Virus record (IMG/VR): IMGVR_UViG_3300008954_003475
Span: 62,001-126,000 of that record
Length of the DNA: 64,000 nucleotides
Reading direction: 5' to 3' (one strand)
How positions within the stretch are numbered: the stretch's first letter is position 1; every line of letters starts with the position of its first letter. Both the position numbers and the translations under genes were made by a program. The notes under the pieces were generated by a model. The model made no database searches. It saw only the letters and a list, made by a program, of their open reading frames with translations, and was not told the DNA's origin. This document shows, one piece after another, positions 1 through 64,000 of the stretch.

Positions 1-579
1 AGATGCTGAAAGAAAATCATATATAGCATTTGTTGGAGCCCCGGGCCGAGAGGTGACGGATAGCTGTCTGGTGTCTAAAATACTCATATAAGAATAACTT
101 CCATCTTGCGTAAGGTTTTCCTGTTCACTAATCAAGTTTCCCGTTTCACTTACAGCAATCAATGCCTCATCAGCGTTTAAATCTGCCGAAGAAGGCATTC
201 CTAACATTCTGAAAAACGCATTCTCATATGACTCCATTACAGCCTCTGCATCCACAACTTCTTCAAGAGTTTTCTCCTCCCCTGTTACAGTTGGAATTTC
301 CTGAGCCAATTCAAATGGTAAATACGAAGACCTCATTCCGCTAAGTTCAGCAAAAAGTGAAGAAAAATTTTCCGCTACTTCTCCAAACATTTTCGCATAA
401 GCCTCGCCTTGGCCTCCTGGTGGTACAAAATCATTGTTTACACCGAACTGATCTGCCAAAGAGGCTAGGGCGGTTCCGAGGGCGGCGCTTAATTCGTTTG
501 TGGTCATACCAGAAGCGTCTACATTTGATTCTGCTTTTGCTATAAGATCTTGAATACCACCCGAGCTTGCAACTGTCAT
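1..579 (-). CDS. Hypothetical baseplate-region protein, partial (runs off the window start)
   Basis: Manually translated: ATG at 579, 3 nt after the stop of the 2738-aa gene, open for 193 codons to position 1 (MTVASSGGIQDLIAKAESNVDASGMTTNELSAALG...). Missing from the ORF track because there is no stop in the window. Confidence 0.8.
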   Translation of the reverse strand, partial: MTVASSGGIQDLIAKAESNVDASGMTTNELSAALGTALASLADQFGVNNDFVPPGGQGEAYAKMFGEVAENFSSLFAELSGMRSSYLPFELAQEIPTVTGEEKTLEEVVDAEAVMESYENAFFRMLGMPSSADLNADEALIAVSETGNLISEQENLTQDGSYSYMSILDTRQLSVTSRPGAPTNAIYDFLSAS

Positions 580-582
580 ACT

Positions 583-3500
583 TTAATTCTCCAATTTCGT
601 TCCGAAGGTTTGAGGTCCTGGCTTGGCAGACTTGGCGCTTTCATCTCTATCGTCATCTCCATACTTGCCGGAAGCTCCTCCGCCACCGGAGTCGGACCCG
701 CTCTTAGGTACGAATAAAATAGTAAGTGTTCTATCTACCTTCATTAATTCACCTGGAGCAAAAAGCAACGAATCTGCTTCTGCATCGCCTGTGCTTTCCG
801 CATCTTCTATGCAATCTACATCGGAAGAGGCCGAAGCATCCTCAGACTCTCCTCTTGTATCAATTATGCCTGACTCTGTAACAGCCTGTATGATAACCGA
901 ACAAACGGTCCCTCTCATAACAACCTTGCCCGGAGAATCCGCCGTTACAGCCAATGTATATGTTGATTCGTCCTTATCTACCAAATCTTCTTCTCCGGCG
1001 ATAACCTCGATCCGTCTTGCCGAACCTGTGTCGTCCGTCAAAAAGTCTATTTTGATGCTATCGCTTAAATCAAGAGCTTGAGATATTTCTTCATCATAAC
1101 AATCTCTTGGTATAAGTTCAATAAGAACCTTTGATTCGGCCTCTGCAACGATCATATCTCCAACTCCAGAAGCATATTCCATAGCTCCCGTAATAGACGG
1201 GAAGCCTTCCATTTCATCAAAGTCTAATTCGTCAACAATATCGCTCTTAATCAAGGTTGCAAGATCTTTTTGCTCTGGATTTATATATTCCGTAAGCGGT
1301 GTTTCATCGTCATCTCCAAGCAGCTTAAACGTTGTATTCAATGGGTTAATAACAAACCTGCAAGTATCATCTATAGAATTCTCAACGCATGCCTTAAGAG
1401 CGTCATACTTCGTTATAATGAGCGGCATCGGAACGGGATTGAGGGCCAGCTTAAGCTCCCCTGTATCTTCATCCTCAACGGCTCCGATGGCAAGTTCGTG
1501 TCTTAACTTTGGAATAATCCCAAGAGGCACGCCATCGTCATCTAACTCTTCGCTCTTAAAGTGCTGAAGGAATTCCTGCAAACAATCTAATGTGGGGGTT
1601 ATTGCTATGTCTCCCAAGTCTTCTTCGAAGCCTGGAAGGTCCAAGAGAAGCTCCATCGGCCCCGAGGCACCGCAAGCTGATGCGATATCATCGGCAACCT
1701 GTCTAACGTCAACAATGTAAAGCCTTGGGAAGTCAAACACCTTGATTGAATCAAGAGAATTTCCAAGATCCTTTTGTTCTTTTCTGTGACCGCCGCCAAA
1801 ATCATATGCCCATCCAAGCTCTGGAAATGGCATTTTATGTGCATCTTCCCAAGAGACTTCAAGAGTGTCGTCTGCTACAGTCTCCATAACAAGGAAGGAG
1901 GAGGCTGTGGAGGTGGCTGCATCTCCGCTATTTGTCCAACTTATCTCATACCCTTCCACAAAGCCCTCCCCCGCATCTGTATCAGGCTCTCCAGATATCT
2001 CAAAGGCTGTCCACGCAGCCTCTAAGGCCGCCCCCTGTTTTGTCTTTGGCAAATATTCAGTACCAGATGGTGCCAAACCAGACAAGAAGCTTGCATTGGC
2101 TTGAGCTTTAATAACAAGCTCTCCATCAACGGGGTATTCTGCTACGCCGGAAGCAGTCGCAGCAGCTCCTGGGTCGCCGGATAATATAGTACTTTTTGGA
2201 TCAATATTTCTATAAACCTCTTGATCTTCCTTTCCAAATCTTTTCTTTGGAGCACTTGGATGATTAATCATCTTTGCGTTTATTGATTCAATCTCCCCAC
2301 TCTCAGTCACAATAATTCCACCGCCTGTATCTGTTTCTTCGACAAAATATACATTAAACTCATCATCAACAAGGGCAATCATTGGAATGTTTCCAAAAGT
2401 TTTAGTAACTGTAACTGGATTAAACTCAGCCACCATAGTCTCCTCATTAACACTAGCCTCTTGAAGTTCAATCTCTACAGTTAACGGCTTTGGCTGATAG
2501 CCGTCTCCAGACTTTGTTAAGAAAATACCCGTCTTTCCATCTATTGGGCTAATAAAATCAAAATCACTTCCATCCTCTCCCTCGCCGGAGCTACCGCCAC
2601 AAACATGTAATGAATCATCCGTACTTCTCAAAAACATCGGTGGAGAATCAAGAGTCTGTAACTCGCTTATAGTTTTCTTTCTAAAAAATAATGGGAACAA
2701 TAAGAAGAATGGCCACCACGAAACTATACTTGTTTTGCCCCTATCGTTGAATTGAAACTCCACAATTCTTGGATCTGGACCTGTAAATATTGCAAACTTT
2801 TTAACGCTTCTTGTAAAAGACAAGCCAAATGTTGCATTGAAATCACTGTCATCAAACTTCAAACCTGGATAATCAATATTGGGCATTTCCCCAGAGCCTT
2901 CGGAATCTCCTTCAAAGAACCCTCCTTCTATTACGAGCAAATTATCACCTGTAGCACTGTCTGTAAGGCCAGGCAACTCATTACCCGCATAACCACTGTT
3001 GCTAGATACAACAGCCGTACCTAGTTCATCAGATGAATCTATTAAAATATCACTAGGACATATACCGGCGGGATCATCACACCAGTCATCTCCATCGACA
3101 TCTCCATCGAGCAGATCCGGCGGCGTATTTCCCCAAGTTTTCACATTATCTACCGGCAAAGTTGTATAGGTCTGAGCCAATGGCAGTAGCGCATCGGGCT
3201 CAATTCTTCCTCTTGGAGCAACCTTGCCAAGTATCAATCCGGCAAGCTGCGATGGATCAATACAAGCCTCTTCGTCGTCATCCGCACCAATTTGACAAGG
3301 GAAGGAGAATACAAGCATCAACAGCTCCAAGAATAGCTTTAGAATCGTTATAATTGGCTCTAGAACCGATAGGTCAGCCTCAAGGCTGAACAGGTGCTCA
3401 TTTATGGCCTCCTCCAGCGCTACAATCGCCGGATAGTTCTTCTGCTCAATTGCGTTTACAAGAGCTGTTATGATTTCGTTTATAGCGTTGATGATGCTTA

Positions 3501-6500
3501 AGATCTTCAGAATCACGCAGAGCAGCAACTCCAGAAGGTGCAGTAATAATGCCAAGAACATAGCAGGAACAGAAAGCTGCGGCAATAACAATATAAGATC
3601 AAATAAGCACAAGAATAATCTAATTATTGCAAACACCAATCTTATCGGATGCAGTAAAGCACATATAACATCAATAATGCAGAAGATAACCTTGATTGGA
3701 ATCAAAAGAACTTTAAAGTTTCTAAGCTGAAGCGATAACTCTGCAGTCAAGTGGAAGGAGAGATCACAGAAACTTTGCAAAAACTCTTTTGCGATATTTG
3801 CCTTATCTAGCGTTACAGATGTAAACTTGAGGAAAAACATCTCAAGCTCTTCTTGCAGCTTGCCCGCAGGACCCGTCTTGTTTCTGTTTCCACCAAAAAT
3901 TTGGTCTGGCCATTTATCATCTAGATTTAAAGCAATATCATTGCCCATCTGACGCTTGAGCCTCATTCTATTTTCTTGAGAATTTGTAAGAGAAATGCTC
4001 ATACATTCACTCATTCCAAATACTGCAAAACTGCTCATATCCGGAATTGTGATTATCCAATTCATATAAATTCCGTCTGTAAACGGAGTTCCTTTTTTGG
4101 CCTTTACTCTCTTTCCAGCAACTTCAAATTTAGTATCCTTCTTTGTTCCAATTGTTCTTAAGTAAATATTGTCATCAGAATTGACAATCATTGTTGAAAA
4201 TATTTTTTTACCATATGATTTATATGGAAGCTTTTCATTCGGATCATTAATCCGAGCTTCTACAATTTCTGGAACATTAAACTTAATTGCAGCAACCTGC
4301 TCAAACCTAAAGGATAAAACCAATTTAAACTCATTCTCAAACTTATCTATTCCCGAAGATTGAATTGCCGCATCTTTATCTATAAAGACTTGATTAATAT
4401 TTACCTTTGTAAAATCATTTGGCCTTGGCCCCATTGACGAAGCCCTCTGCTCCACACCTTCTGCTATTTGATTAAGCATTTGGCCAGCACTTGATAATTG
4501 ATCTGAAAGCGTATTTAAAGCAGCAACCCCTGACGCTATTGCGTCAAGAACAGATTGGGCTCCGTCCATAACATCATCTACTGCACCTTGCGCAGTATCA
4601 AGAGCATTTGTAATGTCATCACCTATTGACGAAGAGTCAAGCCCTCCAGCCGCATCTGCTGCTGCACGAGCCTCCTCCAGAGCCTGCTCCTCAGCCTCTG
4701 CCGCGCTTAAGGCCTCATCTCCCAAAGATTCTTGTGCCGCTTCTTCTTTTGCAGCATACTCTGCTGCAGCTGTATCATAGTCTAATTGTAGCTCCTCGAA
4801 GGCGTCACCAGCTTCATCCATGGTTTCCTTGGCAGCATCAAGCTGCGCCTTCATCCCCTCCAGGGTTGCTGCAGCCTCTTCCTTTATCCTTTCATACATT
4901 GCGGCCATTTCAGATAAGCTTAAGGCAACCGTAGTTTGGCCATTCGTATCTATCGCAATAATCTCAACACCAGGCTTCCCCTCTTCATTTACTGGCGAAT
5001 CAGACAAAGACATGCCATATATGTCTCCACCATCTTCGGCTCCAAAAACCATATCTACACTTGGATATATTTTAATTGGATTAGCAAATTCATAATAAGC
5101 ATTTTCATTTGTAGATGGTTTGGTCCCAACCTCTTCGCCGCCCGGTCGCAAGGGATAACTTTCATTGGCAATTAATGGAAGTGGAGTTAAGCCTGCATTG
5201 CCTCCTGGGAAAATTATTGAAGACATACTCTCTTCGCCACTTGAGTCGGTAAACCTGCTAAGAGTTCCGGACAACATTGTTGTTGGTCGATCCTGACCTC
5301 TGGCCAAGACCGTTATATCCCCATCGTCCTTTACGGGGCTGCTGTCTACAACATCATCACTTATTCCACCATACCTTTCGTTAGAAAATGTAACAGTCGT
5401 TCTGTTATATAAAGTTGAATCATATGTTACATTGAAATATCTATCCTTTTTGCTTATGACTACATCTGTCCATCCCTCATCTTTAATGTTTCTTATATTT
5501 CTATAATTTGCGACAAGATATGAATTTTCAGCATACTTTATCCTTCCGGCTCTCGATGGCTTTAGTCTTTTTGACCCAATATATCCTTTATACATTTTGG
5601 ACATTCTGGCCTGCTTTGGACCGGTAAAGACTACAGACAAGCGGTCTAAACCATCTGATGTAATAATTGAAAATGGAGATATTCCAGAGCTATGACCACC
5701 TTGCGTTAGTTCGCTTAAATTATTATTTTTTATTTTTTTATTAAGCGTATTTGAATCACTATTGAGAATATCGAGAGGTATATTAGACTCAATTCTTGGC
5801 TTTCCACCTAAGGCTGATGGCAAAGTTGCAACAAACCCCAAGATATGTGGCGGAGTAATAAAGGGTCTAAGCTCAGATCCTGGCTTACTATCTTTGGCTC
5901 CCAGCGGAATAATCCCATAACTTTGATCAGAACTCGACAAAGCCTGAGGGCCGCCTGGCTCGTTGAGAGGCTCGTTAGTTATAAGAATATATGCTGGATA
6001 TTCCTTTTCTGATCCAACCAATTCAGTAAATCTGCTATAATTTAAAGATGCAGCCGCCGAGCCTGGAAAGTTTAAAATAGCTTTTCTTTTACTTATATAT
6101 TCAAAGTCTGAAGAACCAATTTCGTATCCAAATTTCATAGGAACATGAAAACTAGCTCCATTCGGACTTGCAACGGTAGCCATTTCTATCTCCGAAATAG
6201 TACCCCCGCTTCCCGTCCAGCCTATATCTTCTTCTAAAATATCAAGATTTTTACCACCAGTGTCATTCAAAATTGCTATATAAGCATAAAAGGTTCCTCC
6301 AAAAATTGGCTTTTTGGATTTAATTTTAATTTCTGCATTTTGACCATCCATAAGAAGTGGAATGGAATGAACAGCGTTTGTCTCACTTCTAAACTTTGGA
6401 ACAAAAAATCCATCTCTATCTGGGATTGGCGTAGGCGTAGGCGTAATGTCTGGCAATTCTATTTTGTCAGTACCTGGTGCTGCTACATAAATTTGAAACC

Positions 6501-8799
6501 CAGGAGAAGGATCAGTCGCGCCTTCTTCGGTCTGCGGCTGGGAGCATGTTCCGCTTGAAAGCTGTAAGCATACATAAAGCGTTCCCACATTAGATCCTAA
6601 GATATCAGACACAAGAGCTTCAGAGCGCACAGTTAAACTAGTTGATGATTGATTTGCAAAAATTACCGAATAATCACCAACGCTATCTCCGTCTTGAAAA
6701 GACCCTATTAAATTCTGCATTAATGGATCTGTATAAAAGTTAACCGAAACTACATCTGTCAAACCCTTCCCTGTAAAGGTTAATGCCTTGGTTCCATAAA
6801 AGCTAGCATCTGCGGAGAAAACCAGTTTATCATCAACAAAACCATTTGGCTTTATCTTGGTTAATGTGACTGCCTTTGGATATACTTCTATATTATTTCC
6901 TGGAACTCTTACAATTTGACCTATATCATCAACCACATAAAGAGCATATTCTGTTTTTTCTGACTCAGAATAAATATCCAACCCACTTGCAGCACCACTG
7001 GATGACCCGCTTGATGTATAAGGAATCTCAAGAACCCATTCATCGTCTGGAGCATCTTCGCTCTTTGTTTTTGTAAGCGGAATCCAAATAGGAGGAATCT
7101 GATCTTCAACACTTGTTAAAATATTTGGCCTATTAGAAGCAACAATATCTCTGGCCCCGATGGTTTTAGATTCGAAAAACTTTTCATCGTTTGTTTCGTC
7201 CGCAGGCATTCCATCTCTAAACCCGAGAAGAATATCAGGTCTATTTGCCTCACCCAAAACATCCGAAGTTCTATTCGCGCCCACCTTTGCAAGCGGAACG
7301 GACAGCGGAAATCCAAGATCTTGAAATCTATATCTATTAAATGCATTTATAAAAAAATACTGTTGCTCCAGACTGTCCTTTGCCGACTGAGAATAGGCTG
7401 TTAACATCTCTTTATTAAAAGCGGATACATCACCACTATTTATATAATCTAAAAGAACTTTATATACTGCCTGAAAATCTTCTTTCGATATATCATCAAC
7501 AGACACCACAGGGCTTGCAGAAGAATCTAAATACCCCTTTGTAAGAACCGGCGCTGTAAACATCTCTACAGCCTCCCAAGACTCCCTAAACCCCCTTACT
7601 CTGGGTGGCTTTTTCGGAGTTATAATTGGAGATAAAAAGAACTCATAAGACGCAGAGGCTTTGTCTGAATCTCTATTCGTATCATACAGCCCCTCTCTGC
7701 TAATCGCTATATAACCCTTATCTCCATATTCTGGATATGTTGTATCACCCGCCATTAACTCACAGGCCGGTGGCGCTTGATATTCAAAAGCTTCTGCAGC
7801 ATAATTATTTCCATTAAGAAATTCAAAACAAAATGTTATATACTCTTCCGAAGGCTCTCCTAGGTCGTACATATTTGTTGTGTATCCAGAGCTATCTCTT
7901 CCAGATAGGTCTGGCATTTTAATATATACCGAATCATCGTTGGCCGTATAATATCCTATATCTGATTTAAACAAATCTCCAAGGATATAATCTTCTTCTA
8001 TATGAAATATAGGAAATATATCAAGCAATATTTTGACGATACTATCATCTTCTATATCAATAACACCATCGGTTTCAGCCCCTACCCCGGTCAGGTACTG
8101 TGATAACGTTTCAAATGTCTCGCCGGAAATTCCAACGTAATTCTTTAGCCCAAACTCCTCATCTGCAGCATTAACCAAGATATCCAGCATATCTTTTAAT
8201 ACTTGCATCGGAATAAACTTAAATGTTCCAACCGTTTTTAGTCCAGATAATCTTATATTATCTTCAGCCAAAGGATCTAGCTTCTTCTGCAGGTCCGAAG
8301 CATCTTCTATGCTTTCTGAAATCATCCTTGTAAGCACAATAGATGGAACGTTACCTTCATGCCAACCATCTGTAATAGACGGCATGCTTTCTAATGATTT
8401 ATTTATTTTATTTCTAGCAGTTACAAGGCTGGCTACTCGCGGAAATTCACTCGAAGTATCAACCCCCGGTGTAATAGCGCTTATATGAGCCTTTAATCTT
8501 CCAAGTCTATATTTATTAAGCTTTTTGCTATACGTAGCTTTTGTTGTGTTTATTTTCTTATCGGACTGTAAAGATATCTTTACAATTGATCCTCCAATTA
8601 ATGGAATTTTTTCTTTATCTTTTGCAGCATCAGGAAATAAAATTTCCATATCTTTAATCTTAAGATTAGAACGCCCAGAGGATGCCGTGGACGAATCATT
8701 ATCCTCTGGATTGCAATTTACGTATATTTTTGAAAATTCTTCTTGAAGATTAATATCGCCAACTAATAGCGGAAGAATCTTAGATACATTATCACCCAT
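583..8799 (-). CDS. Giant baseplate/tail-tip-associated protein (2738 aa) with IPT/Ig-like segments, an acidic coiled coil and a hydrophobic helical block
   Basis: Long ORF directly after the spike gene. IPT/TIG-like segment (VTLTKIKP...LTFTGKGLTDVVSVNF), PTPTP linker, Ala/Glu heptad region and a ~140-aa Leu/Ile/Phe-rich block. Function inferred from synteny. Confidence 0.6.
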   Translation of the reverse strand: MGDNVSKILPLLVGDINLQEEFSKIYVNCNPEDNDSSTASSGRSNLKIKDMEILFPDAAKDKEKIPLIGGSIVKISLQSDKKINTTKATYSKKLNKYRLGRLKAHISAITPGVDTSSEFPRVASLVTARNKINKSLESMPSITDGWHEGNVPSIVLTRMISESIEDASDLQKKLDPLAEDNIRLSGLKTVGTFKFIPMQVLKDMLDILVNAADEEFGLKNYVGISGETFETLSQYLTGVGAETDGVIDIEDDSIVKILLDIFPIFHIEEDYILGDLFKSDIGYYTANDDSVYIKMPDLSGRDSSGYTTNMYDLGEPSEEYITFCFEFLNGNNYAAEAFEYQAPPACELMAGDTTYPEYGDKGYIAISREGLYDTNRDSDKASASYEFFLSPIITPKKPPRVRGFRESWEAVEMFTAPVLTKGYLDSSASPVVSVDDISKEDFQAVYKVLLDYINSGDVSAFNKEMLTAYSQSAKDSLEQQYFFINAFNRYRFQDLGFPLSVPLAKVGANRTSDVLGEANRPDILLGFRDGMPADETNDEKFFESKTIGARDIVASNRPNILTSVEDQIPPIWIPLTKTKSEDAPDDEWVLEIPYTSSGSSSGAASGLDIYSESEKTEYALYVVDDIGQIVRVPGNNIEVYPKAVTLTKIKPNGFVDDKLVFSADASFYGTKALTFTGKGLTDVVSVNFYTDPLMQNLIGSFQDGDSVGDYSVIFANQSSTSLTVRSEALVSDILGSNVGTLYVCLQLSSGTCSQPQTEEGATDPSPGFQIYVAAPGTDKIELPDITPTPTPIPDRDGFFVPKFRSETNAVHSIPLLMDGQNAEIKIKSKKPIFGGTFYAYIAILNDTGGKNLDILEEDIGWTGSGGTISEIEMATVASPNGASFHVPMKFGYEIGSSDFEYISKRKAILNFPGSAAASLNYSRFTELVGSEKEYPAYILITNEPLNEPGGPQALSSSDQSYGIIPLGAKDSKPGSELRPFITPPHILGFVATLPSALGGKPRIESNIPLDILNSDSNTLNKKIKNNNLSELTQGGHSSGISPFSIITSDGLDRLSVVFTGPKQARMSKMYKGYIGSKRLKPSRAGRIKYAENSYLVANYRNIRNIKDEGWTDVVISKKDRYFNVTYDSTLYNRTTVTFSNERYGGISDDVVDSSPVKDDGDITVLARGQDRPTTMLSGTLSRFTDSSGEESMSSIIFPGGNAGLTPLPLIANESYPLRPGGEEVGTKPSTNENAYYEFANPIKIYPSVDMVFGAEDGGDIYGMSLSDSPVNEEGKPGVEIIAIDTNGQTTVALSLSEMAAMYERIKEEAAATLEGMKAQLDAAKETMDEAGDAFEELQLDYDTAAAEYAAKEEAAQESLGDEALSAAEAEEQALEEARAAADAAGGLDSSSIGDDITNALDTAQGAVDDVMDGAQSVLDAIASGVAALNTLSDQLSSAGQMLNQIAEGVEQRASSMGPRPNDFTKVNINQVFIDKDAAIQSSGIDKFENEFKLVLSFRFEQVAAIKFNVPEIVEARINDPNEKLPYKSYGKKIFSTMIVNSDDNIYLRTIGTKKDTKFEVAGKRVKAKKGTPFTDGIYMNWIITIPDMSSFAVFGMSECMSISLTNSQENRMRLKRQMGNDIALNLDDKWPDQIFGGNRNKTGPAGKLQEELEMFFLKFTSVTLDKANIAKEFLQSFCDLSFHLTAELSLQLRNFKVLLIPIKVIFCIIDVICALLHPIRLVFAIIRLFLCLFDLILLLPQLSVPAMFLALLLHLLELLLCVILKILSIINAINEIITALVNAIEQKNYPAIVALEEAINEHLFSLEADLSVLEPIITILKLFLELLMLVFSFPCQIGADDDEEACIDPSQLAGLILGKVAPRGRIEPDALLPLAQTYTTLPVDNVKTWGNTPPDLLDGDVDGDDWCDDPAGICPSDILIDSSDELGTAVVSSNSGYAGNELPGLTDSATGDNLLVIEGGFFEGDSEGSGEMPNIDYPGLKFDDSDFNATFGLSFTRSVKKFAIFTGPDPRIVEFQFNDRGKTSIVSWWPFFLLFPLFFRKKTISELQTLDSPPMFLRSTDDSLHVCGGSSGEGEDGSDFDFISPIDGKTGIFLTKSGDGYQPKPLTVEIELQEASVNEETMVAEFNPVTVTKTFGNIPMIALVDDEFNVYFVEETDTGGGIIVTESGEIESINAKMINHPSAPKKRFGKEDQEVYRNIDPKSTILSGDPGAAATASGVAEYPVDGELVIKAQANASFLSGLAPSGTEYLPKTKQGAALEAAWTAFEISGEPDTDAGEGFVEGYEISWTNSGDAATSTASSFLVMETVADDTLEVSWEDAHKMPFPELGWAYDFGGGHRKEQKDLGNSLDSIKVFDFPRLYIVDVRQVADDIASACGASGPMELLLDLPGFEEDLGDIAITPTLDCLQEFLQHFKSEELDDDGVPLGIIPKLRHELAIGAVEDEDTGELKLALNPVPMPLIITKYDALKACVENSIDDTCRFVINPLNTTFKLLGDDDETPLTEYINPEQKDLATLIKSDIVDELDFDEMEGFPSITGAMEYASGVGDMIVAEAESKVLIELIPRDCYDEEISQALDLSDSIKIDFLTDDTGSARRIEVIAGEEDLVDKDESTYTLAVTADSPGKVVMRGTVCSVIIQAVTESGIIDTRGESEDASASSDVDCIEDAESTGDAEADSLLFAPGELMKVDRTLTILFVPKSGSDSGGGGASGKYGDDDRDESAKSAKPGPQTFGTKLEN

Positions 8800-8899
8800 A
8801 CTTAACCCTTAAACTAACTTGATTTACAAACTTATTATACCAACTTATCTACACAAAGATTAAATAAATTAATTGATTATAAAATAGAAAATATAACAA

Positions 8900-11344
8900 C
8901 TATTCACTATCTGCTAAATCTGCCAACAAATCTGTGATGCACTGAATTTTCTTACCAACCTCTTCAGCCGCATCTAAAGGATTTGTCTTTGGCGAAGCAG
9001 CCGGATCATCAGAACATGGAGCTTTGTGCGTTTCTCTTGGCGGCCTGTTTGCCTGCCTTACCTCTATTCCGTTTCCTGCAAGAATAAGCTTTGCCGTACT
9101 CTCTAAGCATAAATTTCCATCATTTCTAATAATCATTGGCGCTCCGGGCTTCATCCCAGCTATAACCAAGCCTGCCTCACTTATGGAAATAATATAATCC
9201 GAAGCATGATTTCCATCTTCGGCCGCCCATCCTTCTTGTCCGCAATATCCTTTATCTGTCATATTTACTCTTAATTCAAACCTGCCTTCGCTAAAGTTAT
9301 CGCCCGTTCTGCCTCCAACATTAAGCAGGAAATCTCCATCGGTCTGAACGACCACGCTTCGACCCTCTGAATCTGTACCAAACCAAGCAACCAAGGCCCC
9401 TGCTGTATCTAAAACGATACTTTTACCGTCTTGATTATCGGCCCCGACAGAGGTCTCTATTGATCCTTCGAAATTTAAATTAGCACTTTTTCCTCCAGAC
9501 TCCTTTCTCGTGCCTTCGCCTTTGTCGGCACTCTCAGTGGCTAGTTCTTCGCTAATAGAGAATGAATTTGTATATGGAACATTGGTTTCTCCCGCGCCGC
9601 CGGAAAAACTTTTGCCAGCAACGAGAACCTCTCCGCCTGGATCCATAGCGGGTGGACCCGGATTAATCTCCACTGTGGACATAAATGTTACATCATTAGC
9701 GTCTGAGCCGTCTGCGTTTGGATCTTTAGACTTTCTCTCAAAGGACTGTCCAAGAGAATTCCCCAAAACAATACCTGGGCATGCAGTTACCGAGGTCGGA
9801 ATATGAACACATTTTATTAAATTTCCAATAAGCATTTCTGCTGCAGCATACATGTTATGATACTTTGTAGAGTTAACACGCACCTTTGTGCCGCCTGATG
9901 AATCAATTATATTTTTTAAATTATGAAAATAACCATCTTCATTCGTATGTCTAACCCCGGTTTGTCTTGTATATTTAACATCCTCCTCTGTATCTGCAAA
10001 CATAGCTTCTCTAGCAGCAGCTGTAGGATATATTTCCGTACCTTCTTCATTGCGCAGCGTAACAGGAATCTTTTCTGAAACACTCTCTGACGATGGCTTG
10101 CTTAAAGTTCCGCCCGAAGTTCTGTAGAATAAGGCATCAGTAGGGTATAAAACATTGCCAGTGTTTGATGACTTTGGAACATTTAATTTTAAAATACCCT
10201 CTTTATCAATTGCACAAATAAAGTTATCATTATCATTTGAGGTTGCTTCAGATAAAGAATTTGTAGATAACTGAAAATGATAACCAATCCCTCTTCTGCT
10301 TATTAATCTAGCAGATTCATAATCTTTATCAGAAACTTCAGACGGAATTAGACCATTATCATCTCCTGTTTTTACAACTCCATAATTTGGATCTAAAACT
10401 TCTCCCCTATGATTTACAACATTACCACCTATAATCTCTATCAATTGATGTGGAGCCAAATGTAATGCATTTCTACTTCCAATGGCCTTTATATCACTCT
10501 CCCTTTCATATATGCTAGGCACAGAAGATGCTCGATTAACGACCTCTTGATCATACCCTATGTACCCTGAATGTTCAGAAAGCTCATTAATAACAAGTCT
10601 ATATTCTGATATTGGAGGATTTCTCATTAACTCATTTGAGGCAATATTAAGAGCCCCACGGCCAGGCCAAATACCTCTAGATTTACCATCCGTATTCTTA
10701 GGATACATCAAAACCTGATGTCCACAGGGAACTGCTGCACTAGCAGAGTTGCTTTGCGGATCAAACCTTATTGCATCACCAGAGACTAAACGACTACCTG
10801 TACTGACGGATTGAATTGTATGCCCAACGGTTGATACTTTTGTTTCAGTTCCGCGCAAACTTATATATAATCCACTTTTTTGATCATTTCCTAAATATAT
10901 ATTATTATCTGTACAAGAGCCTTCCAAAAGTAACTGCCCGCCGCCAAACGCCGCCAACTTCATGTCGTTTGTATTCATGGCCGCTATAGGATAATCCGTA
11001 GTAGCTGTCGGAACAAAATCGCCTGGCTCGACCCCCTGGCGGCCCTTCCAGCCGGGTGCCCGGTCGCTATTCGGCTTTGGGATAACCTTTAAAGCCTGAA
11101 TAGTGCCTCGACTTCCTGGATGCACTCTAATGCAAAGAACTCTATCTCCTTTGTTTGGATGCCTAAATAGCCCCGAATCTCTTACTCCACCATAATAAAG
11201 AGGCGGAATTACAAAGCTGGTCCCAGTATCTTGAGAGCCCTTATGAACCGTAAGCTCTCCAGTCTTTTTGTTAACATCCAAAACAACTGCTTCAAATGGC
11301 CAAAACGATGTTATCTGTCCGGCAATATCTGAATTTCCACTCAC
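8900..11344 (-). CDS. Baseplate central spike (gp5/gpV-like: N-terminal OB fold, C-terminal beta-helix)
   Basis: N-terminal FVIPPLYYGG...LFRHPNKGDRVLCI resembles the gpV/gp5 OB-fold signature. C-terminal short beta-strand repeats (SIVLDTAGALVAWFG..SVVVQTDGDFLLNVGG). Follows the hub gene. Confidence 0.7.
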   Translation of the reverse strand: MSGNSDIAGQITSFWPFEAVVLDVNKKTGELTVHKGSQDTGTSFVIPPLYYGGVRDSGLFRHPNKGDRVLCIRVHPGSRGTIQALKVIPKPNSDRAPGWKGRQGVEPGDFVPTATTDYPIAAMNTNDMKLAAFGGGQLLLEGSCTDNNIYLGNDQKSGLYISLRGTETKVSTVGHTIQSVSTGSRLVSGDAIRFDPQSNSASAAVPCGHQVLMYPKNTDGKSRGIWPGRGALNIASNELMRNPPISEYRLVINELSEHSGYIGYDQEVVNRASSVPSIYERESDIKAIGSRNALHLAPHQLIEIIGGNVVNHRGEVLDPNYGVVKTGDDNGLIPSEVSDKDYESARLISRRGIGYHFQLSTNSLSEATSNDNDNFICAIDKEGILKLNVPKSSNTGNVLYPTDALFYRTSGGTLSKPSSESVSEKIPVTLRNEEGTEIYPTAAAREAMFADTEEDVKYTRQTGVRHTNEDGYFHNLKNIIDSSGGTKVRVNSTKYHNMYAAAEMLIGNLIKCVHIPTSVTACPGIVLGNSLGQSFERKSKDPNADGSDANDVTFMSTVEINPGPPAMDPGGEVLVAGKSFSGGAGETNVPYTNSFSISEELATESADKGEGTRKESGGKSANLNFEGSIETSVGADNQDGKSIVLDTAGALVAWFGTDSEGRSVVVQTDGDFLLNVGGRTGDNFSEGRFELRVNMTDKGYCGQEGWAAEDGNHASDYIISISEAGLVIAGMKPGAPMIIRNDGNLCLESTAKLILAGNGIEVRQANRPPRETHKAPCSDDPAASPKTNPLDAAEEVGKKIQCITDLLADLADSE

Positions 11345-11363
11345 TAAAACTTCTCCTTTAACT

Positions 11364-14300
11364 TTAACTTAATACGCTATTTGGTATGTCTATAATACCA
11401 ACTTCAATAACATTTATTTCACCTGTAAAATTAAACCCACTTATTTCATCTCTGAAGTCTAACCAGCTGTTTTGTTTGGGCCCGCCTTTTGGAAAAATAC
11501 CCAAGGCTTTATTGCTGCTGATATCTCCGGAAAGATCAGAAGTAAATACACCCAATAGCTTTCTATCCATGCATTTTATCTCACCAAGAGGATTCGTATC
11601 ATCCTCTCTTGTAAGATATGATATCTGCTCTATAATCTTTGTAGAATTTATCGGAGTTACTGGCATATTGTTTGGCAACTTCATAGATGTAAGCTCTTTT
11701 GTAGTACCCGTTGATCCGCCACCAAAAAGAGAACCAACACTTGTCATTGCCTGACTTATTCCATCCACAAGGTCATCGCCTCCAGAGTATGCATGATCTT
11801 GAGCTACTTGGCTCGGATTCTCCAAAAGAGATCTGACTATTGCCATCTTTTCGCTAACATTTTGAATCGCCTCTGTATCGTCTGGATCTTTTACGAATCC
11901 TCTAACTAAAACATATCTAGTTCCCATCATTGAGCCTGATAGGTCCATCATCATATTTGTAAATCTTATTTGATTATCTTTATAATCTAACAGCTCTGCC
12001 ATACCAGCGCCTCCAGTTGGAAATACAAGTGTCGAATCTGGCTTCAACACTCTGTAACTATCATCTGTTGATTCCGTTCTATACATCAGAGCAGGATCCT
12101 CAAGGAAGTTGGAAACAAGATCCTGTCCAATAATATCTAGCGGGCTTGGCAAATACTCTCCGGGAGGATGGCCGTAAATTAAAGAAAGGCTTGTCGTAAA
12201 ACTTTGTCCACTATATGAAAAGCTATGGTTAACAGATCTAACATAATAAAGCAATCCCTTTGCCGGAACATACACCGTATCTCCTGGCTGATAAAATTCA
12301 TTTCCAGGTACAGAAATTTCTCCTCTATTTATATTCATTTTTTGTAACAATAATTCTAATATCGCATATGGCCTCGCCTGCCCTTCGGCATCACTTATAA
12401 AAGGAACATTTATTGGACCACCTGACTTATAGCCATACTGTCTCCAAAGATCAAAGTCTGTTGCTCCAGCCCAAAAATACAAGCCATCTGTTCCAGAGTT
12501 TAAATTGGCCCCCATTCCTAGTGGCGCATCACCCTGCACATCCACTCGACAAAAGTCTGGTGGATTTTCTGTAAAGGTAGCAGATAGAATATATTCATCT
12601 TTCAATATATATCTCTTTCCTGATCCATATCCTAAAAAGTTTCTTGTATCATCTTCTATGAGATGATCAAAGACAGAACCCTCATTTGCATCTCCAGTTA
12701 TAATATCAATAGCATTTTGAGTGCTTTCTGCTAAATTCTCAAGAAACTCAACCCCATCTCCAGATATTATTCCATCTGCAACATCTATCTCATCAGAATC
12801 TTCGCCAGACTCAAGAATTCCCGAAATCTCCTCTAACTCTTCTTGTTTTGACAAGTTTGCTTGCAACATAGAAACATAACTATCTCTTTGAGATATAGCT
12901 TTTTTAATTTTATCCAAAATTCCATTGTTTCCTGTAACCACACTGTCAATATCTTCTTCATCCATAAAGAATATTAAATCTTTATTCTTAAAACCTTCTT
13001 TTTTGTCAATGCCTATGCCTTGAGCGGGATCTCTTCCGAATTGCTTCTTAAAAGTATTTCTTATGCCATTTAGGTTGTCAATTGTTGCCAGGTGTTGCGC
13101 TGGAGGCCTTATCGTATTGCCGGTGCCAGAACTGCCTGCTGCTGTCATTATATCGTTAACAATACCAGCCTCTTCTTGAAAGATTGGATCAAAAATACCC
13201 AAAAGAGTCTCTGTGTCTCCAGATAAAATATCTCCATTTTCCTGAAAAGCAGCCGTAACCTTTAGCCCATCTCCGAACAACGAATTATTACTCTCTGTTA
13301 TATCTCCAGCAGTTCCTTCAAACTCTCTCTGCTTAAGCTGCAAGCCTCCAGTTTGTGGAGAGTTGGCTCCAAAGAAATTTGCAATATCCCCAAACACTCC
13401 GCCGGCAACGGGGGCTTGAACTCCAAAGAAATCTAATGAATCTGGACCAGATAGCTGCATATTTGGAATTATCGTATGATCTGGATACCTTCCCATCATA
13501 AGGCATAATAATACAATCTTTACATTCAAAGTGTGTACCGATAAATATAATCCTTCAATTCTTGTTGAAAAAAGATTGGTTATAAACCCTGGCATAATAT
13601 CTCTGCCAGTTTCCTCCTGCGTTCTTATAACTTCCTTTAAAATAGAAAGGGGTGTTCGATTCCAAAGAGGAGGTCTAAACTCTAAATGACCCTGACTGTT
13701 GCAAAAGAATTCCAGGTGCAAATACCTAGCTGCCTCATCACATTTTTGATAAGTATCAACAAAGGTTCCTTTAAATAATGGAAAACTTCCATTATTTAAT
13801 GATAAAATAAATGGTTTAATATCAGCACTATCATACTGATCTGATACAACAAATAAATTCCTATCCCTATTCAGCCTAACATCTTCAATTCTTCTTTGCG
13901 CCCCAATCAGCCTCATTGCTCTATTTATATCATGATTTTCCTCTTCATCATCATCCAGCGGAAGGCCGGAGCTTGGACCAAACAAGCTTATTTCAATGCC
14001 AACATCGTCGGCCGAAGTTAATGCACTATTAAACTGAGTTCCAACCCTTATCTGTTCTTGAATCGCAGCATCAATTGTATCAATTTCAGCCTGCAATGTG
14101 GCAACCAAAGCGGCTGCCGGAATTCCCGTCTGAACCCCGCTTCCAGCGTTTTTTTGAAGACTTCTCATCTTCTTTCTAAGTTTCACCTTTCTCTTTTGCA
14201 AATTTTTAACCTGATTATTAGCCGTAGATCGAACCCCAGCCTGATTAATCATCTGTTCTGCCGCAGAAGAGCTAACTGACGCCATTCTATATGGGTGAAA

Positions 14301-16697
14301 ATTTCCATAATATTCATTTTGCTCTCTTACCGCCTCCACAACACCTGTTAGTGGATCTTCTGGGCTAAAGTTTGTAGAACGATCACTCTTATTGTGCGCC
14401 GCGAGAGATTGCTCTATAAATGTTTCTACATCATATGGCTGCCCAACAATCAAAATGCTTAAAATATTTGGAATATCAAGATTATTTAAAACATCATTTG
14501 TAGCTGTAACAGAATAATTTTGATCAAATTGTGAAGACATCTGGCTCTCTCCGGTTGGATCTACAATTTGAAATCCAGCCGTGGCCGTGATAACTCCGGT
14601 CTTCCACCTGTATACAAAACCATCCGGATGTTGCATTACCTTCTTTCCATCTAAAGAACCAGGTCCATTGTATTGGCTTTGAAGAAGATTTCCCTCTGTA
14701 GCGTTTTGTCCGGCTAATATCCCAGAATCATAGCTAAGCAAGCCTGATGATAATAAATTTTTATTTTCATACAGCAATTCTCTTTCAGAGCCTATAACCT
14801 GTCCTAATTCATCTTTCGCCAATTCAAACGGAGTCAGCGGATCTTCCAAGATTCCCTGAGGATCGGCCATCGCTGGTTTTATAGCAAACCTACTCCACTT
14901 TAGCCAAGACATATTATCTGTGCATGAAACATTCAAAGTCCAATAACCTCCTGAAAAATTTTCAGAAGTATTTGTAATATACCCTCCGAACACATGAATC
15001 ATTCCAAATGAATTATCCTGCATATGCCTTAATTTTTTATAAGTTTCAATATCCATTCTTTGATTTGTATATAATTGATACTCTGCCTTTAAAACTGCAG
15101 TGTCAATTTCCATAAAACCTGTATCAAAAGGTGCTTCGCTAGCCTCCTCTGGGTATAGTGACCCTCCTAATGTATAATCTGTATATGTTCTATTTCCACG
15201 AATATAAAAATGAACAGGATCTGGCGGACTCACAATTGGCTTTCCAAGATAAAAGGTTCTAAGCCTCTCTCTTACATATTCCATGTCTAAAGAAGAATCT
15301 GCAGACCCCGCGCCACCGAGCTCCATAGCGGCAGATACAATGGATGACCCATCTATCGGAGGCATACTTCCGGCCATACCCTCAGATTGCATTCCACCGT
15401 TTACTAATTCATCAAGAATTCCAACCGTTCCATTCAAAGCCTCTTCTATTGCAAGCTCTATATCATCCTCTAAAATGGTTCCAAGCCTATATGGATAAGT
15501 CATTGCGAAACTGGCAGTCCCAGGAGCAGTCTCATAGTTGGTTGAAGTTTGAAAACTATTAAAAATTGTAAGCTCAATGACCCCAGTTCCTGGCCCTATT
15601 ATATAATTGGCCGGATCGTGCGGATCAACTATCCATGTTGTTAATTGATTATCAGTAGAAAATGCATTCCTTTTAAGCACCTTTGCTATATCTTCATTCA
15701 TAGCACTATATTGCTCAACAGAAGATCCATAAGCAAAGGCATCCCCTATATCGCTAAACATGGTGTCCCAACTAAAGCTGAGATCTGCATCTGCATCTGC
15801 TCCACTTATAGCGGAAGCGTGACCATCTACACCTTCGTATTCATTTTTAAACTCTTCTTTTTTGCCTTCAAGAATCAACTTTGCAGTAGAGGCTGGCAGT
15901 GTATCTAAATAAGTTCTATTTGTATCTAAAGTAACACTCAAATAAGCTTCAATCTCTTCTCCTCTTTCATCAGTCAATAAGTTTCCATCCTCATCTCTAA
16001 GAAAAAGATCAGTAGTTGGCGCAGCGTCTGAACCTGGAGGGGCTACCGAAGATCTAGACTCAGCCAGTTGTTCATCACTTGCGTATATATACTGACCAGT
16101 GGCTGTATCATAGTATGCAGAGCCACCTTCGAGGCCCAAATTGTCCCCCCTAAGCTCAGAAAGCCACTCCTCAAGTCTTTTTGCAACATATTCTTCAGAA
16201 GTATATCCAAGTTTGTTTATATCGAATAAAGCTCCTTCGTTTATAAAAGAAGACAGCAAGTTCATACTGTACATCTTATTATCAGAAAGAAAATTTTCAA
16301 ACTTTGTTAAGCTCTCATATGCTCTTATCTGCTGAACTTTATAAGCAAACAATGCCTTAGTTGCTCTTAAAAGCATTTTTTCAGTTTTGTCCATAAACCT
16401 TAAATCATTAGCGCTTTTTAATGAAGAAAATGGCTTTTTCTTTATTAAAATTGTTGCCTCAGGAGACATCGCCAACAAGTTTCTGGTATCAGGAGTTACA
16501 GAGTTTGCATGATTTTGGTCTAAGAATATAGAAGCACCCGTGCCAACAAGCGAAGGCGGCGGGTTCTCTATAGATCCATAATCAACATGTATAGGGACTG
16601 CTCCCTGAGATATCTTTGTTCTTGCCTCATTCAAAACCTCTTTGATGCGAACATCCAACTCTGGAGTTAAACTCGGACTGGGCGCACTACCTGCCAT
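11364..16697 (-). CDS. Baseplate hub protein (gp27/gpD/Mu gp44-like), enlarged, 1777 aa
   Basis: C-terminal RGEISVPGNEFYQPGDTVYV..LLYYVRSVNHSFSY.GQSFTTSLSL is the typical hub fold end. Also FFCNSQGHLEFRPP. Lies between the tube initiator and the spike. Confidence 0.75.
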   Translation of the reverse strand: MAGSAPSPSLTPELDVRIKEVLNEARTKISQGAVPIHVDYGSIENPPPSLVGTGASIFLDQNHANSVTPDTRNLLAMSPEATILIKKKPFSSLKSANDLRFMDKTEKMLLRATKALFAYKVQQIRAYESLTKFENFLSDNKMYSMNLLSSFINEGALFDINKLGYTSEEYVAKRLEEWLSELRGDNLGLEGGSAYYDTATGQYIYASDEQLAESRSSVAPPGSDAAPTTDLFLRDEDGNLLTDERGEEIEAYLSVTLDTNRTYLDTLPASTAKLILEGKKEEFKNEYEGVDGHASAISGADADADLSFSWDTMFSDIGDAFAYGSSVEQYSAMNEDIAKVLKRNAFSTDNQLTTWIVDPHDPANYIIGPGTGVIELTIFNSFQTSTNYETAPGTASFAMTYPYRLGTILEDDIELAIEEALNGTVGILDELVNGGMQSEGMAGSMPPIDGSSIVSAAMELGGAGSADSSLDMEYVRERLRTFYLGKPIVSPPDPVHFYIRGNRTYTDYTLGGSLYPEEASEAPFDTGFMEIDTAVLKAEYQLYTNQRMDIETYKKLRHMQDNSFGMIHVFGGYITNTSENFSGGYWTLNVSCTDNMSWLKWSRFAIKPAMADPQGILEDPLTPFELAKDELGQVIGSERELLYENKNLLSSGLLSYDSGILAGQNATEGNLLQSQYNGPGSLDGKKVMQHPDGFVYRWKTGVITATAGFQIVDPTGESQMSSQFDQNYSVTATNDVLNNLDIPNILSILIVGQPYDVETFIEQSLAAHNKSDRSTNFSPEDPLTGVVEAVREQNEYYGNFHPYRMASVSSSAAEQMINQAGVRSTANNQVKNLQKRKVKLRKKMRSLQKNAGSGVQTGIPAAALVATLQAEIDTIDAAIQEQIRVGTQFNSALTSADDVGIEISLFGPSSGLPLDDDEEENHDINRAMRLIGAQRRIEDVRLNRDRNLFVVSDQYDSADIKPFILSLNNGSFPLFKGTFVDTYQKCDEAARYLHLEFFCNSQGHLEFRPPLWNRTPLSILKEVIRTQEETGRDIMPGFITNLFSTRIEGLYLSVHTLNVKIVLLCLMMGRYPDHTIIPNMQLSGPDSLDFFGVQAPVAGGVFGDIANFFGANSPQTGGLQLKQREFEGTAGDITESNNSLFGDGLKVTAAFQENGDILSGDTETLLGIFDPIFQEEAGIVNDIMTAAGSSGTGNTIRPPAQHLATIDNLNGIRNTFKKQFGRDPAQGIGIDKKEGFKNKDLIFFMDEEDIDSVVTGNNGILDKIKKAISQRDSYVSMLQANLSKQEELEEISGILESGEDSDEIDVADGIISGDGVEFLENLAESTQNAIDIITGDANEGSVFDHLIEDDTRNFLGYGSGKRYILKDEYILSATFTENPPDFCRVDVQGDAPLGMGANLNSGTDGLYFWAGATDFDLWRQYGYKSGGPINVPFISDAEGQARPYAILELLLQKMNINRGEISVPGNEFYQPGDTVYVPAKGLLYYVRSVNHSFSYSGQSFTTSLSLIYGHPPGEYLPSPLDIIGQDLVSNFLEDPALMYRTESTDDSYRVLKPDSTLVFPTGGAGMAELLDYKDNQIRFTNMMMDLSGSMMGTRYVLVRGFVKDPDDTEAIQNVSEKMAIVRSLLENPSQVAQDHAYSGGDDLVDGISQAMTSVGSLFGGGSTGTTKELTSMKLPNNMPVTPINSTKIIEQISYLTREDDTNPLGEIKCMDRKLLGVFTSDLSGDISSNKALGIFPKGGPKQNSWLDFRDEISGFNFTGEINVIEVGIIDIPNSVLS

Positions 16698-16705
16698 ATA
16701 TCACC

Positions 16706-17731
16706 TCAACTACCACTTTTGATAGAACTCTTTCTGTTTGGATTAACAGAGTTCGGCTCTACTTGTTTATTGTCATCATCTTTAAATGTAGACTTTGTAG
16801 GGTTATTATTTAAAGAGTAATTATCATATAACTCTGGTGCTGTAGGCACAGTCGTTGAAGAGCTTGCGAATGATAAATTATCAGAGCCTGGAGTGTGCCC
16901 CTTATCAACTGTGGTGCCTTGAGCCATCATCGCTTCTCCGTCATATGACAACGGCTCCCTATGCCATGGCATAAAGTTTTCCCTTCGGCCCGTTCTTCTT
17001 AATACTGTAAATGTAAATTGATAAGTAAAATGACCAGGCTCTTGAGCAGATTCTGTTGTACTAAAGTTTTCAAAATAACCTCTGTAAAACTCTCCCTGAT
17101 AATACATGTCTACATTTGTAGCAAAAGCTGCCAAACTTGGAACGCTCGTAAACTGCTCATAACTAGCCGCAGTTCCACTTCCGGTAAATGGAGCAGATAT
17201 TATATCTATAGCATTACTAACTCCAGAAACAGTGTCTGAAAAAGCCCCGCCCGTAAGAACATCTGCAACATTTGTTAGTGTTATTCCGGAAGAGCTGCTT
17301 TCTGCCAAAAGAGCTGCAGCTTCTTGCGCTGCAATTTGAGCTTCGAGCGCCAAGGCCTCTTGCCTCTTTCTTAAAACATCTCTATACTGTATTTGCTCAT
17401 GCCTATAAATATCTCTCAAAACATTTATTCCCTCTATACCCGAAGAGCCCGTTGTGCCCCCAACCTCAATCTTGGTCAAAGCCTCTCCCCAGTACTGAGT
17501 AACGAAGCCACCCTTTGTAAGATCAGACTTAATCAGTTTATTATCTCGAACATTAAAGCTCTGAGGGTTTATATACAACTGCCTTCTTGCCCATAAAGGA
17601 TCTCCGTCATCATTGTAAACCGTACCAGTTTGATTAGATCCAGATGCAGAATATGGATTTACACCGCCTGTAATAGCCTCCAATGATAAAGGAAGAAAGA
17701 AAATTATAGTTTGTCTTGTTATATCACCCAT
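16706..17731 (-). CDS. Tail tube initiator / baseplate organisation protein (gp48/gp54-like)
   Basis: LYINPQSFNVRDNKLIKSDLTKGGFVTQYWGE.LTKIEVGGTTG and YRGYFENFSTTESAQEPGHFTYQFTFTV are tube-fold motifs. Immediately follows the tape measure gene. Confidence 0.7.
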   Translation of the reverse strand: MGDITRQTIIFFLPLSLEAITGGVNPYSASGSNQTGTVYNDDGDPLWARRQLYINPQSFNVRDNKLIKSDLTKGGFVTQYWGEALTKIEVGGTTGSSGIEGINVLRDIYRHEQIQYRDVLRKRQEALALEAQIAAQEAAALLAESSSSGITLTNVADVLTGGAFSDTVSGVSNAIDIISAPFTGSGTAASYEQFTSVPSLAAFATNVDMYYQGEFYRGYFENFSTTESAQEPGHFTYQFTFTVLRRTGRRENFMPWHREPLSYDGEAMMAQGTTVDKGHTPGSDNLSFASSSTTVPTAPELYDNYSLNNNPTKSTFKDDDNKQVEPNSVNPNRKSSIKSGS

Positions 17732-17740
17732 GTTTTATCC

Positions 17741-19813
17741 TTAGTCTGTACTCGCGCCCGCACGATTTCTAGTTCCCTGTCCAAGTTCATTACTTATTGT
17801 GGCTGCTGCATTTAATACCGATCCAGCCCTATCTGTCAAATCAATCTCTATAGAAAGCTTAGCAGCAAAAGCATCCGCTATTGCTACAGCCATGGCGTCT
17901 GCCAAGTCCCTCCTACTTGAAAACCCGGCCTGCTCCAAAGCCGATGTTGATGCCTCAGACGCCGCAAGCATAGATGCTCTCTCTATATTGGCAGGTAATT
18001 CATTCATATTTAAATTAAAATTATCAAGATTACCGCTCAAATTAGTAGCAGCCTCAACGATGCCGGCATTATCGGCCGGGCCCTCCATTGTCGCGGCTCG
18101 CGTTAACGTTCCAACATCCCCTCGGGTAGCGCGAGGAGCATTGGCCCCGCCTCCTGGTGCAGATAAAATTTGACTTATAGAGCTATCTCCCTCCAGGCCA
18201 AGACTGTCTAATGCGCTAAGCAGACTATCCTGAAGGCCGCCTGATCCGGCGGCTCCTATTCTTCCCCGAATAGCCTCTCCACCCGCCTGAATACCTCCCG
18301 TTAACTTTCTTCTGCCTGCCGCAGCCACGCCTCTCATTCCTTCCAAAGCCGGTCTTGCCAAAACTGCTAACAAATTAGATTGAATTGCAAGCTGTTGATT
18401 TGCCTTTTCCCATTCATCAAGGGTTTTATCTCTTCCTTCCATCTCATTCTTTAATTGTTTTTCTAATTCTGCCTTGGTATCCACATCTCCAGATCTAGTT
18501 GCATCATCTAATCTTGAAAGCATGTCCAAAACACGAGTTGCTGACTTATCATCACCAACTCCAAATTGATTTTTTAACATCTGCTGCTGTATATAAAACT
18601 GATTCTGAAGCTCTGGAGACTCAGCTGCCTGCTGAACAGTTACGATATCTCCCCCTGTAAACGAAGCAAGGGTATCTTTCATCCCCATTGCCAATTGAGC
18701 CCCTATATCTGATTGTTCTCCAGTCTGTTCAGCCTCCAGCATGGCCGCCTGCATTCCGATTGATGCTCCCAGCACTCCTGATCCGCCACCGCCGCCGATA
18801 TCTAATCCACCTCTTTGAAATACAAGATAAGCATTTGCATAATTCGTTGTTAAATCTGCCAATGCACTAGTCAAAGTCCGCGTTAAATCAACAGCATTTT
18901 CAATTCCAAGCCCCATATCTTGCATTGTTCGTCCAAACCCTTCTAATATTGGTCTTCCAAAATCTGCTGACATTCCAAGCTTTTCGAACCCTTGTACTGC
19001 GCTATTCAATGTAGACGCAACAGTTGATGCTCTTAATCCTGTTTCTTTTGCAACTGCACTAAATCCGCCGATCATCTCTGCAGCTTCTTGGGCGCTTTTT
19101 CCCTGCTTGTTCATAGCTGTATTGAAATATTCAGCACCCTCGGATACAGATACGCCCATGGCAGCAGCTTGAGCTGCAGCAACAGCATAGAGCTTTGTTG
19201 ACCCAATTCCCGTATCAACACTTTGATTTAACTGATCTAATGATAAGCTGGTATTTTTAGTCGCCTCAACAAACCCTGTCATGGCATCTTTTGTAAGATA
19301 CATAGATTGTGCAAATTGACTTGCCGTCTCTGTCCTTAAACCATCTGCAAATCTTTCTGCTTCGCCAATTGTGCTTCCAAACTGCTTTCCTAAGTCAAAA
19401 ATGCCTTTATCATATTCTCTTAACGCTCTGGAGGGCCCGTCAAAAGTTTCTGCCAATAACTTAGCAGATTCAACAGCACCTTCTCCAAGCTCGCCAAGAA
19501 TGCTCGTGCCAACCGACATGGCTTGAAACATAGCATTTGCCGCGCTACCAACCCCTGGAATTTTTGAAGCAAGAGTTCCAAGAAAGCTAAGAGATTTAGA
19601 GCCTGCGTCTGTCATGCCGCTGATTGCCTCTGCAGCCTCCTCAAAGGCTGGAGTCATACCGCCGACCTTACTGCCACCAACTGACGAGCCAAGTTCAAAA
19701 ATACTCTTTACAGAACTATTAAACCCCTCTGTAGTATCCTTGGCCTCTTTCGCAGCCTTACGGTACGCCTCGACCTCAGCACGGAGCTGTGCAACCTCAT
19801 CTTGAACGGACAT
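17741..19813 (-). CDS. Tape measure protein (690 aa)
   Basis: Ala/Gly/Ser-rich helical sequence in the canonical position after the tail chaperones and before the tube initiator. Confidence 0.75.
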   Translation of the reverse strand: MSVQDEVAQLRAEVEAYRKAAKEAKDTTEGFNSSVKSIFELGSSVGGSKVGGMTPAFEEAAEAISGMTDAGSKSLSFLGTLASKIPGVGSAANAMFQAMSVGTSILGELGEGAVESAKLLAETFDGPSRALREYDKGIFDLGKQFGSTIGEAERFADGLRTETASQFAQSMYLTKDAMTGFVEATKNTSLSLDQLNQSVDTGIGSTKLYAVAAAQAAAMGVSVSEGAEYFNTAMNKQGKSAQEAAEMIGGFSAVAKETGLRASTVASTLNSAVQGFEKLGMSADFGRPILEGFGRTMQDMGLGIENAVDLTRTLTSALADLTTNYANAYLVFQRGGLDIGGGGGSGVLGASIGMQAAMLEAEQTGEQSDIGAQLAMGMKDTLASFTGGDIVTVQQAAESPELQNQFYIQQQMLKNQFGVGDDKSATRVLDMLSRLDDATRSGDVDTKAELEKQLKNEMEGRDKTLDEWEKANQQLAIQSNLLAVLARPALEGMRGVAAAGRRKLTGGIQAGGEAIRGRIGAAGSGGLQDSLLSALDSLGLEGDSSISQILSAPGGGANAPRATRGDVGTLTRAATMEGPADNAGIVEAATNLSGNLDNFNLNMNELPANIERASMLAASEASTSALEQAGFSSRRDLADAMAVAIADAFAAKLSIEIDLTDRAGSVLNAAATISNELGQGTRNRAGASTD

Positions 19814-19819
19814 TTTGCT

Positions 19820-20757
19820 TTATTTATCCTTTGTTATATTAAATAATCTAGACATATCTTTCGGCATCCTCGTACTCCTAGCGTCTCTAGGCTTGTCTCC
19901 AGTATTACCTTGTAAATTAGTATTTTTATACTTACCCCGAATAGACTTAACCAATTCATCATTCTTTCTAAATTCTTCTTGAAGTATTTGTCTTTCGAAT
20001 TCTTCATCTGAAGCAAATCTGTCATCATCCTTAGAATCTCTAATATTTCTAATTTTTTGCACAGCTTCAGAATTCCAGAACGAAGCCAAATATTCAGCAA
20101 GATCTAGATTATATTCATATTTGTTTTTTTCATCTTCTTGCAACATTTGGGCGTACCAAAGCCATTGAGCTTCGCTGATATTCTCGAAACGCTCATCGTC
20201 AGAAGTGCAACTCCATGTCTTGCATAGAGCCCAGCGGAGCCTGCTGATTGGCTCCTCGGTTATACTTTTAAATCTTCTAAACCAATCTCTTCACTAGAGG
20301 CTGCTACAAGCTTTTCGTATATTTGATATACTCTTTCAACAACAACTGACTGCATGTTAAGAACAACATCCAACCTTCTCTCTGCAACGCCCTCTAACTC
20401 TTCATTTGCACAAAGATCTTCTAAAGGAACTCCATTTACCGACTCAATAACATAAGAAACAGTAACAGGCTTTATGTCTAGCAATCTATCTATCTGATCA
20501 AATTGCATCACTGTTTGCATAATTTCCTTTTGCTGCTTTGTAGATAATGTGGTTATAACAAATTTATATCCAACTATATCCACAACCTCATTTATCTTTC
20601 CTAAAAAAATTAAATTTTTCAAATCATCTAGACCGAGCATTGTTTCATTTGTTTCTTCTTTACGATTGTCGTCTACAACGGGCTCGATCTCTTCTAAGCT
20701 ATCTTCTTCATTACTTGTATCATTAGAACGACTAATCGTGGCGGTTCTCTTTGGCAT
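19820..20757 (-). CDS. Tail assembly chaperone GT-like fusion made by -1 ribosomal frameshift (~312 aa)
   Basis: Slippery T TTA AAA at 20266-20272. The -1 frame is open from there (KSITEEPISRLRWALCKTW...QWLWYAQ) straight into the 19820..20146 ORF (MLQEDEK...). Confidence 0.8.
20260..20757 (-). CDS. Tail assembly chaperone G-like (165 aa)
   Basis: Acidic small protein between tube and tape measure genes, GGAG SD, ends LEDLKV* over the slippery site. Confidence 0.8.
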   Translation of the reverse strand: MPKRTATISRSNDTSNEEDSLEEIEPVVDDNRKEETNETMLGLDDLKNLIFLGKINEVVDIVGYKFVITTLSTKQQKEIMQTVMQFDQIDRLLDIKPVTVSYVIESVNGVPLEDLCANEELEGVAERRLDVVLNMQSVVVERVYQIYEKLVAASSEEIGLEDLKV

Positions 20758-20810
20758 TGAGTCTCCTTTCTTTAGTTATACTAAAAATGCTATATTATTT
20801 TACTTTATAT

Positions 20811-20844
20811 AAACAAAAAACACCATCTTTTAAAAAGATGGTGT
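20811..20844 (-). terminator. Rho-independent terminator after the tail tube gene
   Basis: 11-bp stem ACACCATCTTT/AAAGATGGTGT (20820-20844) followed on the minus strand by TTTTT(G)TTT. Confidence 0.8.
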
Positions 20845-20872
20845 CTTTATAATTTAATTTAATTTTTGTATA

Positions 20873-21508
20873 TCAACTATAAGCTGCCGAAATAAGACCC
20901 GGGAAGTCCAAGGGACCTCTGCGGTCGCCCATATCCGCAGCCTGCTCAACTGCATCCACATCGATCTTGGAGGCATCGACCTCTCTGCTGCCACCCACGC
21001 CTTGGCTGTTTGCAACCGGCTCGTGTGCTCGCTTGGAAGATATGAATTCACAATCAATACCAGCAGATTCTGCAATAGTATAATCAGAAGTTTGATAAGT
21101 CTTTGATAAATTATTGAACCAGCAATTATGATAAGTCGTTATAACCGCATCATCACCGTCTCCTGTAAACTTATCAATAACCACTATATCAAACGGCATT
21201 CTTTGAGCATGAATATTCTTAAAGCCTCTGGCAAAAGATTCAGGCAAAGATAAGCCATCAAATACAATTCTGTTAACCTGCAAAGAGAACTTTGCCGGAG
21301 ACTGAGGAACTAACTCTATTATGCCATCAGTTCCAACTTCCGAAATAGGCTTGTTAGATCTTGACTGAGTTTCTTGAAAAGACTGGATCGCGCCGACTGG
21401 CTCGCCATTGACATAAACAATAACCTGCGTTGATAGACCGGTTCTAGTCTTTGCGCCTGTAATTGTAGCGCTATCAAATAAAGTTGATGTATTTGGATAA
21501 TCTGCCAT
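20873..21508 (-). CDS. Tail tube protein
   Basis: VYVNGEPVGAIQSFQETQSRSNKPISEVGTDGIIELVP...FSLQVNRIVF...PFDI...TYHNCWF is a myovirus tube pattern. Directly after the sheath gene. Confidence 0.88.
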   Translation of the reverse strand: MADYPNTSTLFDSATITGAKTRTGLSTQVIVYVNGEPVGAIQSFQETQSRSNKPISEVGTDGIIELVPQSPAKFSLQVNRIVFDGLSLPESFARGFKNIHAQRMPFDIVVIDKFTGDGDDAVITTYHNCWFNNLSKTYQTSDYTIAESAGIDCEFISSKRAHEPVANSQGVGGSREVDASKIDVDAVEQAADMGDRRGPLDFPGLISAAYS

Positions 21509-21520
21509 TATTTTCTCCTA

Positions 21521-24500
21521 TTATATGACCCCAACTTCTATATCTATAAAGATGTAATTTATAGGATAAGCTGGAGAGAACTGTAAAAATACGTTAATCT
21601 GTCTTGGGTCAACCTTATCTTGTTCAACCCTAACATTCTTATACTGAGTGACCAACCCTTGAGCAATTAGTGCCGACATAATCGAACTAACCCTAGCTCC
21701 AACAAGGTTGTTTGTATCTCCGCTTTGTACTCCGCCTATAAATCCCTTAAGAGAGTTTCTCAAAACTCGTTTAACGGTGTCTCTAATGAAGATAATAGAG
21801 ATTTCTTCATCCTCAACAAATCCTGATTGACTTGTTGTTCTGCCTGCCAAAACCTTTCCGCCTCCGGTTACTGGCTCAACAACTGTTGCGCCGACGTTAC
21901 CAAGGCCATTTAAAATGACAGGTCTAAAAATCTTGTCTCTGGTTAATGCAAATCCAGATAATGTCTTGTATGTTAACGGAAGAGCTACATTCTGTCTTGC
22001 CGATAGCCACCCAGAAGCTGCTGCGGCCATATAAAACCCGTGTAGATTAACATTTGTTCCATTTACATTTCTAACAATCGTATCTGGGAACATATAAACA
22101 CATCTGTTGCTCGTATAGTTATCACTTAGCTTGAAGTTTACAAGGTCTTCCACATTATCATCAAGAACCTCTTCTGGATCATCTCCCTGAATTCCTTCAA
22201 GAATTCCGATATCTTCGACCGCAACCTCTTCTGTTCCGATTAAAGCAGCGGCTGAAACCCCCATTTGCGCTCCGATAAATGCCACCCTCTCCATCCTGTT
22301 TGCAACAGAACTCATGTTCTCACAGTGATTAACTGTTGCTCTAAAGATTGAAGAAATAGCCTGAGTTGGAAGAGGTACGATGATTTGAGCATCCGCAGCC
22401 TCAAGCGCCTCAAGCGCGTTAAACCAATTTGTATCAAAATAATCTGAATCATTTTCGTCTACATAAGAAATCTTAAGACCATCACCATCCTGAAGAACGC
22501 CGCTAGTTACAAGATCTTCATGAAGAAGAAGACAAGCATCATCAGGGGTGCTAGAAGGATCCTTGATGAAGAAGTTAATATCTTCATATTCAGCCGCAAG
22601 AGTTATAGCCTCACCATCGCTGGCCCTCACAACATATGCTTTTGAATCATCTGTTACTGCGCTTATTGTAAGCTCGACCTCATCAACTCCATCATTATCC
22701 AGCCCCAGCGCTCCAGAAACCTGCTCTTTACTTGTTAAAGCCGTTCTGCTATCCCAAGCTTCTCCGGCATTTTCCATGCTTGTAACGACAATTGTCATCC
22801 CAACATGTTCTCCGTCAAAATCAAATTCTGGAGTTGTGAAGTAAAATCCATCATCATCTTCGGCAATTTCGCCTTCGATTCCATTTCCAACAATGTCCTC
22901 ATCTATATTTACAACCGTATATGAGAAAGCATTATCAGAACTTCCTATCCAATTATATTGCTGGATATCTGATTCAAGCTGAGAGTTATAAAAGTCTACT
23001 TTATTCGGGAAAACCTGTGTTTCTTCGCCATCTCTTACAATAAAAATGTTAACCCTAGAGTCTGCATCAGGTCGGCCATTTCTAAGGCCTGTAATTGGTC
23101 TTGAGATAACGAACCTAAGATCATCTACTTCGCAACCAGATCCACAATCTGGAAATCCACCGACTCCCAAAGAATCTCTTTCTTCTAATAGAGTTGCGGT
23201 TGTTCTTCTTGGGATTGCAGGCTTGCATTGAAGCGCAAGAATTGCTGGCGCCCCATTCTCCATGGCCATCTGTGACCCAAGAGAAAGAGTGTTGTCTTCG
23301 CTTGGGTTTCCGTGCTTCGTAAATAATGAATTAGCACCTGTAAAAAACTCTGGATCATTAAGATCACCTTCGAAAACATATTTTGCCTCTAAGTTATCGC
23401 CCAAAGCTAAAGCTCTTGAGTTTACATCAATATAGAACTTATCCCCCACCTCGAATGGAACCGCACCCTCTTCTATTCCTAATAGTAAAATTCCATTATT
23501 TTCTAACATATGGAATGTAAGGCCTGTGTCTGATAAACCACCGGTACCCTCTAAGTCTGGAAGGCCTGTACTTTCATCGTCAAGAGCATGAAGTCTAAGC
23601 CTTCTGGTTGAAGTAATTGCGCTAACAGTATACCTGCCTCCATTGGAGTTCGTTCCTGCGCACATCACCACAGTCTTTCCTACATCGCCGCTTGTAAAGC
23701 TGCCCTCAGTAGTTGGCGCTCCAGTTGTAGTATTGTGAAGAACATCCTCATCATCTATCAACAGGTTTGTCGCCCGGATCTCCCAATCCATATCAGTCCA
23801 ATCGGCGGGGCCAAGACTGTCTGTAGTAAGAGTTATTGTTGTGTCTGTTCCATCATATTCTAAATCTTCTATTTCATATCCTGCATAACCATCTATGCAT
23901 AAAAAGTCTCCCGCCATGGCCTGACCCTGAGTAACAATATCGGCACCAGCAACAACAAAAGTATCAGTCGTAGATTCTGTTTCATCCCCACTCTTTAGAG
24001 TTGCAGAGCCCTGGGGGAATGCAAGTCCGGAGACATCTCCGTAAGCTACAACAAACCCATCTGTGCATTCGTCTGAAGTTCCAGAGATTGCTCCATCTCC
24101 ACTGGTGTAATATGAACTGTGAAAGGCCATCGGGCTTCCTGCGGAATCATAAATCTGTCCAGATTCAGACCCTGTAACGCTAAACGTGGCCAGCCCAGGA
24201 ATGGGATCGCCATTTGAATCTCTTACGACACTTACGCATCTTACGGTCCACCTCTCTGCCGGAGCAGAGTCATCAAGTACATCCAGGGTAATAAACGGAT
24301 CACAACTTGCATCTTCAATGATTGTTCCCGTTCCTATATTCATACTTGCTGCAGAATATCCCTTTCCGTCCTGATCGCCAATAGAGGCTCCCTGCAGCTC
24401 AATGCATCCTGTTGCAGGATCTAATCTAAAGTCAAAGGCTGAATCAAAACCATTTGCATCAATCTCATCTTCCTTTCCAAAAAGAAGAGTTCCGTTTAAT

Positions 24501-24763
24501 CGAAGCTCTGTTCTTCCGCTAACGACAGGAATGTTTTGAAGCTCAAAAAAGCGCCCATCACCGCTACCGGTGGGGCTGCAATCTGCCGCTCCATCCTCTC
24601 CGCCGCCTGCTGCGGCCTGAACAATGGTCTCCTCCCTGAGGCCTTCGCCCATAACACAAACTATTCTTATTCCGCCTGGGATAGAGACCCCACGGGAAAG
24701 AACCCTATCTCTTGCAAATGCTCCAGGCTGAATGAAACCTGAAATGCCGGGTATATTAGCCAT
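21521..24763 (-). CDS. Contractile tail sheath protein (1080 aa, with insertions)
   Basis: N-terminal PGAFARD..S. C-terminal sheath core (ERVAFIG...LTYKTLSGF...GRTTSQSG..EDEEISIIFIRD...VEQDKVDPRQINVFLQFSPAYPINYIFIDIEV). Confidence 0.92.
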   Translation of the reverse strand: MANIPGISGFIQPGAFARDRVLSRGVSIPGGIRIVCVMGEGLREETIVQAAAGGGEDGAADCSPTGSGDGRFFELQNIPVVSGRTELRLNGTLLFGKEDEIDANGFDSAFDFRLDPATGCIELQGASIGDQDGKGYSAASMNIGTGTIIEDASCDPFITLDVLDDSAPAERWTVRCVSVVRDSNGDPIPGLATFSVTGSESGQIYDSAGSPMAFHSSYYTSGDGAISGTSDECTDGFVVAYGDVSGLAFPQGSATLKSGDETESTTDTFVVAGADIVTQGQAMAGDFLCIDGYAGYEIEDLEYDGTDTTITLTTDSLGPADWTDMDWEIRATNLLIDDEDVLHNTTTGAPTTEGSFTSGDVGKTVVMCAGTNSNGGRYTVSAITSTRRLRLHALDDESTGLPDLEGTGGLSDTGLTFHMLENNGILLLGIEEGAVPFEVGDKFYIDVNSRALALGDNLEAKYVFEGDLNDPEFFTGANSLFTKHGNPSEDNTLSLGSQMAMENGAPAILALQCKPAIPRRTTATLLEERDSLGVGGFPDCGSGCEVDDLRFVISRPITGLRNGRPDADSRVNIFIVRDGEETQVFPNKVDFYNSQLESDIQQYNWIGSSDNAFSYTVVNIDEDIVGNGIEGEIAEDDDGFYFTTPEFDFDGEHVGMTIVVTSMENAGEAWDSRTALTSKEQVSGALGLDNDGVDEVELTISAVTDDSKAYVVRASDGEAITLAAEYEDINFFIKDPSSTPDDACLLLHEDLVTSGVLQDGDGLKISYVDENDSDYFDTNWFNALEALEAADAQIIVPLPTQAISSIFRATVNHCENMSSVANRMERVAFIGAQMGVSAAALIGTEEVAVEDIGILEGIQGDDPEEVLDDNVEDLVNFKLSDNYTSNRCVYMFPDTIVRNVNGTNVNLHGFYMAAAASGWLSARQNVALPLTYKTLSGFALTRDKIFRPVILNGLGNVGATVVEPVTGGGKVLAGRTTSQSGFVEDEEISIIFIRDTVKRVLRNSLKGFIGGVQSGDTNNLVGARVSSIMSALIAQGLVTQYKNVRVEQDKVDPRQINVFLQFSPAYPINYIFIDIEVGVI

Positions 24764-24807
24764 TTATAAATCCTCCACGCTTGCGATAACTCACCAAATT
24801 ATTTATT

Positions 24808-24814
24808 ATTAGTA
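24808..24814 (-). promoter_or_regulatory. TACTAAT motif, putative late promoter of the sheath operon
   Basis: Intergenic AAACTACTAATAATAAATAA about 45 nt upstream of the sheath ATG. The same 7-mer recurs upstream of five other structural genes. Confidence 0.5.
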
Positions 24815-24835
24815 GTTTCATTTTTCTATAATCTT

Positions 24836-25645
24836 TTAAAAAATTTCTGTTAATTCAATGATATCATCGAACCTACTAGACAGAACATCTGCCTCAGTTT
24901 TAACTCCTGGAATTGGATGCCACGTCGGCTGAATACTAAATGCTATTTTTTCAACAACATTTTCAATCGGAATCTCAACCCTCCACTCGGAAAAAGTACT
25001 TAAACTAATGCTTGTGTTATATACATAGTCATTAGCATACGGCTCCGCTGCTTCTGCGCCAATTCTTAATTGACTTACAAATAAACCATTTGCCCTTAGC
25101 TCATTCCATAGCACATACTGTATTGCCATTGAAACTATATCAACCAATTCTTCCAATTCACTTTGACTTTCAGAATGAATTCCCAATTCGAAACCTAACT
25201 CCCAACGTCCTGCGTAAACCCTATGAGTGGGAGTGCTAACAAGCCTTCTTGCGCCATAATCCGTCTCTACCATATCGGTTCTATACTTATAAGTCATATT
25301 TTGATTAAAAGACACTGGCTTATAAGATCCGCCGCTTGACTTTACAACAATTGCTGGAAAAAACTTAACTTCATATCTGTATGCATCACTTATCAATATT
25401 TTAGTGGTAAACTCTGAGTCTACATCAATGCCTGTTTGGTCTGGAGTCAAAGGATAACCATATTCATCATCTCGATATGTAAAGATGGAATCATTTCTAA
25501 AGACATTTCTCAAACCATCAATCAATAATGTTTTAGGATGTACTATTGCTGTTTGCTGAACAATATAGTTATCAGTGAAAAAACTTGAATAAACAACATG
25601 ATCGCCATTAAGGCCAGATCCTGGTAAATTCTGTTCGTCAATCAT
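24836..25645 (-). CDS. Tail terminator / tail completion protein
   Basis: Directly upstream of the sheath gene. FPAIVVK...WELGFELGIHSESQSELEELVDIV...YNTSISLSTFSEW pattern typical of tail-terminator folds. Confidence 0.65.
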   Translation of the reverse strand: MIDEQNLPGSGLNGDHVVYSSFFTDNYIVQQTAIVHPKTLLIDGLRNVFRNDSIFTYRDDEYGYPLTPDQTGIDVDSEFTTKILISDAYRYEVKFFPAIVVKSSGGSYKPVSFNQNMTYKYRTDMVETDYGARRLVSTPTHRVYAGRWELGFELGIHSESQSELEELVDIVSMAIQYVLWNELRANGLFVSQLRIGAEAAEPYANDYVYNTSISLSTFSEWRVEIPIENVVEKIAFSIQPTWHPIPGVKTEADVLSSRFDDIIELTEIF

Positions 25646-25989
25646 TTCTTATAATCCCTAAACTGTAACGGTAAATATTTCAAGTCTTCGATACTGGAGG
25701 CTTGTTCACAAAAATGTTTAATCTCTCTAACATACTTATCTAACTTTTCTTTATTTTTTAAATCATCAGCATCGAGTATAATAGTTTTTTTGAACATTAA
25801 CTCTGTAACAATCTCACCATTATTAGCATCTAAATTACCAGAAACCATCTCTATAGAATTATTGTCAGAAACGATATTAACGCTTCGACTCATTTCTTTC
25901 TTAAGAAAATCAGATAGATTTTGAATCGTTCGTTCTAGAATATTATTCTTTCTTCTTTTTTTACTAAAAATTTTAACAGCAAACATCAC
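25642..25989 (-). CDS. Hypothetical protein (115 aa)
   Basis: ORF with ATGA-type overlaps to both neighbours. Confidence 0.65.
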   Translation of the reverse strand: MMFAVKIFSKKRRKNNILERTIQNLSDFLKKEMSRSVNIVSDNNSIEMVSGNLDANNGEIVTELMFKKTIILDADDLKNKEKLDKYVREIKHFCEQASSIEDLKYLPLQFRDYKK

Positions 25990-26465
25990 CTTACCTCGTA
26001 GTCAGAAATATCATCAGCCAAATCTATCACTATGTTTATTGGCTTGAATTTCTTATGAATATATTCTACTCCGTATTTTCCCGAAGGCAATCTTACTTCC
26101 CAATATCCGTCACTATTGGTTTTTGCATTTTTAACAAGCTTGTTATTTCCATCGTAAACATTAACTATAACATCATAAATTGGAACCTTGGACTTGTTAA
26201 CAATAAATCCATGTGTTTTTATATTTCCCAAAACTAATCTATCAACCTTTTGCTGTTTTTGTGTAGGCCGATTTGAAGAAGGCTCCTTAATTACGGGAGA
26301 AGCAGTCACTGCTGCGGCTGCATTTTTATTAAGTTTTGAAACTTTATTGCTTAAGAGTTTTACATTATCATCTACAACCTGCACTCGTTTATCAAGGGTT
26401 TCCAATTTATCTAAAATTTCATAAATAGCATCTATGGCCGATTGTTCTTTTGTCTTAGACATCAC
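25986..26465 (-). CDS. Coiled coil plus carboxypeptidase-regulatory-like (prealbumin-fold) domain protein
   Basis: N-terminal heptads. C-terminal PIYDVIVNVYD...KTNSDGYWEVRLPSGKYGVEYIHKKF matches the CarboxypepD_reg-like pattern. Confidence 0.6.
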   Translation of the reverse strand: MMSKTKEQSAIDAIYEILDKLETLDKRVQVVDDNVKLLSNKVSKLNKNAAAAVTASPVIKEPSSNRPTQKQQKVDRLVLGNIKTHGFIVNKSKVPIYDVIVNVYDGNNKLVKNAKTNSDGYWEVRLPSGKYGVEYIHKKFKPINIVIDLADDISDYEVR

Positions 26466-26470
26466 TCCTC

Positions 26471-29400
26471 CTAGTAATCATCATCTGATACGTTATTCGC
26501 CTCTACGTACCCATAGAATGTAGAGTTGTTCAGTCCAGACTCAGCCCCAATACCATAAGGGCCAGTCGTTTGGTCTGTTACATTTATTGAAATGTTTCCA
26601 TTTATAATAACATTATTAACGTAGCTGCCGCCATCCCAATAAATAGCCCCGTCGCCCCAGCCTATAGAATCAAAAAAACAATCTTTTACAATCAAATTGC
26701 CGAAATATAGCCCAGAACCACGGCCCTGCCTAACAGCCCACTCCCATGGCTCAGCGTCATTTACACTAGTCCGTGTTCCATTGTCAATTCCTATACAATT
26801 TATTTTAGAAAGCCTAAAAGTAGCCTCTGGAGAGCTGGTTGAGCTTCCAGTGCTAGATATTTCTTGAGCTACTTCAACAATAGAGCCTCGGTCTGTAAAG
26901 GATTCATGCTGTTTATATGTAAAACTTTCAAGCGTTACTCCATAAACTATATCCTCAGAAGAAGATCTGTTTCCGGGCTCTCCTCCTCCTATATAAATTA
27001 ACACACTTTGATCAGCAGAACTTCCACCGACCAGCAGCTCTCCGCTTCGCTGTATTATAGTGTTTGGCCCAGCGCCGCTAAGTATCAAGTCAAAATCAAT
27101 AATAATTGTTTCAGAAACATTATATGTCCCTTCTTTTAGAAAAATATTTGGGGTTCCCATTTTTGGAAATAATTTTGAAAACATTCTCGCATAATCTACG
27201 GCAGCCTTAATATCTGTAAAGTGTCCAAACCTTTGATCATTGGCAACCGTTATATCACCAATAAGCTTATGGTCAATATGATCTATAAACAATCTAAGAT
27301 CTGTTACCGTTGTTGTCTCCCCAGAAGTATCTACTTCCACATAAGCAAGATTTGCTACGGCCTGACCCGCAAATGGCGACACATACTCTGCACCAGCACC
27401 TGCTCGATCAACCTCGTTTTCAACAATAATACATCCACTTCCATCCAAAGCTATATAAAAATTATCTGTATCATTATAATCCTCAACACCCCCATCGTAT
27501 TTGTAAACAAGATCTGTAACTCCCAAGTATTCAAACCTTACACCGTTTACTACTGCAACTCCTGGGTTTATAGTTATCTTGCATGTACTGCTATCCACAT
27601 ATGTAATGCTATCTATATCTGTAGCTCGAATTACTCCGCTTGTTCTTAATTCATTTCTTGGACCCTGTATGTATCTTTCAAGAAATGCTTCTCCAATGAT
27701 TGTATCATCAACAGTTCCTGTGATTCTTTTGTTCCTTACAGTCGGAACTGCTCCACCGGTTTCAGATGCAGATCCTAAAATAAATCCAAAATCAGCCGAA
27801 TAAACCCCTCTGCACAAATGCAACACGCTACTTGGAAGATCATCATAGCCTATTAACACCGATGTCTGTTCTGAAAGTGGCGGGCCTGATGCTAAAACCT
27901 CCAAAACTATATACGACATCTTATCTCTGGAAAAAACCTTATATTCTCCGGTTGCACCCACAAAGGTCTCCTCCCCCTCACTCCCCGGCGTCACATCATA
28001 AGGGGGCGTTGTAGACTCTCCAACCGTGGTTCCCAAATAAGCCATACCATCGGTTGTTACTGTTACAACATAAATATCATCCGCTTGAATAAAGCCTCCT
28101 GACACATCTGAAACAATGGCATAAAATCCGGCTGTTTCAATATGCCTTACAGTGTCTAGTTTCTTTTTATAAAAAATATCTTTATTTTGATCAACGAATA
28201 CATCAAACATAATAAGACCATCGGTCTCAAGAAACTCCATCTCTCCGATTGGGGCTGTACACCTTATTACAAAAACTGAAGAATCATCCGAAATCTCCCC
28301 TTGTAATGCTGGAGTTCCAGATGTAGGATCCAATATTATTGTATTTGCAGATACATTACGAATTCTGAAAGTACCATCGTCTCCAGATTCTGTAGAGCCG
28401 TCAATTACACATAAATCACCAGTTCTAATATCATCTGCTATAAAGTCTGTAGATACAGAGCTCAAATACATTGTTCCTGCAGCAATAAGTATAGAGTCAT
28501 CTCCATACTTCTTTATCTTTCCAAAATCTTCTAAAAGTCTTCCATTAATATGATAAGCGTTTCCCCCAGAGCCTTCAACCTCTCTGTCCAAAAGATATGA
28601 TAGCCCCAAGACTTCTGCCGCATCAGTTGTTGCTGCGACCAATTTGATTGTTCTGTTTTTAGAATCTTCTGCAAAGCTTGGCAAAACGTGCGTAATTGCC
28701 AACTCATAACATCTTAATGATCTTATCTTATATGCAAAAATGTTTAAGTTATTAGCTACAGCATAATCATTTATTTTAAAAACAATTGTATCAAGATTTT
28801 GAATATCAAAGTCTTCATCATAAACTGTTATCTCAACTGTATCTCCTCCGTCTATTTCCAAGGCAATCATATCAGCCACGCCATCTTCAAGACTCGTTGG
28901 CTTTATTCCGGACGATATAATTGTTGCTGCATTCGGAAGGGCCACTTGAACATCTGGCGTATTAGATTTATCGTATCTAGGTCTAACGCTACAGTTTAAT
29001 CCATTCTCATTATAATTTACAAATTGATTTTTAGTTATCTTAGCCGTCGTTCCTTCTTCAATCTCATTTACTGGACCGCCAAATATCATTACATAATCTA
29101 CATCACCTTCGTCGGTCAATGCTACAGATGCAATTAAATATTCTGTATTATCTTCTTCAAACGAAGAATCTACAACGGAAAGTATATCAAAAGGCTTTGG
29201 GGCGGTCGTTGGTGTTGGCGGGGTTGAAAAAGATACTTTAGATGTGCTTTTATCATTTGGACCATCATAAATTATTTCGCTGGCCTCTGTCAGCAGCGTG
29301 CCTATCTCATTCCCCTCCCAGGCATTATAGGAAGAACCCGTTCTTATTATTCCATTCGAATTGAAGTTAAGATTTGAATTTCTGAGCCCCTCTCCTTCCA

Positions 29401-30094
29401 ATTCTGCTAAATCATCAATGGCTCCTTGAACACTTGATGAGCTAATTAAATCTGAAGTTTCTTCATTGCTATAATATATCTGTCCCGCAATATGAGAATT
29501 ATTATTTGCGCCTATACTTTCACCGGTATAGTTCATATGAGCATTATAAATTTCTTCCAAAATCTCCTGAAGAGTTCCCTCTCCAAGAGCCATCGTTGCA
29601 TCGGAAGACTCCTCAGCCTCCGCTGCTTCTACGGCTATTGCTTTGGCATAATGTCTATTTATAGCATCATCATGAACGTGTGCCGAAACAATCGCATTAA
29701 GCTCTTCAAGGGTTATAATAAACGCATCTAATCTGTTGTCCAAAATAGAAATTTGATCTTGCAGCAAATGAGTTGGAAAGTTTAATCGTAATTTGCTTTC
29801 ATTAATTGCCGCGACTTTTGATACGTCTGTATCTGTAACAGGGCCTGAAAGAACATTCGATCTATCCAAAGCTTCTTTTAATATATTTCCATTTTCATCC
29901 AAAGCATTTGACAGCCTTGCCGAAACGGTATTTCCGGTTGCTCCTTGCGGATTTATACCCAGAGCCTTTTCAATATTAAATATTGCAGACCTAAGACTAT
30001 TAAACACATCAGAGCCTATCTCGGTAATATTATCTCTAATTACCGGGATCTCTACTGATGTATCTAATTCATTTGGATATTTTGATTTTGGCAC
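26471..30094 (-). CDS. Tailspike/tail fibre paralogue 2 (1207 aa, C-terminal pectate-lyase-like beta-helix)
   Basis: GTG start with GAGG SD. N-terminus near-identical to 30104..36016 (MPKSKYPNELDTS.EIP). HFTDIKAAVD...NIFLKEGTYNVSETIII...LSGAGPNTII is a beta-helix entry motif. Confidence 0.75.
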   Translation of the reverse strand: MPKSKYPNELDTSVEIPVIRDNITEIGSDVFNSLRSAIFNIEKALGINPQGATGNTVSARLSNALDENGNILKEALDRSNVLSGPVTDTDVSKVAAINESKLRLNFPTHLLQDQISILDNRLDAFIITLEELNAIVSAHVHDDAINRHYAKAIAVEAAEAEESSDATMALGEGTLQEILEEIYNAHMNYTGESIGANNNSHIAGQIYYSNEETSDLISSSSVQGAIDDLAELEGEGLRNSNLNFNSNGIIRTGSSYNAWEGNEIGTLLTEASEIIYDGPNDKSTSKVSFSTPPTPTTAPKPFDILSVVDSSFEEDNTEYLIASVALTDEGDVDYVMIFGGPVNEIEEGTTAKITKNQFVNYNENGLNCSVRPRYDKSNTPDVQVALPNAATIISSGIKPTSLEDGVADMIALEIDGGDTVEITVYDEDFDIQNLDTIVFKINDYAVANNLNIFAYKIRSLRCYELAITHVLPSFAEDSKNRTIKLVAATTDAAEVLGLSYLLDREVEGSGGNAYHINGRLLEDFGKIKKYGDDSILIAAGTMYLSSVSTDFIADDIRTGDLCVIDGSTESGDDGTFRIRNVSANTIILDPTSGTPALQGEISDDSSVFVIRCTAPIGEMEFLETDGLIMFDVFVDQNKDIFYKKKLDTVRHIETAGFYAIVSDVSGGFIQADDIYVVTVTTDGMAYLGTTVGESTTPPYDVTPGSEGEETFVGATGEYKVFSRDKMSYIVLEVLASGPPLSEQTSVLIGYDDLPSSVLHLCRGVYSADFGFILGSASETGGAVPTVRNKRITGTVDDTIIGEAFLERYIQGPRNELRTSGVIRATDIDSITYVDSSTCKITINPGVAVVNGVRFEYLGVTDLVYKYDGGVEDYNDTDNFYIALDGSGCIIVENEVDRAGAGAEYVSPFAGQAVANLAYVEVDTSGETTTVTDLRLFIDHIDHKLIGDITVANDQRFGHFTDIKAAVDYARMFSKLFPKMGTPNIFLKEGTYNVSETIIIDFDLILSGAGPNTIIQRSGELLVGGSSADQSVLIYIGGGEPGNRSSSEDIVYGVTLESFTYKQHESFTDRGSIVEVAQEISSTGSSTSSPEATFRLSKINCIGIDNGTRTSVNDAEPWEWAVRQGRGSGLYFGNLIVKDCFFDSIGWGDGAIYWDGGSYVNNVIINGNISINVTDQTTGPYGIGAESGLNNSTFYGYVEANNVSDDDY

Positions 30095-30103
30095 GTTATC
30101 CTC

Positions 30104-33100
30104 TTAACCGCAATGGTATGTGCATCCAACAAATGCTTTTTTATAGGTTTGACCATCAAACTCAAATTCAACACATTCATAATTATTACTATTTAAATCA
30201 AAATTACAATCTTGGGTAATCTTTGCCACAGTATAGTTGTGAAGCAAATCATCATCTTGCCTCATACCATAACCAGGAATTTCGCAAGTTGTTATGTAAT
30301 CTCCATTCTCCAAATCACCATTTATATTACAAATCCAAACAGCACCTTCTCCTAGTGAGTTAATAATCAGCCTTTCATCATCCTCTTTTTTTGCATAAGA
30401 AGATACGAATGCTCCTATCGAATAAGATCTTGTATCACTGCCTTCATCCTCCATATCAGATATTACTCCAAAAGCTTTTTTATCATTTCTTACACTTGAT
30501 AGCCCAACCTCTGGCAATGATTCATTTATGCTAGGCTTTTTTAATCCATCTAGATTACTATAAAAACCCTTTGAAATAACTATCAGCCCTATGTTGTCCT
30601 TGTCGTGCAAGGCTTTATCCCCCAGAGATCTATGCTGACCTGTAAAGTTAAGCTCGTCTACATTATTTGCCGGATTTAAATATGCTCGAACACCATCGAA
30701 GGAACCTCCATAACTATTTTTATGATGAAAGGCTAATACGTTTGAGTTTCCATCGTATGAAGATCTCACGTGTATTGTCCATCTAACATCTGCCGTACCG
30801 GCAAGGATTCCGTCATCACCGCCATGGGTTGCATACTGATGAATCCTTATTCCTGAGTTGCTATCATCGTCAGATTGAAACACATCAAATCGCCCATTCT
30901 TCATAGCCATTCTAAATTTTTCATCAAAATTAGTGCCAAGCAGACCAGTGTTAAATGGATCTTCATCTACATTATATGGCCCAAAAGCTAAATTACTATA
31001 GGTATCTGACGATGAAGACCAATATGTTGCTATATCTCCATACATAGATGTAGAGCCAGCCTTTATAAAAAGACATGGTCCCTCCGCCTGGCTGCCTGCA
31101 ACATTTATTACCCCAACCTGATGACCTGGACTGCTTACTGATAAAGAATCATATATAGCAACATTTCCGGTTCTATCTATATACAAGGCCTTGCCATAGT
31201 CGGTCCACAAGCTCAAAGTATCATCGTCTGCAGCGGATCCAATCAATGTTTCAACGCCACTGCGGATAGCGAAACTAACATCGTCTATAGTAATGGATCC
31301 ACCAACATTGAGATCGCCTGTGTTCACGGAACCACTAACATTCAACCTGTGGCCATCAGGTGTCGTGGTCCCTATCGCAACGCCACCACTGCCATTGGCA
31401 CACATCATAAGATCACTATCTCCAGAGTTTTGAAGATGCATTGAAGAAGAAGCGGAACCATCTCTGGCCAATATCTCATTGGCATCGAATGCTAGATGAT
31501 CACCGCTTGTATCTCCTACTATTAAGATTCCGGTACTATTTGACTCACTTATTTCGTCCGAACCTGTGGTGCCTCCATAAACATATAACGGCACTTGAGA
31601 ATCGGCCACCCCTATCCCAACTCCATCTTCAGTTATGGTCAAACTATCACTTAAAGATCTTCTGTTGATCTTGAATACCGCCGAATCAGTTGTAGAGCTA
31701 CTTCTTGTTCCCATTACAAATTGGCCATTGGAGGCAGGCGTGTCTCCATCCCACTCGATAAAGCCACCATGGTTAAACACGCCCGCATCTCCGGAGCAAT
31801 CCTCAACAAACTCAATTCTTGATGAACAGTTTCCTCCCCCAGCATCGGGCGATCCCAGTCTAAACACCACATCATCACCAATGAGGTGAAGATTTGGCTG
31901 AGTTGTTGATGGACTTGAGTTTTCAATCGTTATACTTTCTGCTATAATATCTGTTGCTGCAATATTTGTAACAGCAAGCGTTTCAATGGGAAGAAGCCTA
32001 TCTGACCATTCATGATTGCCGTCATAGTCGATCTTGCCCGATCCTGAGCCATCATTATCAGCACATATGTTTCCAACTATTTGTATATTATTTATTGCAG
32101 GACAATCATCAAAGTCAAAAATATTTTCTCCAGCAACATACGAGCCAACCAGCGGATCGACATAAGCACAATGAATAAGATAATTGTCCATCCCATCCAC
32201 CACCATATCCGTTCCACCGGGAGCGATTCCTGACCCTCTAGAAACATTATTTGATATATTTATATTTCTAATATTTGCTGCAGCAAAATCATCAAACTTT
32301 ATTGCTGAATTTAAAAATTGACAATTTGTTATAGAGATATTTCCTGCGCCATGATCTGTCGCCTCTTCCAGCCTGTCATGAGCCTCAACTATAATTCCGC
32401 CATAGCTAATGTCGGCAGCACCGTCAGCGCCCTCATCACACTCTGATGAGTCAAAAATAACATTATCAATGTTAACTCCCCAATTTAGCTTATAGCCTTC
32501 CGAATCTGAAAGATGATTTGGGTCTTTAATAGATGGATCTATAATATTTATAGAAGAAAGTCTCATTCTGAAATTGCTTAAATTCACAAAGCCATTATTT
32601 ATTACATCCATGTCCATATCTGGCACAGAAGAGCTTATAGTCGGATCAAGGCCATATGCATCATCATCAATGGCCATTCCAGGTCCTGCAATTTTTATAC
32701 CAGACCAATTATCGGCGCTTCTTGAGACCAGCCTAGTATCTAGATCGTTAGAGTCATCATATATGTCGGCTATATCTATAACTGTCGAATATCCTTCTCC
32801 AACTATATTTACGGGAAAGTTTATCCATATACCTTGATTTAAATGTCTTGCATTAAGAGTTTTGTTATCGGTTGTTGTTCCAGAGTCCTCTGCGTGATCA
32901 ACAATGACCCTATGAGTTCCAGACTTCAGATGAATCGTCGGAACACCAGCGCTTGAATATGCTTCAGAAAATCTTTTCGCATACTTGAGAGCTTCATTGA
33001 TTGTTAAAAAGTGTCCCATACCTCTTTGCGGAGATACGGTAATTGAATTAAGAATTCTTAAGTCTAATTGGTCAATAAATAATCTCAAATCAGTTGCAAA

Positions 33101-36016
33101 AGGAGGATCTCCAATAGTGGTGTCAGAACCATCTCCATTGTATTCTACAGTACATAAGACGCAATAATCATACGGATCAAATGGTGAGGAACAAACCCCG
33201 CTTGCTCCAGAGGAGTTTGAACTAGCAAAAACAATCTCTCCCCACTGGTTCATGGCTACAAAAAATTTATCTGTATCGGGAGAAGGCCCCCAAGGAGAGT
33301 TGATTCCTGTTATCAAATTATTTCTTGCGCTTATTTCAAATCTTTTTCCCTTCACATAACAAACGCCACCCGCTATATCTATAACATAATGTCCGTTTAC
33401 ATTTATTGACTCATGATCATCCAAGTCAGTATAGGGCGTTAATAAGTCCGTGCTAGAGTCAAGAACCGATGTTGTCACCTCAAGCCCGCTGACTACACCA
33501 TTTGATCTAGTTTCTCGAATAGGCCTTTGCTGCATTGTGTATATGGCATCAGTTCCAAGATCCTTGTGTCCAACATTTCCTCTGCGCAACTTTGAAAAAA
33601 GCCTAGGATAATCAGTTCCAGCCCCGGAAACTCTTGAGGATCCAGCTTCATAATGCGATCTTGCAATGAGAAGATTTTGCCCATCATTTACCTCCTCAAA
33701 CCCATAAAGACCTATAGTGGTAGCAACTCCAGACCCAGCGGCTCCAATGTCATCATCTATCTGTGCCGATATAGCAGAAGAATCCTGAATAAACAATGTA
33801 AGCTTTATATCATACTTTCCAGAAGATACCTCTATATAAGAGTTTGAAAGACTGCCCAGAATAACTGGATCGCCTCCATCTAAGGCTATTAAGTCAACTC
33901 CATCTACAGTCCTCTCTAACGTTAGCCCCTCTCCAGATGCTGCCGAATACACAGAGACATCCCCAGCAAAGTCTACTACGGCCACTACGTTCGAAACAGT
34001 ATCTCCATCCCCCGTGTTGGATAAGGCTCCATATATTAATCTTCTATTATAAAAAACACTTCTATCATAATCCATAAAAACATCTATAATTGCAACATAT
34101 GAAGATCCGTCTATCTCGCTAAATGCCATATCTGCCAATGATAATGAATTTTTAAATATATAAAACTCTGTACTTTCATCAGAAGATCCTGTCCAAGCCC
34201 CGCCTGACAGTTGGTTTGAATCTACACCAACCTTGGACCCTGACTCATGAACGCTTGTTACGAGATAAGTTCCATCGTCAGCGCTAGATTCCGCAATGAC
34301 CAAAAGGTCTCCTACACATATCGCTTCTTCTAAAAAGTTTACAGAAGTTGACGATATCTGTGACGATCCAGACAAAAGCTCCAACCCGGTCTCTGCCAAT
34401 TTTGTACCAAGACCGTTATAAGCTTTGCCCTGTATATAATATCTTGTTCCAAGACCAGCATCTATAACTGAGTCTTCATAATCTGATAAGCCCATAGAGT
34501 CAAGGGCGTCATCGGATCCTCTTGAAACTTTTAATGTATAAGAATTTGTAGCAGAACTTTCTATAGAATGAACAAATGCAATTTCAGAAGGCTTATTCTC
34601 ATCATAATCTATTCTGTATGCATAAACGCTATAACCTCCAGCCGAGAATTGTTCATTTAGCTTTTTAAGAATCGTATCAACCGTTTGTACTGTAGCTTCT
34701 CCATCATAAACATCCAAATCAATGGCGGTTCCTTCGTCAATTGTTATAGAAAAATATCTATTTCCTTCGGACCCTATTCCGTTTATTTCCGAAGGCCTTA
34801 TTCCGTTTGTTATAATTGCTGCGGCTTCTGGGTTTGCTATTTGCAAAGTATCTGCATTAGAAGTTGGAATGCCAGATTCGTCATAGGCCTCATACTCTCT
34901 AACTGACACAAGCAATCCGCCAAGATTTGCTTCTTTGTTTGTGTTTTGATAAATTTTTGCCGTAGTATCAACCTCTGCATCTTCTCCGAATCTTGCAAAA
35001 ACATATACTCCTGTTATTTTGGTCTCATCATCAGGGTCGTATACAACTTCGCTAATCTGATATTCTGCAGTTCCAGACTCATCTGTTATTTGTAATATAT
35101 CAGACTTTTTAATGCTTATTTCAGGCACATCTTGTGCTGTATTAAAACCAATATGATGGCCCTGAGGCGACTCATAAGATATGCTTGCATAATAGGTTAT
35201 GCCAGTACTATCCAGTATCAGCTGTCCTACGTCATCCTCAAGAGAGGATACAAGCTGACCAGTTCTTGCTACTCCATTATCATGCTGATGATTCTGGTGA
35301 TCATCAAGCTGACCAACGGCATGTGCCAAGATATCCTCTATAGCGCCCTGAACATCATCTGAATCTATATAGGCAGAAACATCTGTTGTATCAAAAAATA
35401 ACTGATCAGCTTCGTGTGATCTGTTTGATATCGATATATCACTTCCATCATAATTTATATGCGATTGAAAAACTGACTCAAAAGCATCTTGCGATGTTGT
35501 AATATCTAAAGATGTAATTCCAGTTGAAGAAGAGGTATTATCAATAGCCTCTATAGTAATTGCCTGCCCCTTGTGTCTATTTGTAGCAGAAGTATGCACA
35601 TGGGCATTAAACAAAACTGCAAGCTCATCTATTGTAGCAAGCATGGCATCTACTTGATTCATCAATTGAGATACTTCGTCTTGCAATAATTGCGTTGGAT
35701 AATTTAAACGAAGCTTGCTTTCATTAATAGCGGCAGTTTTAGAAACATCACTATCAACAATTGGGCCACTTAAAACGTTCGCCCTATCAAGGGCTTCTTT
35801 TAATATATTTCCATTGCCATCTATAGCCTTATTGAGTCTGTCCGAAACAGTATTCCCAACAGCTCCTTGCGGATTAATACCCAACGTTCTTTCTATCTGA
35901 AATAAAGCAGATCTTATACTATTGAGGACATCAGAGCCAACCTCTATGATGTTGTCTCTAACTGCCGGTATTTCAATAGATGTATCTAATTCATTTGGAT
36001 ATTTTGACTTTGGCAT
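30104..36016 (-). CDS. Tailspike/tail fibre paralogue 1 (1970 aa) with beta-helix, fibre repeats and a C-terminal chaperone-like domain
   Basis: HFLTINEALK...IHLKSGTH...VNIVGEGYSTVI beta-helix entry, then GIGV/AIGT fibre segments, and a terminal FTGQHR...GEGAVWI...GDYITTC..PGYGM.QDDD.LHNYTVAKIT.DC...FVGCTYHCG domain. Confidence 0.78.
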   Translation of the reverse strand: MPKSKYPNELDTSIEIPAVRDNIIEVGSDVLNSIRSALFQIERTLGINPQGAVGNTVSDRLNKAIDGNGNILKEALDRANVLSGPIVDSDVSKTAAINESKLRLNYPTQLLQDEVSQLMNQVDAMLATIDELAVLFNAHVHTSATNRHKGQAITIEAIDNTSSSTGITSLDITTSQDAFESVFQSHINYDGSDISISNRSHEADQLFFDTTDVSAYIDSDDVQGAIEDILAHAVGQLDDHQNHQHDNGVARTGQLVSSLEDDVGQLILDSTGITYYASISYESPQGHHIGFNTAQDVPEISIKKSDILQITDESGTAEYQISEVVYDPDDETKITGVYVFARFGEDAEVDTTAKIYQNTNKEANLGGLLVSVREYEAYDESGIPTSNADTLQIANPEAAAIITNGIRPSEINGIGSEGNRYFSITIDEGTAIDLDVYDGEATVQTVDTILKKLNEQFSAGGYSVYAYRIDYDENKPSEIAFVHSIESSATNSYTLKVSRGSDDALDSMGLSDYEDSVIDAGLGTRYYIQGKAYNGLGTKLAETGLELLSGSSQISSTSVNFLEEAICVGDLLVIAESSADDGTYLVTSVHESGSKVGVDSNQLSGGAWTGSSDESTEFYIFKNSLSLADMAFSEIDGSSYVAIIDVFMDYDRSVFYNRRLIYGALSNTGDGDTVSNVVAVVDFAGDVSVYSAASGEGLTLERTVDGVDLIALDGGDPVILGSLSNSYIEVSSGKYDIKLTLFIQDSSAISAQIDDDIGAAGSGVATTIGLYGFEEVNDGQNLLIARSHYEAGSSRVSGAGTDYPRLFSKLRRGNVGHKDLGTDAIYTMQQRPIRETRSNGVVSGLEVTTSVLDSSTDLLTPYTDLDDHESINVNGHYVIDIAGGVCYVKGKRFEISARNNLITGINSPWGPSPDTDKFFVAMNQWGEIVFASSNSSGASGVCSSPFDPYDYCVLCTVEYNGDGSDTTIGDPPFATDLRLFIDQLDLRILNSITVSPQRGMGHFLTINEALKYAKRFSEAYSSAGVPTIHLKSGTHRVIVDHAEDSGTTTDNKTLNARHLNQGIWINFPVNIVGEGYSTVIDIADIYDDSNDLDTRLVSRSADNWSGIKIAGPGMAIDDDAYGLDPTISSSVPDMDMDVINNGFVNLSNFRMRLSSINIIDPSIKDPNHLSDSEGYKLNWGVNIDNVIFDSSECDEGADGAADISYGGIIVEAHDRLEEATDHGAGNISITNCQFLNSAIKFDDFAAANIRNINISNNVSRGSGIAPGGTDMVVDGMDNYLIHCAYVDPLVGSYVAGENIFDFDDCPAINNIQIVGNICADNDGSGSGKIDYDGNHEWSDRLLPIETLAVTNIAATDIIAESITIENSSPSTTQPNLHLIGDDVVFRLGSPDAGGGNCSSRIEFVEDCSGDAGVFNHGGFIEWDGDTPASNGQFVMGTRSSSTTDSAVFKINRRSLSDSLTITEDGVGIGVADSQVPLYVYGGTTGSDEISESNSTGILIVGDTSGDHLAFDANEILARDGSASSSMHLQNSGDSDLMMCANGSGGVAIGTTTPDGHRLNVSGSVNTGDLNVGGSITIDDVSFAIRSGVETLIGSAADDDTLSLWTDYGKALYIDRTGNVAIYDSLSVSSPGHQVGVINVAGSQAEGPCLFIKAGSTSMYGDIATYWSSSSDTYSNLAFGPYNVDEDPFNTGLLGTNFDEKFRMAMKNGRFDVFQSDDDSNSGIRIHQYATHGGDDGILAGTADVRWTIHVRSSYDGNSNVLAFHHKNSYGGSFDGVRAYLNPANNVDELNFTGQHRSLGDKALHDKDNIGLIVISKGFYSNLDGLKKPSINESLPEVGLSSVRNDKKAFGVISDMEDEGSDTRSYSIGAFVSSYAKKEDDERLIINSLGEGAVWICNINGDLENGDYITTCEIPGYGMRQDDDLLHNYTVAKITQDCNFDLNSNNYECVEFEFDGQTYKKAFVGCTYHCG

Positions 36017-36059
36017 TAACTCTTCCTATAATTTTAACTTTCATATTCATTAAAATAAA

Positions 36060-36066
36060 ATTAGTA
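36060..36066 (-). promoter_or_regulatory. TACTAAT motif upstream of tailspike 1
   Basis: Intergenic AATACTAATTTTATTTTAAT about 44 nt before the ATG at 36016. Confidence 0.45.
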
Positions 36067-36089
36067 TTAGAAACTTGACAGATAATTGA

Positions 36090-36539
36090 TTAAGGCATTT
36101 CCATCTGATCTGTAATAGCATCAGCACCTACAAAGGCTGCAATTGTAATTGCAATGCCTAAAGATAAAAATCCTATATTTTCCAATGTTTGAAATCTATC
36201 TCTTCTATTATATTTATCCAAAAGATCCTGATTTATTACAGTCAGATGAGCATATCTATCCACCTGTGACTGAGAATAATCAAGGTTTAACTTATACAAA
36301 TCTATCTGCTGCACCCTCAGAACCTCTAACTCTCTATGCCTATCTAACTCCAACTCTTTAGCTTCTAATTCTTCAATTCTATTAAGAAGAGCTGTTGCCT
36401 CATCGATGGTAAAGACATAAGAGTCTTCCTCAAGTGTTGTTCCAGCCTTCACTATATCTCCCGCCCAACTTATGCTGGGAGTAAAAACAAGAGAAGCTAT
36501 AACAGCAAAAGACATCAATTGCTTTAAAACGAACCTCAT
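36090..36539 (-). CDS. Signal peptide + coiled coil + C-terminal TM protein; possible spanin-like component
   Basis: MRFVLKQLMSFAVIASLVFTPSISWA|GD signal peptide without Cys, heptad region, C-terminal IGFLSLGIAITIAAFVGA. Confidence 0.5.
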   Translation of the reverse strand: MRFVLKQLMSFAVIASLVFTPSISWAGDIVKAGTTLEEDSYVFTIDEATALLNRIEELEAKELELDRHRELEVLRVQQIDLYKLNLDYSQSQVDRYAHLTVINQDLLDKYNRRDRFQTLENIGFLSLGIAITIAAFVGADAITDQMEMP

Positions 36540-36748
36540 AAATCTAACTCCATATTTCCGATATGATCTTTAACGTCTACCTTATCTGGAGACATTAAAG
36601 ACTCCATCTCTTTTATATCAATTAAAAGATATTCCCTTCCTGTTGATATATTTTCTTTTATTTTTTCCGCAAGGGATATTAAGCCCTCATAAACTTTGCT
36701 ATTTTTATCTTTTGAAATATCAATAAGCTTGTTAATCTTTTCTAACAT
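36536..36748 (-). CDS. Hypothetical protein (70 aa)
   Basis: ORF translationally coupled (overlapping start/stop) to both neighbours. Confidence 0.65.
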   Translation of the reverse strand: MLEKINKLIDISKDKNSKVYEGLISLAEKIKENISTGREYLLIDIKEMESLMSPDKVDVKDHIGNMELDL

Positions 36749-37110
36749 TAAAAACCTCTTTCATCAAAAAACTCATCTAGTTCATCTTCCGAAACTTCTT
36801 TTCTTGCCTCGAATTCTTCAAGAGTTTTTATTTCTTCTATTATTTCTTCTATTCTGCTTTCTAAACTTAAAATCTTTTCATCATTTCTATCTATTTCTTC
36901 TTGAGCTTTCTCAATTTCAACTTCGGTTCTAACCTTTTTAAGTTCTAGCTCAAGAATCTCGCGAGCATTTATTTTCTTTCTTAATAAGAAGACCGCTATA
37001 AAGCCAAAAATGCCTACTATTGCACCAAATATCAGTTTAGCTTTTAGTCCAACCTTTTTAAAAAAGTCACCAATTGCATACCAAAACCCTTTATCTTCTT
37101 CTTCACTCAT
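36748..37110 (-). CDS. i-spanin-like protein (N-terminal TM + coiled coil); start revised to MSEEEDK
   Basis: ATG at 37110 overlaps the stop of the upstream gene (ATGAGTGA). TM LIFGAIVGIFGFIAVFLL followed by a long charged heptad region. Confidence 0.55.
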   Translation of the reverse strand: MSEEEDKGFWYAIGDFFKKVGLKAKLIFGAIVGIFGFIAVFLLRKKINAREILELELKKVRTEVEIEKAQEEIDRNDEKILSLESRIEEIIEEIKTLEEFEARKEVSEDELDEFFDERGF

Positions 37111-37375
37111 TATCTTCTTCCTGCTCCTCTTCCTTGCTATTTTCAGCTTCGTACTTCCTGTCAGTCCAACGCCTGGTAACATATGCTGTAAATGTCGCAG
37201 CAAGATATGCCGTCATTGCCGAAGCCTCCATGGGCTGAAGGCCTAATTCAAAGTCTTTATAAGAAATTCTACCGAAAGTCGCTAACAAAATGTTCAGTGT
37301 AACTACTGAAAAAGCAAAAAATGCGAATGTAAGCATTGCATCTGGCTTTCCTGCTGTATTTTTAATCCAATACAT
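37103..37375 (-). CDS. Holin-like two-TM membrane protein (90 aa)
   Basis: TM1 LTFAFFAFSVVTLNILLATF, TM2 AMTAYLAATFTAYV, charged C-terminal tail. Adjacent to spanin-like genes. Confidence 0.55.
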   Translation of the reverse strand: MYWIKNTAGKPDAMLTFAFFAFSVVTLNILLATFGRISYKDFELGLQPMEASAMTAYLAATFTAYVTRRWTDRKYEAENSKEEEQEEDNE

Positions 37376-37383
37376 TATCCCTC

Positions 37384-39375
37384 CTAAGTGCTCAAACTAT
37401 ATGGAATAGTATAAACAATATCTGTCTTATCCATCCTCTTTAACTTTAACCTTTGCCTTGTGAAGTGTCTATAAAACAACTTATCTTTCGTAACGTCCAA
37501 AACTTCATATATATATTCTGCATCATCATTAAAATCAAATCGCACGATTAAATCTCTATCTCTTATTGCCGGGTTTGGCAAAGTCCAACCCTGAGGCTCA
37601 TAAACTTGTTCGAGATGCGTATGCAGCCCTAACTTCAAATCTTCTGTTGTATCTCCAAATGCGACCATAACCCTGCCATCCTCTCTTCTCTTGTAGTCAT
37701 ACTGAGTAAAGCCGCCGATAAAGCCTGTTCCATAACACTTCTTGCAAGATTTAATCTTTGGATGCATCCTTCTGGAATCAGAACAGCTGCAGATCTCTCC
37801 ATCCCAGATTCTTTTCAAAAGAATTATGGGCTCCCCAGATTGATCCAGAAGAACCTCTTCTCTGTTGAGCATTCGATCAAAGAGGTTCATACCTCTATAT
37901 TTATTAAACTCTCCTCCGAGATAGCTTCCACAATCACTTTGTCCTTGAAAAATATGTTGAGGAATGGCCCTATGATATCCGCAGAAATCAAAGCCTTGAA
38001 AAAACTTTTTATCATTATCTGTATAGTCAGTTATAACCAGCCCCGTTCCGTCAAGCTCTCGTCCGCTCTCATATCCGTCTATATATGTTGGCGTTGCCAT
38101 TATTATTACAGAGTTTTTATCCTGACATGCCAAAAACATCTTTATAGGATCCCCCTCTAAATAAATTCCGGCGCTTGTTCCATTTAATCCTCGTCCTCCG
38201 GAAGGAAGAAGAAATGAAGTGTCTGTTTTTGCTGTATATTTAATTACCTCTGCATTATTAACAATCAATATTCCAGTAGCCGGATATCCATCTGTTGAAG
38301 AAACGGGAAATATTGTATCATCCTCTAAAACTTGTTCGGTTATTTCAATATCATCTGGAATACGATATGTGTCATCGGCAACTTCTTCCATTCCTGTTAA
38401 ATCTACACTTCCCGAAAAGGTCTCCAAGGCTCTGACTGCAAATGACAAAGTAAGCCCGGGAGTCAGCCCAGAAATTTGCGCACACCTGCTTTCTGATGAA
38501 GATATATATTTGGGATTTGAATCAAAAATTTCTAATCTAGACTCATCATGAAAGATTAAAGCGTAAGAATCTCCCTTATAAGATCTAGACATGGGTTTGT
38601 ACCACTCCACCTGAAGCATATCTCCACGACCCATGTTGGATACTTTTCTAATTCCTTGTGCAAATCCTAAAAACTTAACTTGTGGAAATGTTGATGAAAG
38701 AATTATCTCTGGCAAGTCAACAGTATAAGAGAACTTTCCTCTTAGTACATTTCCAGAAGTATCTTCTATCGTATATCTCAACTGATATGGGCCATCACGG
38801 AAAGATTCTGTTGGCTCGATTCTAACGGAAGCTCCGTCTGTTATCTTGGTTATTGCTGACGAATCTCCATCGAAGTATTCTTCAAACTCACCATCAACTA
38901 CTATCGGAAGATCATTTAACCATACATTTATAGAGCTAGTATTTACATCGTCTATTTCATCTTTAAATTGCAAAAACAGCACCTGGTCCGATTTAACCAA
39001 ATCTCCAGGCTCAGGTGAGGACAATTCCAGTATAGGCTCTAGCGGTATAACTTTAAAAACATATTCAAAGTTATAATATTTGCCATCAAGATCTTTTACT
39101 TGAATTTTGACAAGAACAACCGTTCCAGGAATAAAATCATCTTCACGATCTATAGCGACAGAAAGCCCTGCATCTATTACAGATATATCCGAATAAGTTC
39201 CATCATATCCCGCTTTAAACTCTAAATCTTTGATCGCTCTTGCGCCACTTATCTCAACGACCAAAGAGGACGAATCTATGCCTGTGTCATCATCTACGAT
39301 GACAAATTCTATTAAGGAATCTAGGTCTGCGTAGGTAGTTCCCTCAGATGGGGATTGCCCAGATAATGTTAGCAT
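37384..39375 (-). CDS. Head closure/neck protein with N-terminal Ig/FN3-like domains and a Zn-ribbon insert
   Basis: Start revised to ATG 39375 (GGAGG SD). Two Ig-like repeats (SP.EG/PGD....D..I.F...D...ID.SS) and an FN3-like region. C-terminal CSC...CKKCYGTGFIGGF...WTLPNPAIRDRDLIVRF...YEV head-closure-like domain. Confidence 0.6.
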   Translation of the reverse strand: MLTLSGQSPSEGTTYADLDSLIEFVIVDDDTGIDSSSLVVEISGARAIKDLEFKAGYDGTYSDISVIDAGLSVAIDREDDFIPGTVVLVKIQVKDLDGKYYNFEYVFKVIPLEPILELSSPEPGDLVKSDQVLFLQFKDEIDDVNTSSINVWLNDLPIVVDGEFEEYFDGDSSAITKITDGASVRIEPTESFRDGPYQLRYTIEDTSGNVLRGKFSYTVDLPEIILSSTFPQVKFLGFAQGIRKVSNMGRGDMLQVEWYKPMSRSYKGDSYALIFHDESRLEIFDSNPKYISSSESRCAQISGLTPGLTLSFAVRALETFSGSVDLTGMEEVADDTYRIPDDIEITEQVLEDDTIFPVSSTDGYPATGILIVNNAEVIKYTAKTDTSFLLPSGGRGLNGTSAGIYLEGDPIKMFLACQDKNSVIIMATPTYIDGYESGRELDGTGLVITDYTDNDKKFFQGFDFCGYHRAIPQHIFQGQSDCGSYLGGEFNKYRGMNLFDRMLNREEVLLDQSGEPIILLKRIWDGEICSCSDSRRMHPKIKSCKKCYGTGFIGGFTQYDYKRREDGRVMVAFGDTTEDLKLGLHTHLEQVYEPQGWTLPNPAIRDRDLIVRFDFNDDAEYIYEVLDVTKDKLFYRHFTRQRLKLKRMDKTDIVYTIPYSLST

Positions 39376-39400
39376 ATAAACCTCCAATTGAGGCTTTTCT

Positions 39401-39407
39401 ATTAGTA
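39401..39407 (-). promoter_or_regulatory. TACTAAT motif upstream of the neck gene
   Basis: CTCTACTAATAGAAAA in the 23-nt intergenic gap. Confidence 0.45.
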
Positions 39408-39410
39408 GAG

Positions 39411-39923
39411 CTAATCGTCGTTAGCTCTTTCCATTATCTCTTCTTTTTTATCTTCTTTTTGACCCTCTGGAACATCATGAAACTTTAAAAGATGATTTAC
39501 ATACTTTTCAGCCTCATCCTCGCCCCTTTGTTCTTCATCAAATTTTACTTGATATTGAAAGGCTTCAATCTCATCTTCTCTGTTTAAATAATCTTTTCTT
39601 TTATCAGTTTGCTTTTTACCATATTCATCAATATGCTGTATAGCATGAACTAGCTCATGTATTACATATCTCATTAATACTTCAAAGGGTTTCTTCATTA
39701 ATTTTGGACTTAAAACAATATTTCCATTGACCGTTTTAGCTGTAACTTTAACTTTGTCGAATCTAATCGGTACGCTTTTTAATATCCACACACCTACGCC
39801 AAGGTCTTCGCATATCTCTTTTGCAACACTATCATTCATAAGCGCTGTTCTAATCTTTGATAGCGTTTCCATTTGATTCATCAAATGGTTATTTTTTTTC
39901 TTTGCCGATATTACCTTGATCAT
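39411..39923 (-). CDS. Zincin-like metallopeptidase (HEXXH)
   Basis: VIHELVHAIQH followed by YLNREDEIEAF (downstream Glu ligand pattern). Confidence 0.7.
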   Translation of the reverse strand: MIKVISAKKKNNHLMNQMETLSKIRTALMNDSVAKEICEDLGVGVWILKSVPIRFDKVKVTAKTVNGNIVLSPKLMKKPFEVLMRYVIHELVHAIQHIDEYGKKQTDKRKDYLNREDEIEAFQYQVKFDEEQRGEDEAEKYVNHLLKFHDVPEGQKEDKKEEIMERANDD

Positions 39924-40143
39924 CTAACTCGCCCTCTTCTTTAAAAAAATAATCATCTAAATTTTCAGACTCACTAGTTATAGCTAAATTAGCAAGAAAC
40001 GAACTTTGCTCAAGCATAGATATGCGCTCTTCAGCTCTTTTTATTAAGTGTTTTAGCCCTAAAAGCTCAAGCTGTATCTCCTCAAACGTCCGAGGGGAGT
40101 TAAAACCGCAATAAGAAAGGGAACAATTTTCTGGCTCTCTCAT
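39889..40143 (-). CDS. Hypothetical protein (84 aa)
   Basis: ORF with GGAG SD and a short coiled-coil-like segment. Confidence 0.55.
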   Translation of the reverse strand: MREPENCSLSYCGFNSPRTFEEIQLELLGLKHLIKRAEERISMLEQSSFLANLAITSESENLDDYFFKEEGELDDQGNIGKEKK

Positions 40144-40170
40144 ATAATCTCCAACTAATATATTACCTAT

Positions 40171-40740
40171 TTATTCTGGTGTTGCTTCAAGTTCTTTAGA
40201 TAATTCTTGATACCTTCTATAGGTTACGCCTGTCGAGTCGTGACCTCCGCGTTCCCAAACTTCATTCATAAGGTGATATCTTCTATAAGTGTGATCCCAG
40301 CCAAAGGCGTGTCCAAGCTCATGCTCTAAAACCCTTTCTTTTGTTGTCTCTTTTTGTTGTAAAAAAATCTCTGCATGTAATATTATATTTAAATCTCTAT
40401 TTATAGTCCTTCTTGTTATTGCAATTTTATCGTAATCAAACCCCTGATCTGGAATTGTTATAATAATTTCACCGAAGAGTGGCCTTCCGGCACAAGACAT
40501 AGACTCATCATTATATATTACTTTTTCAAAAGTATACCCCAACCTCTCCCAATACCCCAAAGCCTTTCTTACCCGACCATCTGAAATTGACAAAACTTTA
40601 CATACCTTTACGACTGGGTTCATTACCCAGTATGAGTTTGTATCAGGATATGACGGAGGGCCGAACATTGCCTCCTCCGGAGTGTAGGATGCAACAAGAA
40701 TCGGCGTTAATAGTAACAATATAAAATATTTCAATTTCAT
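40171..40740 (-). CDS. Matrixin/M10-like metzincin metallopeptidase with signal peptide
   Basis: HELGHAFGWDH (HEXXHXXGXXH) plus Met-turn HLMNE. Hydrophobic N-terminus MKLKYFILLLLTPILVA. Confidence 0.8.
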   Translation of the reverse strand: MKLKYFILLLLTPILVASYTPEEAMFGPPSYPDTNSYWVMNPVVKVCKVLSISDGRVRKALGYWERLGYTFEKVIYNDESMSCAGRPLFGEIIITIPDQGFDYDKIAITRRTINRDLNIILHAEIFLQQKETTKERVLEHELGHAFGWDHTYRRYHLMNEVWERGGHDSTGVTYRRYQELSKELEATPE

Positions 40741-40812
40741 TACTTATTTTATACTCTATTTCATTTGAATATATTCCTCAAAAGTGATAGCTTTAAAATA
40801 TAAGAATATTTT

Positions 40813-40819
40813 TACTAAT
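40813..40819 (+). promoter_or_regulatory. TACTAAT motif upstream of the plus-strand decoration/fibre cassette
   Basis: TTTACTAATATTATTATTTAAA on the + strand, about 53 nt before the ATG at 40872. Orientation follows the gene. Confidence 0.5.
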
Positions 40820-40871
40820 ATTATTATTTAAATTAATACTCATAAGAAGAGTTTATTTAGAGAGGTTCAAA

Positions 40872-41504
40872 ATGGCACTTATACTTTTAAATCCAGGACT
40901 AAGACCATTGGGGCAGTTTGACTTTGCTGACGATGATGCATCCAAAGTAACTGGTGGCGAAATAGCAAAAATTGTAACATATACTTCATCAACTGAGAAG
41001 GCGGCTCCAGATGTAACTGGCAATCAAGACCTGGTACACTTCCAGCTTGATTCATTTTCAGATGGAAGACTTTGCGGATTAGTAGACGAAGGAACTTCCT
41101 CGGAAGAAGATTCTACTCCTGGATATGGAACTTTGATGGGACAAGCAATAGGGGTAACTACCACCATGGTCGCCGGATCAACTATTATGGGCCCATCAAC
41201 TGTTTATAGCTCAGGAAAGGCCACAATCTGGCATCAAGCTGGACTTTATGGAATCACAGAGGAGGCTTTTGTCTCTGGACAGCCAGCTGCAGCTTTTGGG
41301 GCCGGTATTAACACCAGTTTGTTCGGAACAGCAACTGGCGGAGCAACCGCCGGAAAACTAACCACAGTAAGCACAGGCAATGAGGCCGCTTGGTGGCTAA
41401 GCAGAGAATCAGGATCTTCGCTCGTATCAACCACCAACTCCCAGGCCGGGCTTACCGCCGCTACAGAATATCACATAATATATTTCCCCGGACCAACCAA
41501 ATAG
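40872..41504 (+). CDS. Capsid decoration protein paralogue
   Basis: Colinear with the gene upstream of the MCP: MAL.LLNPGLRPLG.FD, GL.DEG, YGTL.G..IG, SGK.T.WHQ.GLYG, SSLVST. Confidence 0.7.
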   Translation: MALILLNPGLRPLGQFDFADDDASKVTGGEIAKIVTYTSSTEKAAPDVTGNQDLVHFQLDSFSDGRLCGLVDEGTSSEEDSTPGYGTLMGQAIGVTTTMVAGSTIMGPSTVYSSGKATIWHQAGLYGITEEAFVSGQPAAAFGAGINTSLFGTATGGATAGKLTTVSTGNEAAWWLSRESGSSLVSTTNSQAGLTAATEYHIIYFPGPTK

Positions 41505-41513
41505 GAATAAACC

Positions 41514-43298
41514 ATGGCTAATGAATCTCAAAACAATTACGCTGCAAAAGCAGCATCCTCAACACCATCTACTGCAGATGGCGCAGCACTTGGATCTGCA
41601 ACTGCCGAATACTCCGATTTATACCTTGCAGACGAAGGCGTTCTCTATTTTGGCAATAATCAAGATGTCTTATTAACACATAATGCAGATACTGGACTTA
41701 CTTTGTCCGGAACAACAAGTGCCATTCTTGTTGCCGGTAGCTTTACAGGAGATCTTACAGGAGATGTGACAGGAGATCTTACAGGAGATGTGACAGGAGA
41801 TGTGACAGGAGATGTGACAGGAGATCTTACAGGAGATGTGACAGGAGATCTTACAGGAGATGTAACGGGCGGAACCATAACTGCCAGCGGAAACTTAACA
41901 GTCGATACCGACACTCTCTTTGTTGATGCATCAGGGGACAAGGTTGGAGTTGGAACGACGAGTCCCGCCTATACTCTTGATGTTCATAACCCTAGTGGTG
42001 CTGGAATGTATACCATAGTTGCATCAGATACTACCTCCATGGCGGAGGGCGTGGGCGGAGGTATTACTTTCCGAGGCGTTTACAATGCCGGGACTTCGTT
42101 AACAGAGTTTGCGAGCATCCGAGCTGCTAAATCAAATGGAACAGCTGTAAATTATGATGCTGACTTAGTTTTCCTTACTAGAGCCGATGGATCAGGAGAG
42201 TCGACTGAGCATATGCGTATTGACTCCTCTGGCAAGGTTGGAATTGGAACGGCGAGTCCCGACTATACACTGGAGGTCAAAAATCCGACTGGCTATGGGA
42301 TGTATACCATAGTTGCAACAGATTCTACCTCCCAGGCTGCGGGCGTGGGCGGAGGCATTACTTTCCGAGGCGTTTACAATGCCGGGACTGGGGTAACAGA
42401 GTTTGCGAGCATCCGAGCCGCTAAATCAAATGGATCAGTCGGAAACTATGATTCTGACTTAGTCTTCCTCACTAGAGCGAATGGATCAGGAGACTCAACT
42501 GAGCATATGCGCATTGATTCTGCAGGAAATGTAGGCATCGGAACAGACTCTCCATCAACAACTTTGGATGTAAGCGGAGACCTAACAGTCTCGGGAACTA
42601 TAACAAATACGGAAATCGCAACGAATACTACTCACAGTGGTGGAGATGGTTCTGATCATGCAGATGTGGCAACGAATACCGCAGGTATCGCTACCAACGT
42701 AACTGCTATTGGGCTCAACACCACTCACAGAGGAAGCAGTGGCTCTGAGCATGCGGATGTGGCAACGAATACTACTCACAGTGGTGGAGATGGTTCTGAT
42801 CATGCAGATGTGGCAACGAATACTACTCACAGCGGTGGAGATGGTTCTGATCATGCAGATGTGGCAACGAATACTGCACACCTCAGTAGCACCGGCGCGG
42901 ATCACAGCTACATCGATCAAGATGTAACCTCTACCGCTACCCCCTCCTTTGCCGGCCTGACTGTCGCGGGAGCAGCAGCGTTCTCTGGTCCGAGCGAAAC
43001 ATTTGTTACATTTACAGATTCAGACGCTACACCCTCTGTAACTGCTGGCAATTTGTTCAAAACCAACACATCAGGTGTTACGATTACAACATTCGATGAT
43101 GGAACTGCCGGACAGACGGTAGTCGTCATCTCTGCTGGAGCCATAGTTTACGATGCTGCCTCTGCCACTTTAAACTGCGGAACCTCAAATATAACAACTG
43201 CCTCTGGCGATGTCACAACATGGGTTTTCGATGGAACTATTTGGTACTTATTGTCTTGGATGGACAATGATGCAGACCTGTCTTCTGGCGGATTCTAA
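41514..43298 (+). CDS. Fibre/adhesin-like virion protein with several internal repeat types
   Basis: YSDLYLADEGVLYFGNNQDVLLTHNADTGLTL module, (GD[LV]T)x10, duplicated 98-aa VG[IV]GT domain, His-containing 17-aa repeats, C-terminal DATPSV...TITTFDDG..GQ module. Confidence 0.7.
   Translation: MANESQNNYAAKAASSTPSTADGAALGSATAEYSDLYLADEGVLYFGNNQDVLLTHNADTGLTLSGTTSAILVAGSFTGDLTGDVTGDLTGDVTGDVTGDVTGDLTGDVTGDLTGDVTGGTITASGNLTVDTDTLFVDASGDKVGVGTTSPAYTLDVHNPSGAGMYTIVASDTTSMAEGVGGGITFRGVYNAGTSLTEFASIRAAKSNGTAVNYDADLVFLTRADGSGESTEHMRIDSSGKVGIGTASPDYTLEVKNPTGYGMYTIVATDSTSQAAGVGGGITFRGVYNAGTGVTEFASIRAAKSNGSVGNYDSDLVFLTRANGSGDSTEHMRIDSAGNVGIGTDSPSTTLDVSGDLTVSGTITNTEIATNTTHSGGDGSDHADVATNTAGIATNVTAIGLNTTHRGSSGSEHADVATNTTHSGGDGSDHADVATNTTHSGGDGSDHADVATNTAHLSSTGADHSYIDQDVTSTATPSFAGLTVAGAAAFSGPSETFVTFTDSDATPSVTAGNLFKTNTSGVTITTFDDGTAGQTVVVISAGAIVYDAASATLNCGTSNITTASGDVTTWVFDGTIWYLLSWMDNDADLSSGGF
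41748..41867 (+). repeat. 12-nt tandem repeat x10 encoding GD(L/V)T
   Basis: Units GGAGATCTTACA and GGAGATGTGACA, read directly. Confidence 0.95.
41940..42527 (+). repeat. 294-nt tandem domain duplication (2 x 98 aa)
   Basis: AAGGTTGGA(G/A)TTGGAACG at 41940 and 42234. Copies share ITFRGVYNAGT, TEFASIRAAKSNG and STEHMRIDS. Confidence 0.9.
42618..42863 (+). repeat. 51-nt repeats encoding ATNTTHSGGDGSDHADV (three near-perfect copies, one degenerate)
   Basis: Copies start at 42618, 42762 and 42813, with a degenerate NTTHRGSSGSEHADV in between. Confidence 0.9.
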
Positions 43299-43349
43299 AC
43301 ACCATACAAAACACCATATAGCGCCGGCACCAAGGCCAAGATCGCTATC

Positions 43350-44258
43350 TTATATGATTCTACGGCTTCTAAGGTGACGTAAGCGCACGAACGCTGGCGC
43401 TCCAGAGCTTAGGTTTGTAAAGGTTCCAAAAGACGCTGGGTTTGGGCGAATGCTGTTTTTTATAAACTTTAACCTTTCACGATATGATGTTAAAAAGTTT
43501 TGATAATGTGATGCAAGAAAGTCTCCAAGCGCTGGAGGCTGATAAGAAATGCCTCCGTCGCTAATTGTGAAGTCTCTTCCTTTTTCAACCATTGATTGAG
43601 ATGCTAATGCCAAAATATATGCACCCTCTGTAACTGCATGGCTAAATGTTTTATATATAATCTCATCTGCAAATGTATATGATGTAAAAAATGGAACCAT
43701 ATTAAATTCAGATAATGCTGAACATAGAAAGCATGCTAAAAGCTCATCACTGAAAACATTGCACTCTTCTGTTACCAACTCTCCATATCCATCTGTAACA
43801 AAGGCTCCATACTCATCTCTCTTTGGCTTTTCTCCATCGGATCTAAGCCTTGCCTTTAACAGCTTCAGCAAGATGTTTAAACCTGTAAGCTCTGATGTTG
43901 AAAAGTCAAAATTTACATCATCACCAAGTGATGCTGCTCCAGCAACTGCAGACGCTTCATCTGTAGTTAAAAATTTAAACTCGTTAGATAGAGAAACACC
44001 GCCTATTGCCGCAGACCAAGTGTCGGTCCACAGACCTTTATCTGCAGAATCACTAACACTATATGTATATACATACAGCCCTGTATCGGTCCTTGAAACT
44101 CCGTCAGATGTTGCTGCTACGATAACACCTCCATCTGGATCTGTAATTTTTATTTCAGGAGTTGAATCTGCATTCATAGCCAGACCATCTGGCCCAAAAT
44201 ACTGAATGCTAAGCTCTACGTCCTCACCTCTAATCGCTTTATTTCTATTGTTTGCCAT
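43350..44258 (-). CDS. Head-tail adaptor/neck protein with N-terminal Ig-like domain
   Basis: N-terminal GVSRTDTGLYVYTYSV..W.D.W Ig-like domain. C-terminal FSDELLACFL..ALSEFN..P...ISDGGISY adaptor-like helical domain. Confidence 0.65.
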   Translation of the reverse strand: MANNRNKAIRGEDVELSIQYFGPDGLAMNADSTPEIKITDPDGGVIVAATSDGVSRTDTGLYVYTYSVSDSADKGLWTDTWSAAIGGVSLSNEFKFLTTDEASAVAGAASLGDDVNFDFSTSELTGLNILLKLLKARLRSDGEKPKRDEYGAFVTDGYGELVTEECNVFSDELLACFLCSALSEFNMVPFFTSYTFADEIIYKTFSHAVTEGAYILALASQSMVEKGRDFTISDGGISYQPPALGDFLASHYQNFLTSYRERLKFIKNSIRPNPASFGTFTNLSSGAPAFVRLRHLRSRRII

Positions 44259-44581
44259 TATCTAGACTCTGCTCTTGGAATTGCTGTTGACGCAGCTTTA
44301 ACTGTAAAATTCTCAAGAGTTGTATACTCCTGCGCATCCACTGTATAGGTGATAATTACCACATAGTCTCCAACTGTTGCAGGTGTGTAATCATAATAAT
44401 ATGTTCCATAATCGCTGTCAATTTCGCTCATTGCCGCAGGAAGGCCAGTCTCAGCAATTCCATCTGGCTTTATTATCGAAGTTATTGTAGGCGAAATATC
44501 GCTTGTTTCGGCAATTCCTCCTTCGGTAACCTGAAGAGGCACTCTTACCGATGATCCTATGCTGTAACTTCCTAATGCCAT
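44258..44581 (-). CDS. Small Ig-like structural protein
   Basis: YGTYYYDYTPATVGDYVVIITY beta-sandwich pattern resembling the N-terminal domain of the adjacent adaptor. Confidence 0.55.
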   Translation of the reverse strand: MALGSYSIGSSVRVPLQVTEGGIAETSDISPTITSIIKPDGIAETGLPAAMSEIDSDYGTYYYDYTPATVGDYVVIITYTVDAQEYTTLENFTVKAASTAIPRAESR

Positions 44582-44584
44582 TTG

Positions 44585-45022
44585 TTACGACTCCTCTACA
44601 TAAACTGCATATAGTGACGATCCTAAACCAATAGCTTCCTCGTAAGTGTTTATAATAGTAATTACATTGCTTGCTACAGAAATTTCATCATTTATCAAAA
44701 CACCATTTAAATATACCGTTAGAGTATTGCTCTTTGGGATTCCAGACAACGTGTATGGGCCAGCGCTGCCAACTACCAACTGAGAGGATAAATCCTCTAC
44801 CGTAAGAATTGATGTAGTTGTAACTGTCTGAAGAATCGTCGTCTCTAAAACATCTGAGTCCAAAACCCTATTCGTAATAGACTTATTATCATCATCCTCT
44901 ACAAACTCTACAAATTTAACTAAATTTCCAGATAAGTCTTTTTTTAAAGAAGTTCTTTTAGTTACAGTAACGCCATCAACCTCTACTTCTACTGCTGGCC
45001 TCTGGTATGTAGTTGAACCCAT
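44585..45022 (-). CDS. Hypothetical structural protein
   Basis: GGAG SD. C-terminal YTLSGIPKSNTLTVYLNGVLI is a common phage structural beta module. Confidence 0.55.
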   Translation of the reverse strand: MGSTTYQRPAVEVEVDGVTVTKRTSLKKDLSGNLVKFVEFVEDDDNKSITNRVLDSDVLETTILQTVTTTSILTVEDLSSQLVVGSAGPYTLSGIPKSNTLTVYLNGVLINDEISVASNVITIINTYEEAIGLGSSLYAVYVEES

Positions 45023-45048
45023 TCTAGATCTCCAAAATAGTTAATTTA

Positions 45049-45055
45049 ATTAGTA
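45049..45055 (-). promoter_or_regulatory. TACTAAT motif immediately after a terminator
   Basis: ATACTAATTAAATTAA begins a few nt after the terminator U-tract, 27 nt before the ATG at 45022. Confidence 0.5.
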
Positions 45056-45058
45056 TAT

Positions 45059-45086
45059 AAAATGCTGGGGGCCGAAGCCCCCAGCA
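45059..45086 (-). terminator. Rho-independent terminator with C(UUCG)G tetraloop
   Basis: Minus strand TGCTGGGGGC-TTCG-GCCCCCAGCA-TTTT. Confidence 0.9.
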
Positions 45087-45138
45087 AGAACAGTTAATTC
45101 ATAATTTTATTTGTTACAATATTTAATCAGTCTTCAGT

Positions 45139-46758
45139 TTAGTCTACGATGCAGAACTGGACCAACCAATCATCGCCATCGAAATCACTGGCGGCCGTTT
45201 CAAAGAGTTCTATATTTATGTGATCGCCTGAAGCTACTAGTCTCCATTCAGAATCGGCAGCAGGTGCCTCACCTCCACTATAAATTCCGTCATATAGCAC
45301 TCCGTTTCTGAATAACATTAAATCACCATCGAACTTATGACCACCAGGAAGCAAATCCTTGCTTGCTTTAACCTGGGCAGTTCGAACATTGCTGGATGGA
45401 GCTCCAAGCGCACCAGCACCTGTAGCAGGAACCCTGGCATTGGTCTTCTTGAAGTCAAGCTGCAGAGTAGCTACAGCGGCAGAGCCATTGAAAGAGAAAG
45501 CCTTAACTCCTCCGTTGTTCGCCGGGCTGAGCGCGAGAAGGTTGGAGCCCAAGCGCACACCCGAAATTTCCTGAAATTCAAGTTTGTCAATATCAATAGC
45601 GGCGTCGGCGGCAATATGAGCATCTGAAAGCGCAGAATACACAGGAAGTGACCCATTCGACACAAGAACAGTATTGTTCCCTCCAAGCGCAAGATGCGCA
45701 GGGTCGTCCCCCGCATCGCCGTAAATCAGATTTCCAGCTGGAATATCAGCAAGATTGGACAAGGCGACCTGATCAGCCCCAATATGATCACCGGTGACTC
45801 CACCTGCGGTGATTTTAAGCGCATCTTCTGCAATTGAAAGACCACCAGTTGCTCCAGCTGTAAGGTTTATATCAACGGTTCCAGCGTTAGCAACAAGGCC
45901 GCTTCCGAAAGCATAATCAGTAGGCATAGAAACCTGGACCCAGGAGGCATCAGATTTGCGAGTATAAAGGATTCTAGAGCTTATATCTAAAACTGTAGAA
46001 CCTGTTTCAATAGTATCCGCCACCCAAGCGCCACCGACTCGCTCCTGAACCGTGTTGGCGAGACCGTCAAAGGCACCGCCTCCAGTTGGAGAGGCAGAAA
46101 CAAGAAATCTATCTCCATTGTTGGAAGAGGTCGGAGCGTTGACCCTTCCCAATACAGGCTCTTCATAAGAAAGACCCTTAATGAGGTCGTCTACATACTT
46201 TTTGCGAGCAGCATCATTGTCGCCAGCAGGTGCTGGGAGGCCACCGAGCTGCTGACTGTTCATATTCACAACTGCATTTGGTGCAGTCATCTGGTCTAAC
46301 CTATGAGCTTGAACGCCAGCACTGAAGTTATTCACCTGAGAGTGAGTAATATCAATATCTCTGTGACTAGCAGCAGTTAAACGACCCTGAGCATCAACCG
46401 TGAATGTTGGGATCTGATGATCGTTGGCCTCGACGCCGTAGTCCCCAGCTGTAACAGCGGTGTTTGCAAGTTTGTCAGCTGTAACAGCATCATCAACAAT
46501 CATATTTGTTGCAACCTGAACTTCAGAGACGGTGCCGCCGGCGACCGAGCCCAATAGTCTGTTCGCGACAGCAACATCCTGCATCTTAGCATATGTTACA
46601 TTGTCATCCAGAATTTTGGAAGTTTCAACTGCATTGGCAGCAAGGTGACTTGCGGCAATGGAAGTCCCTTTAACGCGAAGCGAATCGCCGGTGTCTTCGA
46701 TGGTGATTTCGTCACCCATGCCGGTCATATCTATTTGTTTTCCTTTAATTTTAGCCAT
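45139..46758 (-). CDS. Fibre-like virion protein (539 aa) with a DUF2793-like segment
   Basis: VTADKLA and TVDAQGRLTAAS fibre motifs, DAARKKYVD, GDRFLVSASPTG..AFDG....VQERVGGAW. GC-rich, highly biased codons like the capsid genes. Confidence 0.6.
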   Translation of the reverse strand: MAKIKGKQIDMTGMGDEITIEDTGDSLRVKGTSIAASHLAANAVETSKILDDNVTYAKMQDVAVANRLLGSVAGGTVSEVQVATNMIVDDAVTADKLANTAVTAGDYGVEANDHQIPTFTVDAQGRLTAASHRDIDITHSQVNNFSAGVQAHRLDQMTAPNAVVNMNSQQLGGLPAPAGDNDAARKKYVDDLIKGLSYEEPVLGRVNAPTSSNNGDRFLVSASPTGGGAFDGLANTVQERVGGAWVADTIETGSTVLDISSRILYTRKSDASWVQVSMPTDYAFGSGLVANAGTVDINLTAGATGGLSIAEDALKITAGGVTGDHIGADQVALSNLADIPAGNLIYGDAGDDPAHLALGGNNTVLVSNGSLPVYSALSDAHIAADAAIDIDKLEFQEISGVRLGSNLLALSPANNGGVKAFSFNGSAAVATLQLDFKKTNARVPATGAGALGAPSSNVRTAQVKASKDLLPGGHKFDGDLMLFRNGVLYDGIYSGGEAPAADSEWRLVASGDHINIELFETAASDFDGDDWLVQFCIVD

Positions 46759-46894
46759 TTTAATTTTCTCCTTTTAAATGGTTGTTAGCAGCCTTCTTTG
46801 TTTAGGAAGGCATAAAAACTTAACATAAGGTATAAGAAATAAAACAAAAGAAACTTGCCTATTGGCAAACTAAAGATAGATTCAGCAAAGTGTG

Positions 46895-47261
46895 TTATTT
46901 ATTTTTTTTAACAATTTTATTTTTTATCTTAATAATCAATTTAATAAAAAAATTAATTATTTTTTGAGAAAAAGAAATTGGATACAGATTCTTTTCACCC
47001 CTCTTTATAACAAAGTCGTCTATATTGCTTAAATTTAAGACTATTTCCTTTGCCTCTGGAACCCAAACCTTCTTGCCTCCTTTGCCAGGCAGCCAGGTTC
47101 TGCCTTCCAATAGGACTACGCGTAATTCAGCAGATGAGACTTCACAGCTTGAAACCAATCTAATTGTTTTATTTTTCTCTAAAAGAATATCTCCAGGTAT
47201 TGGGATTGGGAGTATCTCATTCTCTATTATTATATAATATTTATCTTTATAATTAAAAACT

Positions 47262-47287
<26 letters not shown>
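46895..47287 (-). CDS. Hypothetical protein (probable start ATG 47269)
   Basis: ORF. ATG at 47269 overlaps the upstream stop (ATGGATAA). Confidence 0.55.
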
Positions 47288-47692
<405 letters not shown>

Positions 47693-47693
<1 letters not shown>

Positions 47694-48289
47694 TATATAG
47701 CCCTGTTTTTTATAAATTCATTTACAACAAACTCTTTATCTTTAGTAGTTGCCCAATGCCAAATATAAGTTTTTTTCATTGTATCTATCTTTTCCTCAAA
47801 GCTTTTGCATTCATTTTTTATTTGGTTTTTATGTTCTTTTTTTAACTCCGGAATATCTAAATATAAGGAGTTAGCACAAACTAAAAGACTAAATAAATTT
47901 TCATTTTTTATAGAATCTACACATTTCTGATAAACCTTAATTAACTTGCTGCTTTCAGCTTTAGTTAAATATTTAGCGTGCTTATCGGGATGAGTGATTT
48001 TTACAATCCGTTTATATAAAGACTTTATGTCTTCATCATCTAAAAGTCTACAATCTAATAGAGCTGCATCTTCAGTCTTTTGAGCATCTTCAGACGACAG
48101 CTCTTTTATCGCCTTTTTGTTCAAAACTTCATTTGTAACTAAAGAATAATTTTCTCCAGAATGCTTTTCAACTTCTTTAAAAAATGGCTCATAATTATCT
48201 AAAAAAAATTCTTCAACTTCCTCATATTCTTTTTCCAAATATATTGCTTTTAAAAAAATACTTTGATCACTATTCTGCATAGTATGCAC
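47693..48289 (-). CDS. J-domain (DnaJ-like) co-chaperone; probable start ATG 48280
   Basis: IKSLYKRIVKITHPDKH contains helix II and the HPD motif. GAGG SD upstream of ATG 48280. Confidence 0.75.
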
Positions 48290-48305
48290 CCCTCAGGAAG
48301 ATCCT

Positions 48306-48529
48306 TCAATATTTAGAGAAAGTATTAACAGATGCTAAAATTCTTACAATTAAGCGCGTATTTTCAGCGTTATCTAGCTCTGGAGAAATATTTAAATTTT
48401 GCAATTTATTTACTTCTTTGAAAAAGTCTACACAATAATTGTCAAACTTTTCCTTTACTTCTTTACTTCTTTAAATTCTTCCGAAAGATATTTTGCTTTA
48501 AAGAATATACTTTTTTTAGTTGCTTGCAT
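48306..48529 (-). pseudogene. Frameshifted paralogue of the J-domain protein N-terminus
   Basis: MQATKKSIFFKAKYLSEEFKEVKK* as read. Removing one copy of the tandem 8-mer at 48457-48472 restores a 71-aa ORF with 17/31 ungapped identities to the next gene's N-terminus. Confidence 0.7.
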
Positions 48530-48687
48530 ATTGATAACCAAGGAATATTTATGTTTGTGTTAAAATTTTAACGATTATTTTAACCTAACACACTTGGTCA
48601 CATACAGAACTGTAGCTTTAGCTATATACTTATCTTATAATATTAATATGTAAAGAGAATAACCACTATACTGTGTAAGGATTAAGC

Positions 48688-49482
48688 ATGTCAGCAGGAA
48701 TAAAAGGATCACAAATACGAGATGAAACAGTAACCGCTGCAGATCCAGGCCCAAATTCTGTTGGAAACAGTGAGCTAGCTAGCACAGCAATCTCTAGCCA
48801 AACAGAAAAGAATCCAGCTGTAAACGGTGATTCTGTTTTAATCAGCGACTCTGCTGACTCCGGAGCCTTGAAGAGGGTTCAGATTGGAAACCTCGGAATT
48901 GGCGGAGGTGGTGGCGACTCAAATATGATTGAAGATGCCGATCATGATACGAAAATACAAGTAGAAGAATCTGCAGATGAAGATAAAATAAGATTTGATA
49001 CTGCTGGTGCTGAAAGAGTAATTATTGATAATGCTGGCAATGTCGGTATTAATATATCAACACCTAAAACCATACTTGATACTCACCACAACCCTACTGG
49101 GTTGTCTAATGATACCGGTGGGGGAGAAGTAGTTACTTTCGGCACTGGCAACCTAACTGCTGGGAAAATTTATTTTCTTAACAGCAGTGGAGCTTGGACT
49201 GAAACAGACGCCGATGCTATCCCAACAAGTGATGGTCTATTAGCCATTGCATTAGGCTCAGCACCATCAAATGGAATGCTTTTACGCGGCTTCTTTGATG
49301 CAACTACTTATCTTTCAAATTTTATTTCAGGTCTTCCTGTTTATCTTTCTGCAACAGCGGCAACTATGGATACAACACAACCTTCAGGTACCGGGAAAAT
49401 AGTCCGATGTATAGGCTATTGTACAAACACGGCCAATGTCATTTACTTTAATCCAAGCTCTACTACAGTAGAGTTATCATAA
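48688..49482 (+). CDS. Virion fibre/decoration-like protein (264 aa)
   Basis: GDSNMIEDADHDTKIQVEESADEDKIRFDTAGAER..I...GNVGI module. C-terminal GKIYFL...W..TDAD...GLLAIAL...PVYLS...PSGTG.IVR.IGY capsid-cement-like module. Confidence 0.6.
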   Translation: MSAGIKGSQIRDETVTAADPGPNSVGNSELASTAISSQTEKNPAVNGDSVLISDSADSGALKRVQIGNLGIGGGGGDSNMIEDADHDTKIQVEESADEDKIRFDTAGAERVIIDNAGNVGINISTPKTILDTHHNPTGLSNDTGGGEVVTFGTGNLTAGKIYFLNSSGAWTETDADAIPTSDGLLAIALGSAPSNGMLLRGFFDATTYLSNFISGLPVYLSATAATMDTTQPSGTGKIVRCIGYCTNTANVIYFNPSSTTVELS

Positions 49483-50560
49483 TGCCAATTAATAAAGTCA
49501 ATGGGAATTTACTTTCAGCTATTAACAAAATGCAAGGAATTGCCGATTCAGCTATCACCAAAATAAATGGACAAACTATTGGAGAGGCAATACACAGCCC
49601 ACTCTGGGTTGCAGTAGGGGCACAAAGCTTGCATACTCTACAGATGCAGACGCCTCAACCTGGACCGAGGTTGCGGTCGCTAGTGTTTCGGCCTTTAAAG
49701 ATCTCACATTCGGAAAGAATGGTAGTGGCACAGATACATGGTATGGGTGTTCCACCACAGATTCAAAAGGAGCCGTTTACAGCACAGACCCCACAGACGC
49801 CAATTCGTGGTCAACAGTTAATCCTCCGGGTTCCGGCGGCGGCACAACTATAGAATATAGTGCGACTGAAACTTTGATAATGGGCAGAGAACATGAAAAC
49901 TATTCAATTCGACGCTCCACAGACTTCGGGGTTACATGGGTTAACACGACAATTAATAATATTCCAGGCAATGATCCAAAAGCATCAGACTCTTTAGCAA
50001 CTGACGGAAATGGGTTGTGGATGGCAGGAATGGGAACACTAGGCGTTATATTAAAATCTTATGATGATGGTATCAATTGGTATAAGTCTACCGATTTGGG
50101 TTCCGACAAACATATTGGATTAGAATATAATAATGGCGCATGGATAGCAACGGAACAAGGCGAAACAATTAACAGATGTATATCTGTGGCTCAAAGCGAT
50201 ACCACAGATACATGGACCCAAACTGCTCCTCCAACATGGAATCGTCCTGCTGATGCAATTGCTCATGTAACTGGCAACACTTGGATGCTTGGCGCTACTA
50301 GACGAAATATGTATAAAAGCACAGATAATGGAGCAACTTGGACAGCTGTAACAAGCCTTACTAATGTTGCTGAAACATCTGCACAAACAAACAATAATGC
50401 CTACTCAATGGCTTCTGACGGCACTACAGTAGTGGCTACTGGCCGTAACGGCTATATTAATGTGTCAACCGATTTGGGCCAGTCTTGGACTGTGGCTCAT
50501 ACCATGTCAAATAATCAACACATGGTAGCTGTTGAATATAATAAGGTTAAGCCTTATTAA
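49482..50560 (+). pseudogene. BNR/Asp-box beta-propeller gene split by a 1-nt frameshift (359 aa if repaired)
   Basis: Frame switches after WVAVG at the G4 tract 49617-49620. The -1 frame reads TKLAYSTDADASTW... without stops into the 49874..50560 ORF. Asp-boxes STDFGVTW, SYDDGINW, STDNGATW, STDLGQSW. Confidence 0.75.
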
Positions 50561-50634
50561 TATGACGGGCGGGTGGATAATTATAGGCTCGTATCTTCCA
50601 CCACACCCATAGAGCTTATTGCTTCGTTATATAT

Positions 50635-50856
50635 TTAGCTTGAATACAAAAGCTTTTTCAGGGATCTTACTTGGTTATCGAACTTGCAGAAGTCACTGCT
50701 AAAGTATTCCAAAGATAACGTATCTGCTTTCGAGTCTTGATCATCCAGTATAAACTGAAACCTTCCAGTTGGAAGTTTTTTTGCGCTAACAAGCGGCAAA
50801 CCTTTAAAGGTCAAGTATGCAGCCAGTGCCAAATCAGATGTCTCATATTGATTCAT
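50635..50856 (-). CDS. DUF5659-like small protein
   Basis: YETSDLALAAYL...FQFIL...YFS pattern recalled for this family. GAGG SD. Confidence 0.55.
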   Translation of the reverse strand: MNQYETSDLALAAYLTFKGLPLVSAKKLPTGRFQFILDDQDSKADTLSLEYFSSDFCKFDNQVRSLKKLLYSS

Positions 50857-50904
50857 ATAAGTGTCCTCTTACATAATGTTGTTTTAAATTAATAGAAGAA
50901 AAGA

Positions 50905-51408
50905 CTATTTCGCATCATGTTTCTCTATATACCTTCTGTGTGTAGAACAAATAGTATTACCATTTGGAGCCTGTCTCTTACACCTGTTGCCATCGGTTTT
51001 TACAAAATCACACTGTATAAATTCAAATCCGACCACATCGGTGTATGTATTATTCTCTTGATGATTAAGGGCCAAATCCTTAACCTCATCCATCTCTATA
51101 GGCTCAGACAGAATAGTCTCTTCCATAACGATGGGCCCAAAAGACTCTTCTTCAACCTCATCTTTCTCTTCCAAAGTAATATATGGATCTGGATTAATCA
51201 TTTCCATATATTGTTCACCAGAAGGTTTTAAGTCTGCAAGATTTTCTTCATAGTCGAAAAATGTGTCATACTTTTCCAACTCATAATCTTCTTCATCCAT
51301 AATTACATGATTCTTTCCTCGCCTGGAAAAAACAGAAGTTTTGGCCCTATTTTTAAGAGGAGTTGCTTCAATAAATTTTAATCTAGATTGTAATCTTTTG
51401 GGTATCAT
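50905..51408 (-). CDS. Acidic protein with a C-terminal CCCH-type zinc finger
   Basis: QCDFVKTDGNRCKRQAPNGNTICSTH. Confidence 0.6.
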   Translation of the reverse strand: MIPKRLQSRLKFIEATPLKNRAKTSVFSRRGKNHVIMDEEDYELEKYDTFFDYEENLADLKPSGEQYMEMINPDPYITLEEKDEVEEESFGPIVMEETILSEPIEMDEVKDLALNHQENNTYTDVVGFEFIQCDFVKTDGNRCKRQAPNGNTICSTHRRYIEKHDAK

Positions 51409-51439
51409 TTTTCTTATTTATATAATAAAATTACCATAA

Positions 51440-51475
51440 AAACAAAAAAGGTACAGTGGAAACCACTGTACCTTT
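51440..51475 (-). terminator. Rho-independent terminator after the major capsid gene
   Basis: 13-bp stem AAAGGTACAGTGG/CCACTGTACCTTT (51447-51475) followed on the minus strand by TTTGTTTTT. Confidence 0.9.
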
Positions 51476-51499
51476 AATGTTGTCTTAAAGACTGAGCTG

Positions 51500-52552
51500 T
51501 TAAGCAGTCACAGTACCTGTAGCGACACCACGAGGGTTGACGATACCAATACCAATGATTTCATTAACGACCCAACCAAGCTTAAGCTGCTTGGGCTCAT
51601 CGGCAGGAAGAACCTCAATGTCCTGACGGACAGGCATCACACCAACAAACTCTGGATCAGCACAAGCAAAGGCACGACCGGCTGGAACAACCTTGGATAC
51701 GACAATGTCGGCACCAAAGATGTGACCATAAAGTCCGGTCTGAAGCAACTCACGCTGAGTCACTGGATCGACCTGCGATCCACCGCCTGCACCAGCAGAC
51801 TCCCAGTTCAGCATATCAGTAAATTCATTAATGTTGAGGAAGTACTTAGAAGTAACTAAGTCCCAACGATCAATGCTTCGCTTAAGATCAAGCATACCAG
51901 ACTTAGAAAGCTGAGTGGTATTAGTTCCGCCTGTAGCGTTACCATCAGCATTAGAAAGGTCTAGCGAAACAGGAGCATTCTCACCACCGCCATTTGTAGA
52001 ATCTCCAGCGAACTGAAGAGCAGCAAAGACGTTAGCATCCTCCTGTGCCTGGATCTCCTGACGAGCCTTCTGCTGCGCACGATCAACAACGTTGAATCGA
52101 CGCCGCTTGACTTCAGCGATACGAACCGTTGGGTTTGAAACAACCTCAAACTCAGGGACGGTCACGCGATCACCAAAGACGCGAGACTCAGGGGCAGAAC
52201 CATTACTGGATACAACTACGGCCGCGACATCAATATCACGATCATAAACTGGAAGAGCGCCTTGTGGCAGCGGATCAACAACTAATGCCTTACGAGCGAC
52301 ACCCTGATAATCAAGGTTTCGACGGATCGGATTAGCCATTGCCTGACCTAAAGCAATCTTTCCTTCTTGGGTCATCAAAGCCTGCTTGATCATCTCATCT
52401 CTCTGGCTATCATTCAAGCCAGGCGCGGTGGCCTGAGCATTGCTTGATGGCTGAAGATCTTCGATAACAGAAGCATACTTGACGATTTGACTTAGAGCCT
52501 CCTGAACATTGGAGGCATTGATTTCACCATGTGTATTAAATAGTGTAGACAT
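51500..52552 (-). CDS. Major capsid protein (HK97 fold, 350 aa)
   Basis: IRRNLDYQGVARKALVVDPLPQG..PVYDRD (E-loop), KARQEIQAQEDANVFAAL (spine helix), GHIFGADIVVSKVVPAG..F (P-domain). Strong codon bias and a strong terminator after it. Confidence 0.9.
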   Translation of the reverse strand: MSTLFNTHGEINASNVQEALSQIVKYASVIEDLQPSSNAQATAPGLNDSQRDEMIKQALMTQEGKIALGQAMANPIRRNLDYQGVARKALVVDPLPQGALPVYDRDIDVAAVVVSSNGSAPESRVFGDRVTVPEFEVVSNPTVRIAEVKRRRFNVVDRAQQKARQEIQAQEDANVFAALQFAGDSTNGGGENAPVSLDLSNADGNATGGTNTTQLSKSGMLDLKRSIDRWDLVTSKYFLNINEFTDMLNWESAGAGGGSQVDPVTQRELLQTGLYGHIFGADIVVSKVVPAGRAFACADPEFVGVMPVRQDIEVLPADEPKQLKLGWVVNEIIGIGIVNPRGVATGTVTA

Positions 52553-52561
52553 AATATCCTC

Positions 52562-53218
52562 CTATGGACTAGTCGGGTTAAGACTAAGCAGGTATACTGC
52601 GTAGTACTCGACAGCAGTGTTAGTTAACCCTGCTGACGCTCTATTGGTTGAGACAAGTGACGAATCTGCCACTGCTCCACAGAAAACTCCAAGCTGATCA
52701 CCGCCTGTAGTTCCAAGACGACCTGTTGCCGCCTCTCCAAAGACAGCTGTATTAACAGCCGTCATAGCATCAATACCATTGGTCGCATGAGCGGTAGCGG
52801 CAGAGCCGTTAACGCCATAGAGACCAGGCTGATGCCACACGGTAACCTTACCGGAAGCACGATTAGTCGCAGGACCAATCGTTACTGCACCGGACTCACT
52901 TGTAGCCGCTCCAGTATTTGAGCCAATCAGTTCTCCAAACAAAGTACCATACTGAGCAATACCCTCGTCGGCAAGGCCGCCTAAGGCACCATCTGTACGA
53001 ACACTGAGCTGAAAGTTCCAAAGAATCGGAGCTAAAAGACCAGCACCACCGCCTACACCCATAGGACCAACATCGCCAACATCAGCAGCGTAACCATCAC
53101 CCGCAGAATCTGCGGCCAAGGATACATATTCACCACCAGTAATTGCAGCAGCATCGGCACCATCGAGATCAAACGTACCAAGGGGTCTTAACCCTGGGTT
53201 TAATAATTTAAGAGCCAT
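52562..53218 (-). CDS. Capsid decoration/cement protein; start revised to MALKLL
   Basis: GGAG SD before ATG 53218. Directly upstream of the MCP with the same codon bias. Gly/Ala-rich beta pattern ASGKVTVWHQPGLYGV. Confidence 0.7.
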   Translation of the reverse strand: MALKLLNPGLRPLGTFDLDGADAAAITGGEYVSLAADSAGDGYAADVGDVGPMGVGGGAGLLAPILWNFQLSVRTDGALGGLADEGIAQYGTLFGELIGSNTGAATSESGAVTIGPATNRASGKVTVWHQPGLYGVNGSAATAHATNGIDAMTAVNTAVFGEAATGRLGTTGGDQLGVFCGAVADSSLVSTNRASAGLTNTAVEYYAVYLLSLNPTSP

Positions 53219-53248
53219 TTTAATATTCTCCATATTAAATTTTACATT

Positions 53249-53273
53249 GATATGTTCAACCATTGAACATATC
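53249..53273. promoter_or_regulatory. Perfect 11-bp hairpin in the leader of the decoration/MCP genes
   Basis: GATATGTTCAA-CCA-TTGAACATATC with no U-tract on the minus strand. Confidence 0.55.
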
Positions 53274-53305
53274 CTTTAGTCATTAGACTGTAACTTAAAA
53301 GCTGA

Positions 53306-55966
53306 TTACTTACTTCTTTTTTCAAGAACATCACGCACCCAGGCGTAGTTTGCTCTATAGTTTCCCGTTGGAGCACTAAGTGCCACTCCGTGTGTCTGAC
53401 GCTTTTGTTCTAATCCGTTTTCAACCAAGCCACCTCTTCCGATAGAGTCTAAGACAACTACCGCCTTTGGATGAGCCGAGTGAATCAGGTCAACTCCAGT
53501 TTCATCATGCACATTATATAGGGATTTGTAATCACCCTTTGGTGTTTCCGCCTTTTCGTCATACAGTCCTTTAAGACCTGTAAAATAAGATCGGAGATAT
53601 TGGTCGCTATTGTTAAGATCTGTTACAGCATCTTTACAATAGGCCTTCGAAACATCATCTGCGCCCTTAAAGAGCTCAGAATCATCGTAAATTGTATTGT
53701 TATTAGTAGAACTTAAAGCTTCTTCTGCAATTTTCTTAAGAGAATCAAATCTTTCTAGTCTACTTTCTTCAAAAATATCATGTGTTTGCTCCGCATATTT
53801 CATGAGCAACTCTATTCTTTCAGAAGCATCTACGCCTAATCTAAAGGCTCTACGGCGTCGGCGCCTAACGTCTCGACCCATCCTCTGCTTCTTTCTTCCG
53901 GCATAACCCTGGCCTCGTAAGCCTCTGATTTTTCGGCCCCTTGTTAGCCTTCGGCTTCTTCTTCTGCCCATAAGCTTTCCTCCAGCTACGCCTCTTTCTG
54001 CAAGGCCATAACCTGCGGCGGCAATAAATGCTTCATTTATAGCCCTTTGTGCATCGCCTCCCTGTTCAACAAGCTTTACATTATAAACACCTCCAGCGCC
54101 TTTTAGGTCATCCAGACCCTCTCTGACTGATGCTACAAGAAATGGATCTGTTGGGTTTGGGCCTCCTCGAACTCTTCTTACAAAAGCATAATGCAAATCT
54201 ATCCCATCATCCGTAGTAAAGGGTGGGACCAATCTAACATAAAATGGCATTCTATATACTCTCTTAAGCTGCTCTAAAGACTGTCTTAAAGCAGCTTGAG
54301 CCGCTGGATCTCCAGCATCCGCTGCAGCCTGTAACTCCGCAAGCCCTTGAGCCGCTCTTTTCCAATCTCCAGATCTTGCACTGCTTGTTATCTCCTCTAC
54401 TGATGGAGGAAGGTCTTCGGGGGTTTGACCGCCACTATCTTCCGGCGGTAGATCACCACCCTTGTCTTCATCATCGTCCTGCCAAGGAAGATCCCCCTGG
54501 CCTGCCTGATAGGCAAGGTAACCAATGCCTGCCACGGCAGCTCCTCCAAGAAGCCACTTTAACCACTTTCGGCCCTTAGCAGCTTTAACAGCATCCTCTC
54601 CAACATTAACGGCTAATTTTAAATGAGTATTTCCAATATCTTGAAGCTTTTGTATAACCCTTACATACTCATCATCAGCAATTCTTCCTGCTCGCTTAGC
54701 ATCGTCAAGAACAGTAACTATCCTGTCCATATCATCAGCCTCTCGCAACAAAACTTTATTTCCAGTTTGCTCAGCTAATTGACGCATTGAATTCTGTGTT
54801 TCTCCAATGTGAAGATGCAGCTCTGCTTTTCCGCCAGCAACATCCCCAACGCTTCCGCCGCCGCCTCCGCCGCCGCCAGCGCCAGCGCCGCCTCGACCTA
54901 TTGACGTTGCCTTAGCATCTACCTCAGATATAGCATTGGTAACCTGCTTCATCTCTGAATCAAGTCCATTCACATAGTTCTTAAAGCCTCTCATGCGGTT
55001 GCCGAAACCAGCCTGCTGAGTTGCTACTTGATTTATTCCCATAAATATATCACCAGTTGAGGCGTTGTCCCCAATCCTAAGTGACTGTCTCGCATTCTGT
55101 TCGGCAAGCTGAGCATACGAAAACCCCTTTTCTAAACTTTTTCTCATACTAGCACGAAGAGCGACCGGACGTATTTTATCAAGAGACTTCCAAGCGGCCT
55201 TTAAGTCTTTCACATCACCAGATCTTAAATACTGCTTTAATGAAACATCTATCTTTTCAATACCTTTTACTATCTTTTCTCGATTCCTCTCCATCTCCAG
55301 AAGCTCATCTGGAGTATATTTCCCTGCTCCACGAGCAGCCTCTTCGCCCAAACTCTTGGCGCTTCCCCTCGTAGCTCTTGCAAGATCTCGTTCTCGCTTA
55401 GCCGCTTCGGCTGCTGCTCCGCCGGTTCTTGTCCCGGCCGCTGCCGTATCACCTGCTTTTCCAAAAGCAGAATAATCACCTGACTTAATAGCCTTCCATA
55501 CCTTTTGTGCATTCTCTTTCCCAACAGCCCTTTCAACTATAAGAATCATCTCGTCTTCAGACTTTCCTGCCTTTACCGCATCCCCAAGAGCAGCGCCAAG
55601 CTTTTGAATCTTCTGTGTTTGTGCTCCGCCTCGATTACTGGCGGAAAACAAAGCCCTAAAGCCTTCCGGAAGATCCAGGCCTCTTATCGAACCTCCTGCT
55701 GCAATGGTGCCTTCCGTTGCAACAGCCGCTGCTCTGCGCGCAGCAGCAGCGGCTGCTTCAGCGGCAGCTTTGTCGGCCGCCCGGGCAGCGGCAACAGCAG
55801 CATCGGCCTCTCTTACGGCCTTAGCACCCCTAAGGGCATCGTCAAATCCCGAGACCACCCCGGCCTCTTTCTTTAAAGACTGATCTAATCTCTTCTCTTG
55901 AAGCCTGAACATAGTTTCAAAATATGCATTTATAGCGCTGTCTTCAGATATTTTATTTATACGCAT
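53306..55966 (-). CDS. Putative internal head / ejection protein (886 aa) with one TM helix
   Basis: Ala/Gly/Arg-rich helical protein in the head module. TM-like KWLKWLLGGAAVAGIGYLAY, an Arg-rich block, and hydrophobic-x-K-x-A motifs near both ends. Confidence 0.5.
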   Translation of the reverse strand: MRINKISEDSAINAYFETMFRLQEKRLDQSLKKEAGVVSGFDDALRGAKAVREADAAVAAARAADKAAAEAAAAAARRAAAVATEGTIAAGGSIRGLDLPEGFRALFSASNRGGAQTQKIQKLGAALGDAVKAGKSEDEMILIVERAVGKENAQKVWKAIKSGDYSAFGKAGDTAAAGTRTGGAAAEAAKRERDLARATRGSAKSLGEEAARGAGKYTPDELLEMERNREKIVKGIEKIDVSLKQYLRSGDVKDLKAAWKSLDKIRPVALRASMRKSLEKGFSYAQLAEQNARQSLRIGDNASTGDIFMGINQVATQQAGFGNRMRGFKNYVNGLDSEMKQVTNAISEVDAKATSIGRGGAGAGGGGGGGGSVGDVAGGKAELHLHIGETQNSMRQLAEQTGNKVLLREADDMDRIVTVLDDAKRAGRIADDEYVRVIQKLQDIGNTHLKLAVNVGEDAVKAAKGRKWLKWLLGGAAVAGIGYLAYQAGQGDLPWQDDDEDKGGDLPPEDSGGQTPEDLPPSVEEITSSARSGDWKRAAQGLAELQAAADAGDPAAQAALRQSLEQLKRVYRMPFYVRLVPPFTTDDGIDLHYAFVRRVRGGPNPTDPFLVASVREGLDDLKGAGGVYNVKLVEQGGDAQRAINEAFIAAAGYGLAERGVAGGKLMGRRRSRRLTRGRKIRGLRGQGYAGRKKQRMGRDVRRRRRRAFRLGVDASERIELLMKYAEQTHDIFEESRLERFDSLKKIAEEALSSTNNNTIYDDSELFKGADDVSKAYCKDAVTDLNNSDQYLRSYFTGLKGLYDEKAETPKGDYKSLYNVHDETGVDLIHSAHPKAVVVLDSIGRGGLVENGLEQKRQTHGVALSAPTGNYRANYAWVRDVLEKRSK

Positions 55967-56382
55967 GTAACTTCCTGCTCTAAAATCTCATCAATTGTTC
56001 TTTCGATCTTATAAGCCAATTTGATGTTTCCCTCTTCTATAGCCGCTCTCGCCAAGCTTCTAAGGTCATCAACAACTTCATCCTGAAGGTCATCACCATC
56101 CTCTATAAGTCCATCTTCTGCAGATTCATCATCTGCGACTTCATCATCTTGAGCATCGCCCGTAAAAACTGATTTTACAGTCTCCTTTACCTCTTGAGCT
56201 TTTTGTTTAACCTTTTCCAAAAGATTCATATTTTCGTTAGCCTCTTGAGCAACATCTGCGGCAATTTTTCTCTGAAGAATCTCTGCTCTATGAACAGTAT
56301 CTACAATGCTCTTTTCAAGCTCTTGCCATACTTCGCTGCTTTGGTAATGGGCTCGATCTTCCTTGCTCCATGAATTAGGCAT
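55957..56382 (-). CDS. Acidic head-associated protein (scaffold/core-like)
   Basis: GGAG SD, RKIAAD motif, acidic tract, C-terminal LAYKIERTIDEI helix. Confidence 0.5.
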   Translation of the reverse strand: MPNSWSKEDRAHYQSSEVWQELEKSIVDTVHRAEILQRKIAADVAQEANENMNLLEKVKQKAQEVKETVKSVFTGDAQDDEVADDESAEDGLIEDGDDLQDEVVDDLRSLARAAIEEGNIKLAYKIERTIDEILEQEVTCV

Positions 56383-56420
56383 TTATATCTCCAATATTGT
56401 ATATCATCACATTTTAAATA

Positions 56421-56427
56421 ATTAGTA
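56421..56427 (-). promoter_or_regulatory. TACTAAT motif
   Basis: AAACTACTAATTATTTAAAAT overlapping the end of the upstream gene, 39 nt before ATG 56382. Confidence 0.45.
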
Positions 56428-56429
56428 GT

Positions 56430-57122
56430 TTACAACAACATGAATTCCAGGGTTCCAATCGCTGCAGATGGAGGCCCCGTACATATCGAAACTCCCGGAT
56501 GACTATCCGTAGGCTGAGAAGAGGTTAGCTTGCCGTCAAGCCCTACATATAAAGTGCAATTAACCGGATAAATCTGTGTTGTATCAAACTGATCTGTTGC
56601 ATATATACCTCTTTGGTAATGAAGAGTAACTCGACCACTACCTACTGTAGTGTCGTCTCCCGGTTTGCCTGCAACTCTATAAATATAATTTACAATTATC
56701 CTATAGCTATCATATGTTCCATCGCCATCGGCATCATGGTTTAATTCCGTTCCAGCCGGAATAGTCACAACTCCATTTACAGAATTCAAAACAATAGATA
56801 TAGTAGAGGTAAAGCTACTTTCTATAATATTTGGATATTCCATAACGCCAGTAACCTCAACGGTTCCAACGCGATTTCCATTATCATCTATTTCAGAAGA
56901 TTGAGCCTCAATCACTAAGACCTCATCTATTTGAGCCTTTGTAAACGCAGAGGTTCTAACATCATCAATAATACCTAACGGGGCAGTTCCATCGCTTATA
57001 CTTGCAACTATATCATTTCCAATTAATCCAAGCTGGGCAAACATGCCGGGTTCAAACTCTGCCGTTGGATCAACGGGCAAGCTCATTGGCAATGCATTAC
57101 CACTATGAATAACTTTAAGCAA
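56430..57122 (-). CDS. Divergent capsid decoration-like protein with a central insertion
   Basis: TTG start with GGGGAG SD. GSGRVTLHYQRGIY parallels ASGKVTVWHQPGLY, and LYVGLDGKLT parallels ...GKLTT/GRLGT of the two other decoration genes. Confidence 0.55.
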   Translation of the reverse strand: MLKVIHSGNALPMSLPVDPTAEFEPGMFAQLGLIGNDIVASISDGTAPLGIIDDVRTSAFTKAQIDEVLVIEAQSSEIDDNGNRVGTVEVTGVMEYPNIIESSFTSTISIVLNSVNGVVTIPAGTELNHDADGDGTYDSYRIIVNYIYRVAGKPGDDTTVGSGRVTLHYQRGIYATDQFDTTQIYPVNCTLYVGLDGKLTSSQPTDSHPGVSICTGPPSAAIGTLEFMLL

Positions 57123-57147
57123 TTTGTTCTCCCCGGTTAAAAGTATT

Positions 57148-57178
57148 AAAAGGGAGGGAAAAGACTTCCCTCCCTTTT
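57148..57178 (-). terminator. Terminator-like hairpin (possibly bidirectional)
   Basis: AAAAGGGAGGGAA-AAGAC-TTCCCTCCCTTTT, giving a T-run after the GC stem on both strands. Confidence 0.7.
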
Positions 57179-57207
57179 ATTTTACTATTAATAGTAAAAA
57201 TATTTTA

Positions 57208-57762
57208 CTAGTAACCGATTTTATTAATGGTAACTCTCACCATATCAGCAGCAAATTTATCACCATTATTAGAAAAATCAGAGGCCATCTTATTAAGGGT
57301 ATTAACTATACCCTCTTTTCTTTTGCCCTCTTTTACCAAGTCGCCCCTAATGCTAAAAGCAGTAGCCTCAACAACGTCTGCCGCGAAGGCTTCGCCCTTA
57401 GCTCGCAAGCTGCCTGCAATCTTTCCAAGTCCATTCATAATATATTGGCCGGAAGGGTCAACGGATGAAAATGTTTCAAGATTATCTATCACATCATCGA
57501 CCATAGAAGCGCTATCGGTTACAGCATCATCACCAGAATCAACCAACATATCAGAAAGAGCTGCGTCAGAAAGATAGTCTTCAGCATCATTAATCATGTC
57601 ATCAGCTTTATCTCCGCCATCTTGGTTGAGCTTTTTATCTCCGCCATCATTGTTGCCCAGAGGCTTCTGCTCCTGAGCTTCCTTTACCATTGTTTGACCA
57701 CTGCCCATGAGCCTTGAAAACTCATGAGCAATGTTATCGCCATTAGTTCTAATGCTATACAT
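57208..57762 (-). CDS. Head-associated protein with internal LxKxA(G/S) helical repeats; start revised to MYSIRT
   Basis: Repeats LGKIAGSLRAKGEAFAADVVEAT and LNKMASDFSNNGDKFAADMVRVT, plus MVKEAQ. Confidence 0.6.
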   Translation of the reverse strand: MYSIRTNGDNIAHEFSRLMGSGQTMVKEAQEQKPLGNNDGGDKKLNQDGGDKADDMINDAEDYLSDAALSDMLVDSGDDAVTDSASMVDDVIDNLETFSSVDPSGQYIMNGLGKIAGSLRAKGEAFAADVVEATAFSIRGDLVKEGKRKEGIVNTLNKMASDFSNNGDKFAADMVRVTINKIGY

Positions 57763-57770
57763 ATTACCCC

Positions 57771-60700
57771 CTATTCCCACATCGAAGACAAAGAGTCTGG
57801 AGATAATAGTACTGTGTTAGAAGAAGTGTGGGATCCAGAATCAGACTCTACACCAATATTGACGCCTCCAAGATCAGAAGCAATCTTTGTAGAACTGACA
57901 GATCTCGCGTTTCCTATGCTTCTCTTGAATGCCTCAAACGCATTATTATCAAAAGTCATAATCTCATCAACCTGTCTATCAAGAGCCACCTTGGTTGTTC
58001 CAAGAAGTCCCTTGTTCTGCATTTCCATTCCAACGTCATATGCTCTACGCAACTTCACTCTGTACACCTCTCTCTCTTCATCCGCTCGCTTTTCAGCCAA
58101 CTTAGTATTCAGAGTATTCTGCAATGAAGCTGTTACACTGTTTGGATTACTCTCAACAGCGTTTGTTGTTACATTAGTATCGGCAACAATCGAGCTAAGA
58201 CCATCCTCTGCAACCTCGTCCGCAACAGTTGTCGTATCATCAGCACTCTTCAACAGAGCCTCTCTGCTTCTGGCACGTTCTGCCAAAACTCGACCTTCTG
58301 CCTGCTTTAGAATGGCTTCACGACGAGAGCGCCGAAGGTTCATAGCCTCAAGAACCAGTCCGTCTGCAGCTTCATCGCCGCTGCCATCGCCCGCCTCCCA
58401 AGCTTCATCGTCAGAACCTACATCTGGACCGAGCATTGCATCTTCAGCATAATTGACAGTATCTTCAGCAGCATCCTCCACAGTATCTTCAGCAGCATCA
58501 TCAGCAGCATCAGCAGATAGGTCAAAATCTTGAGCAAATCTCACCAAAGCCCTGGCCTCGCCTGTAATTTGATCTGCATCTTTTACAGCAGAACTTGCAA
58601 GCTTAACGAACTGGCCTGTCTGAGCGTTAGAAAGCTTAGAAATATTATCATAAGTTTCTGCAACCATAGAAAGTTCATCAGCAGAGCTGTCTAGCTTTCT
58701 ATATGCTTTCTTAAGATTTGTTACAAGCTGACTTGATAACGCTCCAAGGCCGCCATCTCCAGCCTCAACCTCTTCGCCCGGCCCGCCTTTATCCTTTCCG
58801 GTAAAGACATTTACGTCAACATCTGCAAGCCTCTGATCTTCAAGCTGTCCAACAAGGTCTCTCACCTCATCGAGCAACTGCTCAATTTCGGCCAACCTAT
58901 TATCAATAGCTTCAGCAGGCTCCTCCTCAGCCCCCTCTTCCGCCTCAGGCTCTTCGTCGCCAAGCGGAGGGAGATCATCCATCGGAGCAGCTTCAGCCTC
59001 ACCGCCTCCGAGGTCTGGAACATCACCGCCTCCGAGGTCTGGAACATCACCGCCTCCGAGGTCTGGAGCATCACCGCCTCCGAGGTCTGGCATGTCTTGA
59101 GCTGTCTTTAAAAGACCCGAAACATAATTAAGACCAAAAGCGCGAATCTGATCACAGACCTCTCTGCCATACTCCTGGCTCTTTAACCAGTTCCAATTAC
59201 TTCTTAATTCTGGTCCAAAAATATCACCAGCAGTAGCGGCAACAACCCTTTTGTTCCCTGCAAAAACTTCAAACATACTGTTTGTATGATCAACAGACCC
59301 ATCCAAATTTCTACGAACACTAAAGCGTGTACTCAAAGAAGGCCCATTATAAGCCTGCTTTGTAAGTCCGGCGGACCCATCAGAGGCTCTATGCAGAGTT
59401 TCCTTGACCTGAGAATCTCCAGGCCACGTACCAGAAGTTCCGCCCATGTTGCCGCCTTGCAGCATCTGCTTGTCTTGATTGTCCCTAACGCCCTTATAGT
59501 CTTCAGACTTATAAGCGTTAGGCTCAACACCATCTGCTCCACCTTGCATATAGGCCAACCTGCGCAATCTGCGATCCTCTAACTGAGCACGACTAAGCTT
59601 CTCCTTAGCGTTAATCTCTTCCTTCTCCTTAGCTGACAGGTCATAAGTTCCCGTCATCTGCCTATCTTGGTTATCTCTAAGATTCTTAGAATCTTCAGAC
59701 TTATAAGTATTGGGCTCTGCACCATCTGCTCCACCTTGCATATAGGCTATACGGCGGCGAAGCTCTGCCCTCTTTCTCATTCTTGACTCATTCATAATAT
59801 CCTCCACTATTGAATTGATTGAAAAGTCGTCTACATAATCATTGGTCTTTTCATTATTGTTTGCCACTTTAACGTTAAGACCAACGCTTGTAGCTGCGAA
59901 TCCAGTCAAAGGCTCACCGCCAGACGGATGCACTTGTGATAAAACATCATCACCTTGTGGAAAATCGGGATTATTCCCAGAATCTCCACCACCTAAATAA
60001 CCTATCCTAGAACTTACTGCACTCTGTTCTTGAACATCCCCAGGAAGCCTTGATCCCTTGACATTCTCATATGTAGTAAATCTCTCAGTAGGCGTTACAG
60101 AAGTATCCTCTCTCGAAGGCAAATTCAATTCTCCAATTAAATTTGCAATTATTTCTTTTACATTAGAAGGTACTCCAGGATCACTTAGTACATTTGCCGC
60201 CTGGGATACCGCTTTTAAAGCTTCAGCTGTATTTCTAGATCTTTCCGATGAATCTGTAAACTCATCAGACGAATTCTTTAACAAACCATTATTTTCCAAA
60301 AATCCTCTTACAATATTTTTTCTTTCCGATACAGAACAGCCATCTTTACCACAGGCCGTCTTCATGATTCCTTCCAAATGCTCTGCCTGCTTAAGACTCA
60401 AGGTCCCAAGCATACTGCTAACATCATCTATTCCATAATTTATAAACTCAGTTTTATATTCTTGCAAAGAAGCAATACACTTTAATAATACCGCTCCAGG
60501 TTCAGCAGGCTGAACAACAAGGCTGTACTCTATTGGCTTTAGCCCAACATTAATCTCCCCATGAGCTGTCTTGTTTAAAATATGTTGACAATACTCTTTT
60601 TGAGTAGTGGCCTTATTTAAACATTCAGAACATACGGATGTTTCTACGGCTGTTCCCATAGAGCCATATCTCACAAGGCCTGTTTCAACCTTTCTTGCTA

Positions 60701-61190
60701 AATCTGGATAATTAATCTTGTCCAATGCACACAAGCCAACAACTTGCTTGAACTTTTCATCATAATGGGTATCTAAGATTATTCCTCTTATTCCGTCTAC
60801 GGAACTTGATTCATGATCCCTACACAAAGGAAGGCCAACCCATCGACTGGTGGCCTTCTTTAGTTCAGACTCTGGAAAAATATCTCTATTATTATTCCTA
60901 TGTGGCTGAACGTTTCCATGCCACTTCCAATTTTCATCGAAAAAGCCCCAAGCGTCTTCTCCGCCCGAGGCTTTCTTTATATGCCCTTCTTCGTTTAACA
61001 AAGAAGATTCTGCTGCTTTTAAAAATATTATTGAAAAATATAAAAAGTCATCTGACTTAGGAGCTATAGATTTTATATTGCTAGCTAATTTTGATAGTTG
61101 CTTTACCAGCTTTGGGTTTGCAAGCACTTCTTGCTGTTCGTGCGTATCTACAACATTGTTCTCTGGAGAAGAACATATCTTTTTAAACAT
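57771..61190 (-). CDS. Prohead protease fused to a long scaffold-like region (~1140 aa); start revised to MFKKIC
   Basis: GLPLCRDH...GIRGIILD (His), YGSMG (Ser) followed by a CxxC...C.H Zn insert and EYSLVVQPAEPGA. Long acidic/coiled-coil C-terminal part. Confidence 0.8.
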   Translation of the reverse strand: MFKKICSSPENNVVDTHEQQEVLANPKLVKQLSKLASNIKSIAPKSDDFLYFSIIFLKAAESSLLNEEGHIKKASGGEDAWGFFDENWKWHGNVQPHRNNNRDIFPESELKKATSRWVGLPLCRDHESSSVDGIRGIILDTHYDEKFKQVVGLCALDKINYPDLARKVETGLVRYGSMGTAVETSVCSECLNKATTQKEYCQHILNKTAHGEINVGLKPIEYSLVVQPAEPGAVLLKCIASLQEYKTEFINYGIDDVSSMLGTLSLKQAEHLEGIMKTACGKDGCSVSERKNIVRGFLENNGLLKNSSDEFTDSSERSRNTAEALKAVSQAANVLSDPGVPSNVKEIIANLIGELNLPSREDTSVTPTERFTTYENVKGSRLPGDVQEQSAVSSRIGYLGGGDSGNNPDFPQGDDVLSQVHPSGGEPLTGFAATSVGLNVKVANNNEKTNDYVDDFSINSIVEDIMNESRMRKRAELRRRIAYMQGGADGAEPNTYKSEDSKNLRDNQDRQMTGTYDLSAKEKEEINAKEKLSRAQLEDRRLRRLAYMQGGADGVEPNAYKSEDYKGVRDNQDKQMLQGGNMGGTSGTWPGDSQVKETLHRASDGSAGLTKQAYNGPSLSTRFSVRRNLDGSVDHTNSMFEVFAGNKRVVAATAGDIFGPELRSNWNWLKSQEYGREVCDQIRAFGLNYVSGLLKTAQDMPDLGGGDAPDLGGGDVPDLGGGDVPDLGGGEAEAAPMDDLPPLGDEEPEAEEGAEEEPAEAIDNRLAEIEQLLDEVRDLVGQLEDQRLADVDVNVFTGKDKGGPGEEVEAGDGGLGALSSQLVTNLKKAYRKLDSSADELSMVAETYDNISKLSNAQTGQFVKLASSAVKDADQITGEARALVRFAQDFDLSADAADDAAEDTVEDAAEDTVNYAEDAMLGPDVGSDDEAWEAGDGSGDEAADGLVLEAMNLRRSRREAILKQAEGRVLAERARSREALLKSADDTTTVADEVAEDGLSSIVADTNVTTNAVESNPNSVTASLQNTLNTKLAEKRADEEREVYRVKLRRAYDVGMEMQNKGLLGTTKVALDRQVDEIMTFDNNAFEAFKRSIGNARSVSSTKIASDLGGVNIGVESDSGSHTSSNTVLLSPDSLSSMWE
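59001..59090 (-). repeat. 24-nt tandem repeat (about 3.75 copies) encoding DLGGGD(A/V)P
   Basis: ACCGCCTCCGAGGTCTGGA(A/G)CATC units at 59001, 59025, 59049, 59073. Confidence 0.9.
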
Positions 61191-61286
61191 AGCAAACCCT
61201 TCTAGACTAATAAACCGGTACAAACATTTATATAAATATTAGTTTTTAAACTTTTTGTGTAATTTTTTTTTGAATTACATAGTTTT

Positions 61287-61469
61287 TTATTCTTTGTTTT
61301 CCAATCCATCTTCCGAAGAATATTCATTTATTATCTTAACTCTTCTATCTTTTTCTTCGTCAGAGTCTAAATAAATAGTATTTTCTTCTTGATTATCAAC
61401 GTTGTCATCTTTTTCTTTAGAATTTTTTACTATGATTTTCTTAGTCTTATCACCAAACTTTATAAACAT
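61287..61469 (-). CDS. Small charged hypothetical protein
   Basis: 60-aa ORF starting 2 nt after the upstream stop. Confidence 0.55.
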   Translation of the reverse strand: MFIKFGDKTKKIIVKNSKEKDDNVDNQEENTIYLDSDEEKDRRVKIINEYSSEDGLENKE

Positions 61470-61471
61470 GC

Positions 61472-63739
61472 TTACTCCGATAGTACCAAAATTCCTAAAA
61501 TATTTGAATTTATATACTCTTTTGCTCTAGAAAGAGAAAGTCCCATATCATTTATTAAGTTTTCTGCACTTCCAGTTTTCTCTGTACATTGATTTATAAA
61601 ATCATCAGATTCTATAATATTTATTAAATCAAAAACGTCTTTAATTCCATCGGACGAGTTTTTTGCAGCAAGCGCAATAGAGCTTATTATCTCAGATGTA
61701 GTTGAAACATCCTTGATGTCATTCATTATCTGAATTCCATTCTTTATGTTTATTAACATTCTTTTTGTAATTCGCGCATTTCTTTTAGAAGATTGACTAT
61801 ATTGTCCTTTGCTATTTGCAATTACCTCAACATTTCCTTGAACTTTCTGATATTCTGCAAGATTCTTTTTAAGATTTTCAACCAACGTTTCGCACATATC
61901 TTCAGATCTGTCAAAATATCTCATCGCTTGCTTTGCTTTGTTCTTAACCTCATCCGGAACAGGAATGCCTGCTGTTTTTACAAAAGAATCATTATATAGC
62001 TCAATAGTTCTTCCTGAATACTTTTCTTTAAGGGCCGAAAAAACATCCTCTGTTCCAAAGCCTTCAGGAACTCTGATCAAATCTGTATCAACAGAAATCT
62101 TAACGCCTGTCTTAATCTCAATCTCTTTTTGAATTATATTTTCTAATACAAATTTATCATTATCTCCCCTGGATACAAAAACAAGTTTTTTATTTGTATC
62201 TGTCGATATATCAGATATTTTCTTCAATGCTTTATTTCTATTTACATTATTCAGATTAGAAAAGCTCATAAATTGACTAGGGATTAATGAATATTTAAAA
62301 TTAATATTTTCATAGAAACCCTTTGATACTAAATTATTTAATCTAATATCTACAAAAGCTTCTTTATCAATCGAAAAGGTTTCATCATATAGACCTCTAA
62401 ATATTTTATCATCCCTATCTGGAGGCCTATGCCTATACAGTCTAATCTTTGCTTTATTATCTATAATTAAATTATCAATATCAAATGCAACTATATCTTT
62501 TATACTATCATTATTTAATGATGCCTTTTTAACTATTGTTTTTGCAGAATTTTCATCATCATTTATAACATAAATCTTATTATTTAAAATATTATAAAAG
62601 CCAGAATTTAATAAATTAGAACGCTTAAAAATAACTTTATCTACACCAATTCCATTAATTATATTTGATATCTTTGATAAATCTTTATCAAGACCTGCTC
62701 CATAATCTATATACATTAAATTAGATTCTTTAATACCAAGAACATCAGAGAGTCCTCCGGATATCTCTAAAACGTTTTTAACCCCAGAGCACCCATATAC
62801 GCCCAAAGATCCTGGTTTAATATTTTTGCAAATCTTTTTAATTTTTGAATTATCATCTATAAAAATAATATCAATTGGATAATTAACACTTCCCATGTGA
62901 TAACAAACGTCTGTAGGCTTATCATATGGAAATAATAATCCGGATTCCTTTTCTAATTTAGAATAAACTTGGAGGCCATCAATTTTTTCTTTATATGTTT
63001 TTGCCACATCACACTTAAAAACAATAGATGCATCATTGATATTGTCTTTCCCATAGCACCTAACAACTGCCGTTTTGTTTAAATCATTTCGTGAAACAAT
63101 ATACTTGCCAATCTTATCTATATGTTTATCTGTAATAATAAATCCTAATTTTTCTATAGAAGAAGATATGTCTATTGAGTTACTCGTAACAATAAACCCA
63201 TGGCCAACCGGTCTGAGGTGGTCGCAGATGTTGCCCAAAACTATCTCTAAAGAATCTTCTTCAGATGGCGTGCTGGTTATATAAAAACCATCAAATTTAT
63301 TTCTAAAAGTATGAAACATTGGATTTCCATATTCTTGATGAAAATTATGTAAATTTACTTTACTCGTTGCATTTTTAGATAAATTAATTAAATTATGACC
63401 TGCTTTTAAAATAACAGAAGCATTATCATCTGTCTGTTCTCCAATCCCCAAAACTGTTGATCCTCGCCTAAGCAGCCGCATAAACTTGTTGGAAAGATTT
63501 GCCAAAGCTTGATACTCATCATCTTCTATATCTGAATATAAATCTTCTGCCGGAAAAAATATACCTCCAGAGTATCCCACAGGGGCTTGCTCTTCAGGAG
63601 TTGTAGATATTTGAGCCACCATCATATCATAACGAGGCTGTGCATCCATATGTATATCCATGTGCGCATCTCCCGATGCAGACATAGATCCCATCTCAAG
63701 CTCTGGATCTCCAATATATGGCCAAGATAACTTTCTCAT
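61472..63739 (-). CDS. Multidomain protein containing a DUF192-like domain
   Basis: FKCDVAKTYKEKIDGLQ....LEKESGLLFPY......YHMGSVNYPIDIIFID....IKKI...IKPG...VLEISGG matches the DUF192 pattern. Confidence 0.65.
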   Translation of the reverse strand: MRKLSWPYIGDPELEMGSMSASGDAHMDIHMDAQPRYDMMVAQISTTPEEQAPVGYSGGIFFPAEDLYSDIEDDEYQALANLSNKFMRLLRRGSTVLGIGEQTDDNASVILKAGHNLINLSKNATSKVNLHNFHQEYGNPMFHTFRNKFDGFYITSTPSEEDSLEIVLGNICDHLRPVGHGFIVTSNSIDISSSIEKLGFIITDKHIDKIGKYIVSRNDLNKTAVVRCYGKDNINDASIVFKCDVAKTYKEKIDGLQVYSKLEKESGLLFPYDKPTDVCYHMGSVNYPIDIIFIDDNSKIKKICKNIKPGSLGVYGCSGVKNVLEISGGLSDVLGIKESNLMYIDYGAGLDKDLSKISNIINGIGVDKVIFKRSNLLNSGFYNILNNKIYVINDDENSAKTIVKKASLNNDSIKDIVAFDIDNLIIDNKAKIRLYRHRPPDRDDKIFRGLYDETFSIDKEAFVDIRLNNLVSKGFYENINFKYSLIPSQFMSFSNLNNVNRNKALKKISDISTDTNKKLVFVSRGDNDKFVLENIIQKEIEIKTGVKISVDTDLIRVPEGFGTEDVFSALKEKYSGRTIELYNDSFVKTAGIPVPDEVKNKAKQAMRYFDRSEDMCETLVENLKKNLAEYQKVQGNVEVIANSKGQYSQSSKRNARITKRMLINIKNGIQIMNDIKDVSTTSEIISSIALAAKNSSDGIKDVFDLINIIESDDFINQCTEKTGSAENLINDMGLSLSRAKEYINSNILGILVLSE

Positions 63740-63794
63740 TTCTTAACTTTTAACTCCTAATAACTATATAATCTATACTAAAAATAGCAGAATA

Positions 63795-64000
63795 TTATAA
63801 CCTTATCATTAGCTCGCTTAAAACAATATTTATAAAATATGGATCTTTTCCATTCAAAATATTCTTAACAAGACTAAGACTGACCCCTATAGCGGCCCCT
63901 CCCGGAGACTTCTTGCCTGCAATCTCCATTACATTAAACTCTTCTAATTTTTTTGAAACATTACTATACGACCTTACTCGGGCCTCAGGGGACATGCTGC
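63795..64000 (-). CDS. Hypothetical protein, probably the C-terminus of a gene starting beyond the window
   Basis: The frame stays open from ATG 63995 to the window edge. Confidence 0.55.
   Translation of the reverse strand, partial: SMSPEARVRSYSNVSKKLEEFNVMEIAGKKSPGGAAIGVSLSLVKNILNGKDPYFINIVLSELMIRL

Follow-up and report, generated by a model that had tools for sequence, protein, structure and literature searches.

An ultra-conserved hydrophobic helical domain in a giant baseplate-module protein of a marine jumbo phage, a candidate membrane-insertion module

P0001, a 2738-residue protein encoded in the tail module of an uncultured marine jumbo phage of a myophage clade, contains a compact hydrophobic helical domain (the block) that is its most conserved part and defines a new, undescribed domain family. 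We predict, with a probability of roughly 0.4, that the block is a baseplate-resident membrane-insertion module that is stored until use. The DNA analysed here (the window) comprises 64,000 nucleotides, positions 62,001 to 126,000 of IMG/VR record IMGVR_UViG_3300008954_003475; the whole record is 221,878 bp long, with an estimated completeness of only 66%. The features discussed are collected in Table 1.

Table 1. Features of P0001 and of the surrounding tail module (positions in the window).
Feature	Position (nt)	Strand	Residues or size	Remarks
Downstream neighbour, first 193 codons in window	1..579	minus	692 aa	Remainder beyond the window
Target ORF (P0001)	583..8799	minus	2738 aa	Conserved giant protein of the baseplate module
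Gly/Ser-rich tail	586..702	minus	aa 2700-2738	Conserved C-terminal peptide (...PQTFGTKLEN) at end
C-terminal invasin/intimin-type Ig-like domain	703..1353	minus	aa ~2483-2699	
Conserved alpha/beta region	1354..1749	minus	aa ~2351-2482	Invariant Cys 2376, 2406, 2471, 2480
Conserved beta-rich region past the block	2206..3258	minus	aa ~1848-2198	AF2 pLDDT ~90
Trp/Phe-rich loop, then RKK	2674..2718	minus	aa 2028-2042	WWPFF patch, WWPFFLLFPLFFRKK
Ultra-conserved hydrophobic Cys/Pro-punctuated helical domain (block)	3262..3795	minus	aa ~1669-1846	~190 residues
Most apolar helix-PQLSVP-helix hairpin within the block	3508..3645	minus	aa 1719-1764	
Acidic Ala-rich, proline-free helical stretch	4480..4929	minus	aa ~1291-1440	Coiled coil of the sequence-only reading
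N-terminal region	4930..8799	minus	aa 1-1290	20-40% column identity, moderate conservation
Central spike, upstream neighbour	8900..11344	minus	814 aa	gpV/gp5/Mu gp45-like N-terminus
Tape-measure candidate	17741..19813	minus	690 aa	Position after tube and two small ORFs; Ala/Gly-rich helical composition
Tail tube	20873-21508	minus		Helps define contractile-tail module
Tail sheath	21521-24763	minus		Helps define contractile-tail module

The P0001 ORF starts with ATG and has no internal stop. Its module runs from sheath and tube through two small ORFs and genes for proteins of 690, 341 and 1777 aa to the 814 aa spike and P0001, and continues with the 692 aa protein, a gp25-like protein, a gpJ-like protein and a protein of 3319 aa. 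An earlier reading made from the sequence alone had placed the gene after the central spike, and it does directly follow the gpV/gp5-like spike gene, whose product resembles Phage_base_V, Gp5_OB and Mu Gp45_N in features and predicted structure and appears, from its sequence, to have a β-helix-like C-terminus. Four other metagenomic loci keep the gene order of the whole module. That reading also saw no PAAR-like gene, and PF05488 was indeed not matched anywhere in the record (66% complete). Going by gene order, P0001 may be spike-borne. A role as the PAAR or tip protein itself was rejected, since P0001 has no PAAR motif and is far too large; its 2738 residues and the folded domains on either side of the block speak for a component of the baseplate. 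We tentatively regard it as a structural baseplate protein that would be present in the virion. An amphipathic helix at the C-terminus of the spike was considered as a possible docking partner; other members of the clade do not conserve it.

The other neighbours help to place the protein. The 692 aa protein co-occurs with P0001 in 5/5 loci examined and has a single, conserved hydrophobic helix near its C-terminus (aa 600-630 in the copy from this phage). Further downstream, a separate gpJ/gp6-like gene (PF04865, E 1e-21) precedes the gene for the 3319 aa protein. The 690 aa tape-measure candidate reaches a maximal 19-residue Kyte-Doolittle average (KD19) of 1.48 and lacks a TM-like segment, as do its counterparts in the clade (maxima 1.11-1.48 in the four loci with a complete gene). 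TM-like segments are carried instead by P0001.

Windows with KD19 > 1.6 cover aa 1694-1839 (nt 3283-3720) of P0001, which is where the hydrophobic block had been reported, and the peptide quoted for it is present. The peak of 2.78 is the highest among ORFs of at least 120 aa in the 221,878 bp record; homologues peak at 2.60-2.98. Five helices are predicted for the domain (aa 1677-1716, 1718-1738, 1740-1785, 1789-1811 and 1813-1830), and invariant prolines bound helices of ~18-21 residues. The PQLSVP hairpin holds the only 19-mers with a negative insertion energy among the tail-module proteins scanned, the energy being a rough total of Hessa-scale values. Amphipathic helices lie on the flanks of this hairpin. 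The membrane-grade hydrophobicity and the hairpin support the earlier reading. Polar residues are confined to narrow stripes (K/N1703, D/E1710, N1717; K1720, R1727, D1734), and at positions equivalent to aa 1741-1759 almost all columns of the short homologues are apolar. AF2 predicts that the block's long hairpin packs on C-terminal helices, those of the alpha/beta region.

The block is also the conservation maximum of the protein, with a column identity of ~84% compared with 20-40% elsewhere, and its residues are nearly invariant on all helix faces. Among the giant proteins C1678, C1707, C1713, C1731, C1761, C1835 and C1846 are invariant; C1713, L1728, P1740 and C1835 are invariant across giant and short proteins alike. 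The short members (620-850 aa) fill the same gene slot and keep the same neighbours, their block begins at about residue 60, and at the profile level the block is the sole part that they detectably share with the giants. P0001 has 48 close homologues, and the domain family comprises 237 cluster representatives, all metagenomic; this conservation and these numbers are far beyond chance. The family is confined to phage-like contigs: a search of ~185,000 species genomes gave a single match, which lies in one MAG on a contig of 2.6 kb. Marine metagenomes contain the clade widely, its contigs reaching ~400 kb, and a marine member of the Bacteroidota may tentatively be named as the host.

The regions around the block are far more variable. 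The N-terminal region, probably a set of β-rich add-on domains, has no counterpart in the 620-850 aa homologues. The acidic Ala-rich stretch was found where it had been described; between aa 1301 and 1400 it contains 27 Ala and 28 Asp+Glu and lacks Pro, a composition that fits a helix. Conservation within P0001 is lowest in this putative coiled coil (column occupancy 0.61-0.68, identity ~0.15), which is missing from the short homologues, so the combination of coiled coil and hydrophobic block, on which the sequence-only reading had built, is not the conserved unit. A second short hydrophobic patch noted in that reading is likewise present; this Trp/Phe-rich loop is an insertion that varies, close relatives having a W-rich version and distant relatives none, and many family members have a Trp-rich, Lys-flanked loop in the domain adjacent to the block. 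Fold searches with the surrounding β-rich region yielded no match. The model of aa 2483-2699 resembles invasin (1cwv; Z 11.3, rmsd 1.7 Å over 97 aa) and 4e9l (Z 10.6), and the profile of the short family matches the same kind of Ig domain (4e9l, E 3.2e-8; 1cwv). As to the IPT/Ig-like segments suggested earlier, an invasin-type Ig domain is predicted at the C-terminus, and two homologues match PF01833; P0001 itself has no Pfam match.

Searches for relatives outside the family were uninformative. Pfam and PDB sequence searches of P0001 returned nothing useful; its only weak matches, phrog_20425 (sub-threshold) and a kinesin stalk, both fall on the Ala-rich helix, outside the block. There was no match by tblastn in 50,697 phage records, whether P0001 or either of two short homologues was the query, nor by PDB profile searches with the C-terminal and N-terminal halves of P0001, and an Atlas feature search with aa 1500-2200 was uninformative. 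A 1200-residue model compared with PDB, BFVD, AFDB and Atlas retrieved just Ig-like domains and generic helices. For the block-only model the best Foldseek E values were 1.3 (PDB) and 0.23 (AFDB). VIA, which compared ~48,000 cluster representatives, gave generic helical hairpins (50 matches listed, lowest Z 8.0). The best of these was the post-ejection pore form of T7 gp14, onto which the long hairpin aligns with Z 9.8 over 97/102 residues; IpaB (5wkq_B) gave Z 8.8 with an rmsd of 7.5 over 131 aa, and both values lie in the generic range for helical hairpins. A match of the short helices to TM1-3 of complex I ND6 (Z ~8) was taken as generic because a second model did not reproduce it; that model fuses helices 1 and 2. 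A gp6/gp7-like fold, which would have spoken for an ordinary wedge protein, did not appear among the matches listed for either the block or the 1200-residue model. On this point the structural check proposed by the sequence-only reading came out in its favour; for colicin pore domains or IpaB, no specific fold match was seen among the matches listed. Overall, the earlier interpretation is partly supported.

We suggest the following model. The functional heart of P0001 would be the hydrophobic domain, comprising a membrane-competent hairpin, further apolar helices of ~20 residues and a long amphipathic hairpin. In the virion it would be kept soluble by packing on the C-terminal helices of P0001 itself and probably also by oligomerization and by the co-conserved 692 aa neighbour with its own hydrophobic helix. 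Contraction of the sheath would push the spike through the envelope and expose the domain, which could then insert into the host membrane and help to anchor the tail or to open a DNA conduit. This is the job proposed in P2 and T4 for TM helices of the tape measure, which the candidates in this clade lack. The variable N-terminal domains and the invasin-type Ig domain would be peripheral or adhesive decorations. Virion presence and shielding are steps that we infer, as are the membrane insertion and channel formation already proposed from the sequence. In a more specific form of the model, which we consider less likely than not, membrane breaching would have shifted from the tape measure to a metastable, Cys-locked baseplate domain of four to five helices next to the spike that, like viral fusion proteins or T7 gp14, refolds into the host membrane once the tail has contracted and forms or nucleates a DNA channel together with the helix of the 692 aa neighbour.

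The hydrophobicity, insertion energy, helix geometry and conservation of the block are consistent with a membrane-insertion module, as are the TM-free tape-measure candidates, the helix of the 692 aa neighbour, the Trp-rich loop, the position next to the spike in the absence of PAAR, the lack of a gp6/gp7 fold and, although generic, the gp14 pore form as best fold match of the long hairpin. Several observations point the other way. Near-invariance irrespective of helix face fits protein-protein packing better than contact with lipid, the block is central in a protein of 2738 residues and has large folded regions on both sides, its conserved cysteines could lock the fold via disulfides or metal, and there is neither a specific structural match to any pore-former nor a sequence relation to T7 gp14; the case of Phage G (see below) also counts against it. 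As the main alternative, and nearly as probable in our view, the block may be a permanently buried anchor for oligomerization or for attachment to the hub, the spike, the 692 aa protein or the wedge, with no membrane role and with the variable flanking Ig-like domains as peripheral, adhesin-like decorations. Extreme conservation on all faces next to variable flanks is usual for anchors of tail fibres and baseplates, and such an anchor would suit a block that alone is detectably common to short and giant forms with the same neighbours. The modelled packing of the hairpin on the C-terminal helices argues for burial and against membrane insertion, and the C-terminal invasin-type Ig domains suggest an exposed, adhesive role for the remaining protein. 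However, KD19 values of 2.8-3.0 and nearly all-apolar columns exceed those of usual soluble bundles, no known baseplate core fold was matched, and two amphipathic helices should not suffice to cover some four apolar ones within a monomer.

The apolar helices might instead act during assembly, entering the cytoplasmic membrane of the infected cell from inside and tethering the nascent baseplate, or P0001 might be a non-virion membrane protein. We consider this unlikely. The assembly of the T4 baseplate hub is classically described as membrane-associated, the hydrophobicity is TM-grade without a signal peptide, and an even number of apolar helices would leave both flanks on one side of the membrane; yet the gene is in strict synteny with virion baseplate genes, large Ig-like domains are typical of virion surfaces, and a tethered baseplate needs a release step, for which nothing was seen. 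We think it very improbable that P0001 serves as the tape measure, or that it rides on the spike as a cargo effector of the T6SS kind. Coiled coils and hydrophobic helices are often combined in tape measure proteins such as P2 gpT, and the hydrophobic stretch of one short homologue has a weak tape-measure PHROG match (E 1.6e-4). A tape measure gene is expected directly after the tail assembly chaperone genes, downstream of sheath and tube. We rejected this identity because the slot past the tube and two small ORFs is held by the 690 aa helical ORF, with P0001 four genes further on, and the many β-rich domains predicted for P0001 could not fit the tube lumen. In T6SS clusters the genes after VgrG often encode cargo, and TMD-bearing effectors of the spike are marked by a PAAR/Rhs or toxin domain, with an Eag-type chaperone next to VgrG. 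No domain of this kind was matched in P0001 or its neighbours, and the present family occurs on phage-like contigs only; a T6SS-like effector was rejected on these grounds. A gp7-like wedge protein was also rejected, since the separate gpJ-like gene and the giant gene that follows it fill that role.

For contractile-tailed phages, passage of the DNA through the inner membrane is currently proposed to rely on TM helices of the tape measure. In the present clade the tape-measure candidates are TM-free, and a baseplate protein next to the spike keeps an ultra-conserved, membrane-grade domain. If the block is membrane-active, it would represent a second solution to the penetration problem, and if the breaching function has moved to a baseplate domain, a penetration device of a new class. 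Were the block a static core instead, it would be a new and unusually hydrophobic baseplate anchor fold. On either reading it founds an undescribed family whose 237 cluster representatives share a compact domain of ~190 aa.

The block can be compared with several known systems. Its apolar hairpin amid amphipathic helices, within ~190 aa, recalls colicin pore domains and T3SS translocators, a resemblance that may be superficial: the ten-helix globin-like colicin fold is not seen, the 50 listed VIA matches containing neither a colicin nor a Bcl-2 chain, colicins, IpaB and YopB have no sequence similarity to the block, and the coiled coil adjacent to it is not conserved. The likeness to invasin, intimin and FdeC (Big_1) is limited to one peripheral domain and is uninformative on the block. 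With the wedge core proteins (T4 gp6/gp7, P2 gpJ/gpI, TssF/TssG) P0001 shares a helical bundle in a large baseplate protein with peripheral add-ons, but it has no Baseplate_J or Tail_P2_I profile match and no such chain among the fold matches listed, and the hydrophobicity of the block is far above expectation for an amphipathic wedge core bundle. T7 gp14 (PDB 7EY7), a podophage ejection protein that forms an outer-membrane pore, also has a helical module of ~190-200 aa; a partner keeps it soluble in the virion, and it refolds to form a hexameric channel. Homology to gp14 was rejected (hhalign probability 0.05); the T7 protein is far less hydrophobic (KD19 at most 1.31) and is a free internal capsid protein, whereas the block is a domain of a baseplate protein. 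A preprint proposes for P2 and T4 that, once the tail has contracted, tape-measure TM helices serve as the conduit for DNA through the inner membrane (10.64898/2026.09.14.750843). In Phage G a hydrophobic tape measure protein is absent and so is a protein like P0001, so the argument that one substitutes for the other is not general. P2 gpT resembles P0001 in having a cluster of TM-grade helices in a tail protein (KD19 2.49, aa 533-616, compared with 2.78 here). Unlike these helices, the block has no sequence similarity to tape-measure proteins, sits outside the tape-measure gene and slot between large folded β domains, and is far more conserved than its surroundings, with invariant Cys and Pro.

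The hydrophobic block of P0001, a Cys- and Pro-bearing helical domain at about aa 1669-1846, represents a new and strongly conserved domain family, which uncultured marine myophages encode in a conserved slot among their baseplate genes. The P0001 ORF (2738 aa) runs uninterrupted from 8799 to 583 on the minus strand. Its Kyte-Doolittle hydropathy in a 19-residue window (KD19) exceeds 1.6 across aa 1694-1839 (nt 3283-3720), and the peak of 2.78 is the maximum of the whole record among ORFs of at least 120 aa. An acidic, Ala-rich stretch without proline (aa 1301-1400) and a WWPFF patch are also present, which confirms these features of the sequence-only reading. Homologue comparison identifies the patch as a variable insertion within the beta domain after the block; in close relatives the loop is W-rich and basic residues come directly after it, and in distant members it is deleted. 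Several close relatives, e.g. ...AWWTWWLIFPIFFSKK, have Lys on both flanks of the Trp-rich loop, which resembles an interfacial membrane-binding segment.

The upstream 814-aa ORF matched Phage_base_V, Gp5_OB and Mu Gp45_N clusters in Atlas feature and structure searches and is the central spike. The target gene therefore follows the spike gene, as had been proposed, and precedes the conserved wedge genes. The suggested lack of a PAAR-like gene also held, with no PAAR motif in the linear 221,878-bp IMG/VR record, which is estimated to be 66% complete and whose bases 62001-126000 form the window. The C-terminus of the spike (8900-9060, minus strand) is an amphipathic helix with Cys, …KKIQCITDLLADLADSE, seen also at the related metagenomic locus L006 and absent from L005, L007 and L008. 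The 692-aa neighbour accompanies the target at all five loci examined. Close to its C-terminus a hydrophobic helix comes after the conserved motif G-x3-G-[IV]-G-x-[IV]-D, and the protein is a possible partner of the block. Giant ORFs without family match recur in the structural region (3319 aa with LamG, 1777, 1970 and 1207 aa); the gene for the 3319-aa protein comes after the gpJ-like gene, and its product may be the gp7/gpI equivalent. A 755-aa ORF (61472-63739, minus strand) contains DUF192 (PF02643, aa 242-339, E 2.8e-18), unusual within a phage structural region. Two small islands of plus-strand genes (40872-43298 and 48688-50560) break up a window that is minus-strand elsewhere; a 594-aa protein from one of them matches tail-fibre PHROGs (phrog_9942, E 1.6e-11).

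Features of the tail module, from the sheath onwards in minus-strand order, with further ORFs and the WWPFF patch last (window positions unless marked; L002 and L003 are pieces of the same record, L005 and L008 related loci)
Feature	Position	Strand	Basis
Tail sheath	21521-24763	minus	phrog_2839, phrog_279
Tube-like virion protein	20873-21508	minus	phrog_985
Two small ORFs, 165 and 108 aa	after tube-like gene	minus	gene order
Tape-measure candidate, 690 aa, helical, Ala/Gly-rich	17741-19813	minus	reads like tape measure protein
Tape-measure candidates, 613-696 aa	window 17741-19813; L005:160-2001; L008:134-2179	minus (window)	position
341-aa ORF	after 690-aa ORF	minus	weak tube-initiator match
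1777-aa ORF	11364-16697	minus	no family match
Central spike, 814 aa	between 1777-aa ORF and target	minus	Phage_base_V, Gp5_OB, Mu Gp45_N clusters
692-aa neighbour, directly downstream of target	window 1-579 and genome 60501-62000 (L003:4501-6579)	minus	no family match
gp25-like sheath initiator, 143 aa	after 692-aa ORF, outside window	minus	phrog_2669, E 2.7e-13
Baseplate_J/gp6-like protein, 1108 aa	after gp25-like gene, outside window	minus	PF04865, E 1e-21
3319-aa protein, C-terminal LamG domain	genome 46676-56635 (L002:4676-14635)	minus	after gpJ-like gene
1533-aa ORF	after 3319-aa gene, outside window	minus	gene order
1970-aa ORF	30104-36016	minus	no family match
1207-aa ORF	26471-30094	minus	no family match
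WWPFF patch of P0001, WWPFFLLFPLFFRKK	aa 2028-2042, nt 2674-2718	minus	

A word-indexed search returned 48 homologues, mostly of 2000-3000 aa and 28-55% identical, many full-length. Their metagenomes are of marine and other origin, with contigs reaching about 400 kb, and none of the 48 has an informative name. The spike-then-target order, which the sequence-only reading had proposed to check, is kept at related loci, two of them with a gene order identical to the window. In the 48-sequence alignment the block is the conservation maximum by a wide margin: column identity to P0001 is 0.84 at aa 1701-1750, 0.67-0.70 in three adjoining 50-residue windows and 0.15-0.45 over most of the remainder, with the gap-rich Ala-rich helix lowest (0.15-0.16). 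Fourteen Cys show little or no variation; all of these lie in the C-terminal half, seven of them in or beside the block.

An exhaustive search of 1.84 billion cluster representatives with a block-only profile recovered 237 proteins. Besides the giant family, the set contains some of intermediate length (~1500-1600 aa) and a large number of 620-850-aa proteins (the short family), in which the block lies at residues about 60-250. Two short proteins placed on contigs occupy a slot identical to the target's, in the order spike, short protein, ~555-aa protein, 142-143-aa gene (gp25-like position) and ~1100-1350-aa gene (gpJ-like position); the spike and downstream protein are weakly homologous to their window counterparts. 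One short-family phage has a 117-aa ORF (L007:9643-9996, plus strand) between spike and block-bearing gene; it has no Pfam match and might encode a tip protein. When the short-family profile was compared with that of the giant C-terminal half, the block alone aligned (probability 99.7%, E 6e-26). With only the block aligning across families, in the same gene slot, the conserved unit as judged from these alignments is the block with its gene neighbourhood, and conservation does not extend to the proposed coiled-coil-plus-block pairing. P0001 had no counterpart among phage isolates in INPHARED. In 185,579 species genomes the sole match to the block was a 2661-bp sequence (CAYWDY010000350.1) of an uncultured Flavobacteriales MAG, at most a weak hint at the host; a 2025 paper (PMC12619734) predicts that one lineage of large phages from aquatic habitats has Flavobacteriia as hosts.

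Column statistics across both families show a single polar stripe with a seven-residue repeat on helix 2 of the block (K/N1703, D/E1710, N1717) and a stripe of K1720, R1727 and D1734 on helix 3. After the invariant P1740, aa 1741-1759 are almost entirely apolar in the short family, and in their distal halves (aa about 1760-1811) the two long helices are amphipathic in the ordinary way. By a crude insertion energy (19-residue sum on the Hessa biological hydrophobicity scale), the target alone among the tail-module proteins scanned has 19-mers below zero, at aa 1721-1739 (-1.4) and 1746-1764 (-2.0); its short homologues behave in the same way. The block is thus built from a central membrane-competent hairpin, two more apolar helices of ~20 residues and an amphipathic hairpin with ~45 residues per arm.

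An AF2 model of the block alone (77 sequences from both families, mean pLDDT 80.7, 95-98 at aa 1700-1739 and 1770-1799) has helices at 1677-1716, 1718-1738, 1740-1785, 1789-1811 and 1813-1830. In a model of aa 1539-2738 (AF2, 47 sequences, mean pLDDT 70) the block's five helices are accompanied by a confident beta-rich region (aa about 1848-2198, pLDDT about 90), an alpha/beta region (aa about 2351-2482) and a C-terminal Ig-like domain, which VIA-align superposed on invasin 1cwv (Z 11.3, rmsd 1.7 Å, 97 residues) and FdeC (Z 10.6). A Big_1/invasin-type domain is also C-terminal in the short family (profile versus PDB: 4e9l, E 3.2e-8). The long helices of the block and helices of aa about 2365-2484 match designed and natural helical bundles as one compact unit (Z 9-10), which implies packing of the amphipathic hairpin against the C-terminal helices in this model. 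For the block-only model, Foldseek gave no match (best E 1.3 in PDB, 0.23 in AFDB clusters), and the matches listed by VIA, run over the complete set of about 48,000 PDB cluster representatives, were long hairpins only, at Z 8.0-9.8, where the tool warns that values below about 13 are generic for helical folds. Colicin, Bcl-2, gp6, gp7, TssF and TssG chains were absent from the listed matches; the gp6/gp7-like fold that had been named as counter-evidence to a translocator thus did not appear, and neither did the specific resemblance to known pore-formers. A suggested complex prediction yielded no answer (score 0.00, without controls) and is used neither for nor against.

We tentatively interpret the block as a baseplate-resident membrane-insertion module (probability roughly 0.4), which would be shielded in the virion and then deployed after contraction. 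The sequence-only interpretation is supported in part, for the spike-adjacent gene and the hydrophobic, membrane-competent hairpin, and not for the coiled-coil pairing or a specific pore-former fold. The main rival, only slightly less probable in our estimate, is an anchor or oligomerisation bundle that stays buried permanently. Conserved cores with variable flanks are usually explained in this way, and the near-invariance on every helix face agrees well with it. We regard an assembly-time membrane tether as improbable. Identity of the target as a tape measure or T6SS cargo is very unlikely.

The tape-measure candidates are assigned by position, length conservation and composition, without a family match. 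Those of the window and of the three related loci with a complete gene have KD19 maxima of 1.11-1.48 and therefore lack a TM-like segment; the L006 and L007 copies are truncated at the locus edge. Ala/Gly richness was read from the window copy. Target homologues reach 2.60-2.98 at five of five loci, and the one C-terminal hydrophobic helix of the downstream neighbour 1.69-2.77. This contrast between tape measure and target is suggestive and not general, because both a hydrophobic tape measure protein and a comparable baseplate protein are absent from phage G, whose gpJ-like protein is the closest among isolates.

In P2, the tape measure protein gpT has a hydrophobic block at aa 533-616 (KD19 up to 2.49), and its TM helices, like those of the T4 tape measure, have been proposed as an inner-membrane conduit (2026 preprint 10.64898/2026.09.14.750843). 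IpaB aligned with the block model at a VIA Z of 8.8 (rmsd 7.5), within the generic range for helical hairpins. The top VIA match of the block, at Z 9.8 over 97 of 102 residues and likewise in the generic range, is T7 gp14 in the pore-forming conformation that it adopts after ejection (7ey7_A; chain identity from PMC8954989). The two have no sequence relation (hhalign probability 0.05), and T7 gp14 is far less hydrophobic than the block.

What the first reader, a model, noticed from the sequence alone, without database searches (positions are those of the whole stretch)
20227..20272. Programmed -1 frameshift site T TTA AAA with a switchable downstream hairpin in the tail chaperone
Seen: the G-like ORF ends GAT TTA AAA GTA TAA, an X XXY YYZ heptamer (20266-20272). 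The -1 frame gives 40 extra sense codons (SITEEPISRLRWALCKTWSCTSDDERFENISEAQWLWYAQ) running into the 108-aa ORF, for a ~312-aa fusion. Ten nt downstream lies GGAGCC-AATCAGCA-GGCTCC (6-bp stem). A mutually exclusive fold, GAGCC..CAGC/GCTG.GGCTC, is also possible. Known: lambda G/GT-type frameshifts occur upstream of tape measure genes. The heptamer here resembles the coronavirus U UUA AAC type rather than lambda's G GGA AAG. The true T product is the fusion, not the 108-aa ORF.
Basis: partly seen in the sequence, partly recalled or inferred. Interest (0 to 1): 0.6.

Follow-up and report, generated by a model that had tools for sequence, protein, structure and literature searches.

The report
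Tail chaperone -1 frameshift site
A large uncultured phage makes a second, longer form of its tail assembly chaperone by letting ribosomes slip back one base at T TTA AAA in front of a conserved RNA hairpin; this is a well-known phage strategy and the case is well supported but ordinary.

Summary
On the minus strand a 165-aa ORF (20757..20260) ends GAT TTA AAA GTA TAA. The -1 frame runs on for 148 codons, giving a 312-aa fusion, and a 6-bp stem follows. The ORF is a tail assembly chaperone by family hits and by fold (HK97 chaperone 2OB9, Bacillus phage G gp181). It lies between a sheath and tube gene and a probable tape measure gene.

About 47 distinct homologous loci show the same layout. The -1 frame stays open 141-150 codons in every complete locus. 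Protein conservation starts at the slip site, and the ATG of the 108-aa ORF is not conserved.

The site is either T_TTA_AAA, always preceded by T whatever the amino acid, or A_AAA_AAA/C one codon downstream with no such constraint. The type changed at least three times on the tree.

A stable stem-loop directly 3' of the site is kept across the family. Mean 36-nt folding energy is -13 kcal/mol there against about -3.5 elsewhere. It is more stable than synonymous recodings in all 47 sequences.

The "switchable" alternative fold is not supported: it is negligible in the ensemble and not conserved. Verdict: a new member of the lambda G/GT kind. No frameshift product has been measured.

The parts
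20260..20757 (-). G-like tail assembly chaperone ORF, 165 aa, 0 frame
   Evidence: Translation. Of 27 homologues, 18 hit phrog_2992 and 16 hit phrog_2792, both 'tail assembly chaperone'. AF2 core pLDDT is about 85. Foldseek top PDB hit is the HK97 tail assembly chaperone 2OB9 (prob 0.99, E 0.064, above the tool's 0.001 mark). BFVD hits are Rhodococcus phage Finch TAC (4e-7) and Bacillus phage G gp181 (TMt 0.79).
20266..20272 (-). Slippery heptamer T_TTA_AAA (Leu163-Lys164 in the 0 frame)
   Evidence: Sequence. L163 and K164 are invariant in 27 homologues. In the 26 loci with T_TTA_AAA alone, the preceding codon always ends in T (GAT, CTT, TTT, GCT, GTT, AAT) and the Leu codon is always TTA. 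In several loci a -1-frame stop lies directly 5' of TTT.
20260..20262 (-). 0-frame stop TAA of G, one codon after the heptamer
   Evidence: A stop 1-2 codons after the site is found in all loci.
20231..20259 (-). 3' stem-loop, the putative frameshift stimulator. Core stem is 20255..20250 with 20241..20236 and an 8-nt loop; outer CCG/UGG pairs start 6 nt after the heptamer.
   Evidence: Fold. Family-wide MFE spike at this position. More stable than synonymous recodings in 47 of 47 sequences, mean z -2.5. Pair counts.
19820..20266 (-). T segment: 148 codons in the -1 frame plus stop, expressed only as the C-terminal part of the 312-aa G-T fusion
   Evidence: Translation. The -1 frame is open 141-150 codons in every complete locus. 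Residues C20, D23, D24, Q34, W37 and Y38, all upstream of the ATG, are invariant. The third-position entropy pattern fits the -1 frame. BLASTP to the -1 part of phage G gp182 gives E 1e-7.
19820..20146 (-). The 108-aa ATG-started ORF: not an independent gene, but the distal part of T
   Evidence: Met41 is replaced by S, T, N, V, A or F in homologues. I see no SD-like sequence upstream of the ATG. The best-conserved T residues lie upstream of it.
20210..20230 (-). Second hairpin (8 bp, loop CAAGA) directly after the first; seen mainly in the nearest relatives
   Evidence: WIN, L008, L009, L053; L061 has a looser version. Not conserved in the wider family.
17741..19813 (-). 690-aa ORF in the tape measure position
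   Evidence: Position and size only. No PHROG or Pfam hit and no significant similarity to the phage G tape measure. The Atlas feature search gives a lead to PF20155 TMP_3 (score 0.94), with low-TM structure rows for PF10145.
20873..21508 (-). 211-aa tail tube protein, directly upstream of G
   Evidence: phrog_985 at 3e-12. AF2 model (mean pLDDT 62) matches tail tubes of phage 812, diffocin, phiCD508, Mu and Hcp, with E down to 1.8e-6. An ORF of similar size lies just upstream of G in 31 of the 39 loci screened, and 29 of them align with the window's protein.
21521..24763 (-). 1080-aa tail sheath protein
   Evidence: phrog_2839 at 2.4e-16 and phrog_279 at 5.9e-13 on the C-terminal part.

Best explanation
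This is the G/GT-type programmed -1 ribosomal frameshift of the tail assembly chaperone of a contractile-tailed jumbo phage (virus record of about 222 kb).

Most ribosomes translate the 165-aa chaperone and stop at TAA. A minority slip back one base when tRNA-Leu sits on UUA in the P site and tRNA-Lys on AAA in the A site. The two tRNAs re-pair with UUU and AAA. Translation then continues in the -1 frame for 148 codons and gives a 312-aa G-T fusion.

A stem-loop starting 6 nt after the heptamer (6-bp G+C-rich core plus outer pairs) resists unwinding at the mRNA entrance. It presumably raises the slip rate.

By analogy with lambda gpG/gpGT, the G parts coat the tape measure protein, and the T part recruits the tube protein so that tube polymerisation starts on the tape measure.

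Shown here:
- the anatomy of the site;
- chaperone identity of G;
- gene order;
- family-wide conservation of the -1 ORF, of a slippery heptamer in phase, and of the hairpin beyond coding constraint.

Inferred, not shown:
- that slipping really occurs, and how often;
- that the hairpin stimulates it;
- what the T part binds.
For: 1. Identity and context. The order is sheath, tube, G, T, then a 690-aa ORF. G is a tail assembly chaperone by family hits and by fold.
2. The nearest annotated relative, Bacillus phage G gp181/gp182, is annotated as a joined (frameshifted) tail assembly chaperone just before its tape measure gene. Its site is A_AAA_AAC. Its -1 product aligns with ours from the first residues after the slip.
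3. In about 60 fetched loci (about 47 distinct) the -1 frame is open 141-150 codons past the G stop in every complete locus. The +1 frame closes within 20 codons.
4. The T alignment is conserved from the slip onward. Invariant residues lie upstream of the ATG of the 108-aa ORF, and that Met is not conserved. Column entropy by -1-frame codon position is 0.79, 0.68 and 1.34.
5. Site covariation. The 26 loci with T_TTA_AAA alone all have T before TTA, although the residue there varies (D, L, F, A, V, N). Two further loci carry both heptamers. The 19 loci with A_AAA_AAA/C alone have free bases there (1 of 19 has T) and use CTA, TTA, GTA or ATA. The site type changed at least 3 times on well-supported branches.
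6. In several loci a -1-frame stop directly precedes the heptamer. The shift is then confined to about 4 codons.
7. Hairpin. The mean 36-nt MFE over 45 loci is about -3.5 kcal/mol along the genes and -13 directly after the site. Native sequences fold better than amino-acid-preserving recodings in 47 of 47 cases, with mean z -2.5. Distant members keep a stem with quite different letters, for example L042, L043 and L070.
Against: - There is no direct evidence of a frameshift product: no proteomics, no reporter, no cultured host.
- U_UUA_AAA is not among the most efficient heptamers in E. coli (PMC4066793). A low rate is, however, what G:GT systems need.
- In the window alone the hairpin is not significantly more stable than shuffles (z -1.55).
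- RNAalifold found no single consensus structure because the stem register differs among distant members.
- The homologues are related, so the counts are not independent.
- The tape measure identity of the 690-aa ORF rests on position and a weak lead.
- The T part has no family hit.
Confidence: 0.88

Rival explanations
1. The 108-aa ORF is an independent gene started at ATG 20146. The heptamer and the open -1 stretch upstream of it are chance.
For: An ATG-started ORF of 108 aa exists. TTTAAAA is common in this A+T-rich window: 46 copies against 33 expected.
Against: The 40 codons upstream of the ATG are the best-conserved part of the T alignment (invariant C20, D23, D24, Q34, W37, Y38). Their codon-position entropy fits the -1 frame. 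Met41 is replaced by S, T, N, V, A or F in homologues. I see no SD-like sequence before the ATG, whereas G and the 690-aa ORF have one. The heptamer is conserved in phase in all loci.
Confidence: 0.02
2. The frame change is made by RNA polymerase slippage (an extra A in the mRNA) rather than by the ribosome.
For: Relatives with the second site type carry runs of 7-8 A, where transcriptional slippage is known to occur (own knowledge; discussed in PMC4066793). One inserted A would give the same fusion.
Against: The window has only A4 preceded by T3, too short for efficient transcriptional slippage (own knowledge). The strict T before TTA in 26 of 26 loci with that heptamer alone is what P-site tRNA re-pairing requires, and RNA polymerase slippage would not need it. 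A conserved structure 3' of the site fits a ribosomal mechanism.
Confidence: 0.04
3. The frameshift is real, but the stem-loop is a by-product of the conserved peptide (E-E-P-I-S-R-L-R-W) and does not stimulate slipping.
For: The stem arms lie in conserved codons. With a fixed register only 73% of cells pair, against 68% in shuffles. Phage G shows no significant hairpin (z -0.17). To my knowledge the lambda G/GT site needs no strong 3' structure.
Against: Native sequences beat amino-acid-preserving recodings in 47 of 47 cases, and 74% have z below -1.64. The stability spike is unique along about 660 nt of the two genes. Members whose peptide differs (L042/L043: I-E-G-P-E-S-K/R-I-L-W; L070) still have strong stems from other letters.
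Confidence: 0.1
4. One reading: two mutually exclusive folds form a switch that tunes the frameshift rate.
For: In the window the alternative fold alone is as stable as the 6-bp core alone (-12.1 against -11.9 kcal/mol). Its inner 4-bp helix pairs in 79% of cells.
Against: With the outer pairs and the second hairpin the main fold reaches -23.8 kcal/mol. Ensemble probability is 0.9997 for the main stem and about 1e-6 for the alternative. The three middle pairs of the alternative's outer helix are unpaired in 25-36 of 47 sequences. Its energy is below zero in 18 of 46 sequences (median +1.65) and it beats the main core in 5 of 46. The inner helix lies in Ser, Arg and Trp codons.
Confidence: 0.04

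Closest known systems
Bacteriophage lambda gpG/gpGT and the conserved tail assembly chaperone frameshift of tailed phages (Levin 1993; Xu, Hendrix and Duda 2004, as cited in PMC5009743)
   Same: Two overlapping ORFs lie between the major tail (tube) gene and the tape measure gene. A -1 slip occurs on an X_XXY_YYZ heptamer a few codons before the G stop. T has no start of its own and is made only as a G-T fusion.
   Different: The heptamer is T_TTA_AAA rather than G_GGA_AAG. A conserved 3' stem-loop is present here. The phage has a contractile tail and a jumbo genome. There is no detectable sequence similarity to lambda G. The rate and the G:GT ratio are unknown.
Bacillus phage G gp181/gp182 (annotated tail assembly chaperone with a joined CDS, JN638751)
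   Same: This is the nearest annotated relative. tblastn gives 26% identity, and the fold match has TMt 0.79. The slip lies at the same place in the protein. The -1 product starts with the same motifs (S-R-I/L-R-W, A-Q-W-L-W). A tape measure gene follows.
   Different: The site is A_AAA_AAC, one codon downstream. The T part is 252 aa against 148. There is no significant 3' hairpin (z -0.17). The host is a soil Bacillus. The tape measure proteins are not similar.
HK97 tail assembly chaperone, PDB 2OB9
   Same: Best solved-structure match of the G model (Foldseek prob 0.99, TM 0.62 by target).
   Different: E 0.064, 16% identity, rmsd 5 A. G here also has an extra disordered acidic N-terminal region of about 45 residues.
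Bacterial -1 frameshift signals of IS3/IS911 elements and dnaX (heptamer plus 3' hairpin or pseudoknot, sometimes an upstream SD)
   Same: A slippery heptamer is followed after about 6 nt by a stable stem-loop. The relatives' A_AAA_AAA is a common IS motif (PMC4066793). Some homologues carry an SD-like AAGGAGGT upstream.
   Different: Different genes and products. The window's own upstream SD-like match is weak (-2.9 kcal/mol). U_UUA_AAA is not among the 16 heptamers that paper lists for IS1/IS3 elements.
Coronavirus U_UUA_AAC frameshift signal
   Same: The first six letters of the heptamer are the same, and the shift is -1 by tandem slippage.
   Different: The coronavirus stimulator is a pseudoknot read by eukaryotic ribosomes. 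Here a plain stem-loop is the only structure modelled and no pseudoknot-capable fold was run. There is no evolutionary link; the resemblance is of letters only.

Membership tests
Tail assembly chaperone G/GT with programmed frameshift | G protein belongs to the tail assembly chaperone families by sequence or fold | tested here: met
   The window protein alone is weak (phrog_2792 at E 0.004). At family level, 18 of 27 homologues hit phrog_2992 and 16 of 27 hit phrog_2792. Fold matches are HK97 TAC 2OB9, phage Finch TAC and phage G gp181.
Tail assembly chaperone G/GT with programmed frameshift | The gene pair lies between the major tail/tube gene and the tape measure gene | tested here: inconclusive
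   The upstream side is met: sheath and a tube-fold protein directly precede G, and a tube-sized ORF lies upstream of G in 31 of 39 loci screened. The downstream 690-aa ORF has the right place and size but no family hit, and only an Atlas lead to tape measure families.
Tail assembly chaperone G/GT with programmed frameshift | A slippery sequence in the 0-frame phase lies within the short overlap of the two frames, near the end of G | tested here: met
   T_TTA_AAA lies two codons before the stop and is the only X_XXY_YYZ in the overlap of about 9 codons. It is conserved, or replaced by A_AAA_AAA/C, in all loci.
Tail assembly chaperone G/GT with programmed frameshift | The second ORF has no translation start of its own and is conserved as protein from the shift site onward | tested here: met
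   Met41 is not conserved, invariant residues lie upstream of it, and codon-phase entropy fits the -1 frame.
Tail assembly chaperone G/GT with programmed frameshift | Both G and G-T are made, at a low and fixed ratio, and both are needed for tail assembly | not testable with these tools
   This needs a reporter assay, proteomics or genetics in a host. None is known for this uncultured phage.
Tail assembly chaperone G/GT with programmed frameshift | The T domain binds the major tail/tube protein and G binds the tape measure protein | not testable with these tools
This step is inferred from lambda (PMC5009743).
Canonical tandem-slippage -1 PRF signal (X_XXY_YYZ plus 3' structure) | The heptamer allows both the P-site and the A-site tRNA to re-pair in the -1 frame | tested here: met
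   UUA to UUU and AAA to AAA. The T at the first heptamer position is kept in 26 of 26 loci with that heptamer alone, across six different preceding codons.
Canonical tandem-slippage -1 PRF signal (X_XXY_YYZ plus 3' structure) | A stable RNA structure starts about 5-9 nt after the heptamer and is conserved beyond coding constraint | tested here: met
   The spacer is 6 nt to the outer pairs and 10 nt to the core. Supporting tests are the family-wide stability spike and the synonymous-recoding test. In relatives with A_AAA_AAA the spacer is 3-8 nt.
Coronavirus-type signal (U_UUA_AAC plus pseudoknot) | An H-type pseudoknot acts as the stimulator | not tested
   No pseudoknot-capable fold was run. 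The only loop-to-downstream pairing seen (20246..20243 with 20235..20232) would leave a zero-length linker across a 6-bp stem. I judge that sterically implausible (inference).

The most novel reading that the evidence does not exclude
In this family of marine jumbo phages the slip site has moved back and forth by one codon at least three times, between A_AAA_AAA/C and U_UUA_AAA, in front of one conserved hairpin. The heptamer type and the spacer length (about 3-8 against 6-10 nt) may then be used as an evolutionary dial for the G:GT ratio. In the window's own small clade the extra alternative pairing and the second hairpin could add a conditional layer (for example temperature or translation rate) to that dial.
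Probability: 0.07. Interest if true: 0.55.

Novelty: new member of a known kind. Interest (0 to 1): 0.3.

Why it matters
For annotation, the 108-aa ORF should not be called as a separate gene. The product is a 312-aa G-T fusion joined at 20266, and the same correction applies to dozens of related uncultured jumbo phage contigs.

For frameshift biology the family is a clean natural data set. It has two alternative heptamers one codon apart, repeated switches between them, and one conserved stem-loop with compensatory variation. That could be used to test how heptamer identity and spacer length set low-level frameshift rates in bacteria.

It does not change the known picture of tail assembly chaperone frameshifting.

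Tried and rejected
- DNA search of the region against GenBank phages found nothing. The first IMG/VR scan returned only identical copies.
- RNAalifold on the 47-sequence alignment gave no consensus structure, because the stem register and letters differ among distant members. I replaced it with a named-structure count, a sliding-window MFE and a synonymous-recoding test.
- A profile search of G against PDB sequences gave only chance hits to designed repeat proteins.
- PHROG and Pfam scans of the T part and of the 690-aa ORF gave nothing usable.
- BLASTP of the 690-aa ORF against the phage G tape measure was not significant.
- Complex prediction of the tube protein with the T part gave no verdict. 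It is not evidence either way.
- Literature searches for TTTAAAA or U_UUA_AAA as a phage chaperone slip site found no relevant report. This does not show that none exists, because Xu et al. 2004 is not in the searchable library.
- No tRNA and no Rfam family was found in the window.
- I considered a pseudoknot between the hairpin loop and the 4 nt after the stem and set it aside on steric grounds.
- The reads tools were not used.

Full report
**1. What is in the sequence**

The genes in this region lie on the minus strand. A 165-aa ORF runs 20757..20260 and ends GAT TTA AAA GTA TAA. The heptamer T_TTA_AAA occupies 20272..20266 in the X_XXY_YYZ phase.

It then passes through the ATG at 20146 and stops at 19822..19820. 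That is 148 codons, so a slip yields a 312-aa fusion.

The -1 frame opens only 8-9 codons before the slip. T_TTA_AAA is the only X_XXY_YYZ site in that overlap.

Ten nt after the heptamer lies the stem GGAGCC/GGCTCC (20255..20250 with 20241..20236, 8-nt loop). RNAfold adds three outer pairs, so the structure starts 6 nt after the heptamer. It also predicts a second 8-bp hairpin at 20230..20210.

Taken alone, neither element exceeds chance. TTTAAAA occurs 46 times in the window against 33 expected. The local fold has z = -1.55.

**2. What the genes are**

The window is part of a 221,878-bp linear virus record, about 66% complete by CheckV. It is also held in IMG/VR as a 223-kb contig.

The gene order upstream to downstream is:
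- a 1080-aa sheath protein (phrog_2839 at 2e-16);
- a 211-aa protein with a tail tube/Hcp fold (phage 812, diffocin, Mu and Hcp matches, E down to 1.8e-6);
- the 165-aa ORF;
- the -1 ORF;
- a 690-aa ORF in the tape measure position.

The 690-aa ORF has no family hit. It is not similar to the phage G tape measure. The only lead is an Atlas match to tape measure families.

The 165-aa protein alone gives a weak chaperone hit (E 0.004). Its family is clearer: 18 of 27 homologues hit phrog_2992 and 16 hit phrog_2792, both annotated as tail assembly chaperone. An AlphaFold model (core pLDDT about 85) matches the HK97 tail assembly chaperone 2OB9 best among solved structures (prob 0.99, but E 0.064, above the tool's 0.001 mark). 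Among viral models it matches chaperones of phage Finch and Bacillus phage G (E 4e-7 and 5e-7).

**3. The nearest annotated relative**

Bacillus phage G gp181/gp182 is annotated as a tail assembly chaperone with a joined CDS, just before its tape measure gene. Its G stop is preceded by TTA AAA AAC, which gives the heptamer A_AAA_AAC one codon downstream of ours.

Its -1 product starts with the same motifs as ours: S-R-I-R-W and A-Q-W-L-W. BLASTP of the two -1 products gives E 1e-7.

**4. Comparative test of the frameshift**

A word search found 27 protein homologues at 37-82% identity. All end ...L-K-x(-x)-stop, with L163 and K164 invariant. Scans of viral and metagenome contigs returned about 60 loci, about 47 of them distinct.

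In every complete locus the -1 frame stays open 141-150 codons beyond the G stop. The +1 frame closes within 20 codons.

The -1 product is conserved from the first residue after the slip. The consensus begins I-T-x-E-P-x-S-R-L-R-W-x-L-C-K-x-W-x-C-x-V-D-D ... Q-W-x-W-Y-A-Q-M. The invariant residues C20, D23, D24, Q34, W37 and Y38 all lie upstream of the ATG of the 108-aa ORF.

That Met is replaced by S, T, N, V, A or F in other members. Column entropy downstream of the stop is 0.79, 0.68 and 1.34 for -1-frame codon positions 1, 2 and 3. So the 108-aa ORF is not an independent gene.

**5. The slippery site covaries**

Two site types occupy the same place.

| Site type | Loci | Codon before xTA | xTA codon |
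|---|---|---|---|
| A: NNT TTA AAA NNN stop (T_TTA_AAA) | 26 | always ends in T: GAT, CTT, TTT, GCT, GTT, AAT | always TTA |
| B: NNN NTA AAA AAA/AAC stop (A_AAA_AAA/C) | 19 | ends in T once in 19 | CTA, TTA, GTA or ATA |
| Both heptamers | 2 | GAT | TTA |

In type A the amino acid before TTA varies, but the T is kept. This is the pattern expected if the P-site tRNA must re-pair in the -1 frame.

On a maximum-likelihood tree of G+T proteins, type B is basal. Type A appears in at least three places: the window's clade, L027/L037, and L066. Well-supported branches force at least 3 changes.

In several loci a -1-frame stop lies directly 5' of the heptamer. The shift is then confined to about 4 codons.

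In E. coli, V_VVA_AAR heptamers (which include A_AAA_AAA) and U_UUA_AAG are the efficient classes. U_UUA_AAA is not listed among them (PMC4066793). A modest rate is what a G:GT system is thought to need; lambda runs at about 30:1 (PMC5009743).

**6. The hairpin is conserved**

The mean MFE of a 36-nt window, averaged over 45 loci, is about -3.5 kcal/mol along 660 nt of the two genes. It drops to -13 kcal/mol for windows starting 0-6 nt after the conserved TAAAA.

Recoding the 13 following codons with synonymous codons (same -1-frame peptide, locus codon usage) gives less stable folds in all 47 sequences. The mean z is -2.5, and 74% have z below -1.64.

With one fixed register (alignment columns 18-25 with 34-41), 73% of cells pair against 68% in shuffles, and 6 of 8 pairs show double changes. 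Distant members keep strong stems built from other letters and registers, such as L042, L043 and L070. This is why RNAalifold found no single consensus. Phage G itself has no significant stem.

In type A loci the stem usually starts at column 16, which leaves a 6-nt spacer. In type B loci the spacer is 3-8 nt.

**7. The 'switch' is not supported**

The alternative fold exists on paper in the window: -12.1 kcal/mol against -11.9 for the core alone. In context the main fold, with its outer pairs and the second hairpin, reaches -23.8 kcal/mol. Ensemble probabilities are 0.9997 for the main stem and about 1e-6 for the alternative.

Across the family, the three middle pairs of the alternative's outer helix are unpaired in 25-36 of 47 sequences. 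Its energy is below zero in 18 of 46 sequences, with a median of +1.65 kcal/mol.

Its inner 4-bp helix pairs in 79% of cells, but it lies in conserved Ser, Arg and Trp codons. As a pseudoknot it would leave a zero-length linker, which I judge implausible.

**8. Mechanism and status**

The best explanation is lambda G/GT-type tandem -1 slippage on U_UUA_AAA, probably stimulated by the 3' stem-loop. It yields a minor 312-aa G-T fusion beside the major 165-aa chaperone.

The roles of G (binding the tape measure) and of T (recruiting the tube protein) are inferred from lambda. They are not shown here. An interface prediction for T with the tube protein gave no verdict and counts neither way.

Transcriptional slippage is unlikely in the window, which has only A4. 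It cannot be excluded as a contributor in relatives with A7-8 runs.

**9. Novelty**

This is a new, well-supported member of a known kind. The family-level picture is a tidy natural experiment: two heptamers one codon apart, repeated switches between them, and one conserved hairpin. It is not a new principle. Interest is 0.3.

Noticed in passing
window 583..8799, 30104..36016, 11364..16697, 26471..30094, 57771..61223 (all minus strand): Very large ORFs of 2738, 1970, 1777, 1207 and 1150 aa surround the tail module. This fits a jumbo phage with giant virion or baseplate proteins. None was analysed.
   Followed up: no
window 21521..24763 (-): The sheath protein is unusually long at 1080 aa. Only its C-terminal 180-350 residues match sheath families, so the first 700 or so residues are unexplained insertions or extra domains.
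   Followed up: no
homologous loci such as L025, L056, L063; window 20283..20292 (-): Many homologues carry an SD-like AAGGAGGT about 11-16 nt upstream of the slip site. Mean anti-SD duplex energy is -4.4 kcal/mol there against a background of -0.84. It could be a second, upstream stimulator as in dnaX and IS911. In the window itself the match is weak (-2.9), and the letters encode conserved K/E-E-I/V-G.
   Followed up: partly
window 20210..20230 (-): A second 8-bp hairpin directly follows the first. It is present mainly in the nearest relatives (L008, L009, L053; L061 has a looser version).
   Followed up: partly
L059 (LWDU01028084.1), -1 ORF: This locus has a T part cut short at 124 codons by a premature stop, while the family's C-terminal motif follows in another frame. 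It is probably an assembly error or a real indel in that contig.
   Followed up: no
P0026 (195 aa, JGI): One database homologue has an unrelated 90-residue N-terminus fused to the C-terminal half of the chaperone. It is probably a miscalled gene or a chimeric contig.
   Followed up: no
window 20757..20620 (-), G residues 1-45: The chaperone has a disordered, acidic N-terminal extension (pLDDT below 50) that the phage G gp181 and HK97 chaperones lack. Its start, M-P-K/R-R-T-A, is conserved in the family.
   Followed up: no
P0012, source name: One homologue is filed in NCBI under a Flammeovirgaceae metagenome-assembled genome. That may hint at a Bacteroidota host or may be a binning artefact. 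The window's genes use clear AGGAG-type ribosome binding sites.
   Followed up: no

What the first reader, a model, noticed from the sequence alone, without database searches (positions are those of the whole stretch)
40872..57122. Three capsid-decoration paralogues, one in an independently oriented decoration+fibre cassette
Seen: 52562..53218 (next to the MCP) and 40872..41504 are colinear over their whole length, and 56430..57122 keeps the SG(K/R)VT..(H/Y)Q.G.Y core with a central insertion. The 40872 copy is on the opposite strand, has its own TACTAAT motif and is followed 9 nt later by a repeat-rich fibre gene. Inference: position-specific decoration trimers on a large capsid, with one paralogue acting as the adaptor that mounts a head fibre, i.e. 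a plug-in capsid-surface module.
Basis: partly seen in the sequence, partly recalled or inferred. Interest (0 to 1): 0.6.

Follow-up and report, generated by a model that had tools for sequence, protein, structure and literature searches.

The report
Capsid decoration paralogue coupled to a fibre
An uncultivated marine jumbo phage carries, besides its normal capsid "cement" protein, a second copy that always travels with a fibre gene as a self-promoted two-gene insert, most likely a socket-and-fibre set that puts fibres on the phage head; binding itself is not shown.

Summary
The window is part of a 222-kb fragment of a marine jumbo phage whose major capsid protein (MCP) is 46.5% identical to Bacillus phage G gp27.

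- **decA and decB:** 52562..53218(-) (decA, beside the MCP) and 40872..41504(+) (decB) are true, colinear paralogues (38% identity, E 3e-34).
- **Fold:** the decA model aligns end to end with beta-tulip/gpD-like trimeric decoration proteins (Z 7.5-9.7 in an unbiased PDB search). It also matches phage G gp26.
- **Third gene:** 56430..57122(-) is only a remote relative. The shared core motif is real (profile-profile 72.5%, E 3e-5), and about 95 residues are inserted relative to 130-aa family members. Its decoration role is probable, not shown.
- **Cassette:** decB plus the 594-aa fibre is an accessory unit. All seven decB orthologues examined are followed 9-20 nt later by a fibre with the same about 65-aa N-terminus and a differing distal part. 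All carry TACTAAT upstream.
- **Distribution:** the cassette sits in at least three genomic contexts. Three near-complete relatives lack it. One of them has the flanking genes adjacent.

Head-fibre mounting on decB is the best reading; phi29 gp8.5 is a fused precedent. It remains inference, because the complex prediction gave no answer.

The parts
40741..43349 (+). Accessory cassette (promoter-like motif + decB + fibre) inserted between two conserved minus-strand genes
   Evidence: In relative G003 (317 kb, 94% complete, no cassette) the orthologues of the two flanking genes are 30 nt apart. Here they are 2,609 bp apart.
40813..40819 (+). TACTAAT motif, probable late-promoter element of the cassette
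   Evidence: It is conserved 40-55 nt upstream of the decB ATG in all six relatives although the flanks differ. In the window, 6 of 13 copies lie in short spacers upstream of same-strand structural genes.
40872..41504 (+). decB: fibre-linked paralogue of the capsid decoration protein (210 aa, P0001)
   Evidence: 38% identity, E 3e-34 to decA over the full length. It shares 42 family-conserved positions with decA, including the N-terminal arm, and has 21 clade-specific conserved positions. Its clade is monophyletic, SH-aLRT 99.
41505..41513 (+). 9-nt spacer; AGGA Shine-Dalgarno overlaps the decB stop codon
   Evidence: Read directly. The same TA(G/A)GGA(A/G)TAAA layout occurs in six relatives, with spacers of 9, 9, 9, 9, 10 and 20 nt.
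41514..43298 (+). Modular fibre protein (594 aa, P0004). It has a conserved N-terminal about 65 aa, a (TGD[LV])n array, a duplicated 98-aa module, five 17-aa repeats and a C-terminal beta-sandwich.
   Evidence: PHROG tail-fibre families 9942 and 18345, E 1.6e-11 and 2e-9. Pfam Phage_depo_C at residues 516-578, 25.4 bits. Tandem repeats at 41745..41863, 41939..42517 and 42618..42904. The N-terminus is 47-80% identical to the fibres that follow decB orthologues, while the remainder differs and lengths are 594, 783 and 1100 aa.
52562..53218 (-). decA: the general beta-tulip/gpD-like capsid decoration (cement) protein, immediately upstream of the MCP
   Evidence: AF2 model pLDDT 78. VIA Z 9.7 BB1, 9.1 Sf11, 8.8 HFTV1, 8.7 TW1, 8.5 XM1, 8.4 Pam3, each over residues 1..~217. 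Foldseek BFVD rank 2 is phage G Gp26. The gene sits directly before the MCP in the 44 IMG/VR loci that reach it.
51500..52552 (-). Major capsid protein (350 aa)
   Evidence: phrog_2522, E 1.3e-69. 46.5% identity to Bacillus phage G gp27.
56430..57122 (-). P0003 (230 aa): remote relative of the decoration family, probable second capsid accessory protein
   Evidence: hhalign short-form profile against the dec family: 72.5%, E 3.3e-5. The same profile against PDB finds phiCD508 gp48 minor capsid protein as best hit, E 1.3e-3. The gene is conserved (60-86% identity) 3.3-4.9 kb upstream of decA in 32 relative loci. Family member P0387 lies directly upstream of an MCP.
56661..56948 (-). Inserted domain of P0003 (residues about 59-154), a small beta-sandwich
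   Evidence: It is absent from the about 130-aa family members. It is the only confidently folded part of the AF2 model. No significant structural match, Z <= 4.1.
40171..40740 (-). Left flank gene (189 aa) of the cassette
   Evidence: Its orthologue is at G003:21784-22350.
43350..44258 (-). Right flank gene (302 aa) of the cassette
   Evidence: Its orthologue is at G003:22381-23286, 74% identity. It is present in all four relatives searched.

Best explanation
Shown: decA is the phage's general trimeric beta-tulip cement protein, the structural and positional counterpart of phage G gp26. It is encoded directly upstream of the MCP. decB is a full-length paralogue that keeps the family's N-terminal arm (MAL.LLNPGLRPLG.FD) and core. 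It is encoded in a separate, oppositely oriented two-gene unit with its own TACTAAT promoter-like element, 9 nt ahead of a modular fibre gene. This unit is accessory and moves as a whole.

Inferred: decB trimers bind the same kind of three-fold capsid sites as decA through the shared arm and base, replacing decA at some sites. The outer face of decB, which carries 21 clade-specific conserved positions such as W174/W175, would dock the N-terminus of the trimeric fibre on the shared three-fold axis. The capsid would then bear fibres whose variable distal domains bind host-surface glycans for reversible first adsorption. This would be a split-gene version of the phi29 gp8.5 head fibre, where base and stalk are one chain.

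P0003 is most likely a second, more conserved capsid accessory protein of the same remote superfamily, with an inserted beta-sandwich domain.
For: - **Paralogy:**
- **Fold of decA:** (Z 7.5-9.7; the top 13 of 48,161 chains are all phage decoration proteins). Phage G Gp26 is found in BFVD.
- **Fused precedent:** the phi29 head-fibre base gp8.5-N is also matched (Z 5.1, 108 residues aligned). It is a trimeric base at quasi-three-fold sites carrying a fibre (PMC6542822).
- **Linkage:** 7 of 7 decB orthologues are followed by a fibre with the same N-terminus, with spacers of 9-20 nt.
- **Reciprocity:** the fibre's first about 15 residues were found only next to decB.
- **Single origin:** the fibre-linked clade is one side of a branch with support 99.
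- **Accessory and mobile:** three relatives that are 94-100% complete have one dec gene only. An empty site exists in G003. The cassette sits in other contexts in L004/L139 (between glycosyltransferases and thymidine kinase) and in L007/L136.
- **Late co-expression:** TACTAAT is conserved upstream of decB in six relatives and lies upstream of structural genes in the window.
- **Capsid-binding arm:** it is conserved between decA and decB.
Against: - No direct evidence of binding. Complex prediction gave no answer, which counts neither way.
- decB itself was not folded; its fold is inferred from 38-44% identity to the folded family.
- Fibre residues 16-72 are a generic repeat unit that occurs inside many unrelated fibres without any dec gene nearby. 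Only about 15 N-terminal residues are cassette-specific.
- The fibre matches PHROG families annotated as tail fibres. A second 1027-aa fibre elsewhere in the genome shares its shaft (64% identity), so a tail location is not excluded.
- Nothing shows site selectivity of decA against decB.
- The 130-141 aa relatives of P0003 lie among non-structural genes.
Confidence: 0.5

Rival explanations
1. decB is simply a second or alternative cement protein, changing capsid surface or stability. The adjacent fibre is a tail or neck fibre. The two genes travel together because they form one late transcription unit, not because they touch.
For: The fibre hits PHROG tail-fibre families. Its shaft is shared at 64% identity with another long fibre in the genome. 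Residues 16-72 are a generic fibre repeat. The complex prediction gave no support.
Against: The pairing is strict and reciprocal across 58-100% divergence and at least three genomic contexts, with near-constant 9-nt coupling. The fibre N-terminus stays conserved while the rest is replaced, which is the pattern expected of an attachment end matched to a fixed partner. No tail gene travels with the pair.
Confidence: 0.25
2. decB is a non-virion assembly factor (chaperone or attachment catalyst) for the fibre, derived from a decoration protein.
For: Fibre genes are often accompanied by a dedicated small assembly gene (general phage knowledge). The two genes appear translationally coupled.
Against: Such chaperone genes usually lie downstream of the fibre gene, not upstream (general phage knowledge). 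decB keeps the whole decoration fold length and the capsid-binding N-terminal arm almost unchanged. That conservation would be unnecessary for a chaperone.
Confidence: 0.1
3. This rival concerns the third gene only. P0003 is not a decoration protein. It shares a beta-hairpin motif or remote fold with the family and has another role in head assembly or elsewhere.
For: - Pairwise similarity is only 20 residues.
- The AF2 model is poor (pLDDT 44).
- There are no Pfam or PHROG hits.
- Short-form relatives lie beside Fe-S, Ro60-vWA and Lar genes.
- It is far more conserved (60-94% identity) than decA (35-68%), which is unusual for a surface protein.
Against: - hhalign gives 72.5% probability.
- The best PDB profile hit is a phage minor capsid protein.
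- HMM scores lie far above shuffled and reversed controls.
- The gene has a fixed place in the head module between the protease-bearing protein and decA-MCP.
- Family member P0387 lies directly upstream of an MCP.
Confidence: 0.35

Closest known systems
Beta-tulip / lambda gpD-like trimeric decoration (cement) proteins (TW1 gp56, XM1, Pam3, E217, Sf11, T1, HFTV1, Borrelia BB1, phiCD508 gp48; herpesvirus triplex as distant kin)
   Same: The decA model aligns over residues 1..~217 with Z 7.5-9.7. The gene is directly upstream of the MCP. An N-terminal arm is conserved. Herpesvirus triplex proteins and lambda gpD appear lower in the same list.
   Different: - There is no sequence-level match to Pfam HDPD or any PHROG.
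- The protein is about 60 residues longer than most members, with two low-confidence loops.
- A second full-length paralogue is encoded elsewhere and tied to a fibre gene. This was not described in the papers read.
Bacillus phage G gp26 (capsid decoration) with gp27 (MCP)
   Same: The MCPs are 46.5% identical. gp26 sits directly upstream of gp27, as decA does here. Foldseek finds the predicted gp26 structure at rank 2 (probability 1.00, TM 0.60).
   Different: No detectable sequence similarity by BLASTP, HMM or hhalign. No decB- or P0003-like gene was found in phage G.
phi29 head fibre gp8.5
   Same: It is a homotrimer whose N-terminal base binds quasi-three-fold capsid sites and carries a fibre on the three-fold axis (PMC6542822). 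The base (6qyy_A) is matched by the decA model at Z 5.1 over 108 residues.
   Different: In phi29 the base and the fibre are one polypeptide, and the base contacts an Ig domain of the MCP. Here the presumed base (decB) and the fibre are separate adjacent genes, the fibre is unrelated in sequence, and the structural match is weak.
Sf14 / Bas63 capsids with two decoration proteins
   Same: Beta-tulip trimers sit at three-fold sites and there is a second decoration protein. In Bas63 one decoration gene lies more than 10 kb outside the structural module (PMC12609058).
   Different: There the second protein is a Hoc-like, Ig-domain monomer at hexamer centres. It is not a paralogue of the beta-tulip protein, and no separate fibre gene is coupled to it.
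Phage L Dec (site-selective decoration); T4 gp23/gp24 (paralogue specialised for one lattice position)
   Same: These are precedents, from general knowledge and the title and abstract of PMC6449081, for decoration that discriminates among quasi-equivalent sites and for capsid paralogues with position-specific roles.
   Different: They have different folds. Nothing in the present data shows site selectivity.

Membership tests
Beta-tulip / gpD-like capsid decoration proteins | Fold: N-terminal arm plus beta-tulip plus mixed alpha/beta subdomain, matching solved members | tested here: met
   decA: Z 9.7, 9.1, 8.8, 8.7, 8.5 and 8.4 over 121-135 aligned residues spanning the whole model. The top 13 of 48,161 chains are all decoration proteins; the top unrelated (non-capsid) chains score Z <= 3.0. 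decB was not folded. Its fold is inferred from 38% identity, E 3e-34.
Beta-tulip / gpD-like capsid decoration proteins | Gene next to the major capsid protein gene | tested here: met
   decA: met in the window and in the 44 IMG/VR loci that reach the MCP. decB: not met; it lies about 10 kb away on the other strand. P0003: 3.3 kb upstream, within the head module.
Beta-tulip / gpD-like capsid decoration proteins | Trimer bound at three-fold and quasi-three-fold sites of the HK97-fold lattice | not testable with these tools
   This needs a virion structure or a reliable MCP-dec complex model.
Beta-tulip / gpD-like capsid decoration proteins | Membership of P0003 (third gene) | tested here: inconclusive
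   hhalign 72.5%, E 3.3e-5, over 57 columns only. PDB profile hit to phiCD508 gp48, E 1.3e-3. Atlas lead to a PF02924 cluster at 0.84 only. The AF2 model is unusable outside the insert.
Pfam PF02924 (HDPD, lambda head decoration protein D) | Sequence match above the gathering score | tested here: not met
   No Pfam family at E <= 0.01 for P0001, P0002 or P0003, nor for ten short-form relatives.
Phage fibre proteins (PHROG 9942 / 18345, annotated tail fibre) | Profile match and repeat-rich modular build | tested here: met
   P0004: E 1.6e-11 and 2e-9. Three tandem-repeat arrays. C-terminal Phage_depo_C beta-sandwich at 25.4 bits against a cut-off of 25.
Head fibre mounted on a capsid base (phi29 gp8.5-type design) | Fibre physically attached to a three-fold capsid-binding base | tested here: inconclusive
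   Complex prediction gave 'no answer'. The only support is genetic: strict, reciprocal linkage, plus a weak structural match of the base (Z 5.1).
Mobile accessory cassette (moron-like unit) | Own promoter; presence/absence between close relatives with an intact empty site; more than one insertion context | tested here: met
   TACTAAT is conserved upstream in six relatives. An empty site exists in G003. Three near-complete relatives lack the cassette. Contexts differ in L004/L139 and L007/L136. Promoter activity itself was not tested.

The most novel reading that the evidence does not exclude
Marine jumbo phages related to phage G exchange a self-contained 'socket plus fibre' cassette. A duplicated beta-tulip cement protein has become a dedicated capsid socket. 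It lets trimeric receptor-binding fibres with interchangeable distal domains be mounted on the head, giving the capsid itself a horizontally swappable adsorption organ (a split-gene analogue of the phi29 head fibre).
Probability: 0.4. Interest if true: 0.7.

Novelty: new variant of a known kind. Interest (0 to 1): 0.5.

Why it matters
Decoration proteins are usually treated as passive cement, and head fibres as fused, lineage-specific oddities. Here comparative genomics gives a concrete, testable case in which a cement-protein paralogue and a separate fibre gene form one mobile unit in abundant, uncultivated marine jumbo phages.

If decB is the socket, three things follow:
- It explains how large capsids can gain or lose surface fibres without touching the core head module.
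- It gives a sequence marker: a decB-type gene followed by a MAN..Q.NY-type fibre start marks head-fibre-bearing phages in metagenomes.
- It offers a natural two-part display scaffold.

The work also assigns a fold and a role to a family of more than 490 unannotated metagenomic proteins (decA). It flags a second unannotated family of more than 500 (P0003) as a probable capsid accessory protein.

Tried and rejected
- **Complex prediction.** Complex prediction with decB x3 plus fibre residues 1-75 x3 returned 'no answer', score 0.00. It is not used as evidence either way.
- **P0003 fold.** AF2 of P0003 gave pLDDT 44; the alignment was too shallow (70-94% identity). Only the insert folded, and a wide PDB search on it gave Z <= 4.1.
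- **Family libraries.** Pfam and PHROGs gave nothing for P0001-P0003 or for ten short forms. tblastn of decA against the phage collection gave nothing.
- **Phage G at sequence level.** BLASTP, an HMM over the whole genome and hhalign against gp26 were all negative. Only the fold search connects them.
- **'Fibre N-terminus is a dedicated anchor domain'.** Rejected in that form. Residues 16-72 are a repeat unit present in up to five copies inside 450-2000-aa fibres of 79 other viral contigs, with no dec-like gene within 4 kb.
- **'decB is a recent in-genome duplicate of decA'.** Not supported. decB groups (support 98) with MCP-adjacent dec genes of another lineage, not with the window's own decA clade (the tree is unrooted).
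- **TACTAAT as a globally enriched word.** Rejected. Only its placement is non-random.
- **Second fibre.** The 208-aa gene upstream of the second fibre (G000:3892-4518) is not dec-like.
- **TARA scaffold.** The 348-kb scaffold carrying decB orthologue P0130 could not be searched as a whole. Whether every decB-bearing genome also keeps decA is therefore known only for this one.
- **Cassette borders.** No flanking repeats of note.


Full report
**Setting.** The window is bases 62001-126000 of a 221,878-bp IMG/VR virus record judged 66% complete. Nearly all genes run on the minus strand. The 350-aa product of 51500..52552(-) is the major capsid protein (MCP): phrog_2522, E 1.3e-69. Its best cultured relative is Bacillus phage G gp27 at 46.5% identity. 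Relatives in IMG/VR and Tara-type marine assemblies reach 317-348 kb. This is therefore an uncultivated marine jumbo phage distantly related to phage G.

**Checking the observation.** P0001 (40872..41504 +, here 'decB') and P0002 (52562..53263 -, 'decA') align colinearly end to end at 38% identity, E 3e-34.
- No third close copy exists in the record.
- P0003 (56430..57122 -) shares with either copy only a 20-residue local match, E 0.01.
- decB is flanked by minus-strand genes. TACTAAT lies at 40813..40819. The decB stop lies 9 nt before the ATG of a 594-aa ORF that holds 12-nt, 294-nt and 51-nt tandem arrays.

**What decA is.** decA belongs to a family of more than 490 unannotated metagenomic protein clusters.
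- An AlphaFold2 model built on 53 family members has mean pLDDT 78.
- Foldseek E-values against PDB were not significant, but the top rows were almost all phage capsid decoration proteins.
- Realignment gave Z 8.4-10.3 over the whole model.
- An unbiased search of 48,161 PDB representatives put 13 phage decoration/cement proteins on top. These were Borrelia BB1 (9.7), Sf11 (9.1), HFTV1 (8.8), TW1 (8.7), XM1 (8.5), Pam3 (8.4), E217, Patience, FCWL1, phiCD508 gp48 and Adjutor. Lower in the list came P23-45, herpesvirus triplex proteins, YSD1, lambda gpD and phiTE Dec. This is the beta-tulip/gpD-like family described in the literature (PMC12609058, PMC11972413).
- Against predicted viral structures, rank 2 was phage G Gp26 (probability 1.00, TM 0.60). 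Its record annotates it as capsid decoration, and it sits directly upstream of gp27. It was reported in virions by proteomics and cryo-EM (PMC12484599).
- Sequence methods do not see this link.
- In the 44 IMG/VR relative loci that reach the MCP, the dec gene is immediately upstream of it.

decA is thus the general cement protein of this clade.

**What decB and its neighbour are.** decB has its own orthologue group, eight clusters at 58-100% identity. Every member whose context could be read is followed on the same strand by a gene that starts MAN(E/S/D)..Q.N(Y/Q). These are the window, a near-identical IMG/VR contig, P0126, P0128, P0129, P0130, P0131 and P0132.
- That gene shares the next roughly 60 residues at 47-80% identity.
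- The spacers are 9, 9, 9, 9, 10 and 20 nt. An AGGA sequence overlaps the decB stop codon.
- Beyond about residue 65 the fibres differ, and their lengths are 594, 783 and 1100 aa.
- The fibre matches PHROG fibre families and ends in a Phage_depo_C-type beta-sandwich.
- Its N-terminus is unique in the genome.
- The fibre-linked dec proteins form one side of a branch with SH-aLRT 99. That branch joins, with support 98, the MCP-adjacent dec genes of a different lineage rather than the window's own decA clade (unrooted, quick search). decB is therefore an old or transferred paralogue, not a recent local duplicate.
- decB nevertheless carries the N-terminal arm variant NPGLRPLG of the window's own decA lineage, not the QPG(I/V)(E/Q)PLG of the lineage it groups with.
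- Forty-two family-conserved positions, including nine in the arm, are kept in decB. Twenty-one positions are conserved only within the decB clade; F62, R66, C68, N170, E171, W174, W175 and P206 are among them.

**The cassette is accessory and mobile.**
- Three relatives that are 94-100% complete (317, 332 and 335 kb, one with terminal repeats) have a single dec gene.
- In the 317-kb relative, the orthologues of the two genes flanking the cassette are 30 nt apart. In the window they are 2,609 bp apart. This is a clean empty site.
- In the Tara 348-kb scaffold and in L139 the pair lies between glycosyltransferase genes and a thymidine kinase gene. In L007/L136 the neighbours differ again. In L140 the upstream gene is co-oriented.
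- TACTAAT is present 40-55 nt upstream of the decB ATG in all six relatives although the surrounding sequence differs.
- In the window the word is not enriched overall. However, 6 of 13 copies lie in the 4.3% of intergenic bases, upstream of same-strand genes that include large virion-type proteins. I read it as a late-promoter element. Its activity is untested.

**How it most likely works.**
- *Shown:* the fold of decA, the paralogy, the strict reciprocal linkage, the unit's mobility and the conserved upstream motif.
- *Inferred:* decB trimers use the shared arm and base to occupy three-fold sites of the same MCP lattice. Their clade-specific surface holds the N-terminus of the trimeric fibre. 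The capsid then bears fibres with exchangeable distal domains.

A solved precedent for this design exists in fused form. phi29 gp8.5 is a trimer whose 110-residue base sits at quasi-three-fold sites and whose C-terminal part is the head fibre (PMC6542822). That base appears among the structural matches of the decA model at Z 5.1 over 108 residues, which is a weak match. Head fibres aid ordered cell-wall contact in phi29 (PMC7602432) and flagellum contact in phage 7-7-1 (PMC12796354).

**Limits of the inference.**
- The complex prediction returned no answer.
- Fibre residues 16-72 are a generic repeat unit. It occurs in up to five copies inside fibres of 79 other viral contigs that have no dec-like gene within 4 kb. 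Only the first roughly 15 residues are cassette-specific.
- A second fibre in the genome (1027 aa) shares the shaft at 64% identity but has another N-terminus. This fits modular anchors but also keeps a tail location possible.
- Nothing speaks to position specificity.

**The third gene.** P0003 is highly conserved, at 70-94% identity among its closest 120 clusters. In 32 relative loci it lies at a fixed place 3.3-4.9 kb upstream of decA. It sits downstream of a 1150-aa protein that carries a head-maturation-protease domain.
- A profile search of 1.8 billion representatives found many proteins of about 130 aa that match residues 1-58 and about 155-230. P0003 therefore carries an insert of about 95 residues.
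- That short-form profile matches the dec family at 72.5% probability, E 3.3e-5, over 57 columns.
- Its best PDB hit is phiCD508 gp48 minor capsid protein, E 1.3e-3. The decA model also matches that protein structurally (Z 7.6).
- The dec HMM scores real P0003-family proteins far above shuffled and reversed controls. The aligned stretch is G..T..SGKvTvW.q.GLY ... N ... G.LT.
- One family member lies directly upstream of an MCP.
- Against this, three short forms lie among non-structural genes, the AF2 model failed and the insert has no clear fold match.

I rate 'remote member of the decoration superfamily and capsid accessory protein' at about 0.65.

**Comparison and novelty.** decA is a new, sequence-divergent member of a known fold family. 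In the papers read, I did not find a beta-tulip paralogue tied to a separate fibre gene in a mobile, self-promoted unit. The nearest cases are phi29 gp8.5 (fused) and Bas63/Sf14 (a second, unrelated decoration protein, in Bas63 encoded outside the structural module). I therefore class the finding as a new variant of a known kind. The mechanism is inferred from comparative genomics, not demonstrated.

**Steps not taken.** No part of the window was treated as human-like, and no alternative genetic code was needed.

Noticed in passing
window 48688..50560 (+): A second plus-strand island in the minus-strand genome. It holds a 264-aa protein hitting the same fibre PHROGs as P0004 and sharing its 'RID..G.VGIG' motif, a 123-aa ORF, and a 228-aa protein with BNR/Asp-box (sialidase-like) repeats. 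It may be another surface or fibre cassette. No TACTAAT lies upstream.
   Followed up: partly
window 57771..61223 (-): A 1150-aa protein carries a head-maturation-protease domain at residues about 126-221 (phrog_18299, E 1.4e-11). The prohead protease appears fused to a very large protein.
   Followed up: no
window 45139..46758 (-): A 539-aa protein has a 'head decoration' PHROG hit (phrog_2647, E 1.4e-13, residues 138-203) plus fibre/Ig-type hits and a weak DUF2793 match. Its homologue lies close to the decB cassette in L007/L136. It could be a Hoc-like capsid protein.
   Followed up: no
G000:C1:780-3863 (-), outside the window (locus L144): A 1027-aa fibre shares 64% identity with P0004 residues 121-356 (the duplicated shaft module) but has a different N-terminus. 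The 208-aa gene upstream of it is not dec-like.
   Followed up: partly
L056-L135 (IMG/VR contigs); P0004 residues 16-72: The segment 'P..ADG..LG....E.SD.YLAD.....FG..QD..L.H..D.GL.L' is a widespread fibre repeat unit of about 55 residues. It occurs 1-5 times inside 450-2000-aa proteins of many 5-70-kb viral contigs. It has no Pfam model.
   Followed up: partly
L004 3792..6227 (-) and neighbours: In the 348-kb Tara relative the cassette is flanked by three glycosyltransferase genes, and nucleotide-sugar genes (epimerases, UDP-glucose dehydrogenase) lie beyond the thymidine kinase gene. One glycosyltransferase is an 811-aa protein with precomputed Glycos_transf_1 and Tubulin (PF00091) hits. This may indicate glycosylation of the fibre or capsid.
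   Followed up: no
window 24808, 36060, 39401, 45049, 56421 (all -) and 40813 (+): TACTAAT sits in short AT-rich spacers 14-59 nt upstream of structural-type genes (1080-aa, 1970-aa, 667-aa baseplate-like, 145-aa and 141-aa products, and decB). It is a candidate late-promoter core for this phage clade.
   Followed up: partly
window 61472..63739 (-): A 755-aa protein at the upstream end of the head module has a DUF192 (PF02643) domain at residues 242-339, E 2.8e-18, and no PHROG hit. It is unclear whether this is the portal.
   Followed up: no
L009 / G005 (IMGVR_UViG_3300007513_000004, 223,402 bp): A second IMG/VR record carries a 100%-identical decB and fibre start at its very end, and no decA was found in it. 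It is probably another fragment of the same or a near-identical genome, broken inside the repeat-rich fibre gene.
   Followed up: no
window 50905..51408 (-): A 167-aa ORF directly downstream of the MCP has a weak HNH-endonuclease hit at its C-terminus (phrog_4842, E 0.0066). A strong hairpin terminator lies at 51447..51475 between it and the MCP.
   Followed up: no
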